Source of the DNA: Promethearchaeota archaeon | Lineage (GTDB): Archaea; Asgardarchaeota; Lokiarchaeia; Sigyniarchaeales; SOKP01 | Assembly: GCA_048940445.1 (NCBI GenBank) | Contig: JBHLON010000013.1 | Span: 1 to 64,000, forward strand | Length of the DNA stretch: 64,000 nucleotides | Reading direction: 5' to 3' | In this document: positions 1 through 64,000 of the stretch, piece by piece | Layout of the letters: the number at the start of each line of letters is the position of its first letter | Numbering within the stretch: position 1 is the stretch's first letter | Made by a program: the position numbers and the translations under genes | Notes under the pieces: model-generated | Database searches by the model: none | The model's input: only the letters and a program-made list of their open reading frames with translations | Told to the model about the DNA's origin: nothing

Positions 1-81
1 CAAGTAAGATTAGGTAATTCCAAAAAAATATTAATTGTGGGTAGAGAGCATTTACGGTTAAATAATGTATCAACAAAATAA
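1..81 (+). CDS. rpl21e: 50S ribosomal protein L21e, 3' end only
   Basis: Frame 1 reads QVRLGNSKKILIVGREHLRLNNVSTK*, matching the L21e C-terminus. It sits in the conserved rpl21e-rpo4-DUF655-ksgA order. Confidence 0.85.
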   Translation, partial: QVRLGNSKKILIVGREHLRLNNVSTK

Positions 82-104
82 GTATAATAGTTTAGGTGTA
101 AGTA

Positions 105-470
105 ATGTCTGGCCGTAGAGTTGATGAGAAAACATTATCTATTCCAGAAGTAAAAAAGATTATGGAAGAAGTTAAAGAAAAAATTGAGGATATTGATCCT
201 GAAGAGGGGCTATCCCATTTTCAAGAAATAACGTACAATTATGTAAATAGATTTGCTAAGATGAGTGATAAAGATGCTAAAAAAATTCAAAAATTTTTAA
301 TCGAAAAATATGAGATAGAAGATATCTACGCAGTAAATATTGTAAATGTAGATCCAAAAACAGTTCCTGAATTAAGAAGTATATTAGAAAAAAGTTTTAT
401 AGGGAAGACCTTTAGCGATAAACAATTAGAAGATTTAATTTATCAAATCGAGGAGTTAAAAACATCTTAA
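105..470 (+). CDS. rpo4: RNA polymerase subunit Rpo4 (F)
   Basis: 121 aa with SIPEVK..., YxxRFAK and IVNVxPKTVPELRSIL (Rpb4/HRDC fold). SD AGGTG lies 6 nt before the ATG. Synteny agrees. Confidence 0.92.
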   Translation: MSGRRVDEKTLSIPEVKKIMEEVKEKIEDIDPEEGLSHFQEITYNYVNRFAKMSDKDAKKIQKFLIEKYEIEDIYAVNIVNVDPKTVPELRSILEKSFIGKTFSDKQLEDLIYQIEELKTS

Positions 471-637
471 TCTAAATATCTTAATAAAAAATTTATGATC
501 TCAACTTAAAATAACGAAGAATTTATAAATTCTTATTGTTTTAAATGTTAATGAGTACTACTTCTCAAAAATGAGAAATTCAAAATAAAAACTCAATATG
601 AATATTGGAAAAGTTACAAATATAAAGGTTGGTGAAC

Positions 638-1288
638 ATGGAAAAGCGTTTAGATCGATACAGAAGGAATTCACGCAGACCATCACATCCAAGAAAAGGT
701 TCAAGAGAAAAGAAGCAGTTTATAAAAAAGTTTCGAGAAGTAGTAATTCTAGATCTATTGTTACATGGTCATCCAGAAGAAGATAAACCAAGTTGGTCAA
801 AAATACCAGTTGCACAAGTTCTTACTTTTCCAGATTATGTTCTTTATGAAGTAAAAATTAATCGGGATTCTGATATAAAAGTTCAAGAGAAAAATGCTTA
901 TGAAGAGTTCATAAAGCAAAATAAACTAAGAGATGTACTAAAAAAAATAGATTATGATGATCTTACAAACACATCAAAAGCCTTAATTCAACCTATTCTT
1001 GAAAAAGAAGTATTAAATTATGAAGATGAATTTATTACTTTTTTTAATGATTCTACATCGATTACACCCAGAATGCATGCTTTAAAGTTATTACCAGGAA
1101 TTGGACAAAAGCATATGTGGGAAATTCTTGATGAAAGAGGACGCCAAAAATTTGTTAATTTTCAAGATATTGCAGATCGTACAAGTATTTCACATCCTGC
1201 AAAATTAATTGCCCAAAGAATAATTAAAGAACTTCAACGTGAAGGGGTAAAATATTACTTATTTTCGAAGACTCAGAAGTATGAATGA
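638..1288 (+). CDS. DUF655 family putative RNA-binding protein
   Basis: FFNxSxSITPRMHALKLLPGIGQKHMWEILDER HhH motif; conserved position after rpo4. Start is ATG 638 (track calls TTG 629). Confidence 0.9.
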   Translation: MEKRLDRYRRNSRRPSHPRKGSREKKQFIKKFREVVILDLLLHGHPEEDKPSWSKIPVAQVLTFPDYVLYEVKINRDSDIKVQEKNAYEEFIKQNKLRDVLKKIDYDDLTNTSKALIQPILEKEVLNYEDEFITFFNDSTSITPRMHALKLLPGIGQKHMWEILDERGRQKFVNFQDIADRTSISHPAKLIAQRIIKELQREGVKYYLFSKTQKYE

Positions 1289-2145
1289 AAAGTATGAATA
1301 GGCACCAAGTTCAAGAAACATTAGTAAAATTAAATTTAAAACCAAAGAAATCACTGGGTCAACATTTTTTAGTTGATGCCCAAGTGTTAAATAAGATAAT
1401 TTCCGAGGCTAATCTTAATAAAGAGGATATTATAGTTGAAGTTGGAACGGGTTTAGGAGTTTTAACAACTGAGTTAAGTTCAAAAGTTAAACAAGTATAT
1501 TCCTATGAGATTGACTTTAGATTGTTTCAATATACATCTCAAAAATTATCATCCCTTAGCAATGTAGAATTCTTTAATGAAGATATTTTAAAAACAAAAA
1601 TTCCCTATCATAATAAAGTTGTCTCAAATATCCCTTATACTATAACAGGTCCTCTATTTGAAAAAGTCTTTTATAATGAGCATCCCCCTGAAGGAATCTT
1701 AATCATAGAGAATACCCTAGCTGATAGAATTTTTGATTCAGAAACCTATAAAAAATCCTCAAGAATTTCTGTTTCATTTAACGCTTTTATGAATCCAATA
1801 AAGAAAACACCCATTTCTCCTAACAGTTTTTATCCTACACCTAAAATCAAACTTGCTCTCATTAAAGTAAAAGGAAAAGAAAAATTAAATCCTTTTTTAT
1901 TAGAAAATGAAACTAGAAGGTTCTTCTTAGCTCTTGTTGCTGGAATCATGCCCTACAAAAATAAGAATATCATTAATGCATTGGAAATATTTTTAAATAA
2001 CAAATTAGCAGTATCTATTCCAAAAAAAAGTTTATTGCCTTTTTTAAAACAACATAATATCCAAAATACTAAGGTTTTTGAATTTAATATAGACGAATTA
2101 ATTAAATTGTGTGCCCAATTGTTCAATTGGTTGGAAAATTGGTGA
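1285..2145 (+). CDS. rsmA: 16S rRNA adenine dimethyltransferase KsgA/Dim1
   Basis: KKSLGQHFL, EVGTGLGVLT, VSNIPY and FYPTPK motifs. Confidence 0.95.
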   Translation: MKSMNRHQVQETLVKLNLKPKKSLGQHFLVDAQVLNKIISEANLNKEDIIVEVGTGLGVLTTELSSKVKQVYSYEIDFRLFQYTSQKLSSLSNVEFFNEDILKTKIPYHNKVVSNIPYTITGPLFEKVFYNEHPPEGILIIENTLADRIFDSETYKKSSRISVSFNAFMNPIKKTPISPNSFYPTPKIKLALIKVKGKEKLNPFLLENETRRFFLALVAGIMPYKNKNIINALEIFLNNKLAVSIPKKSLLPFLKQHNIQNTKVFEFNIDELIKLCAQLFNWLENW

Positions 2146-2151
2146 AAAAAG

Positions 2152-2835
2152 ATTAAAATAGTACCTGATCCTTTAATTTTTACTCGTTCAAAAAATGTTT
2201 ATAGGCCCTCCGATGATTCATATATGATTATTGATTACTTTAGAGAAAATTTAACCTCGTCTCACTTTGATGGGCTTCAATTTAAAAGTATAAGAAACGT
2301 TTTAGATATGGGAACTGGTACAGGAATTATTGCTATTTTTCTTCTCTTAATTAAAAAACATTATCCCAATTTTAAACCTCAAATATATGCTTCTGATATT
2401 TTGAAGGAAGCTATAGATTGTGCCAAACTAAACGAAAAGTTAAATAATTTTGAAAATGAAATAGTTTATCTTCAATCGGATCTGTTTAAGTCCTTTCCTC
2501 AGAGTTTAAAACAAAAATTTAATATTATTATCTTTAATCCTCCATATTTACCTTCAATTGAAGATAGTAGAATGCCTTTTGACCCCAGTTGGAATGGAGG
2601 GGAAAAAGGAACCGAGACTTTAGAAAAATTTTTTGATCAATTTATTGAATTTATTGAATTCAATGGAAGTAAAAATTATATATATTTTGTAAACTCGAGT
2701 TTAGCCGGCAACAAGGAATTAGAAGATTTATATCATAAAAAAGGTTTTATCCATAAAATATTAAGAAAAAAACATTTATTTTTTGAAGATATAATACTAA
2801 ATAGACTTGAAATAAAAAATTCTATTTCTTTTTAG
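2152..2835 (+). CDS. HemK2/MTQ2 family protein glutamine methyltransferase; probable ATT start
   Basis: LDMGTGTG and FNPPY motifs. The family N-terminal motif VYRPSDDS lies upstream of the track start (2224). In-frame ATT 2152 follows SD GGTGA by 6 nt. Confidence 0.85.
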   Translation: MKIVPDPLIFTRSKNVYRPSDDSYMIIDYFRENLTSSHFDGLQFKSIRNVLDMGTGTGIIAIFLLLIKKHYPNFKPQIYASDILKEAIDCAKLNEKLNNFENEIVYLQSDLFKSFPQSLKQKFNIIIFNPPYLPSIEDSRMPFDPSWNGGEKGTETLEKFFDQFIEFIEFNGSKNYIYFVNSSLAGNKELEDLYHKKGFIHKILRKKHLFFEDIILNRLEIKNSISF

Positions 2836-2840
2836 CAATT

Positions 2841-4109
2841 TTATGAATTTTTAAAAGGGCGTCTCATTCTTCTTTTTTCCTGCAAAAGAATACCATTTTT
2901 GTTTAGTGTCCTAATTAAATTGTTGAATAAGAGGTCTAACTCTTGAGGTTTGAATACGGCTCTTCTGTGAGCTTCAATTTGGGGAATTGGAAGCCCATAA
3001 AATTCATTTAGACTTGAGATTGGCAATAAAATAGAAGAAATCATATCTGCCCTCTCTGCAGCTTCAGAATTAGAACATTTATAATCCATAAAAAATTCAA
3101 ATCTGCATGGATTATCATGTAATGCTGTTTTCAAGTAGAATGCATAAAAATTGAATGGAAAATAGTATGGAATTTCTTTTTTAATACCAGTGTCTCTTAT
3201 CTTATCAACATCTTTTTTGCAATTGAAAATGCAACTTCTTTCTGATTTATTTAGTATTCGGCCAAAAAAGTCTAAATCTGAGAAGTAATCCATCAGCAGA
3301 CGATAATTAATTTTAAGAAAATCAACTAACCTTGAAGTATTAGGTTTTAACATTTGAATAGAACTTCGGAGTGTATTCGTTAAGGCTGATGTTCTCGTAT
3401 CTTTGATAGATCCGATTAAAATAATTCCCTTTTCTCTACAATTATAATACAGTCTCTCATATTCTTTTAATAAAACATCATATTTTCTTGAAAGTTCAAT
3501 GTCTTTTGAAAAGAGATAATTTATAGGCATTATTACAATAGAACCATCTAATATAATAAGATCAATATCAGAATTTTTTGAAATAAGATGATTTAGAAGA
3601 TTCAATTCCATATATGTCATATCCATTGAGACATTGGTTTCTGCTTCACTTTCTCCACGGTTTATATAAGTTCCCTGTACATTATAATTGTTATATCCAC
3701 TTATATCGGGGAAGTAATCTATTTTAGAAGAATCATTCTGAAAGAAATGATATCTAACCGCAATTGCCTTTAAAAAAGAAAGGTCTACATTCATAAACTT
3801 TTTTAGGACTGAACTTCCATCAACACTTACGACATTCAGGCCCCTAATATTAGCCGGTAATACTTTCTTTTTAATCAAATTTTCTCTGATATCATAATTA
3901 GGATACTTAATCAATTCAGAAAAATCTAAATTCTTAAGATTTTTTAAAATGATTTCGATAAATTTTCTTTTTAATGCTTCGATTTCTAAATATTCATTGG
4001 CAATTTGCTTTAGATCATTTAATAAGATTTGTTCTCTTGTTAAACCTATTGAATCATAAATTTTTGGGTGATGTTTTTCTGTCTTAAGAAAATTGCTTTT
4101 AATTGTCAT
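2841..4109 (-). CDS. nurA: NurA family nuclease
   Basis: VVSVDGS, ILDGS, IGSIKD and YGLPIPQIEAH motifs. Confidence 0.85.
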   Translation of the reverse strand: MTIKSNFLKTEKHHPKIYDSIGLTREQILLNDLKQIANEYLEIEALKRKFIEIILKNLKNLDFSELIKYPNYDIRENLIKKKVLPANIRGLNVVSVDGSSVLKKFMNVDLSFLKAIAVRYHFFQNDSSKIDYFPDISGYNNYNVQGTYINRGESEAETNVSMDMTYMELNLLNHLISKNSDIDLIILDGSIVIMPINYLFSKDIELSRKYDVLLKEYERLYYNCREKGIILIGSIKDTRTSALTNTLRSSIQMLKPNTSRLVDFLKINYRLLMDYFSDLDFFGRILNKSERSCIFNCKKDVDKIRDTGIKKEIPYYFPFNFYAFYLKTALHDNPCRFEFFMDYKCSNSEAAERADMISSILLPISSLNEFYGLPIPQIEAHRRAVFKPQELDLLFNNLIRTLNKNGILLQEKRRMRRPFKNS

Positions 4110-4232
4110 TAGAATTATAAATTGAGAGTATAAATATTATAATAATGGGTTAATTAATTTTATAGTTTTTAAAGTTAGATCGGTGTAATAATAATTCAGC
4201 TAGGAGAAAATTTTTGGTTTTTAATTTTTCTA

Positions 4233-4841
4233 ATGATTCTCGAATTGATCATTTTATTGCTTCCTTTATACATTTCTGCTATATTAGAAAAAAAGACAAT
4301 TAAGGCAGAATTTAAAGAAATTGGCTTTTTTAGAGGTTTAAAAGGCACTTTCACTGTAGTATTAAGGATAATTTTAGGTGTAGATATTGGAATTTTTTTA
4401 TATTTCTTTGCAAGGTTATTTCTATTTCTCTATAAGGATATTCTAATTATATATTTATTTGGAACTCAATTTGTTGAAGAAGGAGTCTCAAATAGTATAA
4501 GCACAGAACCTATACATCCAAATTTCTTAGAAATTACTCTTATTATAATCTTACAAGTTTTAATTACAAGTCCTTCTGAAGAAGGATTCTTTAGGGGATT
4601 TCTTATTCAAAAATTTAACCGAAAATTAAAATTAAAGTACACAGTGGTAATATCTTCCACTTTTTTCGCCTTTTATCACGTGCCTCCTTTCTTAGTCCCA
4701 TTATCTACAATAATTACATATTTTGGATATTATTTTTTATTGGGGTTTTTACTTACTCTTATATTTATTTATTCTAATAAGTCTCTATTGATGTGCATAA
4801 TTTCACATTCAGTATTTAATATTTTAATCTTAGTTATATGA
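4233..4841 (+). CDS. CPBP/CAAX (Abi) intramembrane glutamic endopeptidase; may start at ATT 4194
   Basis: EEGFFRG, FAFYH and SHSVFN motifs; multiple TM segments. The open hydrophobic frame continues upstream to 4179. Confidence 0.9.
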   Translation: MILELIILLLPLYISAILEKKTIKAEFKEIGFFRGLKGTFTVVLRIILGVDIGIFLYFFARLFLFLYKDILIIYLFGTQFVEEGVSNSISTEPIHPNFLEITLIIILQVLITSPSEEGFFRGFLIQKFNRKLKLKYTVVISSTFFAFYHVPPFLVPLSTIITYFGYYFLLGFLLTLIFIYSNKSLLMCIISHSVFNILILVI

Positions 4842-5004
4842 ATGCTATCATATCGAAAAATTCCCTATTAAAAAGAATTATTAAATAATAATAGATATAA
4901 TTCTTATTAAAAGAAAATAATAAAATCTTATAGTTTATTAATTCTTAAGAGTAATTTAAAAATATCTAACAATTTTTGCTAAAAAATTTCCATCGTTGAG
5001 ATAT

Positions 5005-5550
5005 ATGACAGATTATGATTTTACTTTCAAATTGATGATGTTAGGGGACGCATCTGTCGGAAAAACATCACTTACAATTAGATATATCTCTGGATTTTTT
5101 TTAGAAGACCTTAAATTAACCATTGGTGTAGATTTTTATTCAAAAACTACATATTTTCAAGGAAAGAAAGTAAAATTACAAATTTGGGATTTTGGTGGTG
5201 AAGAACGTTTTAGGTTTTTACTACATCAATATTGTAAGGGTGCAAATGCTGCCTTCTTCCTTTATGATATAACCAATCGTTTATCATTAGATCATTTACC
5301 TGATTGGACACAGATTATACGAGAACATTCAGGTGATATACCAATTATGTTAATTGGGTCTAAATTAGATTTAGAAGAATATAGATCTGTACCAAGAGAA
5401 GAAGGAATTCTAGCCGCTAAAAAGTATAACCTCTCTTCATTTGCAGAATTATCCTCAAAAACTGGTCAAAATGTAGAAGAAGCATTTAATGTAATAACAG
5501 AAACCTTATTCGAACGTTATGGAACGCAAGAAAAACATGAAGATTTTTAA
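5005..5550 (+). CDS. Rab-like small GTPase
   Basis: GDASVGKT, TIGVDF, LQIWDFGGEERFR, SKLD and SSK (G1-G5). No C-terminal Cys. Confidence 0.92.
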   Translation: MTDYDFTFKLMMLGDASVGKTSLTIRYISGFFLEDLKLTIGVDFYSKTTYFQGKKVKLQIWDFGGEERFRFLLHQYCKGANAAFFLYDITNRLSLDHLPDWTQIIREHSGDIPIMLIGSKLDLEEYRSVPREEGILAAKKYNLSSFAELSSKTGQNVEEAFNVITETLFERYGTQEKHEDF

Positions 5551-5645
5551 TTTCAATTCAATAAACTATTAATTATCATGTGTATATACGCTCTTATACT
5601 CTTTGTTAATTCTTATCACCATTAATAGTAAAATTAAACTATAAT

Positions 5646-6521
5646 ATGGATTTTAAAGAATTAGGAAAAACAGGATTAAAAGTCAGTGAAATAGGGATTG
5701 GTACTGAACATTTATTCAGACAAACTCAAAAAACAGTAGACTCCGTTATTATTAAAGCTATAGAAAATAAAATTAACTACTTTGACATTCTTTTCTCTGT
5801 TAAACATTATCTTGAGAAATTAGTTTTCTCTTTGAAAGAATACAGAGAAGAATTAATAATAACGGGTCATCTAGGAACTATTGAGATAGAAGGTAAGCCT
5901 AAAAAGAATAGGAGTTTTCAAAAATGTAGAAAAGCATTTTTGAAAATGCTTTCCATATTAAACACAGATCACGTGGATATTCTTAATATTCAAGCAGTAG
6001 GAAAGATTGAACTTGAGAAAATCATGAAACCCAAAGGATTATTTGATTTGGCATCATCATTCCAAAACGAAGGAAAGGCGAATTTTCTGGGATTAAGCAC
6101 TCATGATATTTCAGTGGCTAAACAAGCAATAAAAAGTGGAAGGTTTGATATGATAATGTTCCCTCTTAATATAGCTAATCATCAATTACCAGGAAGAGAT
6201 GAACTCTTAAGTGAATGCTCAAAAAGTAAAATAGGTTTAATTGCAATAAAGCCATTCGCTGCTGGTAAAATATTAATGGTAAATAGAACTGTAAATATAG
6301 CGAAATATCAAACAGGAGGCTTAAGTTTAAAAATGAAGATTCCTAAAGATATTACTCCTTGTAAATGTATAAGTTACCTTAAATCACTTCCAGGAATATC
6401 AACAATTATTATGGGAGTAAAGAATTCAAAAGAATTAATAGAAAATCTTGAGTATTCTGAAAAACAGGAATATGAATTGGACTATAGTCCATATTTAGAC
6501 ATTTTTAATCATAGAATATAG
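5646..6521 (+). CDS. Aldo/keto reductase family protein
   Basis: LGKTGLKVSEIGIGT, INYFD, GLSTH and IAIKPFAAG motifs. Confidence 0.88.
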   Translation: MDFKELGKTGLKVSEIGIGTEHLFRQTQKTVDSVIIKAIENKINYFDILFSVKHYLEKLVFSLKEYREELIITGHLGTIEIEGKPKKNRSFQKCRKAFLKMLSILNTDHVDILNIQAVGKIELEKIMKPKGLFDLASSFQNEGKANFLGLSTHDISVAKQAIKSGRFDMIMFPLNIANHQLPGRDELLSECSKSKIGLIAIKPFAAGKILMVNRTVNIAKYQTGGLSLKMKIPKDITPCKCISYLKSLPGISTIIMGVKNSKELIENLEYSEKQEYELDYSPYLDIFNHRI

Positions 6522-6616
6522 ATCTCAAATTAAAAAAAATGTTACTTAGACAAAAATTATAATCTCCGAGAAGCTTCTTTGAATCGATTCCTATGAAAAA
6601 TTTATTTAGTCTAAAT

Positions 6617-8062
6617 TTAATTCTCTGTCTTATATCCTAATTTTCTTTTTAATCTTTCCAACTTTTCTTCATGTAATATCAATACCTGTTTTTTAATTTC
6701 TCTATACTCTCTTGTTAGTGGGTCTAAAGGATAATACCAAAGAGATATAAGTCCAAAAGCAATAAAAATTGCTGGAATAATTCCTAATAACATTTTTATA
6801 CCAAAAATTGCACTTTCTGGTTGATTTTCTCCTATACTTAAATCTGCCTGAAAGTTTGTTAGAAAAAATACTAAACCTGAAATTCCTGCTGCTACTGATT
6901 GAGCAGGTTTTGTAATCAATGCATCCGTTCCAAAATAAGCTCCTTCTCTGCGTACTCCAGTCTCTAATTCATCTTTATCAATTATATCACCAATTAAGGT
7001 GAAAACGAGTAAGGCTTGGCCTGAGAGCCCTAATCCAACTATTATGAATGAGATATTAACAAGATATATATTATTTGCGAAAGTCAGGAGAATAAATCCT
7101 GATAAGCCTAAAAGTGAAAGATATAATAGGGCTCTTTTGTTTCCTTTCTTTTTAGTAAGCATTAAACCTATTGGAAGTCCTAAAACGGTAAAGATCAAAA
7201 AGAGGAGTAATGGAATAGATGAAAGTATATTTGTTGATGACAGCCTTAATACATATTTTATATAAAATGGTAAATTAGAATTAACTGAAAATAAGACATA
7301 TGTCATTGTAAAGTTAAAAATTACATAAGTTATGAAACTTTTATTTGCCAAAACATATTTTGTAGAGGGCCATAAGTTTAAGGCTTCTTCTTTTTCAGGT
7401 AATAGCTCGGGACGTTCCTTAATGCCAAATGCTGTAAAAGTTAAAAACCCTGCACCACAAATCGCTAAAATTAAAACAATAATTTGGAATGTAAAAATCT
7501 CTTGAAAATGTGGTAATGGATTAAAAAAGATAAATAAAGTAGGAATCACATAAGTTAAAGCAATAGCAATTCCTGCCCCTAATCCAGAAAAAATGTTTAT
7601 TTTAGCCCGTTCTTCCGGATTTATAGATAATTCTGCTAATAATGAGCTAAAGCACAAAGAAACAATAGTAAAAAATGTATCATATACTAATAAAGAAATT
7701 AATAACCAACTAAATTTAAACCAAGAAGAGCTATTTATTGGTACAAGATATATAATCATAAAGCTGACTGACAACAAAGGACCACATATTCTTAAATATG
7801 GAATTCTTCTTCCATATTTCGTCCTAGTTTTATCAGAAATATGCCCAAAAATAGGATCATTAAGGGCATTCCAAATAAAATATATAATCCAAGCAAGCGA
7901 CCATAGCCAAGGAGGTAATAAAATCATTTCCGTGTAAAATATAAACGTCCAGGTGAAAAATAATCCCGTCGTTAAATTAATACCAAAAGCTCCAAATCCA
8001 CCAAAAAATTTAATCTTTAGAGAAACTTTGTCATAGGTTAATTTTTTCATTTTCGTTTCCAT
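6617..8062 (-). CDS. MFS transporter, GPH (MelB/MFSD2-like) family
   Basis: WNALNDPIFGHISDKTRTKYGRRIPY and DIIDKDELETGVRREGAYFG motifs; about 12 TM segments. Confidence 0.92.
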   Translation of the reverse strand: METKMKKLTYDKVSLKIKFFGGFGAFGINLTTGLFFTWTFIFYTEMILLPPWLWSLAWIIYFIWNALNDPIFGHISDKTRTKYGRRIPYLRICGPLLSVSFMIIYLVPINSSSWFKFSWLLISLLVYDTFFTIVSLCFSSLLAELSINPEERAKINIFSGLGAGIAIALTYVIPTLFIFFNPLPHFQEIFTFQIIVLILAICGAGFLTFTAFGIKERPELLPEKEEALNLWPSTKYVLANKSFITYVIFNFTMTYVLFSVNSNLPFYIKYVLRLSSTNILSSIPLLLFLIFTVLGLPIGLMLTKKKGNKRALLYLSLLGLSGFILLTFANNIYLVNISFIIVGLGLSGQALLVFTLIGDIIDKDELETGVRREGAYFGTDALITKPAQSVAAGISGLVFFLTNFQADLSIGENQPESAIFGIKMLLGIIPAIFIAFGLISLWYYPLDPLTREYREIKKQVLILHEEKLERLKRKLGYKTEN

Positions 8063-8293
8063 CTTATTTAACTCTAGTCAATACTGCTTAAAAACAAATA
8101 AATTATTTACATAATATAACAAAACAAGATGTTCAAGGAATTGAAGCTGCTTTAACTTATAATTTTTTAATTTCTATTATTTTATAAACTTCATTAATAT
8201 TTTTTGAGAAATAATGTATTCAAAAGGTTTAAATATAAAACCGTTGAAGATAAAATTAATCCGATAGGAAAAACTTTATCTGAATAAAATCAA

Positions 8294-10573
8294 ATGAATA
8301 ATCAAGTTAATCATATTAGCTATTCCTCACTGATCGCAATTCTTACCTATTTTTGTATTGAAGCTTTTTACAATTTGATGGTTAACTTCAACTCATTTAT
8401 TTTTTTGAACTTATCACAGACCTTAATTATCCTACCCTCTCTTCTTATCACTATCACTTGCCTAATTGTCGAATTTTTAGTATTTAAATCAAATCGCATT
8501 AAACAAGTAAATAGAATTTTCATAATTATTCTGATTATTTGCCTCCTTCGAATTTTTATCCAATTTATAGTATATCCATCTATAACAATCATCCTTAATT
8601 TCAGCTTGTTGTTATCAATATTCCTTTTAATTATCGAATTTTATCATACCTTACACTTGCCTTATTCAATAACGATTAGTGGCATTATTATAGGCATAGA
8701 AATACAATTTTTAATTCTTATTCTCAATATCTCTTCAAACATTAGCTGGAACATTAATAAAATTGTCCCTACGTTTTTATTTATTACTTTATTGGTTTTA
8801 TTTGATTACTTTTTGTTTTTACCTAAAAAACTTCGACAAGTTAAAATAGATACTAAAGATTCTTCATCAAAGATGGGCAAAAAGAAGCTATCTTACTTTC
8901 ACTTTATTATTTTGGGGATTTTATTTATCTTGTGCATGATATGGATCTTAAATCCTATGGCATTAGCCGCTTATGATATATTTGATTTAGTTAAAAACGA
9001 TTTATATGGCTTTTATGTACCTATTTGGTACTATAATTCATATGGATTTAGTTTTTATGTAATTATTATCATAGGATGTTTAATTGGTTCCTATTTTTTA
9101 TCAAATGTAATTTTTAATTATTTAAGTCAAAAGAACCAAAGAATTCTTCTTGCGATTACAATAATAATTTGTTCTATATCAAATATATTTGCTTTTTTTT
9201 TCCTAGAACATGATTCTTCTTATCTCTCAACTATCAATTTAATAATTCTCTGCTCTATTAATGTTTTTACATTAATTTTTTATTTACATTATCTTTTAAC
9301 TGTATATTTATTCTCAAATCGGAAAAAAAATTATAGAGGATTACTAATTTTTATTCTTACAGTTTTCTTCTTTATAATTTTGCAAGTAGAAATTTTATGG
9401 GGTCTAAAACCATCACTTATTTTTAATGTGATTACTCTTATTATACCACTTGCAATCCTTATCTTTTTTACAGAATTTATTCTTAACAAATTAATCAGAA
9501 ATGAAGGAGTTGTCAGCGAAATTAACTCTAAAATCTCAAGCGTTCCAAGAAATTATCATTTATTAATAATTTTCTTTTTAGGTATAATTCTTTTTATTAT
9601 GTATGTTAGTCCCTTTAGTTTCAATCCTTATTTAACTCATACTCTTTTTTTAATAACAACAATCGGAATTTCAATTATTATTATAGACGATATTTGGAAA
9701 ATAGTTTTAAGATTAAAGAAAAAAATTAATGGTTTTAAGATAAGATTTAATCCCCCGAGTTGGAAATATAGCTTAGTGATTTTTATTACTATTTTATTAG
9801 CTAATTGTATAGTCAATGATCTTTTATATCAAGAAAGTAAGTTTATTAGTCGAGGAAATATTTATAATCCAACTTTTATGACGTGGAATATTCATAATGC
9901 AATTGGCACGGATGATGTGTTTGATTTAGATAGAGTTGTAGAAGACATCAGAATTATAGATCCAGATATTCTCCTCCTAAATGAAGTTGATAGAGGTGCT
10001 TTAAAAACGAGTTTCGTCGATATACTTGTTTATATTGCCTTTAAACTTCATATGAACTACTACTATGGAAGCACATATTATAATCATTATGGAAACGCGA
10101 TTTTATATAAATGGCGAATGCACCTCTTTGAAGTTCAAAATATAAATCTTCCACAGCAATCTGATGATCTACGTTCAATGATTGAAGCTAAATTTATTTT
10201 TGGGCTTCAAGATTGGGTTATTTTTGGAACTCATTTGTCAACAAAAGAATCTGATCGTCTTTTACAAATACCATTCATTATTTCTGAAATTCAGACTATT
10301 AGTTTTTCCACTAATATTATCTGGATGGGAGACTTCAACTTTGAGCCAAATTCTATCGAATATTCGATGATTAACGGCACAAGTAGTTTAAATTTTACAG
10401 ATACCTATCGATTCCTTAACTCTGATGAAGGTTATACAGCTGAATTTAACAAAAACAGTATCCCCCAGAAACGGATAGATTATATCTTCTGCTCTCCTAA
10501 TTTGATTCCACTTACAAGTTATACTTTGTGTACAATTGCTTCGGATCATTGTGCTGTAATAACAAAATTTTGA
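8294..10573 (+). CDS. Polytopic membrane protein with C-terminal endonuclease/exonuclease/phosphatase (EEP) domain, CWH43/PGAP2IP-like architecture
   Basis: About 500 aa of TM helices, then MTWNIH, LNEVD, THLS, MGDFN, RIDYIF and SDH motifs. Confidence 0.8.
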   Translation: MNNQVNHISYSSLIAILTYFCIEAFYNLMVNFNSFIFLNLSQTLIILPSLLITITCLIVEFLVFKSNRIKQVNRIFIIILIICLLRIFIQFIVYPSITIILNFSLLLSIFLLIIEFYHTLHLPYSITISGIIIGIEIQFLILILNISSNISWNINKIVPTFLFITLLVLFDYFLFLPKKLRQVKIDTKDSSSKMGKKKLSYFHFIILGILFILCMIWILNPMALAAYDIFDLVKNDLYGFYVPIWYYNSYGFSFYVIIIIGCLIGSYFLSNVIFNYLSQKNQRILLAITIIICSISNIFAFFFLEHDSSYLSTINLIILCSINVFTLIFYLHYLLTVYLFSNRKKNYRGLLIFILTVFFFIILQVEILWGLKPSLIFNVITLIIPLAILIFFTEFILNKLIRNEGVVSEINSKISSVPRNYHLLIIFFLGIILFIMYVSPFSFNPYLTHTLFLITTIGISIIIIDDIWKIVLRLKKKINGFKIRFNPPSWKYSLVIFITILLANCIVNDLLYQESKFISRGNIYNPTFMTWNIHNAIGTDDVFDLDRVVEDIRIIDPDILLLNEVDRGALKTSFVDILVYIAFKLHMNYYYGSTYYNHYGNAILYKWRMHLFEVQNINLPQQSDDLRSMIEAKFIFGLQDWVIFGTHLSTKESDRLLQIPFIISEIQTISFSTNIIWMGDFNFEPNSIEYSMINGTSSLNFTDTYRFLNSDEGYTAEFNKNSIPQKRIDYIFCSPNLIPLTSYTLCTIASDHCAVITKF

Positions 10574-10658
10574 AAAGATGTTATTATTGAAATGTAGAGA
10601 TTTATCTTATAATTAAATCTTTGTGTAAATTATTAAGCTTTCTTAGACGAATTCATAG

Positions 10659-12923
10659 CTATTTTTTTATTTTTCTTCTCCTTATCGTTGTACGGATTAA
10701 AATGGATGACATAATTCCTACTATAGCACATCCAGTTATTATCATCCCGAGTTGTATAGTATTCCCTAAACTTGTTGCATCCATTGGCAACTCCATGTCA
10801 TACTGAGCAAGTAAAGGCATCAAATTATTTTTAAAATCAGGCAGCCACTTAAGAATCATATCCATGGTTTTATCATCTAAAAAGTTAGCATTACGAGTCT
10901 TGTTGTATGATTTTGAATGCTTAAAACCAATATTCCACCATACTTGGATGTCTCGGACTAATGAATAAGAATTAGTAGGATCCCAGAGAAGCAATGCGGA
11001 ATCAAGTGACATATTTGTTGGAATTGGTATGCCTACTTCAAATCCAATTGTTCCAGGAGGAAGACTTGGTATGAAATCGTGGAAATCTATCCCCCCTGGA
11101 AACATATCCATTCCCATTATAGTACCATTAGCCCATTGCTCTAACAATAACGCTTTAGCGAATTCATTAAGTGTCATATTATAGCCTAATTCACTTTCAA
11201 GAAGCTTTGGCAAAAGATCTTGGCTAAATGAGGAAGGCCCATCCCATAACCAATTAAGGATCGACTGGATTTGACTATTTGATAATTGGAAAGCTTGTTG
11301 TAACTCAATTTTAGTTTCCATACTTATAAAAGCATCATGCCATTTTTCGATACCTGTGATATTAGTTAATGATAATGGATTTGAAGTATCCCAAAGATCT
11401 TCTATTTGTGATAACAAAAGCCCTATTGAGGTTGGAATTCCTACTTCAAAACCAGTCGTTCCAAGGGGTATATCTTCTATAAATTCACCGAAATCAATAC
11501 CTTCTGGAAATAAAGATAATCCCAAAGCTGTACCATTAGCCCATAATTCATAAAATACTCTTTGTGATAAATCTTCTATTGTCGTATTATACCCATATGG
11601 TTTGGGTGTTGAAACTAACATTAGAAATAAGTGACTGTTAAATCCTTCTGGTCCCCATAGCCAATCACATATATCTATTACCTGCTGTGTGGTTAAGTTA
11701 AAATGAGAAGCCAAATTTAGTCTCGTACTACTACTTGAATTTGCTTCAAACCACTTCAATATTCCCGTTATATTAAGAAATGACCACTCATTCGTCTTAT
11801 CCCATAAAGCATATGCTGAATTAATTGAAATATTACTATTTACTTCTAATCCATAGGTTCTGGGAGGAATCTCATTAATAAAATAATGAAAATCGACTCC
11901 GAGTGGATAGGTTGAAAAATTAATCCATTGCTTTAAAAACTCATAATATGAAATATCATCCAAGGTCATTTTTACATATTCGGGTGCTCTTGCACTAAAT
12001 TCTGAATTTGGATTCTGTAATTCAGCAAGAAGAATGGGCATTACTACAGGTACCCAGTACTCATAAAAATATCGAGCAAGTATCTCGAAATCACCCCAAT
12101 CCAAGGTCCTGCCTTCATAATATTGAGCTAAGAATTCTGAATGCATTCCAGTTTGATTACTAACTGTAAAATTAGTAAGGTAATCTAATATACCAAAACC
12201 TTTTGAAGTATGTTGAATAATTCCTGGTGGATTATTTCTCCAGAGATCAGTTTCTTTTTGAGCAGGATCACCCCACGCTAAAATATCATTTGGATTTGGA
12301 CGTGGAATTTGTCCTAATAATGCATAACTACATTCACCAATTTCAAGATCGATTTCAGAACTTTGAACATTAGACCACCATTCTGAAACGCCCAATATAG
12401 GGGGGAGGTCATTTTCTTCTAATTGTTCACTAAAAGAGGTAGTACCCAGTCCCCCCATTGAAGTGGGACCTAAGTAGAGATCATTATAATCAAAAAATAA
12501 ATTAAGTAAAGCATCACCACCATCGACGTGATAACCCAAAATATCCATAGAATGGGTTAAGCCTTCTAAATAGGCTTGATATAATAATTGAGTTAAAAAA
12601 GAAGCGTTTACCATTAATCGATTAGCAGGTACAGCAAGTTCTTTTATATCTTGGAGAGCAATTGCAGGACCGATTTCTCTAATCATATCTTCAATAATTG
12701 GTAAAGCATTTTCTTTTATCATTGGTAATGAAATAGCTGGTCCTATATCTAAAATCATCTCCTCAGCCTTTGGAATGAACTGTTCTTCGATACCAGAAAG
12801 CCCTATATCTACATTATCATAAAGGAGATTATCAATATAATTATTTATTAAGATACCACCAGGAATCGCAACTCCTCCAAGAATAAGAAAGATTACTGAA
12901 AAAATCCTTAATTTTTTTCCCAT
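10659..12923 (-). CDS. Large extracellular protein with N- and C-terminal TM anchors and three ~130-aa repeats
   Basis: Hydrophobic helices at both ends. Repeated (E/Q)WANGT..FPxGIDF..GFEVG..LWD..SL.N.TGI.KW..I..WLW unit; many N-x-S/T sequons. Confidence 0.8.
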   Translation of the reverse strand: MGKKLRIFSVIFLILGGVAIPGGILINNYIDNLLYDNVDIGLSGIEEQFIPKAEEMILDIGPAISLPMIKENALPIIEDMIREIGPAIALQDIKELAVPANRLMVNASFLTQLLYQAYLEGLTHSMDILGYHVDGGDALLNLFFDYNDLYLGPTSMGGLGTTSFSEQLEENDLPPILGVSEWWSNVQSSEIDLEIGECSYALLGQIPRPNPNDILAWGDPAQKETDLWRNNPPGIIQHTSKGFGILDYLTNFTVSNQTGMHSEFLAQYYEGRTLDWGDFEILARYFYEYWVPVVMPILLAELQNPNSEFSARAPEYVKMTLDDISYYEFLKQWINFSTYPLGVDFHYFINEIPPRTYGLEVNSNISINSAYALWDKTNEWSFLNITGILKWFEANSSSSTRLNLASHFNLTTQQVIDICDWLWGPEGFNSHLFLMLVSTPKPYGYNTTIEDLSQRVFYELWANGTALGLSLFPEGIDFGEFIEDIPLGTTGFEVGIPTSIGLLLSQIEDLWDTSNPLSLTNITGIEKWHDAFISMETKIELQQAFQLSNSQIQSILNWLWDGPSSFSQDLLPKLLESELGYNMTLNEFAKALLLEQWANGTIMGMDMFPGGIDFHDFIPSLPPGTIGFEVGIPIPTNMSLDSALLLWDPTNSYSLVRDIQVWWNIGFKHSKSYNKTRNANFLDDKTMDMILKWLPDFKNNLMPLLAQYDMELPMDATSLGNTIQLGMIITGCAIVGIMSSILIRTTIRRRKIKK
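10860..11945 (-). repeat. Three tandem ~130-aa protein repeats (boundaries approximate)
   Basis: PLGVDF/PEGIDF/PGGIDF, GLEV/GFEVG/GFEVG and LWDKTN/LWDTSN/LWDPTN recur in register. Confidence 0.8.
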
Positions 12924-13030
12924 TTTAAACACAATTAATCATAAATTTTAATTTAGTTTTATTGTCGGATTAAACACTTTTTATTAATGGTATATTTCAA
13001 CATGATCATTTATAAAGATTTACCAATTAA

Positions 13031-13056
13031 TGATCACGAATAATTATTACTGATCA
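13031..13056. promoter_or_regulatory. Palindromic putative operator between divergent genes
   Basis: TGATCA-cg-AATAATTATT-ac-TGATCA (22 of 26 positions symmetric). A third TGATCA lies at 13003-13008. Confidence 0.6.
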
Positions 13057-13142
13057 ATGTTTAATATCAGTTTTAAATAACATAAAACACAATTAACCAT
13101 TATAATACCAATTTTCTCTGAATAATATTATGTAGTGTTTAT

Positions 13143-13838
13143 ATGAACGAAAAGAAAGTGGGTATCAATCATGAATCTGAGATCTTGGAATGTATAAGGG
13201 ATAATCCGAGTGGAGCTACTGTTTCTGATATTGTAAATTCCACTAGTTTTTCTAGGAATACTGTATCTAAATATGTTTCAATTCTTGAAGTTAAAAAAGA
13301 AATTTTCGGTAAAAAAGTTGGAGCTTATAGACTATACTTTGCTACTAAAAAGAGATATATACCTTTGGAATTTGCTATCTCATATTACAAAGCATTAATC
13401 TCTCGATTTAAGAAATATATACCTAATACAGAAGATTTAGCCAAAAAGATTGGAAAAGAAGCAGTAGAAGATGTTAAGTTTACATTCGCTCCTAACATAT
13501 ATAAACAGATGAAAGCTTTGAAAGACAATCCAATTTCTAGAGTTCATTTAGAAAGTTTTAAAAACTTTTACCCCGTATATGATCCTTTTTCACCAGAAAT
13601 TGAAATTTCAATAATAAATTTTGATCCTGAAGGAAAAAGTGCCACTTTTCGGTTCAAAAATTCACCATTCTTATCTGATACTTCAGAGTTTGACTATCAT
13701 ATATATATTATATGTGGAATTACAGAAGGGATTCTTGAGAGAGAGTTAAAAGCAAAGGTGGTTTGTAAGATTAAAGAGATACATCCATCAATTAATAAGG
13801 AAGAAGCTTACTTCGATATAATGATTAATTTATCTTAA
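13143..13838 (+). CDS. wHTH + V4R-like ligand-binding transcriptional regulator
   Basis: N-terminal HTH (TVSDIV..FSRNTVSKYVSILE..GAYRLY). C-terminal NSPF..H.Y.ICGITEG..C V4R-like signature. Confidence 0.8.
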   Translation: MNEKKVGINHESEILECIRDNPSGATVSDIVNSTSFSRNTVSKYVSILEVKKEIFGKKVGAYRLYFATKKRYIPLEFAISYYKALISRFKKYIPNTEDLAKKIGKEAVEDVKFTFAPNIYKQMKALKDNPISRVHLESFKNFYPVYDPFSPEIEISIINFDPEGKSATFRFKNSPFLSDTSEFDYHIYIICGITEGILERELKAKVVCKIKEIHPSINKEEAYFDIMINLS

Positions 13839-13940
13839 TTCTAAAAAAAGGCATACTATTTATTTAGATGAGTAAAGAATTAGGAGAATTATAAGGAATG
13901 ATGAAATTAAAATAATTAAAAAAAAGAAATACTCATAAAG

Positions 13941-14234
13941 TTAACAGGAATCCTCAATTTTTCTAAGCTGAAAATATTCTCGACTCAATCTGTCTAAAGT
14001 TTCTTGAGATGCCCCTTTCCTCATCATAAATTTAATCAACTTCAATTTTTCTTTTATAAGATCTTGTTTAATCTTTTTTGGGTTATCTGAATTTAAAATA
14101 TAAGCTTCTAACTTCTGTTCTAAAGAAAGTTTCTCTTTTAGAAATGCCTTAAACTCTCTTACTATTTCTATATTCCAATTATCATATAATATCTTTTCAT
14201 CCTTCTCATTAAATCTAATTGTCTTAGTTGGAAT
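13941..14234 (-). CDS. 97-aa protein with ribbon-helix-helix-like N-terminus; ATT start; absent from the ORF track
   Basis: 98 open codons, (M)PTKTIRFNEKDEKILYDNW...RKIEDSC*. Preceded by a strong SD, AGGAGGAGGTG, 7 nt before ATT. No upstream in-frame ATG/GTG/TTG before a TGA. Confidence 0.7.
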   Translation of the reverse strand: MPTKTIRFNEKDEKILYDNWNIEIVREFKAFLKEKLSLEQKLEAYILNSDNPKKIKQDLIKEKLKLIKFMMRKGASQETLDRLSREYFQLRKIEDSC

Positions 14235-14589
14235 AATTAAGCACCTCCTCCTATTTAATATAACTTTGCCTCCTAAATATCATAAAGAAAAACAGAAAAA
14301 ATACAATATAAACAAAAAGATCGTATTAATTTAGTAATTTTTTTTGTCATTCTCTTTTCATTAGGAATCGTTCTACAACATTTATAATATATTAAGAAAA
14401 TAACAATATGTAACTTTATCGCCAGAATCTTTACTACAATGCATTAGAAGGTAATTTTAAATTAAAAATCATTTTTTATATCTAAGTAAAGCCATGATAG
14501 GGTGATATATCTTTTACTAAAAAGAGAAGCGTTTATATTAATAATTTAAGAGTTCTCAAGCTTCTTCATAATAGTAGAGACAATGCTTC

Positions 14590-15552
14590 TTAGTATATTG
14601 CTTTATTTTTGATATGTAAATTGAAACCTTCAGTTTTATCAATGATCTCCTCTGTATCTTTGTCAAAATGCACTTGAAATCCATATCCAGAATTTCTAAT
14701 GTAACTTTCTGCAAGGAAAATAGTAACATTTATTGTATTATCATTCTCTGTGATAAAAGGAATTCTATCTTCCCATTTGGAAAAAAAGCCATAATCTTTG
14801 GCTAAAATTAGTGATTTTTCATAAAATAGAGCTTGATTGGAATTCAGTTTGAGTTTTGTATCGATTAGAGTTTTGGAATAAGAAGTAAATATATTTCTTT
14901 TAACAAGTTTAAAGTGTTTCTCGTCACTTACTTTTTTAGTGGAATAGATGTAATAAGTAAAGGGACTAACACCAGGAATGAATCGGTCAGACGATGGTAA
15001 TTTAATCTTAAAGTAGATTTTCATAACAATACGCCATAAAAAATAGGCTATGTAAAATCCACTAACATAATAAGAAAATACAACTAGATTAATTGCAGGC
15101 CAAACAAAAAAGATTATTATATATGATAACATAATGCTGATGGAGATTAATAACATATAAAAATTTATTGCTCGATCGATGAAAAATCGGTACCTTTTTC
15201 TTGATATAGGATAAAAAATCGGAGTCTTTGATGCTGCTAAGAAATCTAAGGTAATATGCAAACAGTAAAATAGAAATCCTAGTGGCCAAACATATAAAAA
15301 TGGTATTTTTGTAACAAGTGAGAATATTCCACCTGTAATTGCTGTGATAACTATTGCAAACACATAAGAATGTGATATTCCCTTATGAGCTAAATTTTTA
15401 TTTCGACGTATGAATTTAAACGATTCAAAAACTACATCAAAATCAGGAGACACCGCCATAAAGCCCATATAAATTACCATGGCTAAACCAAAACGATTGA
15501 GTGCAAATGCACTAATTAAAAGTCCTACTAAAAAGTGAGTAAAGAAATCCAT
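14590..15552 (-). CDS. Membrane-bound metal-dependent hydrolase (YdjM/YfhP-like)
   Basis: MDFFTH, PDFD, HKGISHS and HITLD motifs plus TM segments. Confidence 0.88.
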   Translation of the reverse strand: MDFFTHFLVGLLISAFALNRFGLAMVIYMGFMAVSPDFDVVFESFKFIRRNKNLAHKGISHSYVFAIVITAITGGIFSLVTKIPFLYVWPLGFLFYCLHITLDFLAASKTPIFYPISRKRYRFFIDRAINFYMLLISISIMLSYIIIFFVWPAINLVVFSYYVSGFYIAYFLWRIVMKIYFKIKLPSSDRFIPGVSPFTYYIYSTKKVSDEKHFKLVKRNIFTSYSKTLIDTKLKLNSNQALFYEKSLILAKDYGFFSKWEDRIPFITENDNTINVTIFLAESYIRNSGYGFQVHFDKDTEEIIDKTEGFNLHIKNKAIY

Positions 15553-16045
15553 ATCCCTTGATTTAGAAAAAAATCGCGCATATTTTAAGTTTCATATTAT
15601 TAATTATTGACTTAATACTAATAAGTCAAGTTTTTCATTACAAAAAGTAAAAATTTTTTATTTGAAATTAAATTAAAAATCTTGCATTTACTTAGGAGAT
15701 CAATCCATTCTCCTGTTAGAGAATCTTTCTTTCTTTTTGAATTATTTCTTTATTGATTCCATCTAAGAGATATTCATTTGATTAATTCTTTTTCTAGCCT
15801 AGTTTTAGCAAATTCATTAACATAGAAATACTCAAAATAGTCATAAATCAATTCTCATGAATTTACTAATGGGCTACAAGAAATCACCATTTCTACGAAA
15901 ATAATGGTTACAAACTTGTTAGTAAAAAATTTGATAAAGAAGAAAATATCATGACATATTACTTTGAAAAAATCGTAAATTTCAATAATCCAAAATAAAT
16001 TCTTTCATATAATTTAAAAGATTTTGCCTAAAATTAGATTATACT

Positions 16046-16483
16046 ATGGAAGAATTACCTAATGAAGCTTTGCCAACCAATCAAATTGAAGCTCAAGGAA
16101 TGATGATTAAAAGTTTTTATAGAAAATTTGGGAAGGAAGCATTACCACTGATCAAAGAAGTATGTAGAAAACAAGGGCGAGCTTTGGGCTTAAAGATTAA
16201 AACTAAACTCTCTGATACTAAGTTATCAACTGTTGCGATGGCTTTCTCAAAAAGTTTTGACCAGAGATACGTCACGGTAATATCAGTATCAGATAATGAA
16301 TTCCACATTCAAGGTACTAAATGCCCTTTTGGATTAGAAAACACATCACGAGAACTATGTGAAACTGTAATGGAAATAGATCATGAATACTTTCGCGTAG
16401 CTGTGAATAATAATATAAAATTAGAGATTTTAAATACTGTTGCTGAAGGAGATTCTTGCTGTAATACTATATATAAAATTTGA
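16046..16483 (+). CDS. V4R / ATC-hydrolase-like small domain protein
   Basis: KCPFG..LCE..MEID..TVAEGDSCC pattern. Confidence 0.65.
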   Translation: MEELPNEALPTNQIEAQGMMIKSFYRKFGKEALPLIKEVCRKQGRALGLKIKTKLSDTKLSTVAMAFSKSFDQRYVTVISVSDNEFHIQGTKCPFGLENTSRELCETVMEIDHEYFRVAVNNNIKLEILNTVAEGDSCCNTIYKI

Positions 16484-16531
16484 ATAAAAAGAAAAAAAAT
16501 ATTAAAATTTGACACTGATTATTCTCTCGGT

Positions 16532-16738
16532 TTACATCATACCGATAGCAAGTTTCATATCAGCCTGAGTTACCTTCTTTCGGCCAGAGTGCTTAGCAAT
16601 GTCTAACGCGCATGTTGTAAGTTCTTTTGCATATTCTTCTAAATAATCCATTAATTTATCAACTGCAGCACGACTTACAATCTCAGCACCAGCTTTTTTC
16701 ATTAAAGAACGCAATGGTGACCAGGCAAATGCAGCCAT
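16532..16738 (-). CDS. Archaeal histone (HMf-like, tail-less)
   Basis: PLRSLMKKAGAEIVS...AKHSGRKKVTQADMKLA histone fold; SD GGAGG. Confidence 0.95.
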   Translation of the reverse strand: MAAFAWSPLRSLMKKAGAEIVSRAAVDKLMDYLEEYAKELTTCALDIAKHSGRKKVTQADMKLAIGMM

Positions 16739-17238
16739 TTTTTATTCCTCCACTTTTTAATTTTTTTGATAATTTTTTTAGAGAAGAGTTAAATTTTTCA
16801 TAAAATTTAACATTCTTATTTTTAAATTGTTATTACTTATATTTAAACATGTTGGTTGATGGTGTGAATCTGAATGATAAGGTCATCCACTTTCGGTCGA
16901 CAAAAAAGTTTGGTGATACAAAAAATATTTTTTTTAACTTATGATATGTAATATAACAATTTGATCAATTTTTGTTTTCAAATAGTAATGTTTTATCTAC
17001 AATTAGATTTAGAATGAGATAATCTGGAAGAATTCCTGAATATTATTCAAATGTATATAAATACTAATAAAACATTTTATATATTTTGATTATGGAATTT
17101 TACAATTGCCATCCTAGTAATGATTACATGAACTATAAATATAATCTGACAGAGATAAAGAAACTTTATTAACATTGAGTTATTTTATATATGTGAAAAT
17201 TAAAATTATTTTTAAAAAATTTTTATAAATACATTAAT

Positions 17239-17418
17239 TTAATCATCTATCATTCTTTTATGGCTCTTAGAGCATGTTTCATAAGTACAATCATAAAAAC
17301 CCTCTTCCCAATCTTCTGTGGTGTTATAATGTTCCCAACAATATATTTTATCACATTCAGGGCAACAAGCATTTAATCGTTCATATGCATGATACTTTTT
17401 TATGAACCCATGAATTCC
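17239..17418 (-). pseudogene. Startless remnant of a Cys/His-rich protein
   Basis: 60 codons, GIHGFIKKYH..CCPECDKIYCWEHY..GFYDCTYETCSKSHKRMIDD*, directly preceded by an in-frame TAA. Confidence 0.5.
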
Positions 17419-17630
17419 TTACTAATAAAAATAAGAAAATGGTCGTTTATAAATGGAGTGTTGAATGTTGAGTGTTTTTGGGCCACAATCGGAAAATAAA
17501 TCTTTCTTGCTTATAATAAATCAAGAATTTTTTAATTTATACAAAAAGACATAAAGATTTAAAATTGAATATATTGTTTTATCTATAAAGAAAATTTTTT
17601 TAATAATAGGCGGAAATGTGAGATAATATA

Positions 17631-18206
17631 ATGTTTCAGCAAGAAGAAAAACCTGCGTATATATTCAAAATTTGCCTACTTGGACATGCTTTTGTAGGTA
17701 AAACATGCATAGCCAAAAGGCTATGTTGTGACACTTTTGATGCAGATACAACACTTACAATAGGAATAGATTTCTATACATATGATATGCCTATTATTAT
17801 AGATGACAGAGAAACTTTTTTACGTTTCAGCATTTGGGATTTTGGAGGACAGGAACAATTTAAAAAAATGTTTAGCTATTACATACATGGAGCAAACGGA
17901 ATCTTTTATGTTTTTAGTCTGAGTGATCTTAACAATACATTACTTGGTTTGGATTGGTGGAATGAACATTTACAAAAGCTAATACCCGAGGACATTCCAA
18001 AAATCTTGGTTGGGTGTAAACTTGATTTAATTAAAGACAAAAAAAGAGTAAACGATTTAGTAATCGAGAGCTTTCGAAAAAAGCATAACAATCTTCCTTA
18101 TTACGCTACCTCAGCAAAAGAGAATGTAAATATAAGAAAGATTTTCGAAGAGATGGCAAAAATTATATTAGATAAAAATGAATTTGACTATGATAAGATT
18201 CTTTAA
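17631..18206 (+). CDS. Rab-like small GTPase
   Basis: GHAFVGKT, TIGIDF, IWDFGGQEQF, CKLD and TSAK motifs. Confidence 0.92.
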   Translation: MFQQEEKPAYIFKICLLGHAFVGKTCIAKRLCCDTFDADTTLTIGIDFYTYDMPIIIDDRETFLRFSIWDFGGQEQFKKMFSYYIHGANGIFYVFSLSDLNNTLLGLDWWNEHLQKLIPEDIPKILVGCKLDLIKDKKRVNDLVIESFRKKHNNLPYYATSAKENVNIRKIFEEMAKIILDKNEFDYDKIL

Positions 18207-18240
18207 ATTACGTTCTATTTTTTAAAAAAACACATCTAAA

Positions 18241-19197
18241 TCAAACTATAGCAAGTATTACTCCAATAATTGTCAGTAATACTCCTAAAAACCCAATTTT
18301 AGTGATTTTTTCTTTATTCACCCAATAAGTTAAGGGTAGTGAAAATAGTGGGCTTGCACTAGCGATTAGTGACATTACTGCTGCTCCCGCGGTTCTAGCA
18401 GCTTCGGTATATAAATAAGCTCCCAAGGAGGTGCCAATTATGGATGCTATAATCAAAAATGCCCATATTTTTGGAGTCTTTTTTTGTAGAGGTATAATTT
18501 TTCCTTTGATGTAATATACTCTTTCTGTAAGAACCATTGAGAACAAAATTAGTAAAGCAAACGGAAATCTGATTACATTTCCTATTATAGAACTTAAACC
18601 CCCTATATTTAGGCTTTTATCAATTTCATTTGTAGCAAAATCTATCATTACTAATCCAATTGCCCATGTTACGGCAGCAATCAACGCAAACATAATAGCT
18701 CTAAATGAAGTTGTTGATAATAAATTTTTAATCTCTTTTCGTGAATTGTATGATTCACTCCTTTCTGAAGAAATTTTAGTCTTACTGATAATAATTATTC
18801 CAACACTGATGAATATCAATGATAAAACTAAATTAACTTTAAGTGGATGATTTAAGAAGATTAGCGAGAAAATAAGAGTGAAAAAAGGAAATGTCATCGA
18901 GATTGCTAAAGTTAGAGTGGTCCCTAACCTTTTTTGAGCTTGGAAATAAGACGTATCTCCAATTACTTGTCCAAATAGAAAACTTAAGCATAAAATAATC
19001 CATAATTCAATAGGTAATAAAAAAATAGCAAAAAGACTTTGATAGATAAGTGATAAAATAAGAAATGTAATTGTTCCAATAGCTGTTCGAATAAAATTAA
19101 TAAATATAGGACTAGCTTCTTTCTCTGTTCTTCGAAATATTACATTTGATATTACGAAAGAAAATACTGCTAAAATAGCAATCCATTCACCAGCCAT
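18241..19197 (-). CDS. DMT/EamA family transporter
   Basis: Ten TM segments in two repeats; ASPLFSLPL..NKEKIT motif. Confidence 0.88.
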   Translation of the reverse strand: MAGEWIAILAVFSFVISNVIFRRTEKEASPIFINFIRTAIGTITFLILSLIYQSLFAIFLLPIELWIILCLSFLFGQVIGDTSYFQAQKRLGTTLTLAISMTFPFFTLIFSLIFLNHPLKVNLVLSLIFISVGIIIISKTKISSERSESYNSRKEIKNLLSTTSFRAIMFALIAAVTWAIGLVMIDFATNEIDKSLNIGGLSSIIGNVIRFPFALLILFSMVLTERVYYIKGKIIPLQKKTPKIWAFLIIASIIGTSLGAYLYTEAARTAGAAVMSLIASASPLFSLPLTYWVNKEKITKIGFLGVLLTIIGVILAIV

Positions 19198-19208
19198 CTA
19201 GTTTTTAA

Positions 19209-19799
19209 TCACTCGCTGTTGTCTATATCTAATTTTGTATTGCATTTATAACAATATTTAGGAACTGATTTGAAATGGGTTCCACAATTAGGACAGGTTA
19301 TAGTCGTCTCTTTTTGAATAATTTCAAAGTCTTCCTCAGTTATGTTTGAATCTTTCTTAAATAATTTTGCAACTATTAGAGCAAGTCCGATTGAAAATAA
19401 CTCTATTACAATGCATAAAATAATCGTTTTTGTTATAAGATTGGGAAACTCTAAATTGAAATATTCACGGGAATATCTGAATAAAAATACATAAAAGAAA
19501 AAGTTTGGTAGAAAGAAAGTTAATAGATTCAATGAATAAACTTTTCTGAAATTTCTATAAATAAAAATTGGGATTAAAGATACTAAAAGCCATATAGAAT
19601 AAATTAGCAGTAAACCTGACCACCCATTATACAAAACATAATTTGCTAAAAATTGAATAATTTGGCGCTGTTCATTAGAAATAGTACTATCAAACCTTAT
19701 ATTAAATTGATATTGAAAAAGAAATAACAACAAGCTTAAAATTGAGAATTGAATACAAAAAATCACGAATTTATTCTCAAGTATTCTGATTAATTTCAT
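19209..19799 (-). CDS. Membrane protein with C-terminal zinc ribbon
   Basis: About 4 TM segments, then CPNC-x10-CYKC. Confidence 0.75.
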   Translation of the reverse strand: MKLIRILENKFVIFCIQFSILSLLLFLFQYQFNIRFDSTISNEQRQIIQFLANYVLYNGWSGLLLIYSIWLLVSLIPIFIYRNFRKVYSLNLLTFFLPNFFFYVFLFRYSREYFNLEFPNLITKTIILCIVIELFSIGLALIVAKLFKKDSNITEEDFEIIQKETTITCPNCGTHFKSVPKYCYKCNTKLDIDNSE

Positions 19800-19936
19800 A
19801 ATTACTAAATTTAATGTAGCAAAAAATTAAATCCTTTTAAAAAAGTAAATTAAATCTTAACTTACTAATAATCCTTAAAAATTTTCTTTAAAATATAAAA
19901 CATATTATAAAAAGCCAAAATGTAAATAATAATAGA

Positions 19937-20920
19937 ATGAATGAAGCCGATTTTCAAGAATATTTGAAAAAAAAAGAAGTTGATGAAACCACAATTAATA
20001 ATTATCTATTGAGATTAAGAGACTATGAAAAATATCTTAATAATTTAAATCTAACACTAGAGAAAGTAGAACCAAATAATCTTGCTGAATATACAGAACA
20101 TTTAGTTTCTATTGATCAAGATTCTGTTATAGAGTTTCTTAGAGCAATTATTAATTATGCAAATTATATTAAAAAGTATGACTTTATTACAGAAGTTATA
20201 GATATTTCTGAATCCTACAACGCAATGGATACTCTTTATTCAAGAATAGCTGAAGTTTATGGTGAGAAGACGAGAGATGATGTTTTTAAAGATTTGGTAA
20301 TTCCTTCATTAGGAGTTCATCCCGAAAAAAAGCCTAGTTTCACTAAAGAAATTTTGAATAGAGTAGAAGCTAAACTTGGACATGAAAATACAATCAAACT
20401 TCTTTCACCTTGCCTTCATGGCCGCCCTCCCGATGATATTGAAGGAGATAAAAAAGCCCTAAAAGAGTTAGGAATTGATGGTTTTTTATTAAAAAAACAT
20501 AGGGATTTAATTCAGAGACTAGAGAAACATAGAGATGAAGGTACATTAGAATTTGCTCAATATATCGATGAGAATGTCATAGAATATGTAAGAAACAATC
20601 AAATATTTGCTGGAGGTATAAGAGATGGAAATTATATTTACGTATCTAAACTTCCTTATCAAACAAGTAAATATTTAAATGCTAAAAATGAACAAATGAA
20701 AAAATTCTTTCTTTGTTACTGTCCTTGGATTCGGGGGGCATTCAAGGATGGAACTGAAACTGAAATCTTAAAAAATTTCTGCCATTGTAGCGCTGGCTGG
20801 TATAAACTCTACTGGGATCAAATTTTTGAACAGCCAATAAAAGTTGAACCTATTGAAACTGCTTTAAATGGGGCCTTGGAATGCACTTTCTCTATAGAGA
20901 TACCTAAAAGCTTCTTATAA
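19937..20920 (+). CDS. Cys-rich V4R-like (DUF6144-like) protein with helical N-terminal domain
   Basis: CYCPW, FCHCSAGW and ECTF motifs. The N-terminus (FQEYLKKK..TINNY..L..YEKYL) resembles an integrase N-terminal SAM-like bundle. Confidence 0.6.
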   Translation: MNEADFQEYLKKKEVDETTINNYLLRLRDYEKYLNNLNLTLEKVEPNNLAEYTEHLVSIDQDSVIEFLRAIINYANYIKKYDFITEVIDISESYNAMDTLYSRIAEVYGEKTRDDVFKDLVIPSLGVHPEKKPSFTKEILNRVEAKLGHENTIKLLSPCLHGRPPDDIEGDKKALKELGIDGFLLKKHRDLIQRLEKHRDEGTLEFAQYIDENVIEYVRNNQIFAGGIRDGNYIYVSKLPYQTSKYLNAKNEQMKKFFLCYCPWIRGAFKDGTETEILKNFCHCSAGWYKLYWDQIFEQPIKVEPIETALNGALECTFSIEIPKSFL

Positions 20921-20939
20921 GCACATAAGTAATAGAATA

Positions 20940-20986
20940 ATTCAAAATTTAAGCTTACACTTTTAGATTAACTTATTATAATATAA
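20940..20986 (+). repeat. 47-bp direct repeat, copy 1
   Basis: attcaaaatttaagcttacacttttagattaacttattataatataa; 42 of 47 identical to 23632-23678. Confidence 0.85.
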
Positions 20987-21200
20987 GATAAGAGAGACTC
21001 TTCACTTTTATAACTAAGCTTCCAATTTTCATACGGAAGCTTCAATAAATTGTGAATAAAGATGCTGGGATTGATGGTTAAATTCTTAAAAGAAATATGA
21101 ATTTGACAAAAATATCAAAAAAGGTTACATTTATAAGTTCAAATTACTTAAAATTTTTGGATTAAATTTCCTAAAAAATTTAATCGGGGCGTTAAATAAA

Positions 21201-23579
21201 ATGTGTTATAAAAAGAGAACTCAAATTCTATTGGCTTTTATGATCATTTTTATGATCATGGGATCTGCCTTGAATTATTCAATGATTAGCAATTTAAATT
21301 CTACAGAAGGAAATACAACGCTTAATAAAAGTAGAATCGATCAAAATGTCAGTAATGAAAATGGTTTTATTGAAGCTCTCGGAGATAAAAATACCGATGA
21401 TGCTTCAAAAATTGCAGAGACTTATGAATTTTTAAGATCAAAGCTTTATTCTTTTATGCAAAAGGGGCAAGATATAACTGTAAGTAACTCACAATTCGAG
21501 ACGGATGATAGCATAATCAATACAGTAATAATTCAAACTGAAAATGAGACACATATAGAAACAATGACGTTTACCGCAACATTTGATAAAGACCAATATT
21601 CTGGGCCTTTATATGATGATCTTGACTTCCTATTAACTCCTGATGATGTTGAACATCATTCAGCAATAACTTTCCCTCCAATACTATTGGGGTGGGAGTG
21701 GGGATGGTTGTATCATTATGAGTGGAAATATGAAATTAAGATAAAAGTTTTGTGGTGGTGGGTCTCAATTTTTCGTGCCTACTTCGAAATTAAATTTGGT
21801 GCAAAGTTTCGATTTCAAATGCCAGTATCACTCACAGCAGACGTTCCCGAAACCATAATACCTGGTGAGACAGAAGAAATTGATTTGACTTTAACTGCTC
21901 TTGATATAGCAAATTATAATGAATTAGACATATTTGCTGGACTTGTTCTTAAAGCAGGAGCGTTTGTACTAGGGGTAATAGGATTCGGCTATAATCTTGA
22001 TTTTAGTTGGGAACATGTTCAAAGTTTCCAAACTCCATTAAATCCACACATATGGTATCCTACGGACCCTATACGAATTGGTCTTATATCACTTGCCGCA
22101 AATTTTGCACCTATTTGGTTAAAGCCCATATTGAACTTTATCGCAGATAATCTTTTGGATGCTTCAATTTTTGTTTACCCAGGAATCGCTTCAAATTTGG
22201 TAACAGCGCAGGCTACTGTTTATGGAACAGGAGTTACAATTAATGGTCAGAGGTCGCTACAAATCCAATGGACTCATAGTCCTTCCACATATATAATTCA
22301 TCTAGCAACTACAGGATATACAACAGATATAGTTTTAGCTTTATCAAGATTTACTATTCATCTTAATGAATTCTGGCTTAAATTTAAATTTGCTCTTGAT
22401 TACAAATGGATATTTGAATGGATCCCTGGTTGGCCAGACTACTCCGAGATATATATAGGAGAATGGAAGTTTTCACTTCCAAATAATTTCTTTACCATGC
22501 AATCACCTCAGGCTGTTTATATTTCATTCGGCGTAACTCCACTAGAATACGGTGTCGAGTTAAGAGATATCAGTCCAAGCCCACAAGACGTAGAGGCTGG
22601 AGATATTGCAAATTATACGGTAGAAATTCAAAATACAGGAAATACTATCGATACATATGAGCTTTCAGTTGTAAGTGGAATAGATCCTGACTGGGTCATA
22701 TTTTACCCTAAATATATAACTCTTGGTCCTGATGAAATTAAAACCGTTGAAATGCTAGTTTACACTCCACGACATTATACTACACCAGCTGGCGAATATA
22801 CATTTATAATCAATGCTACAAGTCTAGGAAGTCTAGAAGCCGATGATCCGAAATTCGATGATATTTCAGGAGTTGTCAATATTTTACCTTTCTATGATGT
22901 GGCTGTTAGAAGAACTTCTCAGTTTGAAACTGGATTAATCACGATTACAACCCAAGAGACTGATACTGTGGAATTTCAATTGCAGAACTTAGGTAACGTG
23001 GAAGATACTTTTTGGTTAAATATATCTTCTGACTTTGGTGAAGAATGCTTTAATTTTCCTGAAAGAGTAATACTCACACCTGGTGAAACAGAAACAGTAC
23101 AAGTTGAAATTACTCCTCCGTTTGCTTATTCAACCTATTATGAAGCAATTTTAATAGCCACCAGCGAAAATGATGAGTCGATTCAAGATGATGGGAGTAT
23201 AATCATACGAGTATTACCTACATGCGATAGTATAATATACTTCTTAAACAATCTGCGAGATGAACTCGATAATATTTCTGACGCTGATTGGAGGCATCCT
23301 TCATCCCCTCTTAAAAAGGCTATGGATAATAAGATTAATGCACTAATTAATATTATGTCAGGATATAGTCCAGTTTATTACGAAGAAGCGTATGATAAGT
23401 TATTGTATGATATTAAACCTAAATTGACAGGGTTGAAAACCAATGAGGAAGAAATTCCATGGGATGGCGGAATATTCAAAAATCCTTGGATAATTGATGA
23501 TGTATATCAAGAGATCCTTAAGAACACATGTAACCTCTTACTAAACGATATCAAAATCTTAATTGAATTATCAACATAA
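21201..23579 (+). CDS. Secreted/cell-surface protein with two CARDB/NEW3-like Ig domains
   Basis: N-terminal signal/TM segment; IQNTGNTIDTY and LQNLGNVEDTF repeats; helical C-terminal domain; no C-terminal TM anchor. Confidence 0.8.
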   Translation: MCYKKRTQILLAFMIIFMIMGSALNYSMISNLNSTEGNTTLNKSRIDQNVSNENGFIEALGDKNTDDASKIAETYEFLRSKLYSFMQKGQDITVSNSQFETDDSIINTVIIQTENETHIETMTFTATFDKDQYSGPLYDDLDFLLTPDDVEHHSAITFPPILLGWEWGWLYHYEWKYEIKIKVLWWWVSIFRAYFEIKFGAKFRFQMPVSLTADVPETIIPGETEEIDLTLTALDIANYNELDIFAGLVLKAGAFVLGVIGFGYNLDFSWEHVQSFQTPLNPHIWYPTDPIRIGLISLAANFAPIWLKPILNFIADNLLDASIFVYPGIASNLVTAQATVYGTGVTINGQRSLQIQWTHSPSTYIIHLATTGYTTDIVLALSRFTIHLNEFWLKFKFALDYKWIFEWIPGWPDYSEIYIGEWKFSLPNNFFTMQSPQAVYISFGVTPLEYGVELRDISPSPQDVEAGDIANYTVEIQNTGNTIDTYELSVVSGIDPDWVIFYPKYITLGPDEIKTVEMLVYTPRHYTTPAGEYTFIINATSLGSLEADDPKFDDISGVVNILPFYDVAVRRTSQFETGLITITTQETDTVEFQLQNLGNVEDTFWLNISSDFGEECFNFPERVILTPGETETVQVEITPPFAYSTYYEAILIATSENDESIQDDGSIIIRVLPTCDSIIYFLNNLRDELDNISDADWRHPSSPLKKAMDNKINALINIMSGYSPVYYEEAYDKLLYDIKPKLTGLKTNEEEIPWDGGIFKNPWIIDDVYQEILKNTCNLLLNDIKILIELST

Positions 23580-23591
23580 TTTTTTTTTTTT
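23580..23591 (+). terminator. Oligo-T archaeal terminator
   Basis: Twelve consecutive T immediately after the stop codon. Confidence 0.55.
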
Positions 23592-23631
23592 AATTTTACT
23601 TCCTAAGAAGTAATATATCAGTTATAGGGTT

Positions 23632-23678
23632 ATTCAAAACTTAAGCTTACACTATTAGATTAATACATTATAATATAA
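23632..23678 (+). repeat. 47-bp direct repeat, copy 2
   Basis: attcaaaacttaagcttacactattagattaatacattataatataa. Confidence 0.85.
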
Positions 23679-23802
23679 AATGATTTTTTAATTTGTTATC
23701 TCAATCTATCACAAGAAATATTTAATATTTTAGAAGGAATTGATTAAAATATTCGAATAGATATTTTTAGTGATTATAAAAGTTAGTGAGGTAAAAGATA
23801 AC

Positions 23803-24285
23803 ATGTCAAAATTTGTTAATGTCGAAATCCACGAGAAAATAGCAAAAGGTGCATTCAATAAGACATGGGATTATCTAGATAAAAAAGATAGAACAGATGA
23901 AGATAATCTAAATATGATTCATACGGCTCACACTTCAAGGTATCATTGGGGTGTTTTAGTCTCTAACGGAAACGGTGGGCCAATTAATCTTCAGAGAGGA
24001 GAGTGGATCATCTCTCGTGTCTATTCAGTTTTAGGAAGAGGCGAACCGGCCTTATATCATGCAAAAAAATGTTTAAAACTGACAGAAGAAAATAACATCA
24101 ATGATTTTGATCTCGCTTTTGCGTATGAGGCTATGGCTAGAGCTTCAGCGTTAATGCAAAACAAAAAAGAATTCGAAAAATTTAATAAACTCGCACTGAA
24201 GGCGGGAGAAGAAATCAAGAAAAAAGAAGATAAGAAATATTTCTTCGAGGATTTCAACGGAGGTTCATGGTTTGGTATGAAATAA
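23803..24285 (+). CDS. Conserved hypothetical helical-repeat protein
   Basis: HTSRYHW..RGEW.ISRVYS..AL..A..CL..FDLAFAYEAMARA. ATG 23803 follows SD GAGGT. Confidence 0.75.
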   Translation: MSKFVNVEIHEKIAKGAFNKTWDYLDKKDRTDEDNLNMIHTAHTSRYHWGVLVSNGNGGPINLQRGEWIISRVYSVLGRGEPALYHAKKCLKLTEENNINDFDLAFAYEAMARASALMQNKKEFEKFNKLALKAGEEIKKKEDKKYFFEDFNGGSWFGMK

Positions 24286-24517
24286 ATTATCTTTTTTCTT
24301 TTTTTTTAAAAAATGCATTAAAATTGTGCCTAAAACGTAAAATTTTTAATATTTGCTTGCTTTTTATTCTTACAGTGCTGGGTTCATTAAACTATTTCTT
24401 TAGAACCAAATTTATTACCACTTTAAGAGGATGTTATCTTCTATATTATTTTCTTGTTTTTCACAAAGAATGATTCAACTTGATAGTTATAATTAAATTT
24501 TAAGAGGATTAAATGAA

Positions 24518-27451
24518 ATGAGCTATAGTTTTTCAAGAACAAAAATGATTGAAAAAATAAAGTTTGGTCTCCTTTCTCCAGACGAAATCCGTAAAATGTC
24601 TGCAGCGAGAATAATTACAGCAGATACTTATGATGAGGATGGTCTCCCGATTCCGAGCGGATTAATGGATCAGAGACTGGGAACAATAGAGCCGGGACAG
24701 AGATGTCAAACATGCGGAAATCTGGTTAGTAACTGTATGGGACATTTTGGTCATATTGAACTTGCTAGACCTGTCATTCATGTAGGTTATTCAAAGAAAG
24801 TTTTAAAAGTATTGAGATCCATCTGTCCTGAATGTTCTAGGTTGATGTTAACTGAAGAAGAAAAAGAAAGGTTTAGAAAAGATCAGGTTAAACATCGTAA
24901 AATGTTTTTTGAAGGAGACGAGGAAGTATCAAGGTTAGTTTTCAAACGAGCAAGGAAATCTAAAGTTTGTCCTTATTGTGGAGCAAAGAAAAAGAAAATA
25001 ATTATTGAAAAACCTACTACTTTTTATGAAGAAGAAGAGGCAAAAGGATCTCGGAGATTGACTCCAATTGAAATATTAGAGCGTCTTAAAAAGATGAATG
25101 ACAACGATCTCCGAATTTTGGGTATTTCTCCTGAAAATGCTCGTCTTGAATGGGTAATTTTTACAGTTTTACCTATACCTCCTGTATGTGCAAGACCTTC
25201 AATTACTTTAGATAGTGGTATCCGTTCTGAAGATGATCTAACTCACAAATTAGTTGATGTCATCAGAATTAACCAGAGATTAAGAGAAAATATCGATGCT
25301 GGTGCACCACACCTAATTGTTGAAGATTTATGGGAACTACTGCAATATCATATAACTACTTATTTTGATAATCAAGTTTCAGGTATTCCTCCTGCAAGAC
25401 ATCGATCTGGAAGAGCCTTAAGAACTCTAACGCAAAGACTTAAAGGAAAAGAAGGGCGATTTAGAAGTAATTTAAGCGGAAAAAGGGTAGACTTTTCTGC
25501 TCGAAGTGTTATTTCCCCAAATCCTTATATTAGTATAAATGATGTAGGAGTTCCTAAGGATGTGGCGAAGATTCTAACAATTCCTACAAATGTAAATGAC
25601 TGGAATATCGAACATATGAAACAATTGGTTTTAAATGGACCACATATACATCCTGGAGCAAATTACATTATTAGAAACGATCGAAGGAGAATTGATTTAC
25701 GCTATGTTAAAAATAGGCAGCTGATTGCAGATATGTTAGCCCCTGGTTATACTGTGGAGCGCCATTTAAATAAAGGTGACTTAGTATTATTTAATCGACA
25801 ACCATCTCTTCATAGAATGTCAATTATGGCACATGAAGTTAAAATAATGGATGGTAAGACCTTTAGACTTAACTTAACTGTTTGTCCTCCTTATAATGCT
25901 GATTTTGATGGGGATGAGATGAATTTGCATGTTCCTCAGAGTGAGGAAGCTCGTACTGAAGCTGAATTATTATTAAAAGTGCAGGAACATATTCTTTCTC
26001 CTCGATTTGGAGGTCCCATATTAGGGGGGATTCAAGATTTTATATCTTCAGTGTTCCAATTCACAAGCAAAGATTCTCTTTATACTAAAAAAGAAACCTT
26101 AAAATTACTATTTTTAGGAGGAGTTTTTGATTTTAATCCTGAATTTTCATTAGATCATCTCAAACCTATTAAAACAGATCCCGAACCAATGTATTCTGGT
26201 AAACAAATATTTAGTACATTACTTCCTGATGATTTAAATATTAGAATAAAATCTAAGTTTTGCAAAAAGTGTGATGTATGTGAGGAGGAAAATTGTTCAT
26301 ACGATGCCTATGTGGTTATTAGGAATGGCGAATTAGTAACCGGTACAATCGATGAAAATTCATTTGGAGCAATGCAATCAAATAGTATTTTACAAAGAAT
26401 AATTAAGGATCATGGTAATGCTAGAGGGCGTATATTTTTAGATAATGCTACAAAAATGCTTCTGTATGTGATACGGAAGAATGGAATGACAATGGGTTTA
26501 GACGAAGTCTATGTAAAAGGAAGTGATTACAAATCAATCCAGAAAATTTTAGAAGATGCTGATAAAGAAGCTGATAAATTAATTAAAGCTTTTTATGAAA
26601 ACGATACTAAAATTCTAAAGAGAGCTCCAGGGAGATCTATGAGAGAAACATTGGAGTTAAGAATTCGGCAAGTATTAGCAGAAGCTCGTAAAAAGGCAGA
26701 AGAAACAGCAGCTCATTATATCGGAGATGAGGCTCATTCTGTTATCATGACGAAATCTGGAGCAAGAGGAAATATCCTAAATCTAGGGCAAATGTCTGCT
26801 GTGGTAGGACAGCAAGCAATTAGAGGTGAAAGAATAAATCGAGGATATAGTAGTAGAACTCTCCCTCATTTTAAAATAAATGATTTAAGCCCAAGATCTC
26901 GTGGTTTTGTTGAGTCTTCATATCGAAATGGATTAAATCCTGAAGAATTTTTCTTTCATGCAATGGGTGGAAGAGAAGGATTGGTTGACACTGCCGTTCG
27001 GACAAGTACTTCAGGATATATGCAACGTAGATTAGTTAATGCTTTACAAGATATGATTATCGAAAATGATGGCACAGTTCGTAATTCAGATAAGAATATT
27101 ATACAATTTAGCTTTGGTGATGATTCTGTTAATCCCCAAATGACTGATCATGGGGCAGCAGTTAATCTTGATGTTCTTTTACTTAAAGCCAAATCGCTTG
27201 ATATGACTGAAATCCGAGAAGAATTGAATAAATTACCAAAAAAGCCGAAGAAAGAGACGAAGAAACCAAAAAGAGGAAAAATTACCCCTATTAAAAAAAA
27301 AGAAGAACCTGAAGTTAAAAAAGAAAAATTAGATGAGAATAAAAAAATGCAGTTATATGAGGAAGAAACTGGAAAAAATGCTATTTGGAGAGGAAAGATC
27401 ACCAAGGGATATCTTGAATGGAAGAAAGAAAAATTTGGAGAGAATAAATGA
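24518..27451 (+). CDS. rpo1N: RNA polymerase subunit Rpo1N (A')
   Basis: YNADFDGDEMN catalytic motif, zinc clamp Cys residues and HAMGGREG. Extra Lys-rich tail. Confidence 0.99.
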   Translation: MSYSFSRTKMIEKIKFGLLSPDEIRKMSAARIITADTYDEDGLPIPSGLMDQRLGTIEPGQRCQTCGNLVSNCMGHFGHIELARPVIHVGYSKKVLKVLRSICPECSRLMLTEEEKERFRKDQVKHRKMFFEGDEEVSRLVFKRARKSKVCPYCGAKKKKIIIEKPTTFYEEEEAKGSRRLTPIEILERLKKMNDNDLRILGISPENARLEWVIFTVLPIPPVCARPSITLDSGIRSEDDLTHKLVDVIRINQRLRENIDAGAPHLIVEDLWELLQYHITTYFDNQVSGIPPARHRSGRALRTLTQRLKGKEGRFRSNLSGKRVDFSARSVISPNPYISINDVGVPKDVAKILTIPTNVNDWNIEHMKQLVLNGPHIHPGANYIIRNDRRRIDLRYVKNRQLIADMLAPGYTVERHLNKGDLVLFNRQPSLHRMSIMAHEVKIMDGKTFRLNLTVCPPYNADFDGDEMNLHVPQSEEARTEAELLLKVQEHILSPRFGGPILGGIQDFISSVFQFTSKDSLYTKKETLKLLFLGGVFDFNPEFSLDHLKPIKTDPEPMYSGKQIFSTLLPDDLNIRIKSKFCKKCDVCEEENCSYDAYVVIRNGELVTGTIDENSFGAMQSNSILQRIIKDHGNARGRIFLDNATKMLLYVIRKNGMTMGLDEVYVKGSDYKSIQKILEDADKEADKLIKAFYENDTKILKRAPGRSMRETLELRIRQVLAEARKKAEETAAHYIGDEAHSVIMTKSGARGNILNLGQMSAVVGQQAIRGERINRGYSSRTLPHFKINDLSPRSRGFVESSYRNGLNPEEFFFHAMGGREGLVDTAVRTSTSGYMQRRLVNALQDMIIENDGTVRNSDKNIIQFSFGDDSVNPQMTDHGAAVNLDVLLLKAKSLDMTEIREELNKLPKKPKKETKKPKRGKITPIKKKEEPEVKKEKLDENKKMQLYEEETGKNAIWRGKITKGYLEWKKEKFGENK

Positions 27452-27462
27452 GGTTATAAAAA

Positions 27463-28668
27463 ATGCCTAAAGTCACTAAAGAATTTTTAGAGAAAAATTT
27501 AAATGAACTCCAAGAAGATGGAATTCCCCTAGATTTAATAGAAAAAATAAGAAACCGGATAAAAGATGAAGATTTAGAGGAAGTACAATTAGAATATTTA
27601 TTAAATAAAATATATATTAATTTTAATAACGCAATTGTGGAATCGAGCGAACCCGTTGGAACTGTTGCTGCTCAATCAATTGGAGAACCAGGGACTCAGA
27701 TGACTTTAAGGACTTTTCACTATGCGGGAGTAGAAGAATTCTCGGTAACCCAAGGACTTCCAAGATTAATTGAGATTGTAGATGCTAGAAGGTTTCCAGC
27801 AACTCCCGCTATGGATATTTATCTAGAAAAAGGATATCGTGAATCAGAAGAAAAAGCAATCCAAGTTCATAATCGTATTGAGCAAATTCGTATCGAGCAA
27901 ATTGCCTCAGATGTTGATCTTGATTTTATCGATTGGAAAATTATAATTCATCTTATTCCAGAACTCTGTGAAAGTAAAGGGATCGAAATTGACAAAATTC
28001 CAGAAGTGTTAAAGAGGTATAAGAAAAAGGGGACTATTAAACGAGAAGGAAATTCAATAATAATCGATCCCGGAATTGAAGATTTACAAAATCTTCAAAA
28101 ATTAAGAGAAAAAATCCTGAAGAAAGTCGTTAAAGGGATAAGAGGGATAAAAAGGGGCTTACTTACTCCAACAGATCAATCACATGAATGGGTTATAAAA
28201 ACCGAAGGTACTAATTTACAGAGTGTAGTTCAAATTGAAGGAGTAGATACAACTAGAACAGTATCAAATCATATTCATGAAATTGAAAAATTATATGGTA
28301 TAGAAGCTGCTCGAAACATGATTATAAAAGAGTCTCAGAAAGTCTTAGAACAACAGGGTCTGGATGTAGATTTGAGGCATTTATTGATTTTATCGGATTT
28401 AATGTGTGTGACTGGCTCAATTCAATCAATTGGTAGACATGGTATTTCTGGATCAAAATCGAGTGTATTTGCTCGAGCTGCTTTTGAAGTTACGGTTAAT
28501 CAATTATTAGACGCAGGTCTTTATGGAGAAGAAGAGCGTCTTCTTGGAATTCCTGAAAATGTAATAATTGGACAAGTTATACCTATGGGCAGTGGACGGG
28601 TCAATGTGCGGTTCGATCTTGATGAGAATTTAAAAATTTTGAAAGAGCTAAATCAATCACAAAAATAA
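27463..28668 (+). CDS. rpo1C: RNA polymerase subunit Rpo1C (A'')
   Basis: [21 protein letters not shown] and ARAAFE motifs. Confidence 0.99.
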
Positions 28669-28884
28669 ATAAAATTTCCAATAATTTAGTTATCTATTCT
28701 AATTAAATTAAAAATCAAACTGAAGAAAATATTTTAATGGTTATGATGTTTTTTTATCTAATAATACATTCTGATTTTAAAGAAGAAATAGATTCAAGAA
28801 AATAGCGTTAAAAATTTAAATTATAATGCATTTATTTTATTACTTTATTATTGATTTATTAAAAGGATAAGTTATTGTAAGATA

Positions 28885-29259
28885 ATGGTAAAAAAAAACA
28901 AAAAGATTAGCGAAACTATTGATTTATCGCGTAAAAAAGAAAAAGAATTTGATATAGACACAAATATTAAAGTTGTCTATAAAACGGGGAAAATTATTTA
29001 CGGCAAAGAGCAAGTTTTAAGGCAATTACGACAAAATCCTTTTAAGATGTTAATTATTGCAAATAATTGCCCAAAAGAATTTGAGGATCAAATAAATTAT
29101 TATAATTCTTTATTGAAAGATGGAACCTTTGTTCATAAATATAAAGGTTCTTCTTGGGATTTAGGTCTTGCTATGGGTAAGCCATATATGATATCAGTAA
29201 TTGGAATAAATGATTTTGGAGACTCAGATTTAACTTCTTTAAAAATAAAGGCAAATTAA
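28885..29259 (+). CDS. rpl30e: Ribosomal protein L30e
   Basis: KTGK..YG, IIANNCP and GSSWDLG.AMGKPY.ISV..I.D.GDS motifs. Confidence 0.95.
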   Translation: MVKKNKKISETIDLSRKKEKEFDIDTNIKVVYKTGKIIYGKEQVLRQLRQNPFKMLIIANNCPKEFEDQINYYNSLLKDGTFVHKYKGSSWDLGLAMGKPYMISVIGINDFGDSDLTSLKIKAN

Positions 29260-29282
29260 TTAAGTAAGTTGATTCTTTAAAA

Positions 29283-29756
29283 ATGTTAAAAAAAAATATT
29301 AAATTTGATAGACAGTCAATGGAACTTATTTCTTTATTTAATAGTATTACAGGGGCAATAATCAAAGACTGCTTAATATTTCAATCTCCAGAAAATGATA
29401 ATGAGATTGTAATTTTTTTGGTGAAAAAAGAGGATGTGGGGAAAGCAATTGGAAAAGCTGGAGAACACGTAAAAGATCTTATGGCTAAATTACAAAAAAA
29501 AATTGATGTCATTCCTTGGTCTGATAAACTTGAAGAATTCATACAATTTATTTTGAATACTTCAAAGAATTCAATCAAAATGCAAAATATAGAAATTAGA
29601 GAAAATAAAAATCAAAAGAAGACAGTTATTATCTCAGTACGTCCCCAAGATAGAGGAAAAGCAATTGGCAAAGAAGGTTCAATGATAAGAAAAATAAAAG
29701 AATTAGTGTTACGTCATTTTGAAGTAGATAATGTCATAATTAATACTAAAAACTGA
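29283..29756 (+). CDS. nusA: Archaeal NusA
   Basis: Two KH GKAIGKxG motifs; synteny. Confidence 0.95.
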   Translation: MLKKNIKFDRQSMELISLFNSITGAIIKDCLIFQSPENDNEIVIFLVKKEDVGKAIGKAGEHVKDLMAKLQKKIDVIPWSDKLEEFIQFILNTSKNSIKMQNIEIRENKNQKKTVIISVRPQDRGKAIGKEGSMIRKIKELVLRHFEVDNVIINTKN

Positions 29757-29865
29757 AACTATAATATTCCTTATCCAAAAATTTTAAGTTTAAAGCTATA
29801 CTCATTTTTGTATTGCATGAATATTAAAATTAGTTATATTACAACAATAATTTAAAACGATTTAT

Positions 29866-30300
29866 ATGAGCAAACCTAAAGGTTTATTTGCAGCGAGGAA
29901 ACTTCGTACCAATCGTAAGAAACTACGTTGGTCAAAAACCAAATATAAACGCAAGAAACTTAAGTTAAAAAAGAAAGTCGATCCTCTTGAAGGGTCTCCC
30001 CAAGCTTTAGGCATTGTTCTTCAAAAAGTTGGACGAGAAAGCAAACAACCTAACTCTGCCATTCGAAAATGTGTGCGTGTACAACTTAAAAAGAATGGAA
30101 AAGGTGTCACAGCTTTTCTTCCAGGCGATGGAGCTCTTAACTTCATTGAGGAGCATGATAGGGTTACTATTGAAGGAATTGGTGGAGCAAAAGGACGATC
30201 TATAGGCGATCTCCCTGGAGTAAGATATAAAGTAGTTAAAGTGAATGGAGTCTCTTTGGATGCACTTATCAAAGGTATTAAAGAAAAACCGATGCGTTAG
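29866..30300 (+). CDS. rps12: Ribosomal protein uS12
   Basis: [15 protein letters not shown] and [10 protein letters not shown] motifs. Confidence 0.99.
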
Positions 30301-30311
30301 AGGTAAATTCA

Positions 30312-30929
30312 ATGAGTAAGCAAAAGAGAGAAATCAAATTGTTTGATAAGTGGCCTTATACTGATATGGAAATCAGTGATTGGACTCTAGAAAAGTATAT
30401 TAATTTAAAACCAGTCATTATACCTCACTCAGCAGGCAGACATGAACATAAAAGGTTTTGGAAAACTTCACGAGTCTCTATTATTGAAAGGTTTGTTAAT
30501 AGATTATTAGCACCAGGTTTTATCGGAAGTAAAATAAAGGGCCATAAAAGCTCATACAACTCAGGTAAAAAAAGTAAATTATTAACTAGCATTAAAGATG
30601 CATTTACATTAATAGAACTAACTTCTGGCAAAAATCCAATTCAAGTGCTCGTAGATGCTATTTGCAATACAGCGCCCAGAGAAGAAACTACTAGAATAGC
30701 GATGGGAGGCATTTCTTATGCATCAGCGGTTGATATATCTCCTCAACGTCGAGTAGATTTAGCAATTAAATATTTGGTTCAAGCTATTGGCTCTAGAGCC
30801 CATTCTAATGTGAAACAATTTGAAGAAAACCTTGCTCAAGAGCTAATTTTAGCAGCAAACAATAGTCAAGATTCAAGAGCCATAAAACGCAAAGATGAAA
30901 TTGAGAGAATAGCAGTTTCTGCTCGTTAA
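30312..30929 (+). CDS. rps7: Ribosomal protein uS7
   Basis: NPIQVLVDAI, PREETTR, VDISPQRRVD and ERIAVSAR motifs. Confidence 0.99.
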   Translation: MSKQKREIKLFDKWPYTDMEISDWTLEKYINLKPVIIPHSAGRHEHKRFWKTSRVSIIERFVNRLLAPGFIGSKIKGHKSSYNSGKKSKLLTSIKDAFTLIELTSGKNPIQVLVDAICNTAPREETTRIAMGGISYASAVDISPQRRVDLAIKYLVQAIGSRAHSNVKQFEENLAQELILAANNSQDSRAIKRKDEIERIAVSAR

Positions 30930-31162
30930 TTAGAAATTATTCTAAATTAAACTCAATTCTTAATTATTATAAAGCTCTCTTCAAATTTCACTTTTTATAA
31001 TATTTTAAAAATATAAATATATTATCTGGATATTATCAGAATTAGTATAAGGCTGTATTTCTCCTAAATTTTTATATATTGCAAAATTCATAATTTAGTT
31101 AATCAAATTGAAAGAAATCTTACGATTTTGATAATAACTTAGGATTCGACAAAAAAACCTCT

Positions 31163-33076
31163 ATGATCGAAAGGCATTTACGGATATTAGGACAGAAAGT
31201 TAGGATTGATATCTTAAAGAAGTTGGATAATAGTTTAGTACCATTATCTTTTTCAACTCTTCAAAAAGAAATCTGTGATCTTAATCAAAGTAATATTAAT
31301 TTATCGTTTCATTTAAGGACTCTAAAGGAAGCAAATTTGATAGAATCCATAGAAGAAGGCTATCAAATCACAATTTTAGGAAAAAAAATTCTGAATAATA
31401 TCATCTTAATGGAACAAATCCTGAATGCCCAAAATAAAACGATTATGATAAGAACCTCTAAATATTCTAAAGAACCGTTTAATATTAAAAAAATTGAAGA
31501 ATATTTGATAAGAGAGGGAGAAATGGAAGAATATCAGGCAAAACAAATTGCAAGTGAAGTTCAAGAGCGTCTGAGTAAAACTAAAATAGATTATCTTACT
31601 GCTCCTTTAATGAGAGAGTATATTAATGCAATATTATTAGAAAATGGATTGGAGAAGGTGAGACATAAACTTACTAGATTGGGGACACCCCCATATGAAG
31701 CTATTGCTCTATTTGAAGATGCTGCAGTGAATCCAGAACAGTTTCTGGAGAGATTGGGCTCTGATGTTTCTGAACAATTGCTTCTATTAAACTTTTTGCC
31801 AAATCCTTTAGCGGACTTATATTTATCTGGAGAAATAGTATTTTTAAATTTAAATCAGTGGGCCTTAAGACCTTTAAGTTTCTATATTAATACCGAATCA
31901 ATATTAAACTATATCAAAAAGTCTGGCTCTTTAAAGATTGGAGAGCTTTCGACTTTATTTGAATATGTAAGGGTAATTCTAGAATTCCATAATACAATTT
32001 CGCTATTTAAACCATTCTTTTCGGGAGATATGGTCCTTGGTAATTTTGACAGACATTTTCTCTCCCATATTCCTTTTAAAAATCAAGAATTAATTAACTT
32101 GTTGGTAAATCAACTTTGTAACTTAAGTAAATCGATTACACTAGATTTTTCTTGCGAATATAATCATCATCTAAATGAATTATTCTTTTTATCTTTAAAT
32201 TCGCTTATAGATTCCAAAGAAAATAATAATATCCCTTTAGTTTTATTAGATAATTCTAATTTAAACATGTTTGAATCTAATCTATTTTCCTGTAAACTAA
32301 TCCCCAAGTTAAAAAATAGCTTTATTTTTTGTAATAAAAACTCATGTTTATTGAATTCCTCAATTATTAATTTAAAATTAAACCATACTTGCAACCTTTC
32401 TAATAATAAAATAGTGTTAGATAAAATTTTAATTAATTTACATTCAATAGCTCTACAGAGTAATCAAAATGATGATATATTTTATGAATTAATTACTGAT
32501 CGGTTGAGCAAATTATTTGAACTTTATAAGATTAAGGTACAATTAGTATCCAAGAAATTAAGTCCATTAAGAGAATGGGAGAAGGTAACACAATCATTCT
32601 TTAATGACAAAGGGCTAAGTTTATTAAAGAATTCTATAAAATCTGTATCATTCTTTGGATTAAATAAAGCCGTAAAAACACATTGCGGAATTGAACTTGA
32701 TCGAATTGATACGAGCCATAAATTTGCTTTAAAAGTTATTACATTAATGAATAAAATTGTTAATGAAACAGCACAAGATGAGAATGAAAATTATATCCTA
32801 AGTCAACCACATAATGATGAGTACTTATATACACCTACTAATATTATTAATACTGGGTTAGAAGAAGAAGAATTTAAAGGCTACTCAATGAATATTATAA
32901 GAACAGAATCAAATTTACCTCTGGAAAACCAAATCTCGCTCTTTAAAAAATTTGAATTAAAACTCAACGGTGGGGCTATTTTTAATTATTATTTGGCTGA
33001 AAATGACCAACAAGCAATAAAAAACTTCATTGACGTAGTAGGTAGATCGAAGTTATCTGCATTTCGCTTTTATTAA
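31163..33076 (+). CDS. ArsR-like wHTH + ATP-cone + degenerate NrdD-like fusion protein
   Basis: RIDIL..L...LSFHLRTL HTH; IRTS..EPF...LTAPLMREYINAILLE..TRLG.P cone; NrdD-like core with no glycyl-radical loop. Confidence 0.75.
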   Translation: MIERHLRILGQKVRIDILKKLDNSLVPLSFSTLQKEICDLNQSNINLSFHLRTLKEANLIESIEEGYQITILGKKILNNIILMEQILNAQNKTIMIRTSKYSKEPFNIKKIEEYLIREGEMEEYQAKQIASEVQERLSKTKIDYLTAPLMREYINAILLENGLEKVRHKLTRLGTPPYEAIALFEDAAVNPEQFLERLGSDVSEQLLLLNFLPNPLADLYLSGEIVFLNLNQWALRPLSFYINTESILNYIKKSGSLKIGELSTLFEYVRVILEFHNTISLFKPFFSGDMVLGNFDRHFLSHIPFKNQELINLLVNQLCNLSKSITLDFSCEYNHHLNELFFLSLNSLIDSKENNNIPLVLLDNSNLNMFESNLFSCKLIPKLKNSFIFCNKNSCLLNSSIINLKLNHTCNLSNNKIVLDKILINLHSIALQSNQNDDIFYELITDRLSKLFELYKIKVQLVSKKLSPLREWEKVTQSFFNDKGLSLLKNSIKSVSFFGLNKAVKTHCGIELDRIDTSHKFALKVITLMNKIVNETAQDENENYILSQPHNDEYLYTPTNIINTGLEEEEFKGYSMNIIRTESNLPLENQISLFKKFELKLNGGAIFNYYLAENDQQAIKNFIDVVGRSKLSAFRFY

Positions 33077-33997
33077 TTAATCTGATAGAAGTTCAGCTAG
33101 AATTGCTTTTCTCATAGGTATTCCATAATAGGCTTGTCTAAAATAAATAGCTTTATCTGAACTATCTATTTCAGGAGAAATTTCTGTCACTCTTGGTAAA
33201 GGATGCATAATTTTAAAATTATTTTTAGTAATTTTCAGATCTTCATTGGTAAATATATAGAAGCTCTTTACCCGATCGTATTCTTCCACATCAGCAAATC
33301 TTTCCTTTTGAATTCTAGTTACATATAAAATATCTAAAACTTTTAAAATATCTCGATATTTCTCAACTTCCTTATATTTTACTTTCCTTTGTTGTAACAA
33401 TTCCTTATCTCTATTTCTTAGCATTAAATCCTTGGGACTTATAAAGTAAATATTAACATCAAACTTTGACAATAAAATTGCAAGTGAGTGAACAGTTCTG
33501 CCATATTTCAGATCTCCCATAATACCTATATTTAAACCATCTATTTGGCCTTCTTCTTCATTAATTGTGAGCAAATCTAATAAAGCTTGAGTAGGATGTT
33601 CACCACTTCCAGATCCTGCATTTATTATCGGAACTCTTGCAAATTTTGCAGCTAAAGTAGCTGCTCCTTCCAAAGGATGCCTAATAACGATACAATCACT
33701 ATAGTTTTCTACTGTTCTAATAGTATCAGCAATACTTTCTCCTTTCTTTATCGAAGACGCATCTGCTGATGAAAATCCAATAACTTCTCCTCCTAATCTG
33801 TGCATAGCAGATTCAAAGCTTAAGCGCGTACGTGTAGATGGTTCAAAAAATAAAGTTGCGAGTATCTTTCCTTTAAGAAGATCCAGATTTTTGTCATTTT
33901 GAAGCATTTCCTTAGCCTTTTTTAATAAATATTCAATATCTTCTCGATCGAATGTTCTAGCAGTGATTATACCTTCTTGAAATTTCTCTTTGAACAT
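33077..33997 (-). CDS. pyrB: Aspartate carbamoyltransferase catalytic subunit
   Basis: FFEPSTRTRLSF, HPTQALLD, RIQKER and MHPLPR motifs. Confidence 0.98.
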   Translation of the reverse strand: MFKEKFQEGIITARTFDREDIEYLLKKAKEMLQNDKNLDLLKGKILATLFFEPSTRTRLSFESAMHRLGGEVIGFSSADASSIKKGESIADTIRTVENYSDCIVIRHPLEGAATLAAKFARVPIINAGSGSGEHPTQALLDLLTINEEEGQIDGLNIGIMGDLKYGRTVHSLAILLSKFDVNIYFISPKDLMLRNRDKELLQQRKVKYKEVEKYRDILKVLDILYVTRIQKERFADVEEYDRVKSFYIFTNEDLKITKNNFKIMHPLPRVTEISPEIDSSDKAIYFRQAYYGIPMRKAILAELLSD

Positions 33998-34157
33998 AAT
34001 TATACCTAATAAGAGTTTTATTAAAATTATGAATGAAAAATATAAATTCTTTTTTATTGGATAAGACTAAACTTATTAAGAAATTAATCAGAACTAATAA
34101 AATTTAAAATTTATAAAGAATTATCTATGTTATTCTAAAGAAAGAAGGTTATGACTA

Positions 34158-34439
34158 ATGAAATATCCTCGAACTGTTCAGAGATATTGTAAAAATTGCA
34201 GAAAACATACTAAACACAATATATCCATATATAAAAAAGGAAAAGAAAGGATGCTAAATCACGGGAGACGTAGGTTAGAAAGAAAGAAAAAAGGATATGG
34301 GTCATTTCCTAAAGAAATATTTCATAAAAATGCAAAAATAAATAAACGAACAACGCCTTTATTAGAATGTAGCGAATGTGGTAAAAAACAATACGCTAAA
34401 TCCTATCGTGTAAAAAGATTAGAATTACAAGCAGCATAG
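34158..34439 (+). CDS. rpl44e: Ribosomal protein L44e
   Basis: [24 protein letters not shown]. Confidence 0.95.
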
Positions 34440-34452
34440 TGAGTTAATTACA

Positions 34453-34659
34453 ATGCCAAAGAAAAAAGCTCAAAGAGATTTGATTCCAAATCCAAACAGC
34501 AGATTTTTAAGAGTAAAGTGTTTAAATTGCGGAAATCAACAAATAATTTTTGGATGTTCCGCTACAGATGTGTCTTGTTTAGTTTGTGGTAAACTTCTAC
34601 TTCAATCTACTGGAGGTAAAGCACGTATATTAACAAAGATTTTAGAAGTACTTTCTTAA
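34453..34659 (+). CDS. rps27e: Ribosomal protein S27e
   Basis: [22 protein letters not shown]. Confidence 0.97.
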
Positions 34660-34810
34660 ACACTACTACATTAACCTTATTCGTATTTTTCTCAATTAAA
34701 CTATTTTTACTATAAACTTTAAATAATTTTTTAGTTTAATATTTAAATAATTTCGAATCTAGTATTTATCTTATATAGATAATCCAATTAGCAAATTAGT
34801 TGAATAAGTA

Positions 34811-36433
34811 ATGGATGAGAATGAAAAATTCGAAATGATAGTTCACAGAGGGTTGGAGGAGTACTTTAAGCGAAATCCTAGAATTGCTGTCAAATTTGGA
34901 AAAGAAGAATATGAAAAAGTTGTGGAATCAGGAACTAAAGAACACATCGAAGAGAATCTTAGGTGGTTTAGTCACTGGATTGATGAACTTAAAGAATTAG
35001 ACGGTGAAAAATTAGACTTTGAAAACCAAATCTCACTAAGAGCAATGGAATATTATCATAATATCAATTTATTCATGCATGAAGAGTTTCCCTTATGGAA
35101 GAAAGTCCCTAATGGATTAGAATATATTCAAGAGATCATTTATCTTTTATTTCAACGAAAAGGAGTTACTATCGATGTAGCAGAAGCTATTATTGTCCAT
35201 TTAAATCAATTATCTAAATATTTAGAGGAATTTCAGTCGCGTTTTGATGGAACTCCCATTCCGAAAATATGGCGAGATCTAGCTTTAGAACAGGTACAAT
35301 TAGCCCCTAAGTCTCTAAAAACTATTGTCGATAGTTTCAATGAAACAGCTGATATAAATAAATCTCTTAAAGACAATCTTTTGAAGGTTTTGAAGAATAT
35401 TGAACCAATAATTCAAACCCATGTTGAATGGATAAAGAATCTACCCGTGGATAATGATGAATTTGCCTGGGCTTTAGGACCTGAAAAATTTGATAAACTA
35501 TTGAGTTTACGGAAACTTCCTTGTGATAAGAATACACTCTTGAAAAAAGGGAGCGAGATCTTTAATTCTTCATTTAAAAATATAAAGAAAGTTCTCAAAC
35601 AGATCTATCCTACTAATACTTTTAATGAGGCAGTTGAACTTTTTTTTAAGGAAGATTTAGTCCCTACCTTTCAACAAGTGCTTGAGTATACTCGAAATGA
35701 AGCAGAACGAGCGAAGACATTTATAAAGTCCCATAACCTTGTTACTGTCCCTGAAGAAAAGTTGATTATAGTTGAAACGCCTTCTCATCTTATTCCAATA
35801 ATCCTTCTTGCCGCTTACGAGCCAATACCTTACTTTGGTAAAGATCAACCAGGTATATTTATGATCTCTCCTACACAAGAAGAAAAACACTCTTATACAT
35901 TTATATCATATTGGATGGTTCATGAAGCATATCCTGGACATCATCTGGATTTTGCTTGTAATAATGCTTTTGCTCCTCTTATCAGATTGTTAGGGTTTGC
36001 TTATGAAACAGTAGAAGGATGGGCTCATTATTGTGAGGAAATGATGTTAAAGCAAGGATTTTATAAAGATCCTATTAAAACTCAGCAACTAGTTTTAGGA
36101 ATCCAGTTGCAAGAATCAATGAAAATCATGTTAGACATCCAATTGCACTGTAAGCAACAATCAATAACAGAAGCCATCAAGGTGATGATAAATATATTAG
36201 CAATGGAAGAAAAAGTAGCTAAGGCAGCGATATTAGACTTTACACTAACCCCTGCTTATCGATTGTCATATCTCTTTGGAAAGCTCCTTATCGAAGACTT
36301 ACAGCAAGATCTTAAGAAAAAGATGGGAAGCAAATTTAGCTTAAAATTTTTTCATGACACTATTCTTAGAAGTGGGGACTTACCTTATTGTTTATTAAAA
36401 GAATATTTTGAAGAAAAAATAAAAAATGTATAA
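34811..36433 (+). CDS. DUF885 family protein (putative metallopeptidase)
   Basis: HEAYPGHH, EGWAHYCE and FHD.IL.SG motifs. Confidence 0.88.
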   Translation: MDENEKFEMIVHRGLEEYFKRNPRIAVKFGKEEYEKVVESGTKEHIEENLRWFSHWIDELKELDGEKLDFENQISLRAMEYYHNINLFMHEEFPLWKKVPNGLEYIQEIIYLLFQRKGVTIDVAEAIIVHLNQLSKYLEEFQSRFDGTPIPKIWRDLALEQVQLAPKSLKTIVDSFNETADINKSLKDNLLKVLKNIEPIIQTHVEWIKNLPVDNDEFAWALGPEKFDKLLSLRKLPCDKNTLLKKGSEIFNSSFKNIKKVLKQIYPTNTFNEAVELFFKEDLVPTFQQVLEYTRNEAERAKTFIKSHNLVTVPEEKLIIVETPSHLIPIILLAAYEPIPYFGKDQPGIFMISPTQEEKHSYTFISYWMVHEAYPGHHLDFACNNAFAPLIRLLGFAYETVEGWAHYCEEMMLKQGFYKDPIKTQQLVLGIQLQESMKIMLDIQLHCKQQSITEAIKVMINILAMEEKVAKAAILDFTLTPAYRLSYLFGKLLIEDLQQDLKKKMGSKFSLKFFHDTILRSGDLPYCLLKEYFEEKIKNV

Positions 36434-36518
36434 TTTTCTCATATTGCTTTTTACTTTAAGAAAAACTATCGTGAAACCAAACTTTCACGAATCTAGGTAT
36501 ATATAATTTATCACTAAA

Positions 36519-36857
36519 TCAATTCTTTCTCCAAGTATGATTACATTTAAGACATTTGAAGAAAGATGTACTTGGTTCATCTGCACTTCTCATTTGCCTT
36601 TGCCAAGCCTCTGCCTGTGTATGGCCGCATTTAGGACAGATTTCATTTACTTTGATGTGAATAGAAATTTTATCTTTATCTGATAATATTACTAATTTTT
36701 TTTCTAGAGCTTTTTTCTTTTTCTGTACAATTCTTTCGGTATCATCAACATTTTTCTTTGCTTCTCTTTGATAACCACATCTGCAAAAAAGGTAATTTAT
36801 TCCATTTTCAGTTTTCTTCCTTAAAAGACTTGAACAATTTGGGCAAAAATCGACCAT
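36519..36857 (-). CDS. tfs: Transcription factor S (TFS/Rpo12-13-like cleavage factor)
   Basis: Two zinc ribbons; intact QMRSADEP acidic hairpin. Confidence 0.92.
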   Translation of the reverse strand: MVDFCPNCSSLLRKKTENGINYLFCRCGYQREAKKNVDDTERIVQKKKKALEKKLVILSDKDKISIHIKVNEICPKCGHTQAEAWQRQMRSADEPSTSFFKCLKCNHTWRKN

Positions 36858-36956
36858 AATAATAGGAACTTAATTTAGTTAATTTAAATCACTAAATTAT
36901 TATCTTTAAAAAATTTATGGATTAATTATTTTAAAGATTCAGAAGTAAAGAAACTC

Positions 36957-37298
36957 CTAGATTAACTCTTTTTTAATCTCATAAATTTTCTTATAATATT
37001 CAAAATTAAGTCCATTCCTATCTTGTATAATCTCGGCTTCAATTTCTTTCTCTCCGCTTACTTTTATACTTAATTCACCAATAACATTTATTAGATCTTC
37101 TTGTTTAAACTTAAAGTCAATATCATTTATATTTACTTTAATCTCTCCTGTATCATCATCTAAAATGATTAAATTCTCATCAATTTTTTCTTTAAAATAA
37201 CCTGTAACTTGAATACGTAAATCTTCATCAGCAATATCTTTTATCATCCTTTGTTTTGCATATTGGGTATCTTTTTTTTTATATGACATATAAATCAT
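36957..37298 (-). CDS. Single OB-fold protein, RPA3/RPA14-like
   Basis: IQVTG..ILDDDTGEI.V..I.VIG..I.AEIIQ..LNFE.Y.K pattern; next to PCNA. Confidence 0.7.
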   Translation of the reverse strand: MIYMSYKKKDTQYAKQRMIKDIADEDLRIQVTGYFKEKIDENLIILDDDTGEIKVNINDIDFKFKQEDLINVIGELSIKVSGEKEIEAEIIQDRNGLNFEYYKKIYEIKKELI

Positions 37299-37469
37299 TA
37301 AATTTTCTAATTATACAGATTTAAAAATTGAAGTTTACAAATAATAAGTAATTAAAAGATTAAAATTTTCTATTATTAAACCTCTAATACTGAATTTTAT
37401 AAGCATTGTGGTAAAAAAGATATTAATATCAAATCATTTTAACTATTAAAATAAAAGAACGGATTAAAA

Positions 37470-38297
37470 ATGTCATTTTCTTTAAAATTAGATGATAGTC
37501 GGATTTTAAAAGGAATTATTGAAACATTTGCTAGTTTTAGCGATGAGAGTGAATTTAAAGTTAATTCAAAGGAATTTGTCATTACTTCATATGACGAGAG
37601 CATGGTTAGTTTAATAAAATTTACAATGGATAAAGATAAGTTTGATGATTATAAATGTGCTAAAGAACAAAAAATAAGTTTAAATATAGACGATCTTGAT
37701 AAGATTTTAAAAAGGAGCACTGTAGATGATTCTATTGAGATTGAGTTCCAAGAAACCGATCAAAAAATAAAACTTAAAATGAAAAATAAGAACTCGAATC
37801 GAGTTCGTACATTTAGTTTATCAGTATTAGGAACAACAAGAGAAGAAGTCTCAATCGATAAGCTACAACAAATTGAATATCTTGCAACATGGGCAATGAC
37901 ACCTCCAGATTTTTCTCCAGATCTGCTAGTTGAAGCTATTAAAGATGCAGAAATCTATTCAGATATTCTAAACATAAAATTAGATGATAGTAATGGATTA
38001 ACATTTAATTCATCGGGTCAGATTGGTGAAATGGAATACAATATTGAAGTAAGCGATCTTCCCGAAAAAAAAATTGAAGAAACAGAAGTAGGAGCATATT
38101 CTATTTCTTTCTTAAAAAAAATTCTTAAACTTGCATCAATTACAGAAAAATTAGATATCTTCCTTAAAACTGATTATCCATTAAAAATGATATTTAATCT
38201 TTTAAATGGAGGAATACTATACTATTTTCTTGCTCCTCGAGTCGATAAGGATGAATTTCAAGACGATGAGGATATGGATGAATTTGATGAATTCTAA
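37470..38297 (+). CDS. pcn: PCNA sliding clamp
   Basis: D.SMVSL, YSISFLKKI, DYPLK and YFLAPR motifs; acidic tail. Confidence 0.95.
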   Translation: MSFSLKLDDSRILKGIIETFASFSDESEFKVNSKEFVITSYDESMVSLIKFTMDKDKFDDYKCAKEQKISLNIDDLDKILKRSTVDDSIEIEFQETDQKIKLKMKNKNSNRVRTFSLSVLGTTREEVSIDKLQQIEYLATWAMTPPDFSPDLLVEAIKDAEIYSDILNIKLDDSNGLTFNSSGQIGEMEYNIEVSDLPEKKIEETEVGAYSISFLKKILKLASITEKLDIFLKTDYPLKMIFNLLNGGILYYFLAPRVDKDEFQDDEDMDEFDEF

Positions 38298-38391
38298 AGT
38301 TTCTAATAATCCTCCTTACTCCTAACTTATTTAATTACAATTTTACTCAATTATTCAAATCAAAACAAATTGTACGTGAGGATTTTGAAAA

Positions 38392-39585
38392 ATGGAAGTT
38401 CTTTTGAAGTTAACAATGGATTATCCTTGGCTTAATTCATTTGAGAACTATCATGAAGAAATGGCACAACAGGATCCAGATATTTTTATTTCCAAGGTTT
38501 TTTCAAAATCTCCTGAAATAAATTTATATGAAATGATATCGAAATTTTTTAATGCTGCCTTTGATAATCTTGAAGAGATTACAGATTTTAATCTAAGTAA
38601 AATAAGTGTAGAATTGTACTTAATCCTTAGAATCCTTTTATATATCTTTTCAGATAACAGAATTACAAATAGGGTAGCAAATCTTTATTCTAAATTAATC
38701 TATTCTGAATTAAAAAATGAAAGCGATTATAACCTCTTTTATATCTGTCAAGACTTAAATATAAATTTGAAATATCTTGAACATGAAAGGACTTATAGAA
38801 TTATTTATGACAAAAATCAGCATGAAGAGTTAAAATCTAGATTCTTAATCCATTTCATCGATTACTTGAATCTTTCGACTAATTTGAAAGATGATTATAG
38901 AAGATTAATAAATAACCCTTTAGAAAATGGTTATATTTACATACAAAAAGAAAAATTAGCTAGACTTTTACAAGAATATGTGAGGAACAAACTCTTAGAT
39001 GTAGAAAAAGATAATAAAAAATCAATAGAAAAATTTAAAGAAAAGATGCTAACCGTTAAGGATTTTAAAGAATTATATGATAACATCTTACATTTATGGG
39101 ATATGAAAAAAGAGAGTTTTGAGTATTCAATTGATTTAAAATATCAAACAGGAAAAGATTTTTTAACAAACTTCCCTCCATGCATAAAGGAAATCCTAAG
39201 TAAAGCACAAGACCATCAAAATTTAATCCATATTGAAAGATTATTCCTTGTATTTTTTTTACATGCATTAGAATATCCTACTGAAGAGATAATCGACATC
39301 TTCTCCACTTTACCAGACTTTAATTATGAAAAGACAAAATATCAGGTGGAATTTGCTAAGAAGAAAGGTTATGTGCCACATTCATGCTCTACATTGAAGT
39401 CTTTAAATTTATGCATGGCTATTAAATATAAAGACGAACTATGCATAGATGGCTTTACTTCCAAAAAAGATAATATAAATAAGAAAATAACTCATCCGTT
39501 ATTTTATCTTCAATACAAACAATTTATTAGCAGTATAAAAAGTAATAAATCACAGCTTAAACGGAAAGATGAATTCAAAGACTAA
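38392..39585 (+). CDS. priL: DNA primase large subunit
   Basis: YPWL, FPPCI, H.ER, F...PDF...KTKYQVE and Fe-S Cys set. Confidence 0.92.
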   Translation: MEVLLKLTMDYPWLNSFENYHEEMAQQDPDIFISKVFSKSPEINLYEMISKFFNAAFDNLEEITDFNLSKISVELYLILRILLYIFSDNRITNRVANLYSKLIYSELKNESDYNLFYICQDLNINLKYLEHERTYRIIYDKNQHEELKSRFLIHFIDYLNLSTNLKDDYRRLINNPLENGYIYIQKEKLARLLQEYVRNKLLDVEKDNKKSIEKFKEKMLTVKDFKELYDNILHLWDMKKESFEYSIDLKYQTGKDFLTNFPPCIKEILSKAQDHQNLIHIERLFLVFFLHALEYPTEEIIDIFSTLPDFNYEKTKYQVEFAKKKGYVPHSCSTLKSLNLCMAIKYKDELCIDGFTSKKDNINKKITHPLFYLQYKQFISSIKSNKSQLKRKDEFKD

Positions 39586-40855
39586 AATTTTCTTAAAAAG
39601 GTTATTTCAAGCTTATTATAAAAAATATAATACTCAAATTCCAGTTATTAGTTCTTTTAATCAACGTGAGTTTGGATTCATTCCTTGGGATAAAGAAATA
39701 ATGATCCGCCATGTTGGATTTGAATCTGAAGAATTTTTACGAAATTATTTAGAGAAAGAATCTCCTAGACATGTATTTTCAAGTGGTACTCTTTATTACA
39801 AACCTGATTTCCCTGAAATGGAGTTTAAGGGGTATAAAGGTTGTGATTTAATAATTGACATTGATGCTGACCATTTTTATACACCTTGTAAAAAAGATCA
39901 TGATATTTGGATTTGCAAAGAATGTGGTAAAATGGACAAAGGTACGAATGAAGATCACAAGTGTCCGGAATGTGGTTCAATAAAAATAAAGTCCTTAACA
40001 TGGATATGTGATTCTTGTCTAAATATAGCAAAAAATGAAATTACAAAATTAATCTATAACTTTTTAATTCCAGATTTTGGGGTTGATATTAAACAATTAA
40101 AAATTACATTCTCAGGTCATAGGGGATATCATTTAAAAATTGAAAGTGAGAGAATTAGAAGTCTTACAAGTGAAGAAAGGAGAGAAATTTCCGACTATCT
40201 TACAGGAAATAATATCTCATTTGAAATCTTAGGTTTAAACATTAGGAGTGGTAATATTTTTGGTTTTTCAAAAGAAAGTATTGGGTGGTCTCATAAAATT
40301 TTACTTGAATTTGAAAATCTATTATCAAAATCAGATATAGAGATTGAGCAATTTTTATCTAAAAATGAGTTTAATTCAAACCAAATTAAAAGTTTTTTAG
40401 AGTCAAAAGAATTGATCAGAAATAATATTCTATCTCGAGAAGGAAGAGTTTGGTCTATTGAAGGCTTTCATACTTTAGAACAGTGGACCAAATTTTTAAA
40501 AGGTATCATTAAAAATGTTGGAGTCCAAATTGATGAGCCAGTCACAATCGATACCCACCGGTTGATCAGATATCCGGGAACACTTCATGGGAAAACAGGA
40601 TTTCGAGTTCAAGAAATAGATTTAAACTATCTTAAGGATTTCAATCCCTTGAATGAACATAACGAGAATCTAGACCCAATTGTGTTTAAGGTAGATGAAA
40701 AAGTTACTCAGAAATTAGAGATCGTTGAAGAACTAGTACCTTTGACAGAAATAAAAGGAGAAAAATATGGACCCTATCAAAAAGGTGAAATTATAGATGT
40801 TCCACATCATATTGCTGTTTTTCTCTTATGTAAGGAAGTTGCGATAAAAATATAA
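39569..40855 (+). CDS. priS: DNA primase small subunit
   Basis: REFGF, DIDAD, FSGHRGYH, IDEPVT.D.HRLIR.PG.LHGKTG motifs. Confidence 0.95.
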   Translation: MNSKTKIFLKRLFQAYYKKYNTQIPVISSFNQREFGFIPWDKEIMIRHVGFESEEFLRNYLEKESPRHVFSSGTLYYKPDFPEMEFKGYKGCDLIIDIDADHFYTPCKKDHDIWICKECGKMDKGTNEDHKCPECGSIKIKSLTWICDSCLNIAKNEITKLIYNFLIPDFGVDIKQLKITFSGHRGYHLKIESERIRSLTSEERREISDYLTGNNISFEILGLNIRSGNIFGFSKESIGWSHKILLEFENLLSKSDIEIEQFLSKNEFNSNQIKSFLESKELIRNNILSREGRVWSIEGFHTLEQWTKFLKGIIKNVGVQIDEPVTIDTHRLIRYPGTLHGKTGFRVQEIDLNYLKDFNPLNEHNENLDPIVFKVDEKVTQKLEIVEELVPLTEIKGEKYGPYQKGEIIDVPHHIAVFLLCKEVAIKI

Positions 40856-40937
40856 AGTGAATATTTTTTATTAACCTGAGGCAAAATATTCTAATGTTTT
40901 AGATATTTATTATCTATATAATCAATATTCAAGAAAC

Positions 40938-41612
40938 ATGAATTTAAAACGGAACTATAGACAGCTTTATCAACATTGGCTTAAAGAATTTGAGGAGCCT
41001 GAGTTAACTATTTTAAACCAAGAAATTTTTAACAATTATAAAAAATTAATAACTAATATTTCTTCCTTTCAACTCAATAAGGCTGATAACATAAAATCAC
41101 AGCTTTTTAAAGATTATAAAGTAAATTTAGATTTTCTATTTAAAGATCTATTAAAAATTAGAGAAAAGAAAATTATAAATGCGGCTTTAGCAAATAAAGA
41201 TATCAATTTAGAACATGTACTAGAATCTGAGAAACTGCTATATCAAAACTTAATAAGCACGTTCAAGGGTTATAAAAAAGTAAAAAATCTTTACTTAAGT
41301 AAAGATTATATTAAATTACAACAAGAATCATTGGAAGAAGTGCTTGAAAGTAACTTGGTTGATGAAATTGACATAAAAGAAACAGAAAAAGTTGAACCTA
41401 ATGAAGTTTCTCCAAGTAGAATAGAAAAAATTGAAGAAGAAATTAATTATAATTATACTCTAATTAGGTTCCTTAAAAAAGCAGAAGCCTTAGTGGGGAT
41501 TGATCTTATAAATTATGGACCTTTTGAGAAGAATGACATTGCTAATTTACCCTATAAAAATGCTGTGATTCTTATTAATGAAAAACTAGCAGAAAAAATA
41601 GATGTTACCTAA
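40938..41612 (+). CDS. GINS subunit (Gins15/51 type)
   Basis: LLKIREKKI A-domain; GID..NYGPF...DIANLP..NA..LI B-domain; follows priS. Confidence 0.85.
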   Translation: MNLKRNYRQLYQHWLKEFEEPELTILNQEIFNNYKKLITNISSFQLNKADNIKSQLFKDYKVNLDFLFKDLLKIREKKIINAALANKDINLEHVLESEKLLYQNLISTFKGYKKVKNLYLSKDYIKLQQESLEEVLESNLVDEIDIKETEKVEPNEVSPSRIEKIEEEINYNYTLIRFLKKAEALVGIDLINYGPFEKNDIANLPYKNAVILINEKLAEKIDVT

Positions 41613-41806
41613 TCATTTTCGTACTTTTTCTTAAATTCCTCTTTAAAATATTCGATTCGATAAGTACCATACTTATCTGTTAATGAAAATTTAGCAGGAT
41701 GAGGATTTATCAGTTCTCCTCCACAATACTTACATTTAGATTCTGGATTGTGAAGGTTGTATCTATTACATTCTTTGCATTTTTTAAGATATTTCGTCAT
41801 TTTCAA
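41609..41806 (-). CDS. nop10: H/ACA RNP protein Nop10
   Basis: KC..C..Y.L..C..CGG...PHPAKFS..DKYG.YR. Confidence 0.93.
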   Translation of the reverse strand: MKMTKYLKKCKECNRYNLHNPESKCKYCGGELINPHPAKFSLTDKYGTYRIEYFKEEFKKKYEND

Positions 41807-41817
41807 TTCGGGAATAC

Positions 41818-42642
41818 TTAATCTCTAATGAATTCAAAAGAGGTATTTGTATTTTTTGATCTTGCTTCTAAAATTTCAATAGCATCGGAAAGAATATTTT
41901 CAGCATCAAGATAATCTTTAGAGACTATTTCTAGTCTATAGAAAGGGGCTCCTACATAGGATAAACCTAACTTTCTCGTATCTTTAGGATTTTCTACAAT
42001 CTTTTTTATTTCTAATAATGCTTCTTTGACTTTCTCAATTCCATCTCCATCGGTGTTCATTAACTTTATTTTACCGATTATATTGACTGTAGAAATTTCA
42101 ACATTTTCATCAACAATTTTTTGAAACGCATTTTTTATATTATCAGGAACATTTTCCAAACTACTCATCACTTCCTCTCCATTTTCTTTTAATGCTTCAA
42201 CTGTTTCTTGAAAATCATTATATTGATCTATAAGTGGCCATCCAACCTTCTCATAGGCTTCATCCAAGTTAAGGTCCACATCATCATTTTCAGTTAAAAT
42301 CTGTAAGAGATTGTCAAATTTTATTTTATACTTAAATTCCTTTTTCTTTTTTGAACGTTGTGCAGAATTTACTCTCCTTAATGAGCAATCAATATGACCT
42401 TTAGTTGGATCTACCCTTAAAACTCTTGCAACAACAATCTGATTAATTCTAACAAACTTTCTTATGTTTTTTATCCACCTACTTGATACTTCACTTATAT
42501 GTACTAAACCTCTTGCATTGTCTTCTGAAGGAAGCCCCTCATATTCTAATAAATCTATGTATACATATTGATCTTCAATATGATTAACTCTCCCAATTAT
42601 AAATTCTCCTTCATTTGGAAATAATGACCTACTTCTAACCAT
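41818..42642 (-). CDS. eif2a: Translation initiation factor 2 alpha
   Basis: S1 domain HISEVSSRWIKNIR, KGHID.SLRRV and GAP.YR motifs. Confidence 0.96.
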   Translation of the reverse strand: MVRSRSLFPNEGEFIIGRVNHIEDQYVYIDLLEYEGLPSEDNARGLVHISEVSSRWIKNIRKFVRINQIVVARVLRVDPTKGHIDCSLRRVNSAQRSKKKKEFKYKIKFDNLLQILTENDDVDLNLDEAYEKVGWPLIDQYNDFQETVEALKENGEEVMSSLENVPDNIKNAFQKIVDENVEISTVNIIGKIKLMNTDGDGIEKVKEALLEIKKIVENPKDTRKLGLSYVGAPFYRLEIVSKDYLDAENILSDAIEILEARSKNTNTSFEFIRD

Positions 42643-43178
42643 AATTCTTATTAAAAACTTCTTTTTTTAATATAGTTACTGCAATGAACAATCCATATTT
42701 CTTTATTTTTATTATCTTTGAATCTTAAGATTTATTTTTAGTGTTAATTTCTGGACAAATATATTAGAATCTTCTTCAAAAGTGTCACCATTATACTAAA
42801 CTCAGTCCTTCATAATAAATGAACTGATAAGGCAAGAGTTATAACTCTTTGAATAGAAATTTTGATAATGATAGTGAACAAATCTTTAGATGGAAACTTA
42901 TAGACTTATTTAATGAAGAAAGTAATATCTTAATATAATTAAAGCCCTATTCCATTGCGAGTTCAATTGATTGAAAGAGGTATTCTTAATATCCCCTCGT
43001 AGAATCTAAAACTCTAACCAAAATTTATATAGAACTGGTAGTTTTGATTCCTAGAAAATTTCAAAACTAATATATTAAATTCCAATTAAAGTAAAAAAAG
43101 TAAAAGAAATTAGAAAAATTCCTTATCTACTTTTTCATAGTTTTAAGTTCGTAAATTTTTTCGTTGGTAAATATTTAT

Positions 43179-43295
43179 TTATGACGATGCCGCCAAAAAG
43201 ATTAAAACTATAAATATCGCAATCGTTATGATAACTATACTACATAACTCAAGCAAGCATGCTGTATCAAAGAATTTTTGGTCCTTTAATCGCAT
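43179..43295 (-). CDS. 38-aa single-pass membrane microprotein, not in track
   Basis: SD AGGTGG 5 nt before ATG; MRLKDQKFFDTACLLELCSIVIITIAIFIVLIFLAASS*. Confidence 0.6.
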   Translation of the reverse strand: MRLKDQKFFDTACLLELCSIVIITIAIFIVLIFLAASS

Positions 43296-44130
43296 TTTTT
43301 CCACCTATTTAATTGTTAATTTTAAATTATGTTTGAACGTTTTTTAAAATTTCAATAAAAATAACAATCAAAAAATTAAGAAATAATCCTTGAAATTTTT
43401 AGAGAATCGAAAGAATCAATTATAAAAAAAAGAAAAAACTTCGAAACAACCAAAAATCAGATAATTTCGCCCCAATTAAAGGAAAATTCGGACTTGGATA
43501 TGGAGATCAAGTGATAATTCTACAAAATTATTTGATTATTTTTAATTTTTTACTTTTCTCAATTTTAATTTCATTTCTAATCTTTTTAACATATACTGAT
43601 CTTTCAATACAAGATTGTAGAAAATCATCACAACAACTCCAACTAGAGCACTTTTCCTCATTATAATTTAATGTCAAAATTAGTTTTTTATTTTATTTGT
43701 GAATTATGTTTTAAATCTATTTTCATTCATAAATGGATTAAATAGGTATAATAAAGTAGTGTTTATGAAAGTTAAAATCTTCAGCCAGAACTTCAAAATT
43801 AATATAAAAAAAGTATTTGATAGATTTATAAAAAATATGATTTTAATAAAATAAGCATATTCTTAGAGACTTATCTATAGCATTTCTTCCATTATCTTTT
43901 TTCAATACACTTCTTTTCTTGATTATTAGGGTATATATGACGCCAACGGTGTTGAAGGTGATATTAAATTTCAATCTTCAATAAAATTGCTTTTAGAAAA
44001 AATATAGGATAGTATAATTCTTAAAAATGAAATTTTTGTTAACAATAAGCTATCAACGGATAGTTATGATAAGATTTATTTTCCGCGCTAATTTTTAAAC
44101 AAATATATTTTCACCAATGAGGTAATCATT

Positions 44131-44583
44131 ATGCCCAATTGGGTCATTCATAATAAATGGACCGATAAGGTAGGGATAGACCGCTTAATCGCTAATTTCG
44201 TAGATAGAAATATTGATTATGGTACAGAATGGGCTTTTGATTGCAAAATTAAAAAACTCTTTAACGATGATGATACTATTATCTTAAGACAATTAAAATT
44301 TTTCCATTATAAAGATTTAGAAAAGAAGTATAGCAAAGAAAATCTGTACATAAAAGCATTTTATCTACACCACCTATTAGATTTTTTCATGGAAACCCGT
44401 ATAAATATTTATGACATCCAACGAGTATTTCAAGAATTTCTAGAGAGAAAAGTTGTCATTGAATTCACAGATATAAATGAAAAAACAATTAATTTTCAAA
44501 AAGAACTTAATGAGATTTTCGATTTATTGATGAAAAACAAGGAAGAACTGTTCATAGACCTTAGAGGAAATTCCAAAAAGTAA
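44131..44583 (+). CDS. Hypothetical protein, possible His/Asp metal site
   Basis: MPNW.IH.KW and LHH.LD motifs; SD GAGGT. Confidence 0.7.
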   Translation: MPNWVIHNKWTDKVGIDRLIANFVDRNIDYGTEWAFDCKIKKLFNDDDTIILRQLKFFHYKDLEKKYSKENLYIKAFYLHHLLDFFMETRINIYDIQRVFQEFLERKVVIEFTDINEKTINFQKELNEIFDLLMKNKEELFIDLRGNSKK

Positions 44584-44780
44584 TTGAATAAAAAATACCT
44601 AATTACATACCAACTAAAAAGTTAAACCATAGTAATTCTCCTAAAATCTTCACTTAAAGTTATAGTAAAAAATATATATTGGATATCATTAAAGTAGTTA
44701 TCATTTAATCTAAAATGGTTAATATTTGAATCTATTCAAAATTAATTTAATTAATAAAAATATTAGGTAATTGATGAAAA

Positions 44781-46085
44781 ATGTCTTCAAAACAAAAACA
44801 ACACTTAAATTTGGTTATTATTGGGCACATAGATCACGGCAAATCGACAATGATGGGCGCCCTTTTAATAGAAACAGGAGCAGTAACTGATAGGGAAGCT
44901 CGTGAATTAGAAAAATTAGCTAAAGAATATGATCGAGATTCCTGGTCCTATGCATTTGTCTTTGACAAATTAAAAGAAGAACGCCAAAGAGGTATTACAA
45001 TCGATTTAGCTTTCAGAAAATTTGAGACTCCTAACAAATATTTCACCATTATTGATGCACCTGGTCATGCTGACTTCGTAAAGAATATGATCACAGGCGC
45101 CTCACAAGCTGATGCTGCCATTTTGGTTGTATCTGGTAAAAAAGGTGAAATGGAAGTTGGAATTGCTGCTAATGGTCAAACAAGAGAGCATGCCTACTTA
45201 GCTCAAACCCTCGGAGTAAAACAAATAGTAGTTGCAATCAACAAAGCAGATAACTATAATTATAGTGAAGAACGCTTTAATGAATGTAAGGAAGCCGTTT
45301 CTGATCTCTTAAAAAACATAGGGTTCCCTGTTAAAAAGATTCCATTTGTCCCTGTTTCAGGATTAATGATGGAAAATCTTTCAAAGAAAAGCGATAAAAT
45401 GCCTTGGTATGACGGACCTACTTTGATTGACGCAATTGATAAATTTGAAATACCACCGAAACCAACTGACAAGCCATTACGACTCCCAATTCAAGATGCA
45501 TATCGAATTAAAGGAACTGGTGTTGTTCCAGTTGGTAGAGTCGAAACTGGAGTACTTAAGAAAGGTGACAAAATCATAATTATGCCAACAGAGTTTAAAG
45601 GAGAAATACGAAGCATTGAAATGCACCATGAAGAAATTCCACAAGCTGAACCAGGTGATAATGTAGGATTCAGTATTCGAGGCCTAGAAATGAAAGATGT
45701 GGGAAGAGGAGATTGTCTTGGGCATCCTAATAATCCACCTAATGTTATATTCCCAAATGGTAACTGGACAGGGCAAATCATAGTTATTTGGCATCCAACC
45801 GCTATTGCTCAAGGTTATACTCCAGTAGTTCATGCTCACACAGCTCAAGTAGCAGCAAAGTTCATAGAAATCAGTAAAAAACTCGATCAAAAAACTGGCG
45901 CCGTCATCGAAGATTCACCTAAATTTATTAAAAGAAACGAGGCAGCGATCATTAAATTACAGCCCATAAAAAAGATGTGTTTAGAGAAATATGACCAATT
46001 TGCAGAACTTGGGCGATTTGCTGTAAGGGATATGGGTAGAACGATCGCAGTCGGTATTGTAAAAGATATTGAGACAGGATCTTAA
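44781..46085 (+). CDS. tuf: Elongation factor 1-alpha
   Basis: GHIDHGKST, RGITID, DAPGH and LGRFAVRDMG motifs. Confidence 0.99.
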   Translation: MSSKQKQHLNLVIIGHIDHGKSTMMGALLIETGAVTDREARELEKLAKEYDRDSWSYAFVFDKLKEERQRGITIDLAFRKFETPNKYFTIIDAPGHADFVKNMITGASQADAAILVVSGKKGEMEVGIAANGQTREHAYLAQTLGVKQIVVAINKADNYNYSEERFNECKEAVSDLLKNIGFPVKKIPFVPVSGLMMENLSKKSDKMPWYDGPTLIDAIDKFEIPPKPTDKPLRLPIQDAYRIKGTGVVPVGRVETGVLKKGDKIIIMPTEFKGEIRSIEMHHEEIPQAEPGDNVGFSIRGLEMKDVGRGDCLGHPNNPPNVIFPNGNWTGQIIVIWHPTAIAQGYTPVVHAHTAQVAAKFIEISKKLDQKTGAVIEDSPKFIKRNEAAIIKLQPIKKMCLEKYDQFAELGRFAVRDMGRTIAVGIVKDIETGS

Positions 46086-46356
46086 AGCTATAATTCATTC
46101 TGTTTTTTTCTTAAATTTTTAATATTAAATATTTTTTAATTCACTATTTCTATGAGTATTTTATTGATTTATTATTCAATTTTCCGTTTTTTAAGATAGA
46201 TAGATAATTAATCAGATTCAACAAAACACTAATTATAGCTTAAGAACAATTTATTTATGAAATAAAATAAAAAGAATTAAATAATTAATGATTAGAGTAT
46301 CAATCAATACAATAAAAATTTAATATATAGAACTTTAAGTTAATAAAGTGGTATAA

Positions 46357-46515
46357 ATGGTTAATTGCTCAACTTTAGAAGAAGGAGATACCCTTGTTTG
46401 TGAGAATTGTGGACTTGAAATGAAGGTTACAAAAACATGTAGTTGTGGAGAAGAAGAGGGCGCTTGTACTGATATGGGATTTACATGCTGTGGAATTCCA
46501 TTAAGTAAAAAATAA
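46357..46515 (+). CDS. 52-aa Cys-rich desulforedoxin-like metal-binding protein, not in track
   Basis: MVNCSTLEEGDTLVCENCGLEMKVTKTCSCGEEEGACTDMGFTCCGIPLSKK*; CxxCG...CCG.P. T-rich tract follows. Confidence 0.8.
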   Translation: MVNCSTLEEGDTLVCENCGLEMKVTKTCSCGEEEGACTDMGFTCCGIPLSKK

Positions 46516-46573
46516 TGAATTGATTTTTTTTATTCTTTTTATTGCATAATCTTGAAAAATTTAAATCTCAACT

Positions 46574-46819
46574 TTATTTGAAATATTTTTTAAGAAATCT
46601 TGTAACATCTTGTAAAACTGATTTTTCAAGCACCCTAAGTAAATCTAAGGAACCTAATCCTCCGTCCGCGAGAACTAAATGCAATTCAGCTGAATTCTTA
46701 GCATACTTGTTAAAAATTAAAAAAAATTTAAAGTCTGGGATAAAATAGTCTTCGAAGGCCTTAACTAATTGCTTATAAACATTATTTTGAAAAGAAAGCT
46801 TTTCTATTCTACGTTCTAT
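46574..46819 (-). CDS. Possible ~81-aa hypothetical protein (ATA start) or gene remnant
   Basis: More than 85 stop-free codons in AT-rich DNA (IERRIEKLSFQ...LKKYFK*); no canonical start near the 5' end. Confidence 0.35.
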   Translation of the reverse strand: MERRIEKLSFQNNVYKQLVKAFEDYFIPDFKFFLIFNKYAKNSAELHLVLADGGLGSLDLLRVLEKSVLQDVTRFLKKYFK

Positions 46820-46943
46820 TCCTTTATTAAGGCATTAGAAAACTAAGAAATGTAATATTTTAACTGAAATTCACATGTTATGCGAATATCATTTTAATTT
46901 TTGAATTGAGGTTTATCCTTTCTATTTAAAGCAAATTAAGTAG

Positions 46944-47435
46944 AAAGGGTCGGTTAAGTTTTTTACAACTAAATCAAAAATTTGTATTGTTGGTGAAGGG
47001 GGTGTGGGAAAAACCTCTTTACTATCCTTATTACATGGAAAGGAAGTTCCAAAGAAACGTGTTCCAACCGTTGGATTAGAAGTAGAGGAATCTATATTAA
47101 ACGGAAAAAAGGTAAGCATTTGGGATTTAGGGGGTCAAGAACGGTTTAAATTCATGTGGAAAGATTTCCTACGGGGTGCAGGCTTAGCTGTGCTGGTGTG
47201 TGATTCTACAGAGAGCGGGGTAAGGAAAACTAAGGAAATTTATGATAGATTCGAGCGGAATTTGGGTACAAAAATCATTGCTATAGCGAACAAGCAGGAC
47301 TTACAAGGGGCGCTGAGTGCACAGGAAGTTCAAAAGAGGTTAGGCGGGTTAAAAACGTATGGAATGACTGCTATTCGTCCTGAGTTACGGCAAAGAATGA
47401 AGGACATATTAGAATATGAAGTCGCTACGTTTTAA
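46944..47435 (+). CDS. Arf/Arl-like small GTPase; true start uncertain, upstream of 47004
   Basis: KSKICIVGEGGVGKT, PTVG, IWDLGGQERFK.MW and NKQDL motifs. The track start falls inside the P-loop. Confidence 0.85.
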   Translation, partial: KGSVKFFTTKSKICIVGEGGVGKTSLLSLLHGKEVPKKRVPTVGLEVEESILNGKKVSIWDLGGQERFKFMWKDFLRGAGLAVLVCDSTESGVRKTKEIYDRFERNLGTKIIAIANKQDLQGALSAQEVQKRLGGLKTYGMTAIRPELRQRMKDILEYEVATF

Positions 47436-47992
47436 AACGCCTTCCCAATTAGATGAGCAATTCTTACGGGTTCAGGCATTTTTGAATCAATCCATAATTT
47501 CTTTAATAAATCATTCGCCTCATCAAAAGTTACTCCTTTTAAATGTAGATATATTTTTGAACTACCACCAGCTGTTTCTACTGAAGTCTCATATAGATCT
47601 CCTGCATTTATAATGTATTGGAGTTTCTTTTTATACCCTTTTGGAAATTTATTGATTAAGGCTACTTTAACCGAATCAAGATCAACTCCTCGTTCTGTTA
47701 CTGCTATGATAGGCTTTTTTAATCTAGCATAAATTTCTTCTAAATCGATAATATTAAATCCACCAAATGTTATCGTGTCTGTAAGAATATACTGAATATG
47801 TTTTTCGTTTTGCTTAGCAAGTGTAATTAACGCATTAGTAGCATCTTCTCCATCGATAGAAATCGGACTCATTATCACTCTAACTAGCCTAATACCTTGA
47901 CAAACTGCTCCAATCAATTGAGTTGTATTTAAATTTGATTTCAATTCGAATTTAGCATCATCAAATCCAATTGTAATGGGAAATTCTTTCAT
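47432..47992 (-). CDS. DUF99 family (endonuclease V-like) protein
   Basis: IGFDD, DGEDAT, ITFGGFNIID and PEPVRIAHLI motifs. Confidence 0.9.
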   Translation of the reverse strand: MKEFPITIGFDDAKFELKSNLNTTQLIGAVCQGIRLVRVIMSPISIDGEDATNALITLAKQNEKHIQYILTDTITFGGFNIIDLEEIYARLKKPIIAVTERGVDLDSVKVALINKFPKGYKKKLQYIINAGDLYETSVETAGGSSKIYLHLKGVTFDEANDLLKKLWIDSKMPEPVRIAHLIGKAF

Positions 47993-48447
47993 AATTTAGG
48001 TTTGGGGAGATATATTTTTATTGATTCTAGCAATTGTGTAAATGCAATAGTTGCATTTTGGATTTCTTCTGCTCTAACATTAAGATTACCAGAAAAATTT
48101 TCTACCATGATCCTAATCATGGCATCCATATTCATATTCCCTGAAAGCCAAATATAAGCAATTAATGCTTCAGCTGTATCAGCTAAGTCATGAGCATCAG
48201 CTCTAGTTTTTGCATATGGCTTCAGTTTAGCGTCCTTTAAGGCAACAGATAAAATCATTTTACTTACTTTTTTACCAGTTCTAATTATTTTATTGTTAGA
48301 ACTATTTTTCGTTAAATAGATAGACTTAGCTACCGAATATACAAAATTTACAATGCTATCTCCAATTTTTGCTAATCCTTTATCTGTACCTATTACTTTT
48401 TGAGATAGTTTAGAAGTTAAATCTTTTATTAAAATATTGTAGGACAT
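47989..48447 (-). CDS. Archaeal RNase III-like protein
   Basis: DKGLAKIGDSIVNFVYSVA and ADTAEALIAY.WL motifs; rpo11-DUF99 synteny. Confidence 0.8.
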   Translation of the reverse strand: MSYNILIKDLTSKLSQKVIGTDKGLAKIGDSIVNFVYSVAKSIYLTKNSSNNKIIRTGKKVSKMILSVALKDAKLKPYAKTRADAHDLADTAEALIAYIWLSGNMNMDAMIRIMVENFSGNLNVRAEEIQNATIAFTQLLESIKIYLPKPKL

Positions 48448-48497
48448 TAATAGTAGTTGAGATTCAAACTCTTATAAATTTTATAGAAAATCAGAAC

Positions 48498-48983
48498 TTA
48501 TTTTATAAGTGTTTTAAAAGCTTTTTCAACTTCATCCAATTCATTCTTTAGGGATTGTATAGCCTTCTGTAATATATTTTTTATTTTATAACCTTTTTCC
48601 AATCGGACAAACACCTCAGGGGGATCAATCCGAGTAACTTTATAAGCTGCTGAATTTACTCCTTCTGTACTGAGAAGATGTTTAACTAAAATATTTAAAA
48701 ATCCATGTGATTGGCCTTCTACGCTCAATCGATAATCATTTTCTTGTTCTGTCTTATGAATAGCTAGATTTAAATATTTATATTCCGGTGGTTTAGGAAT
48801 TTCTTCCATTTCATACTCAAGTTCTTCTTCTAATACTTCTTCATCTTCAGTATCTCTTTGTAATTCGTCTAGTTGTGTATCTTTTGATTTCTTTAAGGTT
48901 GGATATACAGTCTCAATATCATCAAGAAAATCATCATCTAATCCTTCAAGATCATCTTCCTTCTTAGGTTTTTTTTTTGCCAT
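48498..48983 (-). CDS. rpo11: RNA polymerase subunit Rpo11 (L) with acidic N-terminal extension
   Basis: EGQSHGFLNIL..L..GV..AAY motif; lies downstream of csl4. Confidence 0.85.
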   Translation of the reverse strand: MAKKKPKKEDDLEGLDDDFLDDIETVYPTLKKSKDTQLDELQRDTEDEEVLEEELEYEMEEIPKPPEYKYLNLAIHKTEQENDYRLSVEGQSHGFLNILVKHLLSTEGVNSAAYKVTRIDPPEVFVRLEKGYKIKNILQKAIQSLKNELDEVEKAFKTLIK

Positions 48984-49081
48984 CCTAATTACACCATAAC
49001 CATCAAATCTATTATTTCAAATGTAGAATAAAATAAATTTTTTTTGTTTTGCCTAAAACCAGAAATTTTGTAGATTCACTT

Positions 49082-49306
49082 CTATGATAAAAATTGATTA
49101 GCTAATTCCCTTAATCTTTCAATTGCTAGATATTGAAGATCTTTTGGACCATACAAAGTGACTTTTATTTCTTTTCCTTCCACTTCACAATTTAAATTAA
49201 GATAATTAACTTTTTTTTGAATATTTTCAAGAAATTTTATAGCATTATCTATCTTTCCACTTTGGTTATAAAAATGAATTACTCTTCTTCCTCCATGTTT
49301 TACCAA
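49082..49306 (-). CDS. Small conserved protein between csl4 and rpo11 (DUF2067-like)
   Basis: 74 aa; SD GGAG then TTG; conserved position; IKVTLYG motif. Confidence 0.6.
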   Translation of the reverse strand: MVKHGGRRVIHFYNQSGKIDNAIKFLENIQKKVNYLNLNCEVEGKEIKVTLYGPKDLQYLAIERLRELANQFLS

Positions 49307-49351
49307 AGTTCATCTCCTTTACCTTTTTTCAATATAATTAAGAAACAATAA

Positions 49352-49948
49352 TTAATACCTTAGGCTTTCATTAACATTTCCATAGTCATTTGCTAATTTT
49401 CTAGTTTCCACATTACCACATCTACTGCATCGTAATTTATTATGACCAATCTTTTCAAGATTTGTACCACAAATTACACAATCAGCATGGATAACACCCA
49501 AATTATTTCCAACGGTGCTTAATTTAAACTCATTTGTAGTTTGTTCGATTACTTTAGCACGAAGAACATCAGTTATTTGAAAGGCATCTGAAATTTTTTC
49601 TACATATTTATGTGAGATCTGTGAAACATGAATATTACCAAAATAAGAACTATTAAAGTGAAGTTTGTTATTTATTGTATGGAAATTTAATCCAATAGAA
49701 TATTGTCTTAAAAAAAGTACAGTTCCTATAACAATGTCACCAATTTTTACTGTTTTTCGATTTTCTTCTTGATGGCTTTTAATTTCAATTTCTTTTTTAT
49801 TTTTGTCAATTAAAATAATACCCGTTTTTGTAGCATAGATTTTGCCATCCTTTATATAAGAAGATTGCTTATCGGGAAGGAATTCTTCAACGACGCCTAA
49901 ATATTGACCAGTAATAACGATATCCTTATTTTCAATTTCTTTTTTCAT
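49352..49948 (-). CDS. csl4: Exosome RNA-binding subunit Csl4
   Basis: LG..EEFLP, S1 domain, and C..C..C..CG..E.RKLA zinc ribbon. Confidence 0.93.
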   Translation of the reverse strand: MKKEIENKDIVITGQYLGVVEEFLPDKQSSYIKDGKIYATKTGIILIDKNKKEIEIKSHQEENRKTVKIGDIVIGTVLFLRQYSIGLNFHTINNKLHFNSSYFGNIHVSQISHKYVEKISDAFQITDVLRAKVIEQTTNEFKLSTVGNNLGVIHADCVICGTNLEKIGHNKLRCSRCGNVETRKLANDYGNVNESLRY

Positions 49949-50060
49949 ATATTTCAAAACATTCTTTTAATTTCTCTATTTAATTATTATTAAATAAATT
50001 AATTAAATTTATCCTTACTAATTTATAAAAAGTCTAACTAAATCTGAGTTTCAGGCGTTA

Positions 50061-50708
50061 ATAATTAAGAAAAAAGAAATAAGTTCTATTATTCAAAAGA
50101 CAACTACATTTTCTGATCCCAAAATCGAATTAGAGCAGTATTGTATTGATGCAGTTAGTGCTGTAGATATTGCTTTTTTTGCTGGGTTTGAATTTAATGA
50201 TATTACAGATAACTTGATTTTTGATTTTGGTGCTGGAACAGGAAGATTATCTATTGCTTCTGCCTACTTTCTACCAAAATATGTTATAAGTATTGACATT
50301 GATTTTTTAGCATTAAAAATCCTTAAAGAAAATATTGATAGACTTCAATTGGATCACATTATATTTCCTTTATGTGGTGATATCAAAAATTTAGAACTTT
50401 CTAAACAATTTTTGTCAAAAATTAAAAGAATTACTACAATTATGAATCCTCCTTTTGGAGTGCAAACGAGTAGAGCTGATAGGAGTTTTTTAAAGAAAGC
50501 ATTTGAATTTTCTGATGTGGTATACTCAATTCATTTAGCCAATGAAAAAGTGCATAATTTTATTGTAAACTTTATAAAAGTTTCAAATTGGCAAATTGAT
50601 TATTATTTTCCTTTTAAATTAAAGCTTGATAAAACTTATGAATTTCACAGTCAAAAAACAAAAAAAATTGATGTAACGATTTATAGATTTATAAAAACAC
50701 GTTATTAA
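50061..50708 (+). CDS. METTL5-family rRNA m6A methyltransferase; probable ATA/ATT start at 50061-50064
   Basis: DFGAGTG and MNPPFG motifs. The family N-terminal motif FSDPKIELEQY is in frame upstream of the track start (50214). Confidence 0.85.
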   Translation: MIKKKEISSIIQKTTTFSDPKIELEQYCIDAVSAVDIAFFAGFEFNDITDNLIFDFGAGTGRLSIASAYFLPKYVISIDIDFLALKILKENIDRLQLDHIIFPLCGDIKNLELSKQFLSKIKRITTIMNPPFGVQTSRADRSFLKKAFEFSDVVYSIHLANEKVHNFIVNFIKVSNWQIDYYFPFKLKLDKTYEFHSQKTKKIDVTIYRFIKTRY

Positions 50709-50730
50709 GCATTCAATCAATCTCTTTTAT

Positions 50731-52035
50731 CTACTGATATTCTTTCCAAGAAGAAAAATTTTCGGGATAAAAGGCATTATTACCTAAAAATTCTTCGATC
50801 CTTAACAACTGATTATATTTGCTTGTCCTGTCACTACGACATGGCGCTCCACTTTTGATTTGTCCAGAACATAATCCAACTGCCAAATCTGCTATAAAAG
50901 GATCTTCAGTTTCACCAGATCGATGTGAAACCATTACATTAAATCCATTTCTAAATGCTAGTTGACATGCTTTTATAGCTTCAGATAAAGTTCCAATTTG
51001 GTTTACTTTAAGCAATAAAGCATTTCCTGCTTTCTCATCAATTGCTTTTTGCAATAATCTAATATTAGTAACAGTTATATCATCACATACTATTTGAATT
51101 GTTTTATCCAATTTTGCTGTAAGATTTGTAAATCCTCTAAATGATTTTTCATCAAAAGGGTCTTCAATCGATTTTAAAGGATAATCGTGGAGTAAATCAA
51201 GATAAAACTGTAATAATTCTTCTTCACGTAGTTTTTTCCCATCGATTGAGTATATATCTTCTTTAAAAAATTCACTTGCTGCAGCATCCATTCCTAATAC
51301 GAAATCAGTTCCCATTAGAAATCCAGCCTCCTCAATAGCATCAATAATAACATCAAATGCATCTCTTGTTTCAGAAAGATTAGGTGCAAACCCGCCTTCA
51401 TCACCAACATTAATAGCAGACTTACCAAATTTTTCATTTAATAACTCTTTTAAGGTTTGATAAACCTCAACTACATTTTGAATTGCTTTTGAAAAATTAT
51501 GCGCACCAATAGGTAATATCATAAACTCTTGTACTGCTAAATTGTTTCCTGCATGCTTTCCTCCATTAATAATATTACAGCAAGGAATTGGCATTAAAAA
51601 TCTGGTATTTGATTTATTATGACTTAATTCATATATATATGAAAATAAAGGTTTATTTAACATTTCAGCTGCCAACTTAGCTGCGCTAAGAGAAACAGAT
51701 AAAATAGCATTTGCACCAATTTTACTTTTATTTTCTGTTCCGTCTATAGAAATCATTTTGTTATCTAATTTTTGTTGCTCCCTTACATCAAAACCAAGTA
51801 ACTTTTTTCCTAGAATCTCGTTGACATTTCTCACAGCTTTGGTTACATGACGCCCCAAAAAAGCTTTTCCTCCGTCTCGAAGTTCTAATGCCTCTAAAAC
51901 TCCTGTTGAGGCCCCTGAAGGAACTGCTGAACGCGCAAACCCATTCTTTGTATAAACCTCAGTTTCAACTGTAGGATTACCGCGAGAGTCAAGAATCCAC
52001 CTTGATTTTATTTTATTTATTAAAAAATCTGACAT
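50731..52035 (-). CDS. eno: Enolase
   Basis: DSRGNPTVE, VPSGASTG, GDEGGFAP and SHRSGETED motifs. Confidence 0.99.
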   Translation of the reverse strand: MSDFLINKIKSRWILDSRGNPTVETEVYTKNGFARSAVPSGASTGVLEALELRDGGKAFLGRHVTKAVRNVNEILGKKLLGFDVREQQKLDNKMISIDGTENKSKIGANAILSVSLSAAKLAAEMLNKPLFSYIYELSHNKSNTRFLMPIPCCNIINGGKHAGNNLAVQEFMILPIGAHNFSKAIQNVVEVYQTLKELLNEKFGKSAINVGDEGGFAPNLSETRDAFDVIIDAIEEAGFLMGTDFVLGMDAAASEFFKEDIYSIDGKKLREEELLQFYLDLLHDYPLKSIEDPFDEKSFRGFTNLTAKLDKTIQIVCDDITVTNIRLLQKAIDEKAGNALLLKVNQIGTLSEAIKACQLAFRNGFNVMVSHRSGETEDPFIADLAVGLCSGQIKSGAPCRSDRTSKYNQLLRIEEFLGNNAFYPENFSSWKEYQ

Positions 52036-52146
52036 TTTTTCTCTAAATTTTTCATAATTTATTATTACTAATATAAAAAGAAAATTTAATTCTTAAATAG
52101 TATTTTTAAATATTATAATATTTTTAACCAAAGTTTTCCTTTTAGT

Positions 52147-53118
52147 ATGTCTGTTGAAAACCGTCCATGGGTTGAAAAATATCGTCCAAGAAGACTAAAT
52201 GAAATTGTAAATCAAAAAGGAATTATTAATCGACTTCAACAATTTATAAAAGATAGATCTATGCCTCATCTGATTTTTGCTGGTCCTGCAGGTATAGGCA
52301 AAACAACCTCAGCATTAACAATAGTTAGAGAACTATTTGGAAGAAAAATGGCGATAAATAGGACATATTTAGAATTAAATGCAAGTGATGCTCGAGGAAT
52401 TGAAGTTATTAGAACTTATATTAAAGATTTTGCTAAAACAAGACCACCTGCTGATATTCCTTTTAAAATACTAATATTAGATGAAGCTGATAATATGACT
52501 GCACCGGCTCAACAAGCTCTTAGAAGAACTATGGAAAAATATACGGAGAACTGTAGAATGATTTTGATTTGTAATTATTCCAATAAAATTATCCCTCCTA
52601 TTCAATCGAGATGTGTAGTTTTTAGATTCTCATCTTTAAGTAGTGATGATATTAAACAGAGACTAAAATTTATAGCAAAAGAAGAAAATATTACTATAAC
52701 CAACGATGGATTGAATGCATTAGTAGATGTTTCAAAAGGAGATTGTAGAAGAGGAATTAATTACTTGCAATCTTGTTCTACAATTTCCCAGAAAGTAGAT
52801 CAAGATGTCGTTTATCGAGTCGCTGGAGAAGTACCTCATGAACGAATAAGAAAAGTTCTTCAAACAGCTATTCAAGGTCAGCTAGAATCTTCCATAAAAC
52901 TAATAAATGATTTAACTGAAGAATATGGCCTTTCAGGGATAAATATAATTAAGAATATTCATAGAGAAATATATGATTTAAACATATCTGAAGAACTAAA
53001 AATAGAACTCTCAAAATTATTAGCTGAATTTGAATATCGAATAAGTCAAGGAGCCACGGAAGAAATTCAAATTAAAGCACTCCTAGCCAACATTGTCATG
53101 TTGCAAGATATGAAATAA
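52147..53118 (+). CDS. rfcS: Replication factor C small subunit
   Basis: PWVEKYRP, GPAGIGKT, ELNASD, DEAD and SRC motifs. Confidence 0.98.
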   Translation: MSVENRPWVEKYRPRRLNEIVNQKGIINRLQQFIKDRSMPHLIFAGPAGIGKTTSALTIVRELFGRKMAINRTYLELNASDARGIEVIRTYIKDFAKTRPPADIPFKILILDEADNMTAPAQQALRRTMEKYTENCRMILICNYSNKIIPPIQSRCVVFRFSSLSSDDIKQRLKFIAKEENITITNDGLNALVDVSKGDCRRGINYLQSCSTISQKVDQDVVYRVAGEVPHERIRKVLQTAIQGQLESSIKLINDLTEEYGLSGINIIKNIHREIYDLNISEELKIELSKLLAEFEYRISQGATEEIQIKALLANIVMLQDMK

Positions 53119-53928
53119 TGTTTTTTTTAGATTACTCTCTTGTTCTCTTTGATAAAAATATTGATTCATTCTCTTAATTGACATTTTATCGATTGTAAAT
53201 TGAATACTATTATCATAAATTACATCCCATAATATTAATCCCATAGGATCCGCAGGTTGGTATGAAATATAACTAGAAGTATTAAATAATTCTAAAAATT
53301 CATCAAAATTGAATTGATTCATCCCAATTTCAACCAATTTTTTAACCATTCTTCTAACTTGCTGTCTTAGGAAAGATTTACTTTTGAAATGAAAAATTAG
53401 ACTATTTTCCTTTAAGTTAGCAGAAGCTGTATTTAATGTTCTTATTGTATCAATATTCTTCTTATCTCTCTTTGAGAAATTCTGAAAATTGTGGTTCCCT
53501 TCAAGTTGTTTGCATGCTTGACTTATGAGATCGAGATTGAGAGAAGCTTTATTCTCTAAAGGTAAGATATATTTATAATAACGATATACAGCATCAAATC
53601 GTGAAGAAAATTCTAATGGAACCTTAGTATATCCCCATAATCCAATGTCATATGGTAATACAGAATTCAATTCCATTAATACAGGTTGCCTATTTGTTAT
53701 AGCCGAAAAAGCAGCGCCTCTGGCAGATACCCATTTATCGGTTCTACTCGCTACATCAAAATTAGCTTCGTTAACATCATTTATGTAATTTCTATTTAAA
53801 AGAGCCTTAATTAAAAAACTTTCAATAGTGGGAAAATCTAATTGCCGTTGGGATCCATAAAATTTTTTTGAACCAATATAATAAAATTTAAAAAGAAATT
53901 TTCTCTTTTTTAATGACATAAAATTCAT
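53083..53928 (-). CDS. truA: tRNA pseudouridine(38-40) synthase
   Basis: YGSQRQ, SRTD..VSA, H.F.NF and FL.QQVRRMV motifs. Confidence 0.92.
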   Translation of the reverse strand: MNFMSLKKRKFLFKFYYIGSKKFYGSQRQLDFPTIESFLIKALLNRNYINDVNEANFDVASRTDKWVSARGAAFSAITNRQPVLMELNSVLPYDIGLWGYTKVPLEFSSRFDAVYRYYKYILPLENKASLNLDLISQACKQLEGNHNFQNFSKRDKKNIDTIRTLNTASANLKENSLIFHFKSKSFLRQQVRRMVKKLVEIGMNQFNFDEFLELFNTSSYISYQPADPMGLILWDVIYDNSIQFTIDKMSIKRMNQYFYQREQESNLKKTLFHILQHDNVG

Positions 53929-54064
53929 GAAAATGATAAATTGTTATAATATCAAGACCGTTGAATATATTAAAAAATAATCTTTTAATGATAAGGATTT
54001 TTTTTATATCTAAGTTTACTTTGATATTGATTTATTGTTAAATAAAAGAATTTAAAGTAAAAAA

Positions 54065-57000
54065 ATGGTTAAAGTTATATCTTCTATCAAAAACTTAAAG
54101 GATCGCCTCAGAGCAGGTATCACAATTACATCTCAGAACGTCTTATTCTTCACGGCTCTCTTATTAGTTATAATATTAGCAATTGTAATTAGATTATCAC
54201 CAATTTTTCAGGGGAACAATTTAATTAAAGCATTTGATCCTTGGATGCAATATTATAATGCTAATTATCTCTCTCAACATTCATTATATGACTATTTCCA
54301 CTGGCATGATTATAAAAGTTGGTTTCCTCAAGGATTTGATCGATTTAATCTACGACCTGGTTTAACTTTTACTGTAGTCTTAATTTATAATTTCTTTAAC
54401 TCTTTAGGAGTATCCATTTCCTTGTATGACATTTGCTTTTACTTCCCTGCATTTATGGGTGGGTTAACTGTATTTGCGATATATTTGTTAGGAAAAGAAA
54501 CATTAAATCGACAACTGGGTCTAGTTGCAGCATTTTTTCTTGCATTTAATCCAGGCTATATGCAGCGTACAGTTGCTGGATTTTTTGATAATGAAACCAT
54601 TGGGGTTTTTGCATGTATAATGACGCTTTATTTCTTTATAAAAGCTATTCGAACCGGTAAACTCACCCATGCCATTTTAGGAGGTCTCTTTTTAGGCTAT
54701 TTGTCTCTTAGTTGGGGAGGCTATTATTTTGTTTATTATCTATTACCAATAACTTGCTTTATATTAATTCTTACGAAAAAGTATAATTCTCATGTTTTAA
54801 TAGCCTATGCAGGAGTAGAAGGAGTAGGATTACTTACTTTTATGTTATATACCAATTTTAAATTTAATTCTTTCTTTTCAGACATCGTATTAGGTGGGAC
54901 ATTCCTTTTCACAATAATACTAGTAGTTTATCATTATATTTATACAAAAAAAAATGAATATCCTGGATTTTATAATAAGTTAATAAATGTAATTAAGTGG
55001 GGAATAATTCCAGTTGTACTGATTGTGGCAATAATTGTTTGGATAGCCCCAGATTTGCTTCCTTTTGGATTTGGTGGAAGACTACGAAGTGTTCTCAGCC
55101 CATTATTACGTAATAGTCTACATTTAACAGCTTCTGTAGCCGAACATGCACCAAGTGCATGGAGCGTATTTTATTATAATACATTAATTCCATTAATGTT
55201 ATTACCGCTCGGTTTATTTTTTCTATTTAGAAGATCTAATGCTGCTGATATATTGTTGATTGTATTACTATTATTTTTGTTCTATTTTACGGGGAGTATG
55301 ATTCGTATAATATTATTATTTGCACCTGCTGCTTGTATAGTTGGCGCGTATGGCTTAGTCAATATTTTAAAAATATTTGGGAGTTTCTATGGAGAAAAAC
55401 GGGCTAGTATAAGTAAAAAAAGAAAACGACAAGTAAAACAGATGGTAGGCAAGTCTGAAGTTGCTGCTGTATATTTTATTGTGGGAATCATGTGTATGGC
55501 TCAAGTTTGGCACGCCTCAAATTATTCAGCTACGCAATTAGGACAAGCCCAGCTAGCTCCTGGAGGATATTATCATGATTGGGAAGAGTCACTTACTTGG
55601 ATGAAGACAAATTTAGCAGGAACAACGGTTGTAGTAAGTTGGTGGGATTACGGATATTGGATTACTGTTCTCGGAAATTGTACTTCAGTAAACGATAATG
55701 GAACAATTAATTCTACCAGAATCGGTCTAACAGGTATGGCATTGATGCAAACGAATGAAATCTATAGTGCTAAAATACTTAAACTTTTAAAAGCAGATTA
55801 TGTTCTCGTCTATTTCGGGTTTCTATTTAGTCAATTGGGTGGGGACGAAGGGAAGTGGCCTTGGATGATGCGCATAGCCAATGATCATTACCAAAGATAT
55901 AAAAACTGGGGATTAGAAGAAGATAACTGGGGTCCAAATTCAGTGTTTGTTGAATCTGATCTTTATAATGATACCTCAGGGCGTCCTACGAAACTATGGT
56001 TTCAGTCTCAGATTGTACGATTGATGTTTTGGAATGTTACATCAACACCAATTTCTAATCCTGGAAGTCCTCAGACTTTTGAAGAGTATTATCGAGATCA
56101 GATTAATAGAGTAAGAAAGGATAATGATGGAGATTTTTGGGCAAGTGATCTACCAGAAGATCAAAATGGAGATGGTAAACCAGATTACTATTCTCAAGTA
56201 TTTATACCTTGGTATACTTCTCGAAATGGATTTGTCAAATTATATAAAATAGATTATACTGCGTTAGAATCATCCTTCCAAATTAAAAATCCAGAAGTAT
56301 TTGACTCAGGATTTGCAACTTTCAAACTGAAAAATACAGGTTCGAAAGATTTATCCATCAGAGACGTTGTAATTAATGGTGTATCTTACCCTTATTACCT
56401 TGGAAAGGGTTTGGAAACGAAAATTTTACCTGCAGGCGAAGAAGATTCGGTCTGGGTTGATTTTAAGTCAACTGGTCATTCTTTTAAAAAGAATGATGTA
56501 GTAAATATATCTGTAACCGCTTCTGCTGAATCTTTGCAAAGCGGGAAACAATATCTTTTTTCAAATGCTACGGATAACTTCTTTGTAAAAGAAGCTGTGC
56601 CAAGTAGAATTAAAATAAATGAACAAAATAGTAAAGCCATACAAGTTGATGAAAACGAAGCAGATATTTACCTTGAAGTACAAAATACTGGAGATTCTAT
56701 CGTAATTTTGAATGATTTTTATGCTGATTCTGAAGATAACATTCTGACACAGAAAACTTATTTAAAGGGTTCTCCGATATTAAGTCCTGGAGAAAAGGCA
56801 TATGTTAAAATAACTACGGACCTCTCGTTTTTCCCTTTTGATCAAGAAGGTATAGTTCATAAAATTGGAGTCATCTCCCCCGGTGGGGTAAAAGATGAGA
56901 TTTTTATAGTACCTAATATAGAGAATTACGATATAAGTATGTTACCGCATGATAGAATTATTTCACCAGAGGCTTCAGTTGTAACATCTAGTTCTCTTAG

Positions 57001-58003
57001 AAAATATTTGCCAATTGAATTAGATAAGACAGTTGCTTATACATATGATAACGGGACCACTTTGTTGAATATTTTGGTGAAAAACACAGGAAATATCATT
57101 TTAACACTTGATTCAGTGTATCTTACCCAAACAGGCTCGTGGACAGATGTTGATTTCAAACCTATAGGAGTAGAAGGAAATATTTTACCAAATCAAGAGA
57201 AAACAATAAAAGTCGTAGTTTCAGATTATTTTAATATCGATGTAAATGATGAAATTGGAATAGTTGTTTCAGCCTTATTTAATGGATCAACAAAAGCAGC
57301 GGATGTAGGTTTCATTCAAAGTTTAAATAGCTCAGCAGATATTAAAATTATTAAGAGTGTTCTCGGTACACAAGCTTCCTATATTGCTGCGAATGAAACC
57401 GGGAGACTCTTGATAAAAAATACAGGGACAGAACCTATTAGCCTAAGTAACATCTATCTCAATAAAACGAGTGTACTATCTTTTGCCACTGATGTAACTT
57501 TCTTATATGGAGATGCTGATTTAGGAGTTCAAGAATGTGCCTTGGTATCATTTGATATTCATGATTTCAATATAAACGCTTCAAATACCATTGATATAAA
57601 AATAACTACTAATACCACAGCAACTGATTTTACAACATTTAATGCATATGTAGATTCTTCTCGTTATAATCTTAATATCGAAGACAGTACTAATACAGTT
57701 GCTGATAGGAGTGCTGACCAATTAACAATTAAAATAGTAAACAATGGCTTATTGAATGTTACATTAGATTCTATATACCTAAATAATACATATATCCCCT
57801 TGACCAACTTCAGCTTTATAACTGGAAGTTCATTTGAACTGCAACACTCTGGAGGGTTTATTACTATTTCAATTTCACTTACCGATGTTGAGACATTTCT
57901 GGGATTAGCAACAGGAAGCATTATAAAGGGAGATAAATTAGTAATTTTAGCTCGTACTATTCAAGGTGCTGAGGATACTCATCAAGTAATTGTTCAAGCT
58001 TAA
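54065..58003 (+). CDS. aglB: Oligosaccharyltransferase AglB/STT3 with long C-terminal extension
   Basis: AFDPW, FFDNE, SVAEH, WWDYG, DN.T and DEGK..WM motifs; about 13 TM segments. Confidence 0.95.
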   Translation: MVKVISSIKNLKDRLRAGITITSQNVLFFTALLLVIILAIVIRLSPIFQGNNLIKAFDPWMQYYNANYLSQHSLYDYFHWHDYKSWFPQGFDRFNLRPGLTFTVVLIYNFFNSLGVSISLYDICFYFPAFMGGLTVFAIYLLGKETLNRQLGLVAAFFLAFNPGYMQRTVAGFFDNETIGVFACIMTLYFFIKAIRTGKLTHAILGGLFLGYLSLSWGGYYFVYYLLPITCFILILTKKYNSHVLIAYAGVEGVGLLTFMLYTNFKFNSFFSDIVLGGTFLFTIILVVYHYIYTKKNEYPGFYNKLINVIKWGIIPVVLIVAIIVWIAPDLLPFGFGGRLRSVLSPLLRNSLHLTASVAEHAPSAWSVFYYNTLIPLMLLPLGLFFLFRRSNAADILLIVLLLFLFYFTGSMIRIILLFAPAACIVGAYGLVNILKIFGSFYGEKRASISKKRKRQVKQMVGKSEVAAVYFIVGIMCMAQVWHASNYSATQLGQAQLAPGGYYHDWEESLTWMKTNLAGTTVVVSWWDYGYWITVLGNCTSVNDNGTINSTRIGLTGMALMQTNEIYSAKILKLLKADYVLVYFGFLFSQLGGDEGKWPWMMRIANDHYQRYKNWGLEEDNWGPNSVFVESDLYNDTSGRPTKLWFQSQIVRLMFWNVTSTPISNPGSPQTFEEYYRDQINRVRKDNDGDFWASDLPEDQNGDGKPDYYSQVFIPWYTSRNGFVKLYKIDYTALESSFQIKNPEVFDSGFATFKLKNTGSKDLSIRDVVINGVSYPYYLGKGLETKILPAGEEDSVWVDFKSTGHSFKKNDVVNISVTASAESLQSGKQYLFSNATDNFFVKEAVPSRIKINEQNSKAIQVDENEADIYLEVQNTGDSIVILNDFYADSEDNILTQKTYLKGSPILSPGEKAYVKITTDLSFFPFDQEGIVHKIGVISPGGVKDEIFIVPNIENYDISMLPHDRIISPEASVVTSSSLRKYLPIELDKTVAYTYDNGTTLLNILVKNTGNIILTLDSVYLTQTGSWTDVDFKPIGVEGNILPNQEKTIKVVVSDYFNIDVNDEIGIVVSALFNGSTKAADVGFIQSLNSSADIKIIKSVLGTQASYIAANETGRLLIKNTGTEPISLSNIYLNKTSVLSFATDVTFLYGDADLGVQECALVSFDIHDFNINASNTIDIKITTNTTATDFTTFNAYVDSSRYNLNIEDSTNTVADRSADQLTIKIVNNGLLNVTLDSIYLNNTYIPLTNFSFITGSSFELQHSGGFITISISLTDVETFLGLATGSIIKGDKLVILARTIQGAEDTHQVIVQA

Positions 58004-58129
58004 TTTATTCCTTTTTCATTTTTTCATAAAAATCATAAATTATGCTACATTAGAATATTTATAGTCTTATTGATTATATATTCATTTTATACTTACTTTA
58101 TACTACCTTTTTAATTTGTGATTCATCCT

Positions 58130-60130
58130 ATGAGTATTAGTTTTAACATAAAGTCTGAATTTGTCCCGCAAGGGGATCAACCGTCAGCTATTCAAGCTCT
58201 TAAAGAAGGTATTAAAAATCGAAAACGGTTCCAAACTTTATTAGGAGCGACTGGAACAGGAAAAACTTTTACTATCGCTAATATTATTCAGGAAATACAG
58301 AAACCTACATTAATTATGGCTCCCAATAAAACACTCGCAGCACAACTTTATAATGAATTAAAAGAATTATTTCCTGAAAATGCAGTCCATTATTTTGTTA
58401 GCTATTATGATTACTATCAACCTGAAGCATATTTGCCAGTTACAGGTCAATATATCGAAAAAGATTTTAGTGTAAATGAGGAGATTGAGCGCCTTCGACT
58501 TGCGGCCACTCATGCTATTAGAACTAGAAACGATGTTATTATTGTAGCTACAGTTTCATGTATTTATGGAATAGGCTCTCCTGAAGAATGGGAAAAAGTT
58601 TCAATCTCTTTAAATGTTTCTCAAAGGATTAAACGAAGAGAGATTATTAGAGGTCTTATTAAAATGAATTATGAGAGGAAAGACATCGAGTTTCGACCCG
58701 GGGTTGTAAGAGTTAGAGGCGATATAATCGACATTTTCCCTGCATATCTTGAAACTGCCATTCGAATATCACTTTTTGGAGATGAAATAGAGAGCATTCA
58801 AGAAATTCATCCTATATCAAATGAAGCTATAAAGGAGCTTACCAATTGTAGAATCTTTCCAGCAACTCACTTTATTATCCCAGAAGAAAATAAAGTGAAA
58901 GCTCTAAAATCGATTGAAGAAGAGTTAGAACAACAGATAAAATATTTCATGAATAAAAAAAGATATCCCGAAGCTCAATGGATAGAAAAAAGAGTAAAAT
59001 TTGATCTGGAAATGATGAGAGAAATGGGCTGGTGCAAAGGTATCGAAAATTATTCTAGGCATTTAGATGGCAGACCCCCTGGTTCTCCTCCTATGTGTTT
59101 GATTGATTACTTTCCTGATGACTTCTTAATTGTAGTTGATGAGAGTCATATTACAATACCCCAAATTCATGGGATGGTTGCTGGTGATCGCTCTCGAAAG
59201 CAGAATCTAGTCAAATATGGATGGAGACTTCCTAGCGCTTTTGATAACAGACCTCTTACGTTTGAAGAATGGGAAAGCAAAATAAAATACATTATATTAA
59301 TGAGTGCGACTCCAGGGGATTGGGAACTTAAAAAATCTGAAGGAATTTCAGCAGAACAAATTATTAGACCAACAGGTTTGGTAGATCCTGAAGTTGAGGT
59401 CCGTCCAGCAAAGAATCAAATTGATGATTTGTTAGGGGAAATTCGAAAAGTCATTGATAATAACGGAAGAGTTTTAATTACTACGTTAACTAAAAGGATG
59501 GCGGAAGATATCGCAGAGTATTATTCAGAATTAGGTATTAAGATTTCATATCTTCATTCAGAAGTGGATACTGTTGAAAGATTTGATATTCTAAGACAAC
59601 TAAGAGATGGAACTTTTGATGTAGTAGTAGGTATAAACCTTTTAAGAGAGGGATTAGATTTACCTGAAGTTAAATTAGTTGCTATTTTAGATGCTGATAA
59701 ACTTGGTTTTTTAAGAGATACAAGATCCTTAATTCAAACTATCGGCAGAGCTTCTCGAAATGTAGAAGGGAGAGCAATATTATTTGCGGAAAAAATTACC
59801 CCTGCGATGAAAGCTGCAATTAATGAAACTAATAGAAGGAGAAGGAAACAAGAGAAATTTAATAGAGAAAATAAAATTACACCACAGACGATAAAAAAGA
59901 ATATTCTTAATTCTTTATCTGAAGAACAAGAATTTAAAGAAAAAGAAGTAAAAAGACTAAAAAAAGTAGTGAAGGATAAAGTTAAGGAATTAGAAACAGA
60001 AGGAGATATCGAATTAGTTGTCCAATATCTTGAAAATAAAATGTTTTTAGCTGCTAAAGAACTTAGATTCGAAGATGCAGCATATTTAAGAGATAAAATT
60101 AGAGAATATAAAAAAGATTATGCGGTATAA
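58130..60130 (+). CDS. uvrB: Excinuclease ABC subunit B
   Basis: GATGTGKT, YYDYYQPEAY, DESH and C-terminal UVR (FEDAA.LRD) motifs. Confidence 0.98.
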   Translation: MSISFNIKSEFVPQGDQPSAIQALKEGIKNRKRFQTLLGATGTGKTFTIANIIQEIQKPTLIMAPNKTLAAQLYNELKELFPENAVHYFVSYYDYYQPEAYLPVTGQYIEKDFSVNEEIERLRLAATHAIRTRNDVIIVATVSCIYGIGSPEEWEKVSISLNVSQRIKRREIIRGLIKMNYERKDIEFRPGVVRVRGDIIDIFPAYLETAIRISLFGDEIESIQEIHPISNEAIKELTNCRIFPATHFIIPEENKVKALKSIEEELEQQIKYFMNKKRYPEAQWIEKRVKFDLEMMREMGWCKGIENYSRHLDGRPPGSPPMCLIDYFPDDFLIVVDESHITIPQIHGMVAGDRSRKQNLVKYGWRLPSAFDNRPLTFEEWESKIKYIILMSATPGDWELKKSEGISAEQIIRPTGLVDPEVEVRPAKNQIDDLLGEIRKVIDNNGRVLITTLTKRMAEDIAEYYSELGIKISYLHSEVDTVERFDILRQLRDGTFDVVVGINLLREGLDLPEVKLVAILDADKLGFLRDTRSLIQTIGRASRNVEGRAILFAEKITPAMKAAINETNRRRRKQEKFNRENKITPQTIKKNILNSLSEEQEFKEKEVKRLKKVVKDKVKELETEGDIELVVQYLENKMFLAAKELRFEDAAYLRDKIREYKKDYAV

Positions 60131-60178
60131 GCATAAAAGTTATCATTTATCATAAATATAATAATAAATACTTTTGAT

Positions 60179-63043
60179 ATGAATAACAATTCTATTATTA
60201 TAAAAGGAGCAAGACAGAATAACCTTAAAAATATTGACGTCACTATACCTCGTAATAAACTAGTTATAATTACGGGTATTAGCGGTAGTGGTAAATCCAG
60301 CTTAGCTATGGATACTTTATATGCGGAGGGCCAAAGAAGATTTCTAGAATCATTATCAAGTTATGCTCGCCAGTTCTTAGGTGAAATGGATAAACCGGAT
60401 GTTGATTCTATAGAGGGATTATCACCAGCTATAGCTATTGAGCAAAAAGCTTTATCTAAAAATCCAAGGAGTACTGTAGGGACGGTAACTGAAATTTATG
60501 ATTATTATCGGCTATTATTTGCAAATGTTGGAATTCCGCATTGTCCTAATTGTGGGAAAGAAATCAAACCTCAAACACCTCAACAAATTATTGAGCAAGT
60601 TCTGGAAACAATTCCTGTAAATGAAAAGTTTATAATAAAGGCTCCAGTTATTCGAGATAGGAAAGGAGAGTATAAAGATTTACTGCAAAATCTTAAAAAA
60701 CAAGGTTATCTTAGAGTAGAAGTTGATAATATCCAATATACTCTAGATGAAGATATATCAATGGATAAAAATGTTAAACATAACATCAAGGTCATCGTCG
60801 ATAGATTAGTAATGAGAAAAGATATTAGGGCGAGACTTGCAGATTCGATTGAGACAGCTTTAAGTTTAACTGAAGGAATTGTAGCAATAGAAGTAGTTGG
60901 AAAAGAAGAGCATGTATATTCAGAACATCTCGCATGTACTGATTGTGGTATTTCTATTCCCCAATTAGATCACAAAATGTTTTCGTTTAATATCCCTCAT
61001 GGTAGCTGTAAATATTGTAGCGGATTAGGAACCGTAATGGAATTAGATTATGGATTAATATTAGGAAATGATTTAAATATTCCACTTCAAGAAACTCCTA
61101 TAAGAGATATTCCTGGATTTGGATCATTAACCAGTTATTCTTGGCAATTACTAAAACAAGTTGCAAAGTATTATGGATTTGATACCAACAAAACTAAGAT
61201 TAAAAATATAGATCCTGAAAAATTAAGTAAAATTTTGTACGGTACTGGTGATGAGACTATTGAATTTCATTTTAAAAGTGAAAATAATGGGTATAATAAT
61301 AATGATATAAAAACCTCTTCTTGGCACGTGGTTAGATCCTTTGAAGGAATTATTCCTTGGCTTCAGAGAAGGTATATGGAAACTAATTCAGAATGGGCAA
61401 GAGAAATATATGAAAGTTTTATGAATAAAGTGAATTGCCCCCAGTGTAAAGGACAAAGACTAAAACCAGAGAGCTTAGCAGTAACTATTAATGATCTAAA
61501 TATAGCAGAACTATCAAGTCTCTCAGTTATTGATTCAATTACCTTTTTTAATGATCTAGAACTTACTGAAGTTCAAAAAGCAATAGTAAAGGAAGTCTTG
61601 AAAGAAATTTCAGCTAGGCTTTCATTTTTAGATAATGTTGGATTGGATTACATTACCTTAAGTAGAAGATCAGATACGCTTTCGGTAGGAGAAGCCGAAA
61701 GAATTCGATTAGCTACGCAACTTGGTTCGAGTTTAGTTGGAGTATTATATGTTTTAGATGAACCAAGCGTAGGACTTCATCAGAGAGATATCAATCGGTT
61801 AGTTAAAATGTTAGAAAAATTAAGAGACTTAGGAAATACGGTGATTGTAGTAGAACATGATGAGGCAATTATGCAAAGTTCAGATCACATAATAGATTTA
61901 GGCCCATTAGCGGGTGAAAAAGGAGGAGAAGTAGTAGCTGAAGGACCCATTGAAACAATCATAAAGTCAGATACTCTGACAGGAGAATACCTTTCAGGGA
62001 AAAAGAAAATTTTATTACCGAAAAAAAGAAGACTCTTAACTAATGAATATATTGAGATTGTAGGTGCTAGAGAAAACAATCTTAAGAATATAAATATTAA
62101 AATCCCTTTAGGTGTGTTTACATGCATTACTGGTGTGTCTGGGGCAGGTAAAACTAGTTTAGTTATTGATTGTTTGTATAAAGGACTCCACAATCTAATT
62201 AATACACGTAGTTCAAAAATAAGCACTGGAGATTTTGATGAAATAAAAGGGTTCGAAAAAATTGATAAAATAATAAATATTGATCAATCTCCAATTGGTA
62301 GAACACCTCGTTCCGTACCTGCAACATACACTAAAGCATTAGATTATATAAGGGACATTTTCGCAGGACTTCCAGAATCGAGAGAAAGAGGATATAAAAA
62401 AGGAAGATTTAGTTTTAATACCACAAAAGGTCATTGTAAAAAATGTAAGGGCACTGGTTATATTTTGAAGGAGATGTACTTTTTACCCGATGTATTTATA
62501 AGATGCGATTTATGTAAAGGGAAACGATATAATGCTGAGACTTTAGAAATTAAATATCGTGAAAAAACAATCTCTGATGTCTTAGAAATGACATTTACTC
62601 AAGCTTTAGAGTTTTTTGATAGTTTTCCTAAACTAAAGAGAACTTTAAAAACAGTAGTAGATGTGGGATTGGGATATTTAGAACTAGGACAATCATCTAC
62701 TACCTTAAGTGGTGGAGAATCTCAGCGAATTAAAATTGCTCGAGAGTTAAGAAAAACAAGTACAGGAAATACTCTTTACATTTTAGATGAGCCTACTGTA
62801 GGCTTGCACATGTATGATATTCAATTTCTGTTAAATGTGCTCCAAAAATTAGTGGATAAAGGCAATACAGTTATAGTGATTGAACATAATATGGATATCA
62901 TAAAATCGGCAGACTATATCATTGATCTTGGGCCCGAAGGAGGAGAGAAAGGGGGAAATATCGTTATTCAGGCCATACCAGAAGATATGGTTTCTGATAC
63001 GAAATCTTATACCGCAAAATATCTTAAAAAATATTTAAAATAA
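60179..63043 (+). CDS. uvrA: Excinuclease ABC subunit A
   Basis: Two ABC ATPase modules (GISGSGKSS, GVSGAGKTS), zinc fingers and LYAEGQRR motif. Confidence 0.98.
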   Translation: MNNNSIIIKGARQNNLKNIDVTIPRNKLVIITGISGSGKSSLAMDTLYAEGQRRFLESLSSYARQFLGEMDKPDVDSIEGLSPAIAIEQKALSKNPRSTVGTVTEIYDYYRLLFANVGIPHCPNCGKEIKPQTPQQIIEQVLETIPVNEKFIIKAPVIRDRKGEYKDLLQNLKKQGYLRVEVDNIQYTLDEDISMDKNVKHNIKVIVDRLVMRKDIRARLADSIETALSLTEGIVAIEVVGKEEHVYSEHLACTDCGISIPQLDHKMFSFNIPHGSCKYCSGLGTVMELDYGLILGNDLNIPLQETPIRDIPGFGSLTSYSWQLLKQVAKYYGFDTNKTKIKNIDPEKLSKILYGTGDETIEFHFKSENNGYNNNDIKTSSWHVVRSFEGIIPWLQRRYMETNSEWAREIYESFMNKVNCPQCKGQRLKPESLAVTINDLNIAELSSLSVIDSITFFNDLELTEVQKAIVKEVLKEISARLSFLDNVGLDYITLSRRSDTLSVGEAERIRLATQLGSSLVGVLYVLDEPSVGLHQRDINRLVKMLEKLRDLGNTVIVVEHDEAIMQSSDHIIDLGPLAGEKGGEVVAEGPIETIIKSDTLTGEYLSGKKKILLPKKRRLLTNEYIEIVGARENNLKNINIKIPLGVFTCITGVSGAGKTSLVIDCLYKGLHNLINTRSSKISTGDFDEIKGFEKIDKIINIDQSPIGRTPRSVPATYTKALDYIRDIFAGLPESRERGYKKGRFSFNTTKGHCKKCKGTGYILKEMYFLPDVFIRCDLCKGKRYNAETLEIKYREKTISDVLEMTFTQALEFFDSFPKLKRTLKTVVDVGLGYLELGQSSTTLSGGESQRIKIARELRKTSTGNTLYILDEPTVGLHMYDIQFLLNVLQKLVDKGNTVIVIEHNMDIIKSADYIIDLGPEGGEKGGNIVIQAIPEDMVSDTKSYTAKYLKKYLK

Positions 63044-63280
63044 AGATTGTTCTAATATTTTCTTTTGATGGCAAGATTTGGAGCCATGACACTTGAAGAG
63101 GAAGAATTACAATGTTATTTTGAATATAAAAGAAAATGTCATTTCTATTATAGATTATCAAAATCGATTTCATTACTAACGGCTCCCATACGTGGGATAG
63201 AATGAGGCGAATAATTCAAAAGCCATCATGAATTTAGTTATTCAAATTAAAATAATTACTGATAATTAGTAGAAGTACAC

Positions 63281-64000
63281 ATGGAATTGAAAGAAGATCT
63301 CCACGAAGCGAAAGAGAGAATGAAAGCATGGTGGGATCATGAAATGGTGGATCGTCCCGTCATTTCGTATTATTATCCAAAACGAAGGGGTTCTCTTGGA
63401 GGGTATTTGGATGCTATTGGTCAAGATTGGACCTTAGCTGAGAATTATGATGATATTGATAAGGCTTTAGATGACTTCGAAAAGAGAGCTGAAAAGACTT
63501 TTTATGGTGCAGAATCCATTCCTTCTTACTTCCCAAATTATGGGCCTGGTATTTTAGCAGCCGTTTTTGGCGTCGTACCACTATTTAAATCCCAAACCGT
63601 GTGGTTTGACAAGCCGACTAAACCTGATGAGATCGTTCAAGTACTTGAGAATGTAAAATTGACTCAAAATAACGAATGGTACCTTCGCCTCAAGAAAGTA
63701 ACAGAACAAGCGGCCAAGCGGGCTTCAGGAAAATATCAAGTTTCGATCACGGATATTGGAGGTGTTTTAGACGTACTTTCCTCCTTTTTACGTCCCGAAA
63801 ATATCATCTTGACAATGAAGCGGAATCCGAGGATCATAGACATGTGTCGTGAGATCATTTTAGAAAAATTGCTCATCATGCATGACGAGCTTTATTCCAT
63901 TATTAAGTCACATTGCGACGGTTTCAATGCGTGGCTTAATGTGTGGTGTGAGAAGAGTTGGTATCCAGTTCAATGTGATTTTACTGCAATGTTGAATCCA
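63281..64000 (+). CDS. URO-D/MtaA superfamily protein, runs off the window
   Basis: MELKEDL..AKERMKAWW..E..DRP, PNYGPG.LAA, TDIGG.LD.L..LR and QCDF.AML motifs. Confidence 0.7.
   Translation, partial: MELKEDLHEAKERMKAWWDHEMVDRPVISYYYPKRRGSLGGYLDAIGQDWTLAENYDDIDKALDDFEKRAEKTFYGAESIPSYFPNYGPGILAAVFGVVPLFKSQTVWFDKPTKPDEIVQVLENVKLTQNNEWYLRLKKVTEQAAKRASGKYQVSITDIGGVLDVLSSFLRPENIILTMKRNPRIIDMCREIILEKLLIMHDELYSIIKSHCDGFNAWLNVWCEKSWYPVQCDFTAMLNP

Follow-up and report, generated by a model that had tools for sequence, protein, structure and literature searches.

Putative ATT, ATA and ATC translation starts behind ribosome-binding sites in a lokiarchaeal genome and its genus

How is a gene translated when its conserved N-terminal sequence is preceded by no ATG, GTG or TTG codon? 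The question is raised by a window of 64,000 nucleotides (the whole stretch of DNA analysed, from contig JBHLON010000013.1 of Promethearchaeota archaeon), in which a reading made from sequence alone had singled out four such genes, encoding HemK2, a CPBP protease, METTL5 and a minus-strand ORF, and had proposed that they begin at ATT or ATA behind an SD sequence. The absence of a canonical codon was confirmed in all four, as were the coordinates (Table 1), and the spacings of the ATG genes rpo4 and rps7 quoted for comparison proved accurate. About 5-8% of genes in this organism and its genus appear to have a putative start at ATT, ATA or ATC (collectively ATH) behind a ribosome-binding site, and the comparisons below make it very probable that these are real start codons.

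Table 1. Candidate start codons, ribosome-binding sites and genes in the window
Feature	Span	Strand	Putative start	Basis or remark
SD GGTGA	2141-2145	+		its TGA is the stop of ORF 1285-2145, in frame with HemK2
HemK2/N6AMT1-like methyltransferase, 227 aa	2152-2835	+	ATT 2152	orthologues; N6AMT1 match from residue 15
CPBP/Rce1-like protease	4188-4841	+	ATA 4188, ATA 4191 or ATT 4194	GGTG 4182-4185; Pfam PF02517
Conserved 97-aa protein	13941-14234	-	ATT 14234	SD AGGAGGTG at 14249-14242
Cys/His-rich 54-aa ORF	17239-17403	-	ATA 17403	ATG at this codon in G019 (sole orthologue)
Arf/Roc-like small GTPase	46959-47435	+	homologous position TTT 46959; fallback ATT 46980	Pfam Arf/Roc/Ras
Weak SD AGGCG	50053-50057	+		GGCG core kept in 28/29 loci covering it
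METTL5-like methyltransferase, 214 aa	50064-50708	+	ATT 50064	orthologues; PH1948 (PDB 1WY7) alignment from residue 2

The first canonical codon of HemK2 is ATG 2224, from which a short form of 203 aa is on record, the full form being absent from the record; 25 of 30 orthologues have ATH at the start codon. METTL5 is on record as 164 aa from TTG 50214, the first TTG. Its putative start adjoins ATA 50061, and the start codon at 30 orthologue loci is ATT (15), ATA (13), ATC (1) or ATG (1), with an in-frame stop at most four codons upstream in 22 of the 30. For the 97-aa protein the first canonical codon lies 63 codons past the ATT, and eight loci read ATT twice, ATA four times, and ATC and ATG once each; genome G063 carries two copies, one with ATG and one with ATC, each directly after a TAG. 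The label "RHH-like" once attached to this protein found no support: a Pfam search gave no RHH match and its ESM Atlas matches are hypothetical proteins. The CPBP gene, whose first ATG is at 4233, does lack a canonical start; its assignment to ATT 4194 is less secure, since codon 4188 is the one aligned to ATG in G029, G025 and G016 (and to ATA in G017), and the three candidate starts are indistinguishable from one another. The Arf-like GTPase likewise has no canonical start, but its homologous position, 8 nt past the T of AAAGGGT (46944-46950), is TTT, not ATH, and across 26 genomes is TTG in 13, GTT in six, ATT in three, and GTC, CTG, TTA and TTT in one each. This protein and the CPBP protease are both on record in short forms. 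The gene at ATA 17403 on the minus strand is a fifth case, absent from the sequence-only reading; its match to zf-AN1 is weak (E 0.09).

Across orthologues, ATT, ATA and ATC are kept at the same codon and swap with ATG or TTG, with in-frame stops directly upstream. Codons aligned to confident ATH calls in homologues from genus DNA comprise 21 ATH, seven ATG, four TTG and one other, the last being a contig end; with six Rab paralogue rows removed, the non-ATH codons are five ATG and one TTG. Internal Ile codons, when changed, become non-start codons in 88% of cases. A count of ATH behind SDs revealed a peak at SD spacing, above chance: at SD sites without a canonical start, 54 of the 116 in-frame codons lying 8 nt past the SD "T" are ATH (47%), as opposed to 13% of those at 13-23 nt and 9% of out-of-frame codons, the enrichment in the 6-10 nt window being significant relative to both backgrounds (p 3e-6 and 4e-12, respectively). 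GTT behind SDs showed no enrichment. This genome clearly uses SDs, the ATH-to-SD spacing equals that of ATG genes, and the SD is complementary to the 16S 3' end, the anti-SD GAUCACCUCCU being present in two same-genus 16S rRNAs. SD runs of at least 5 precede 8/16 homology-defined ATH genes vs 317/2025 ATG genes (p 0.0015). Residue 2 is S, T or P in 35/87 SD-spaced ATH vs 19/172 distant ATH (p 2e-7), an excess which resembles the second residue after Met and would indirectly support Met at the ATH codon.

For 23 of 85 confident ATH calls, and also for most HemK2 orthologues (where it lies three codons ahead of ATH), the SD contains an in-frame GTG that could itself be the start. We consider it very improbable that translation generally begins there (directly or by frameshift) or at whichever canonical codon comes next, with Ile merely a conserved residue, even though ATH constitutes about 10% of all codons in this genome of 30% GC. 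In G019 a TAG directly precedes the HemK2 ATT, separating it from the GTG; the spacer shifts frame between relatives (G000, the present genome, G017 and G010); and no usable GTG exists in METTL5 or aIF1. A downstream start would remove the VYxPxxD motif as well as a stretch of 50 residues for which solved METTL5 structures provide an alignment, and one ATH gene runs for 348 codons without any canonical codon. Assembly error or pseudogenes, conceivable for a metagenome-assembled genome compared with contigs rather than raw reads, have a negligible probability: the same state recurs, with synonymous ATT/ATA/ATC variation, across 30-67 genomes that were assembled separately, and contigs of other samples concur. 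Within the stretch they cover, these contigs show no indel at any of the four sites, with 0 differences at the HemK2 site (sets X3 and X11) and at 14234 (X3), both sets coming from studies shared with possible source runs. Two further routes were rejected. Termination-reinitiation is not general, as overlap or 0-20 nt spacing occurs in 26% of ATH vs 37% of ATG genes with strong SDs (31% of ATH genes among the strong-SD genes head a divergent unit), and A-to-I editing would account for ATA only, not ATT or ATC.

An EM start model with 61 codons free, applied to the genes of this genome, gave ATG 74%, TTG 12%, ATH 7.8% (ATT 4.1, ATA 3.0, ATC 0.7%), GTG 3.4% and ACG/CTG 0.9%, with TTA, AAT, AAA and TTT each below 0.15%. 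Because the model assigns a 4.1% ATH posterior to 170 orthologue-validated ATG genes, 7.8% is an upper figure, and the rate is about 5% once corrected for false positives; an estimated 170-260 genes would be ATH-started. Genus DNA gave 8.4% in G017 and 7.2% in a distant genus pool, related genomes in these counts not being independent samples, and size-matched subsamples of the present genome 4.7-10.5%. The GC-matched G044 of a sister family (31% GC; 400 kb and 315 genes of this single genome) gave 0.4%, also from an ATH-rich model start. Frame-blind pattern counts, tried as a survey of other families, lacked the signal even in the present genome. The suggestion that four to five of about 60 genes start at AUU or AUA holds up well, the window count being five to six of about 60, slightly above the genome-wide 5-8%; both codons are used, but the set was incomplete, as ATC starts occur too. 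Relaxed start-codon selection, also suggested, agrees with the wide spectrum (TTG, GTG, ATH, ACG, CTG), whereas a translational tuning layer is indicated for aIF1 only. Further double-mismatch starts among the fetched orthologues amounted to three weak cases, none convincing.

It is likely, from these alignments and counts, that the genes are intact and that ATH is read by ordinary Met-tRNAi under relaxed stringency with the help of the SD. The ATH codon holds the position of ATG or TTG in relatives, with no canonical codon upstream and an SD 7-9 nt before it. Met-tRNAi (CAU) would pair with ATH, mismatched at codon position 3; the SD may keep the 30S subunit over the codon until the two-pair match is accepted, and start-codon checking in the lineage would be less strict than usual. 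Given such stringency and an AT-rich genome, ATG could drift to ATA or ATT in any gene provided with a good SD.

The initiation machinery was surveyed for altered components. The initiator tRNA (C139 of this genome and 29 relatives) has a CAU anticodon, A1-U72 and three G-C pairs; an altered anticodon was rejected, since the gene reads CAT. A modified C34 in this tRNA, in place of loose proofreading, is an unlikely cause of otherwise real starts. In mammalian mitochondria 5-formylcytidine at C34 acts in this way, and third-position variants (7.8%) far exceed ACG plus CTG (0.9%); moreover G044 uses TTG, GTG and CTG yet hardly ATH, so that the lineages differ specifically at the wobble position. 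Against it, no base is favoured, the ratio ATT:ATA:ATC being 52:38:9 at starts vs 52:33:15 for Ile in coding DNA; an agmatidine-type change would read AUA alone and block AUG; and ACG, CTG and possibly GTT are used as well. Altered 16S P-site bases or anti-SD were rejected, G926, U966, G1338/A1339, C1400 and the anti-SD all being standard in two relatives. G1408, seen in two same-genus relatives, is usual in TACK and Asgard archaea. Loss of Nep1 or Tsr3 (U966 modification) was excluded by their presence in 32/36 and 29/36 genomes of the genus, and an HhH domain fused to aIF2-gamma is missing in several ATH-using same-genus genomes, e.g. G002 and G027. Loop 1 of aIF1 has Trp where Pyrococcus abyssi has Y32, a residue which stabilises 30S:mRNA (PMC6237735); as a cause this change was rejected, being found also in the ATH-poor G044. 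The sequence-only reading had proposed a look for changes in fidelity residues; none confined to this lineage was found in a fidelity factor.

What distinguishes aIF1 is its own start. At all 67 scored loci in relatives it begins at ATT (64) or ATC (3) without a canonical codon, one to three codons after an in-frame stop; in G044 it begins at TTG. Elsewhere aIF1 appears to begin at ATA in G042, G049, G059 and G060, where a feedback loop would predict ATH starts, and at TTG or ATG in G044, G055 and G047, where it would predict few. The gene is present in 29/36 same-genus genomes. A search of the present assembly for the aIF1 locus did not find it; loss was rejected in favour of an assembly gap, because Tsr3, 16S rRNA and the neighbouring Rab, clustered with it in relatives, are missing too. 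The prospects seem slightly better than even that the ATT-started aIF1 is the cause, settling, as bacterial IF3 does, where SD-led AUH initiation stays productive; in such an infC-like feedback loop its ATT start would probably sustain the relaxed stringency. The link between aIF1 start and genome-wide rate is drawn from two lineages, this genus with its ATT and G044 with its TTG. On model mRNA in vitro, the aIF1 of Sulfolobus solfataricus rejects AUU (PMC4705826). A less stringent ribosome, aIF2 or aIF1A, the aIF1 start having merely drifted, is a serious but less probable cause. It would fit the free ATH-ATG swaps in many ordinary genes, expected of drift, the loop 1 Trp and the two aIF1A paralogues present; it fits poorly with the fact that 0/67 aIF1 loci revert to ATG, as METTL5, CPBP and the 97-aa gene do in some relative, with the occurrence of the same Trp in G044, and with standard 16S bases, a standard anti-SD and a uS9 tail ending in Arg. 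By tentative extension of the aIF1 loop, the whole proteome of the family might run at lowered stringency, the SD driving even GUU, GUC and UUU (as in the Arf-like gene), and each lineage's aIF1 start codon might predict its genome-wide start spectrum.

Third-position tolerance of start codons is shared with animal mitochondria, which use AUA, AUU and AUC on leaderless mRNAs with one modified tRNA-Met and have reassigned AUA; here the cell is free-living, initiation is SD-led and internal ATA presumably keeps its usual meaning. Prokaryotic near-cognate starts are known, but as single genes per genome. In Escherichia coli two are confirmed, the autoregulated infC (IF3) and pcnB, both at AUU (10.1101/063800; PMC4705826). 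The infC case is alike in its SD-led AUU and in that a fidelity factor's own gene starts there; it differs in number (two genes vs an estimated 170-260 here, with all three ATH codons) and in the factor, aIF1 having a SUI1 fold unrelated to IF3, with a feedback that is here our inference. Eukaryotic eIF1 is a homologue of aIF1 whose mRNA likewise carries a weak start; it is autoregulated via an AUG in poor context (PMC4705826), whereas the weakness here lies in ATT and in the long distance to the SD, 10-11 nt, rather than in Kozak context, and initiation is SD-led without long scanning. A review of archaeal initiation gives only AUG, GUG and UUG as start codons, and describes SDs as not prevalent in MK-D1 (PMC7531240); the factor set (aIF1, aIF1A, aIF2), normal tRNAi and anti-SD are the same here, but ATH is about as common as GTG or more, and SD use is clear. 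A literature search, covering few subscription journals, found no report on ATH starts in Asgard archaea. The 170-260 putative starts, in the group closest to eukaryotes, suggest that the aIF1/aIF2 system can run at quite different stringency, and that archaea, like bacteria and eukaryotes, may autoregulate a fidelity factor through a weak start.

Standard gene callers clip the N-termini of ATH-started proteins, leaving short public records, so that studies of Asgard eukaryotic-signature proteins in this family of Lokiarchaeia may rest on wrong N-termini. Where a confident ATH gene has no canonical codon upstream, the loss amounts to about 28 codons in the median. Judged by N-terminal motif alone, these genes include those for SMC, PheT, ATP synthase D, eS26, Rab-like GTPases and a roadblock protein.

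On inspection, the HemK2, CPBP, 97-aa and METTL5 genes all (four of four) have the SD-led start regions attributed to them in the sequence-only reading, with ATT or ATA in place of a canonical ATG, GTG or TTG, and in METTL5 and HemK2 the stretches upstream of the first canonical codon are needed. For METTL5 read from its ATT, the alignments to PH1948 and to human METTL5 begin at residue 2, its first TTG lying 50 codons downstream, and for HemK2 the alignment to N6AMT1 begins at residue 15, ahead of its first ATG. Contigs from other samples are identical in sequence at the HemK2 and 14234 sites. Orthologues bear out the proposed positions: across 30 genomes the METTL5 start codon is ATT in 15, ATA in 13, and ATC and ATG in one each, with an in-frame stop at most four codons upstream in 22 and no canonical codon at or before the start position in 27, while HemK2 has ATT, ATA or ATC (ATH) at the start position in 25 of 30. 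The GTG of the HemK2 SD is in frame in most relatives, where a gene caller would pick it, and out of frame in the source MAG (G000) and the relatives G017 and G010; in G019 a TAG immediately precedes the ATT. In G032 (L008) the homologous codon is GTT, 7 nt past the SD 'T', a second candidate GTT start, although the SD GTG is in frame there. The 97-aa gene starts with ATT, ATA, ATC or ATG at eight loci, directly 3' of a TAG in four; G063 has two copies, one with ATG and one with ATC. The CPBP codon aligned to ATA 4188 is ATG in three relatives and ATA in G017. A fifth gene starts with ATA where G019 has ATG; the short ORF overlapping this site (equivalent geometry in G019, as an ATGA overlap) makes local reinitiation possible there.

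Location of the principal features (window coordinates unless a contig is named)
Feature	Position	Detail
HemK2	2152	ATT
CPBP protease	~4188-4194	ATA/ATT
97-aa gene	14234 (-)	ATT
Fifth gene	17403-17239 (-)	ATA
Short ORF	17411-17400 (-)	ATG-GGT-TCA-TAA, out of frame; end spans ATA 17403
Arf-like GTPase	46959; 46980	TTT at homologous start; ATT downstream
METTL5	50064	ATT
Conserved 552-codon gene	G000:C21 (-), from 33627 nt into minus strand	ATC immediately past TAG
Initiator tRNA	G000:C139, 5' end 12980 (-); L186	
aIF2-gamma	L357:1480-3048 (-) = G000:C59:75166-76734	fused N-terminal helix-hairpin-helix domain (PF14520)
aIF1A paralogues	G000:C59:86060-86449; C4:21288-21719	both intact
DnaG insertion	G000:C67:4641-4677 (+)	37 nt, after FGQ

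An excess of SD-led ATH codons was also present genome-wide. In the MAG (3.64 Mb, 30% GC, 93% complete; ~3,360 genes called with a hexamer model), unambiguous ATG starts show GGTG, GAGG and AGGT motifs peaking 6-11 nt upstream, and two same-genus 16S rRNA sequences end in a standard anti-SD. In SD-anchored counts, ATH accounts for 47% of the in-frame codons lying 8 nt downstream and for 9-13% elsewhere; behind strong SDs only TTG, ATA, GTG, ACG, ATT and ATC are enriched at 7-9 nt. A homology-only screen covered 390 genes for which a distant orthologue was available and flagged 32, of which, judged by eye, about 17 require a non-canonical start (14-16 ATH, two ACG and the TTT of the Arf-like gene); the resulting ~4% is a floor, because the screen overlooks genes whose SD GTG is in frame or that have an early canonical codon. 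An EM start-site model with all 61 codons free assigned 3,154 genes to ATG (73.9%), TTG (11.9%), ATT (4.1%), GTG (3.4%), ATA (3.0%), ATC (0.7%), ACG (0.6%) and CTG (0.3%), remaining codons each taking at most 0.3%. Since it placed 4.1% ATH on 170 validated ATG genes and recovered 12 of 16 validated ATH genes, its 7.8% ATH corrects to ~5%, and we estimate that 5-8% of genes (170-260) start at ATH. Two checks do not draw on scores from the model itself. After SD-spaced ATH, residue 2 is S, T or P in 40%, versus 11% after distant ATH (p 2e-7), and called ATH starts that differ in a relative are ATG or TTG there in 11 of 12, whereas 88% of changing internal Ile codons go to other codons. The 552-codon gene lacks ATG, GTG and TTG in its first 348 codons and has ATC or ATT in relatives. 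SD-led ACG starts (a GcvT-like gene and others; ~0.6%) and a few CTG starts lie on contigs C69, C94, C41, C53 and C49, two of the ACG starts being retained in G017.

The same model gave 8.4% ATH in G017, 7.2% in a distant same-genus pool, and 0.4% in 400 kb of G044, a composition-matched control (31% GC) from another family of the order, also when the run began with an ATH-rich prior; G000 subsamples matched in size ranged over 4.7-10.5%. The few alignable G044 homologues of G000 ATH genes carry a canonical codon at the start position or close to it. G044 (L139-L158) shows ~2% CTG starts and almost no ATH, a different start spectrum within the same order. From these sequence comparisons, ATH initiation is very probably real and lineage-wide.

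The Arf-like gene is, as claimed, without a canonical start: G000, like G017, G025 and G007, has neither a canonical nor an ATH codon at the homologous position or upstream of it, and that position is TTG in 13 relatives, GTT in six, ATT in three, and otherwise GTC, CTG or TTA. The six following codons look coding, because their variation is synonymous. Either double-mismatch codons start this gene, to which we give an even chance, or those four genomes use an ATT/ATA seven codons downstream.

SD runs of 5 or more precede 16% of ATG, 39% of TTG and 46% of GTG calls, and 50% of ATH genes chosen by homology alone; a strong SD thus probably compensates for a weak start codon. The initiator tRNA gene is unremarkable, with a CAU anticodon, A1-U72 and three G-C pairs, and introns aside it is the same in 30 genomes, so AUH must be read by third-position mismatch or through a C34 modification not visible in sequence. 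A modification favouring one base is disfavoured, since the shares of ATT, ATA and ATC at starts broadly follow Ile codon usage. The gene, missed by both ARAGORN and Rfam, apparently has as many as three introns, located in the anticodon loop, variable region and T loop, and their combination differs across the genus. Termination-reinitiation was rejected as a general route because ATH genes show no particular association with upstream stops.

Of the factors suggested for inspection, aIF2-gamma showed no lineage-specific lesion; none was found in 16S (two relatives), uS9, Nep1 or Tsr3 either. The aIF2-gamma fusion is patchy (~2/3 of the genus) and unmatched in other families. One feature stands out, the gene of the proofreading factor aIF1: it starts with ATT (64) or ATC (3) at all 67 scored loci of relatives, lies 1-3 codons past a stop, lacks a canonical codon and has long SD spacing; the G000 locus falls in an unassembled region. 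Apparent aIF1 starts in other families are TTG (G044, G037, G058), ATA (G042, G049, G059, G060) and ATG (G055, G047). Loop 1 (L089-L118) reads KWG in Promethearchaeales versus RYG (or KYG) in other sampled orders; the importance of its Tyr is established in P. abyssi. It is aIF1 that turns AUU away in S. solfataricus, and both IF3 and eIF1 control their own synthesis by way of weak starts (PMC4705826). As an AUU-started aIF1 could be produced only while AUU initiation functions, such a loop would hold stringency at a point that lets other SD-led AUH genes pass; by analogy, we lean slightly towards this feedback as the cause of ATH initiation.

In E. coli, infC and pcnB are the only two confirmed non-canonical starts, and AUA, AUC and AUU reporters yield 1-2% of AUG (10.1101/063800). 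ATH initiation here works alike, but differs in scale, domain of life and factor. The archaeal start codons given in reviews are AUG, GUG and UUG (PMC7531240); our literature search turned up no paper describing ATH initiation in Asgard archaea, and as far as found this is an apparently unpublished variant of near-cognate initiation.

The DNA primase DnaG insertion shifts the frame, ends in TAA and includes a short inverted repeat; G017 (L268) has 34 nt at the same site and G008 DnaG is uninterrupted, making it a candidate archaeal mRNA intron.
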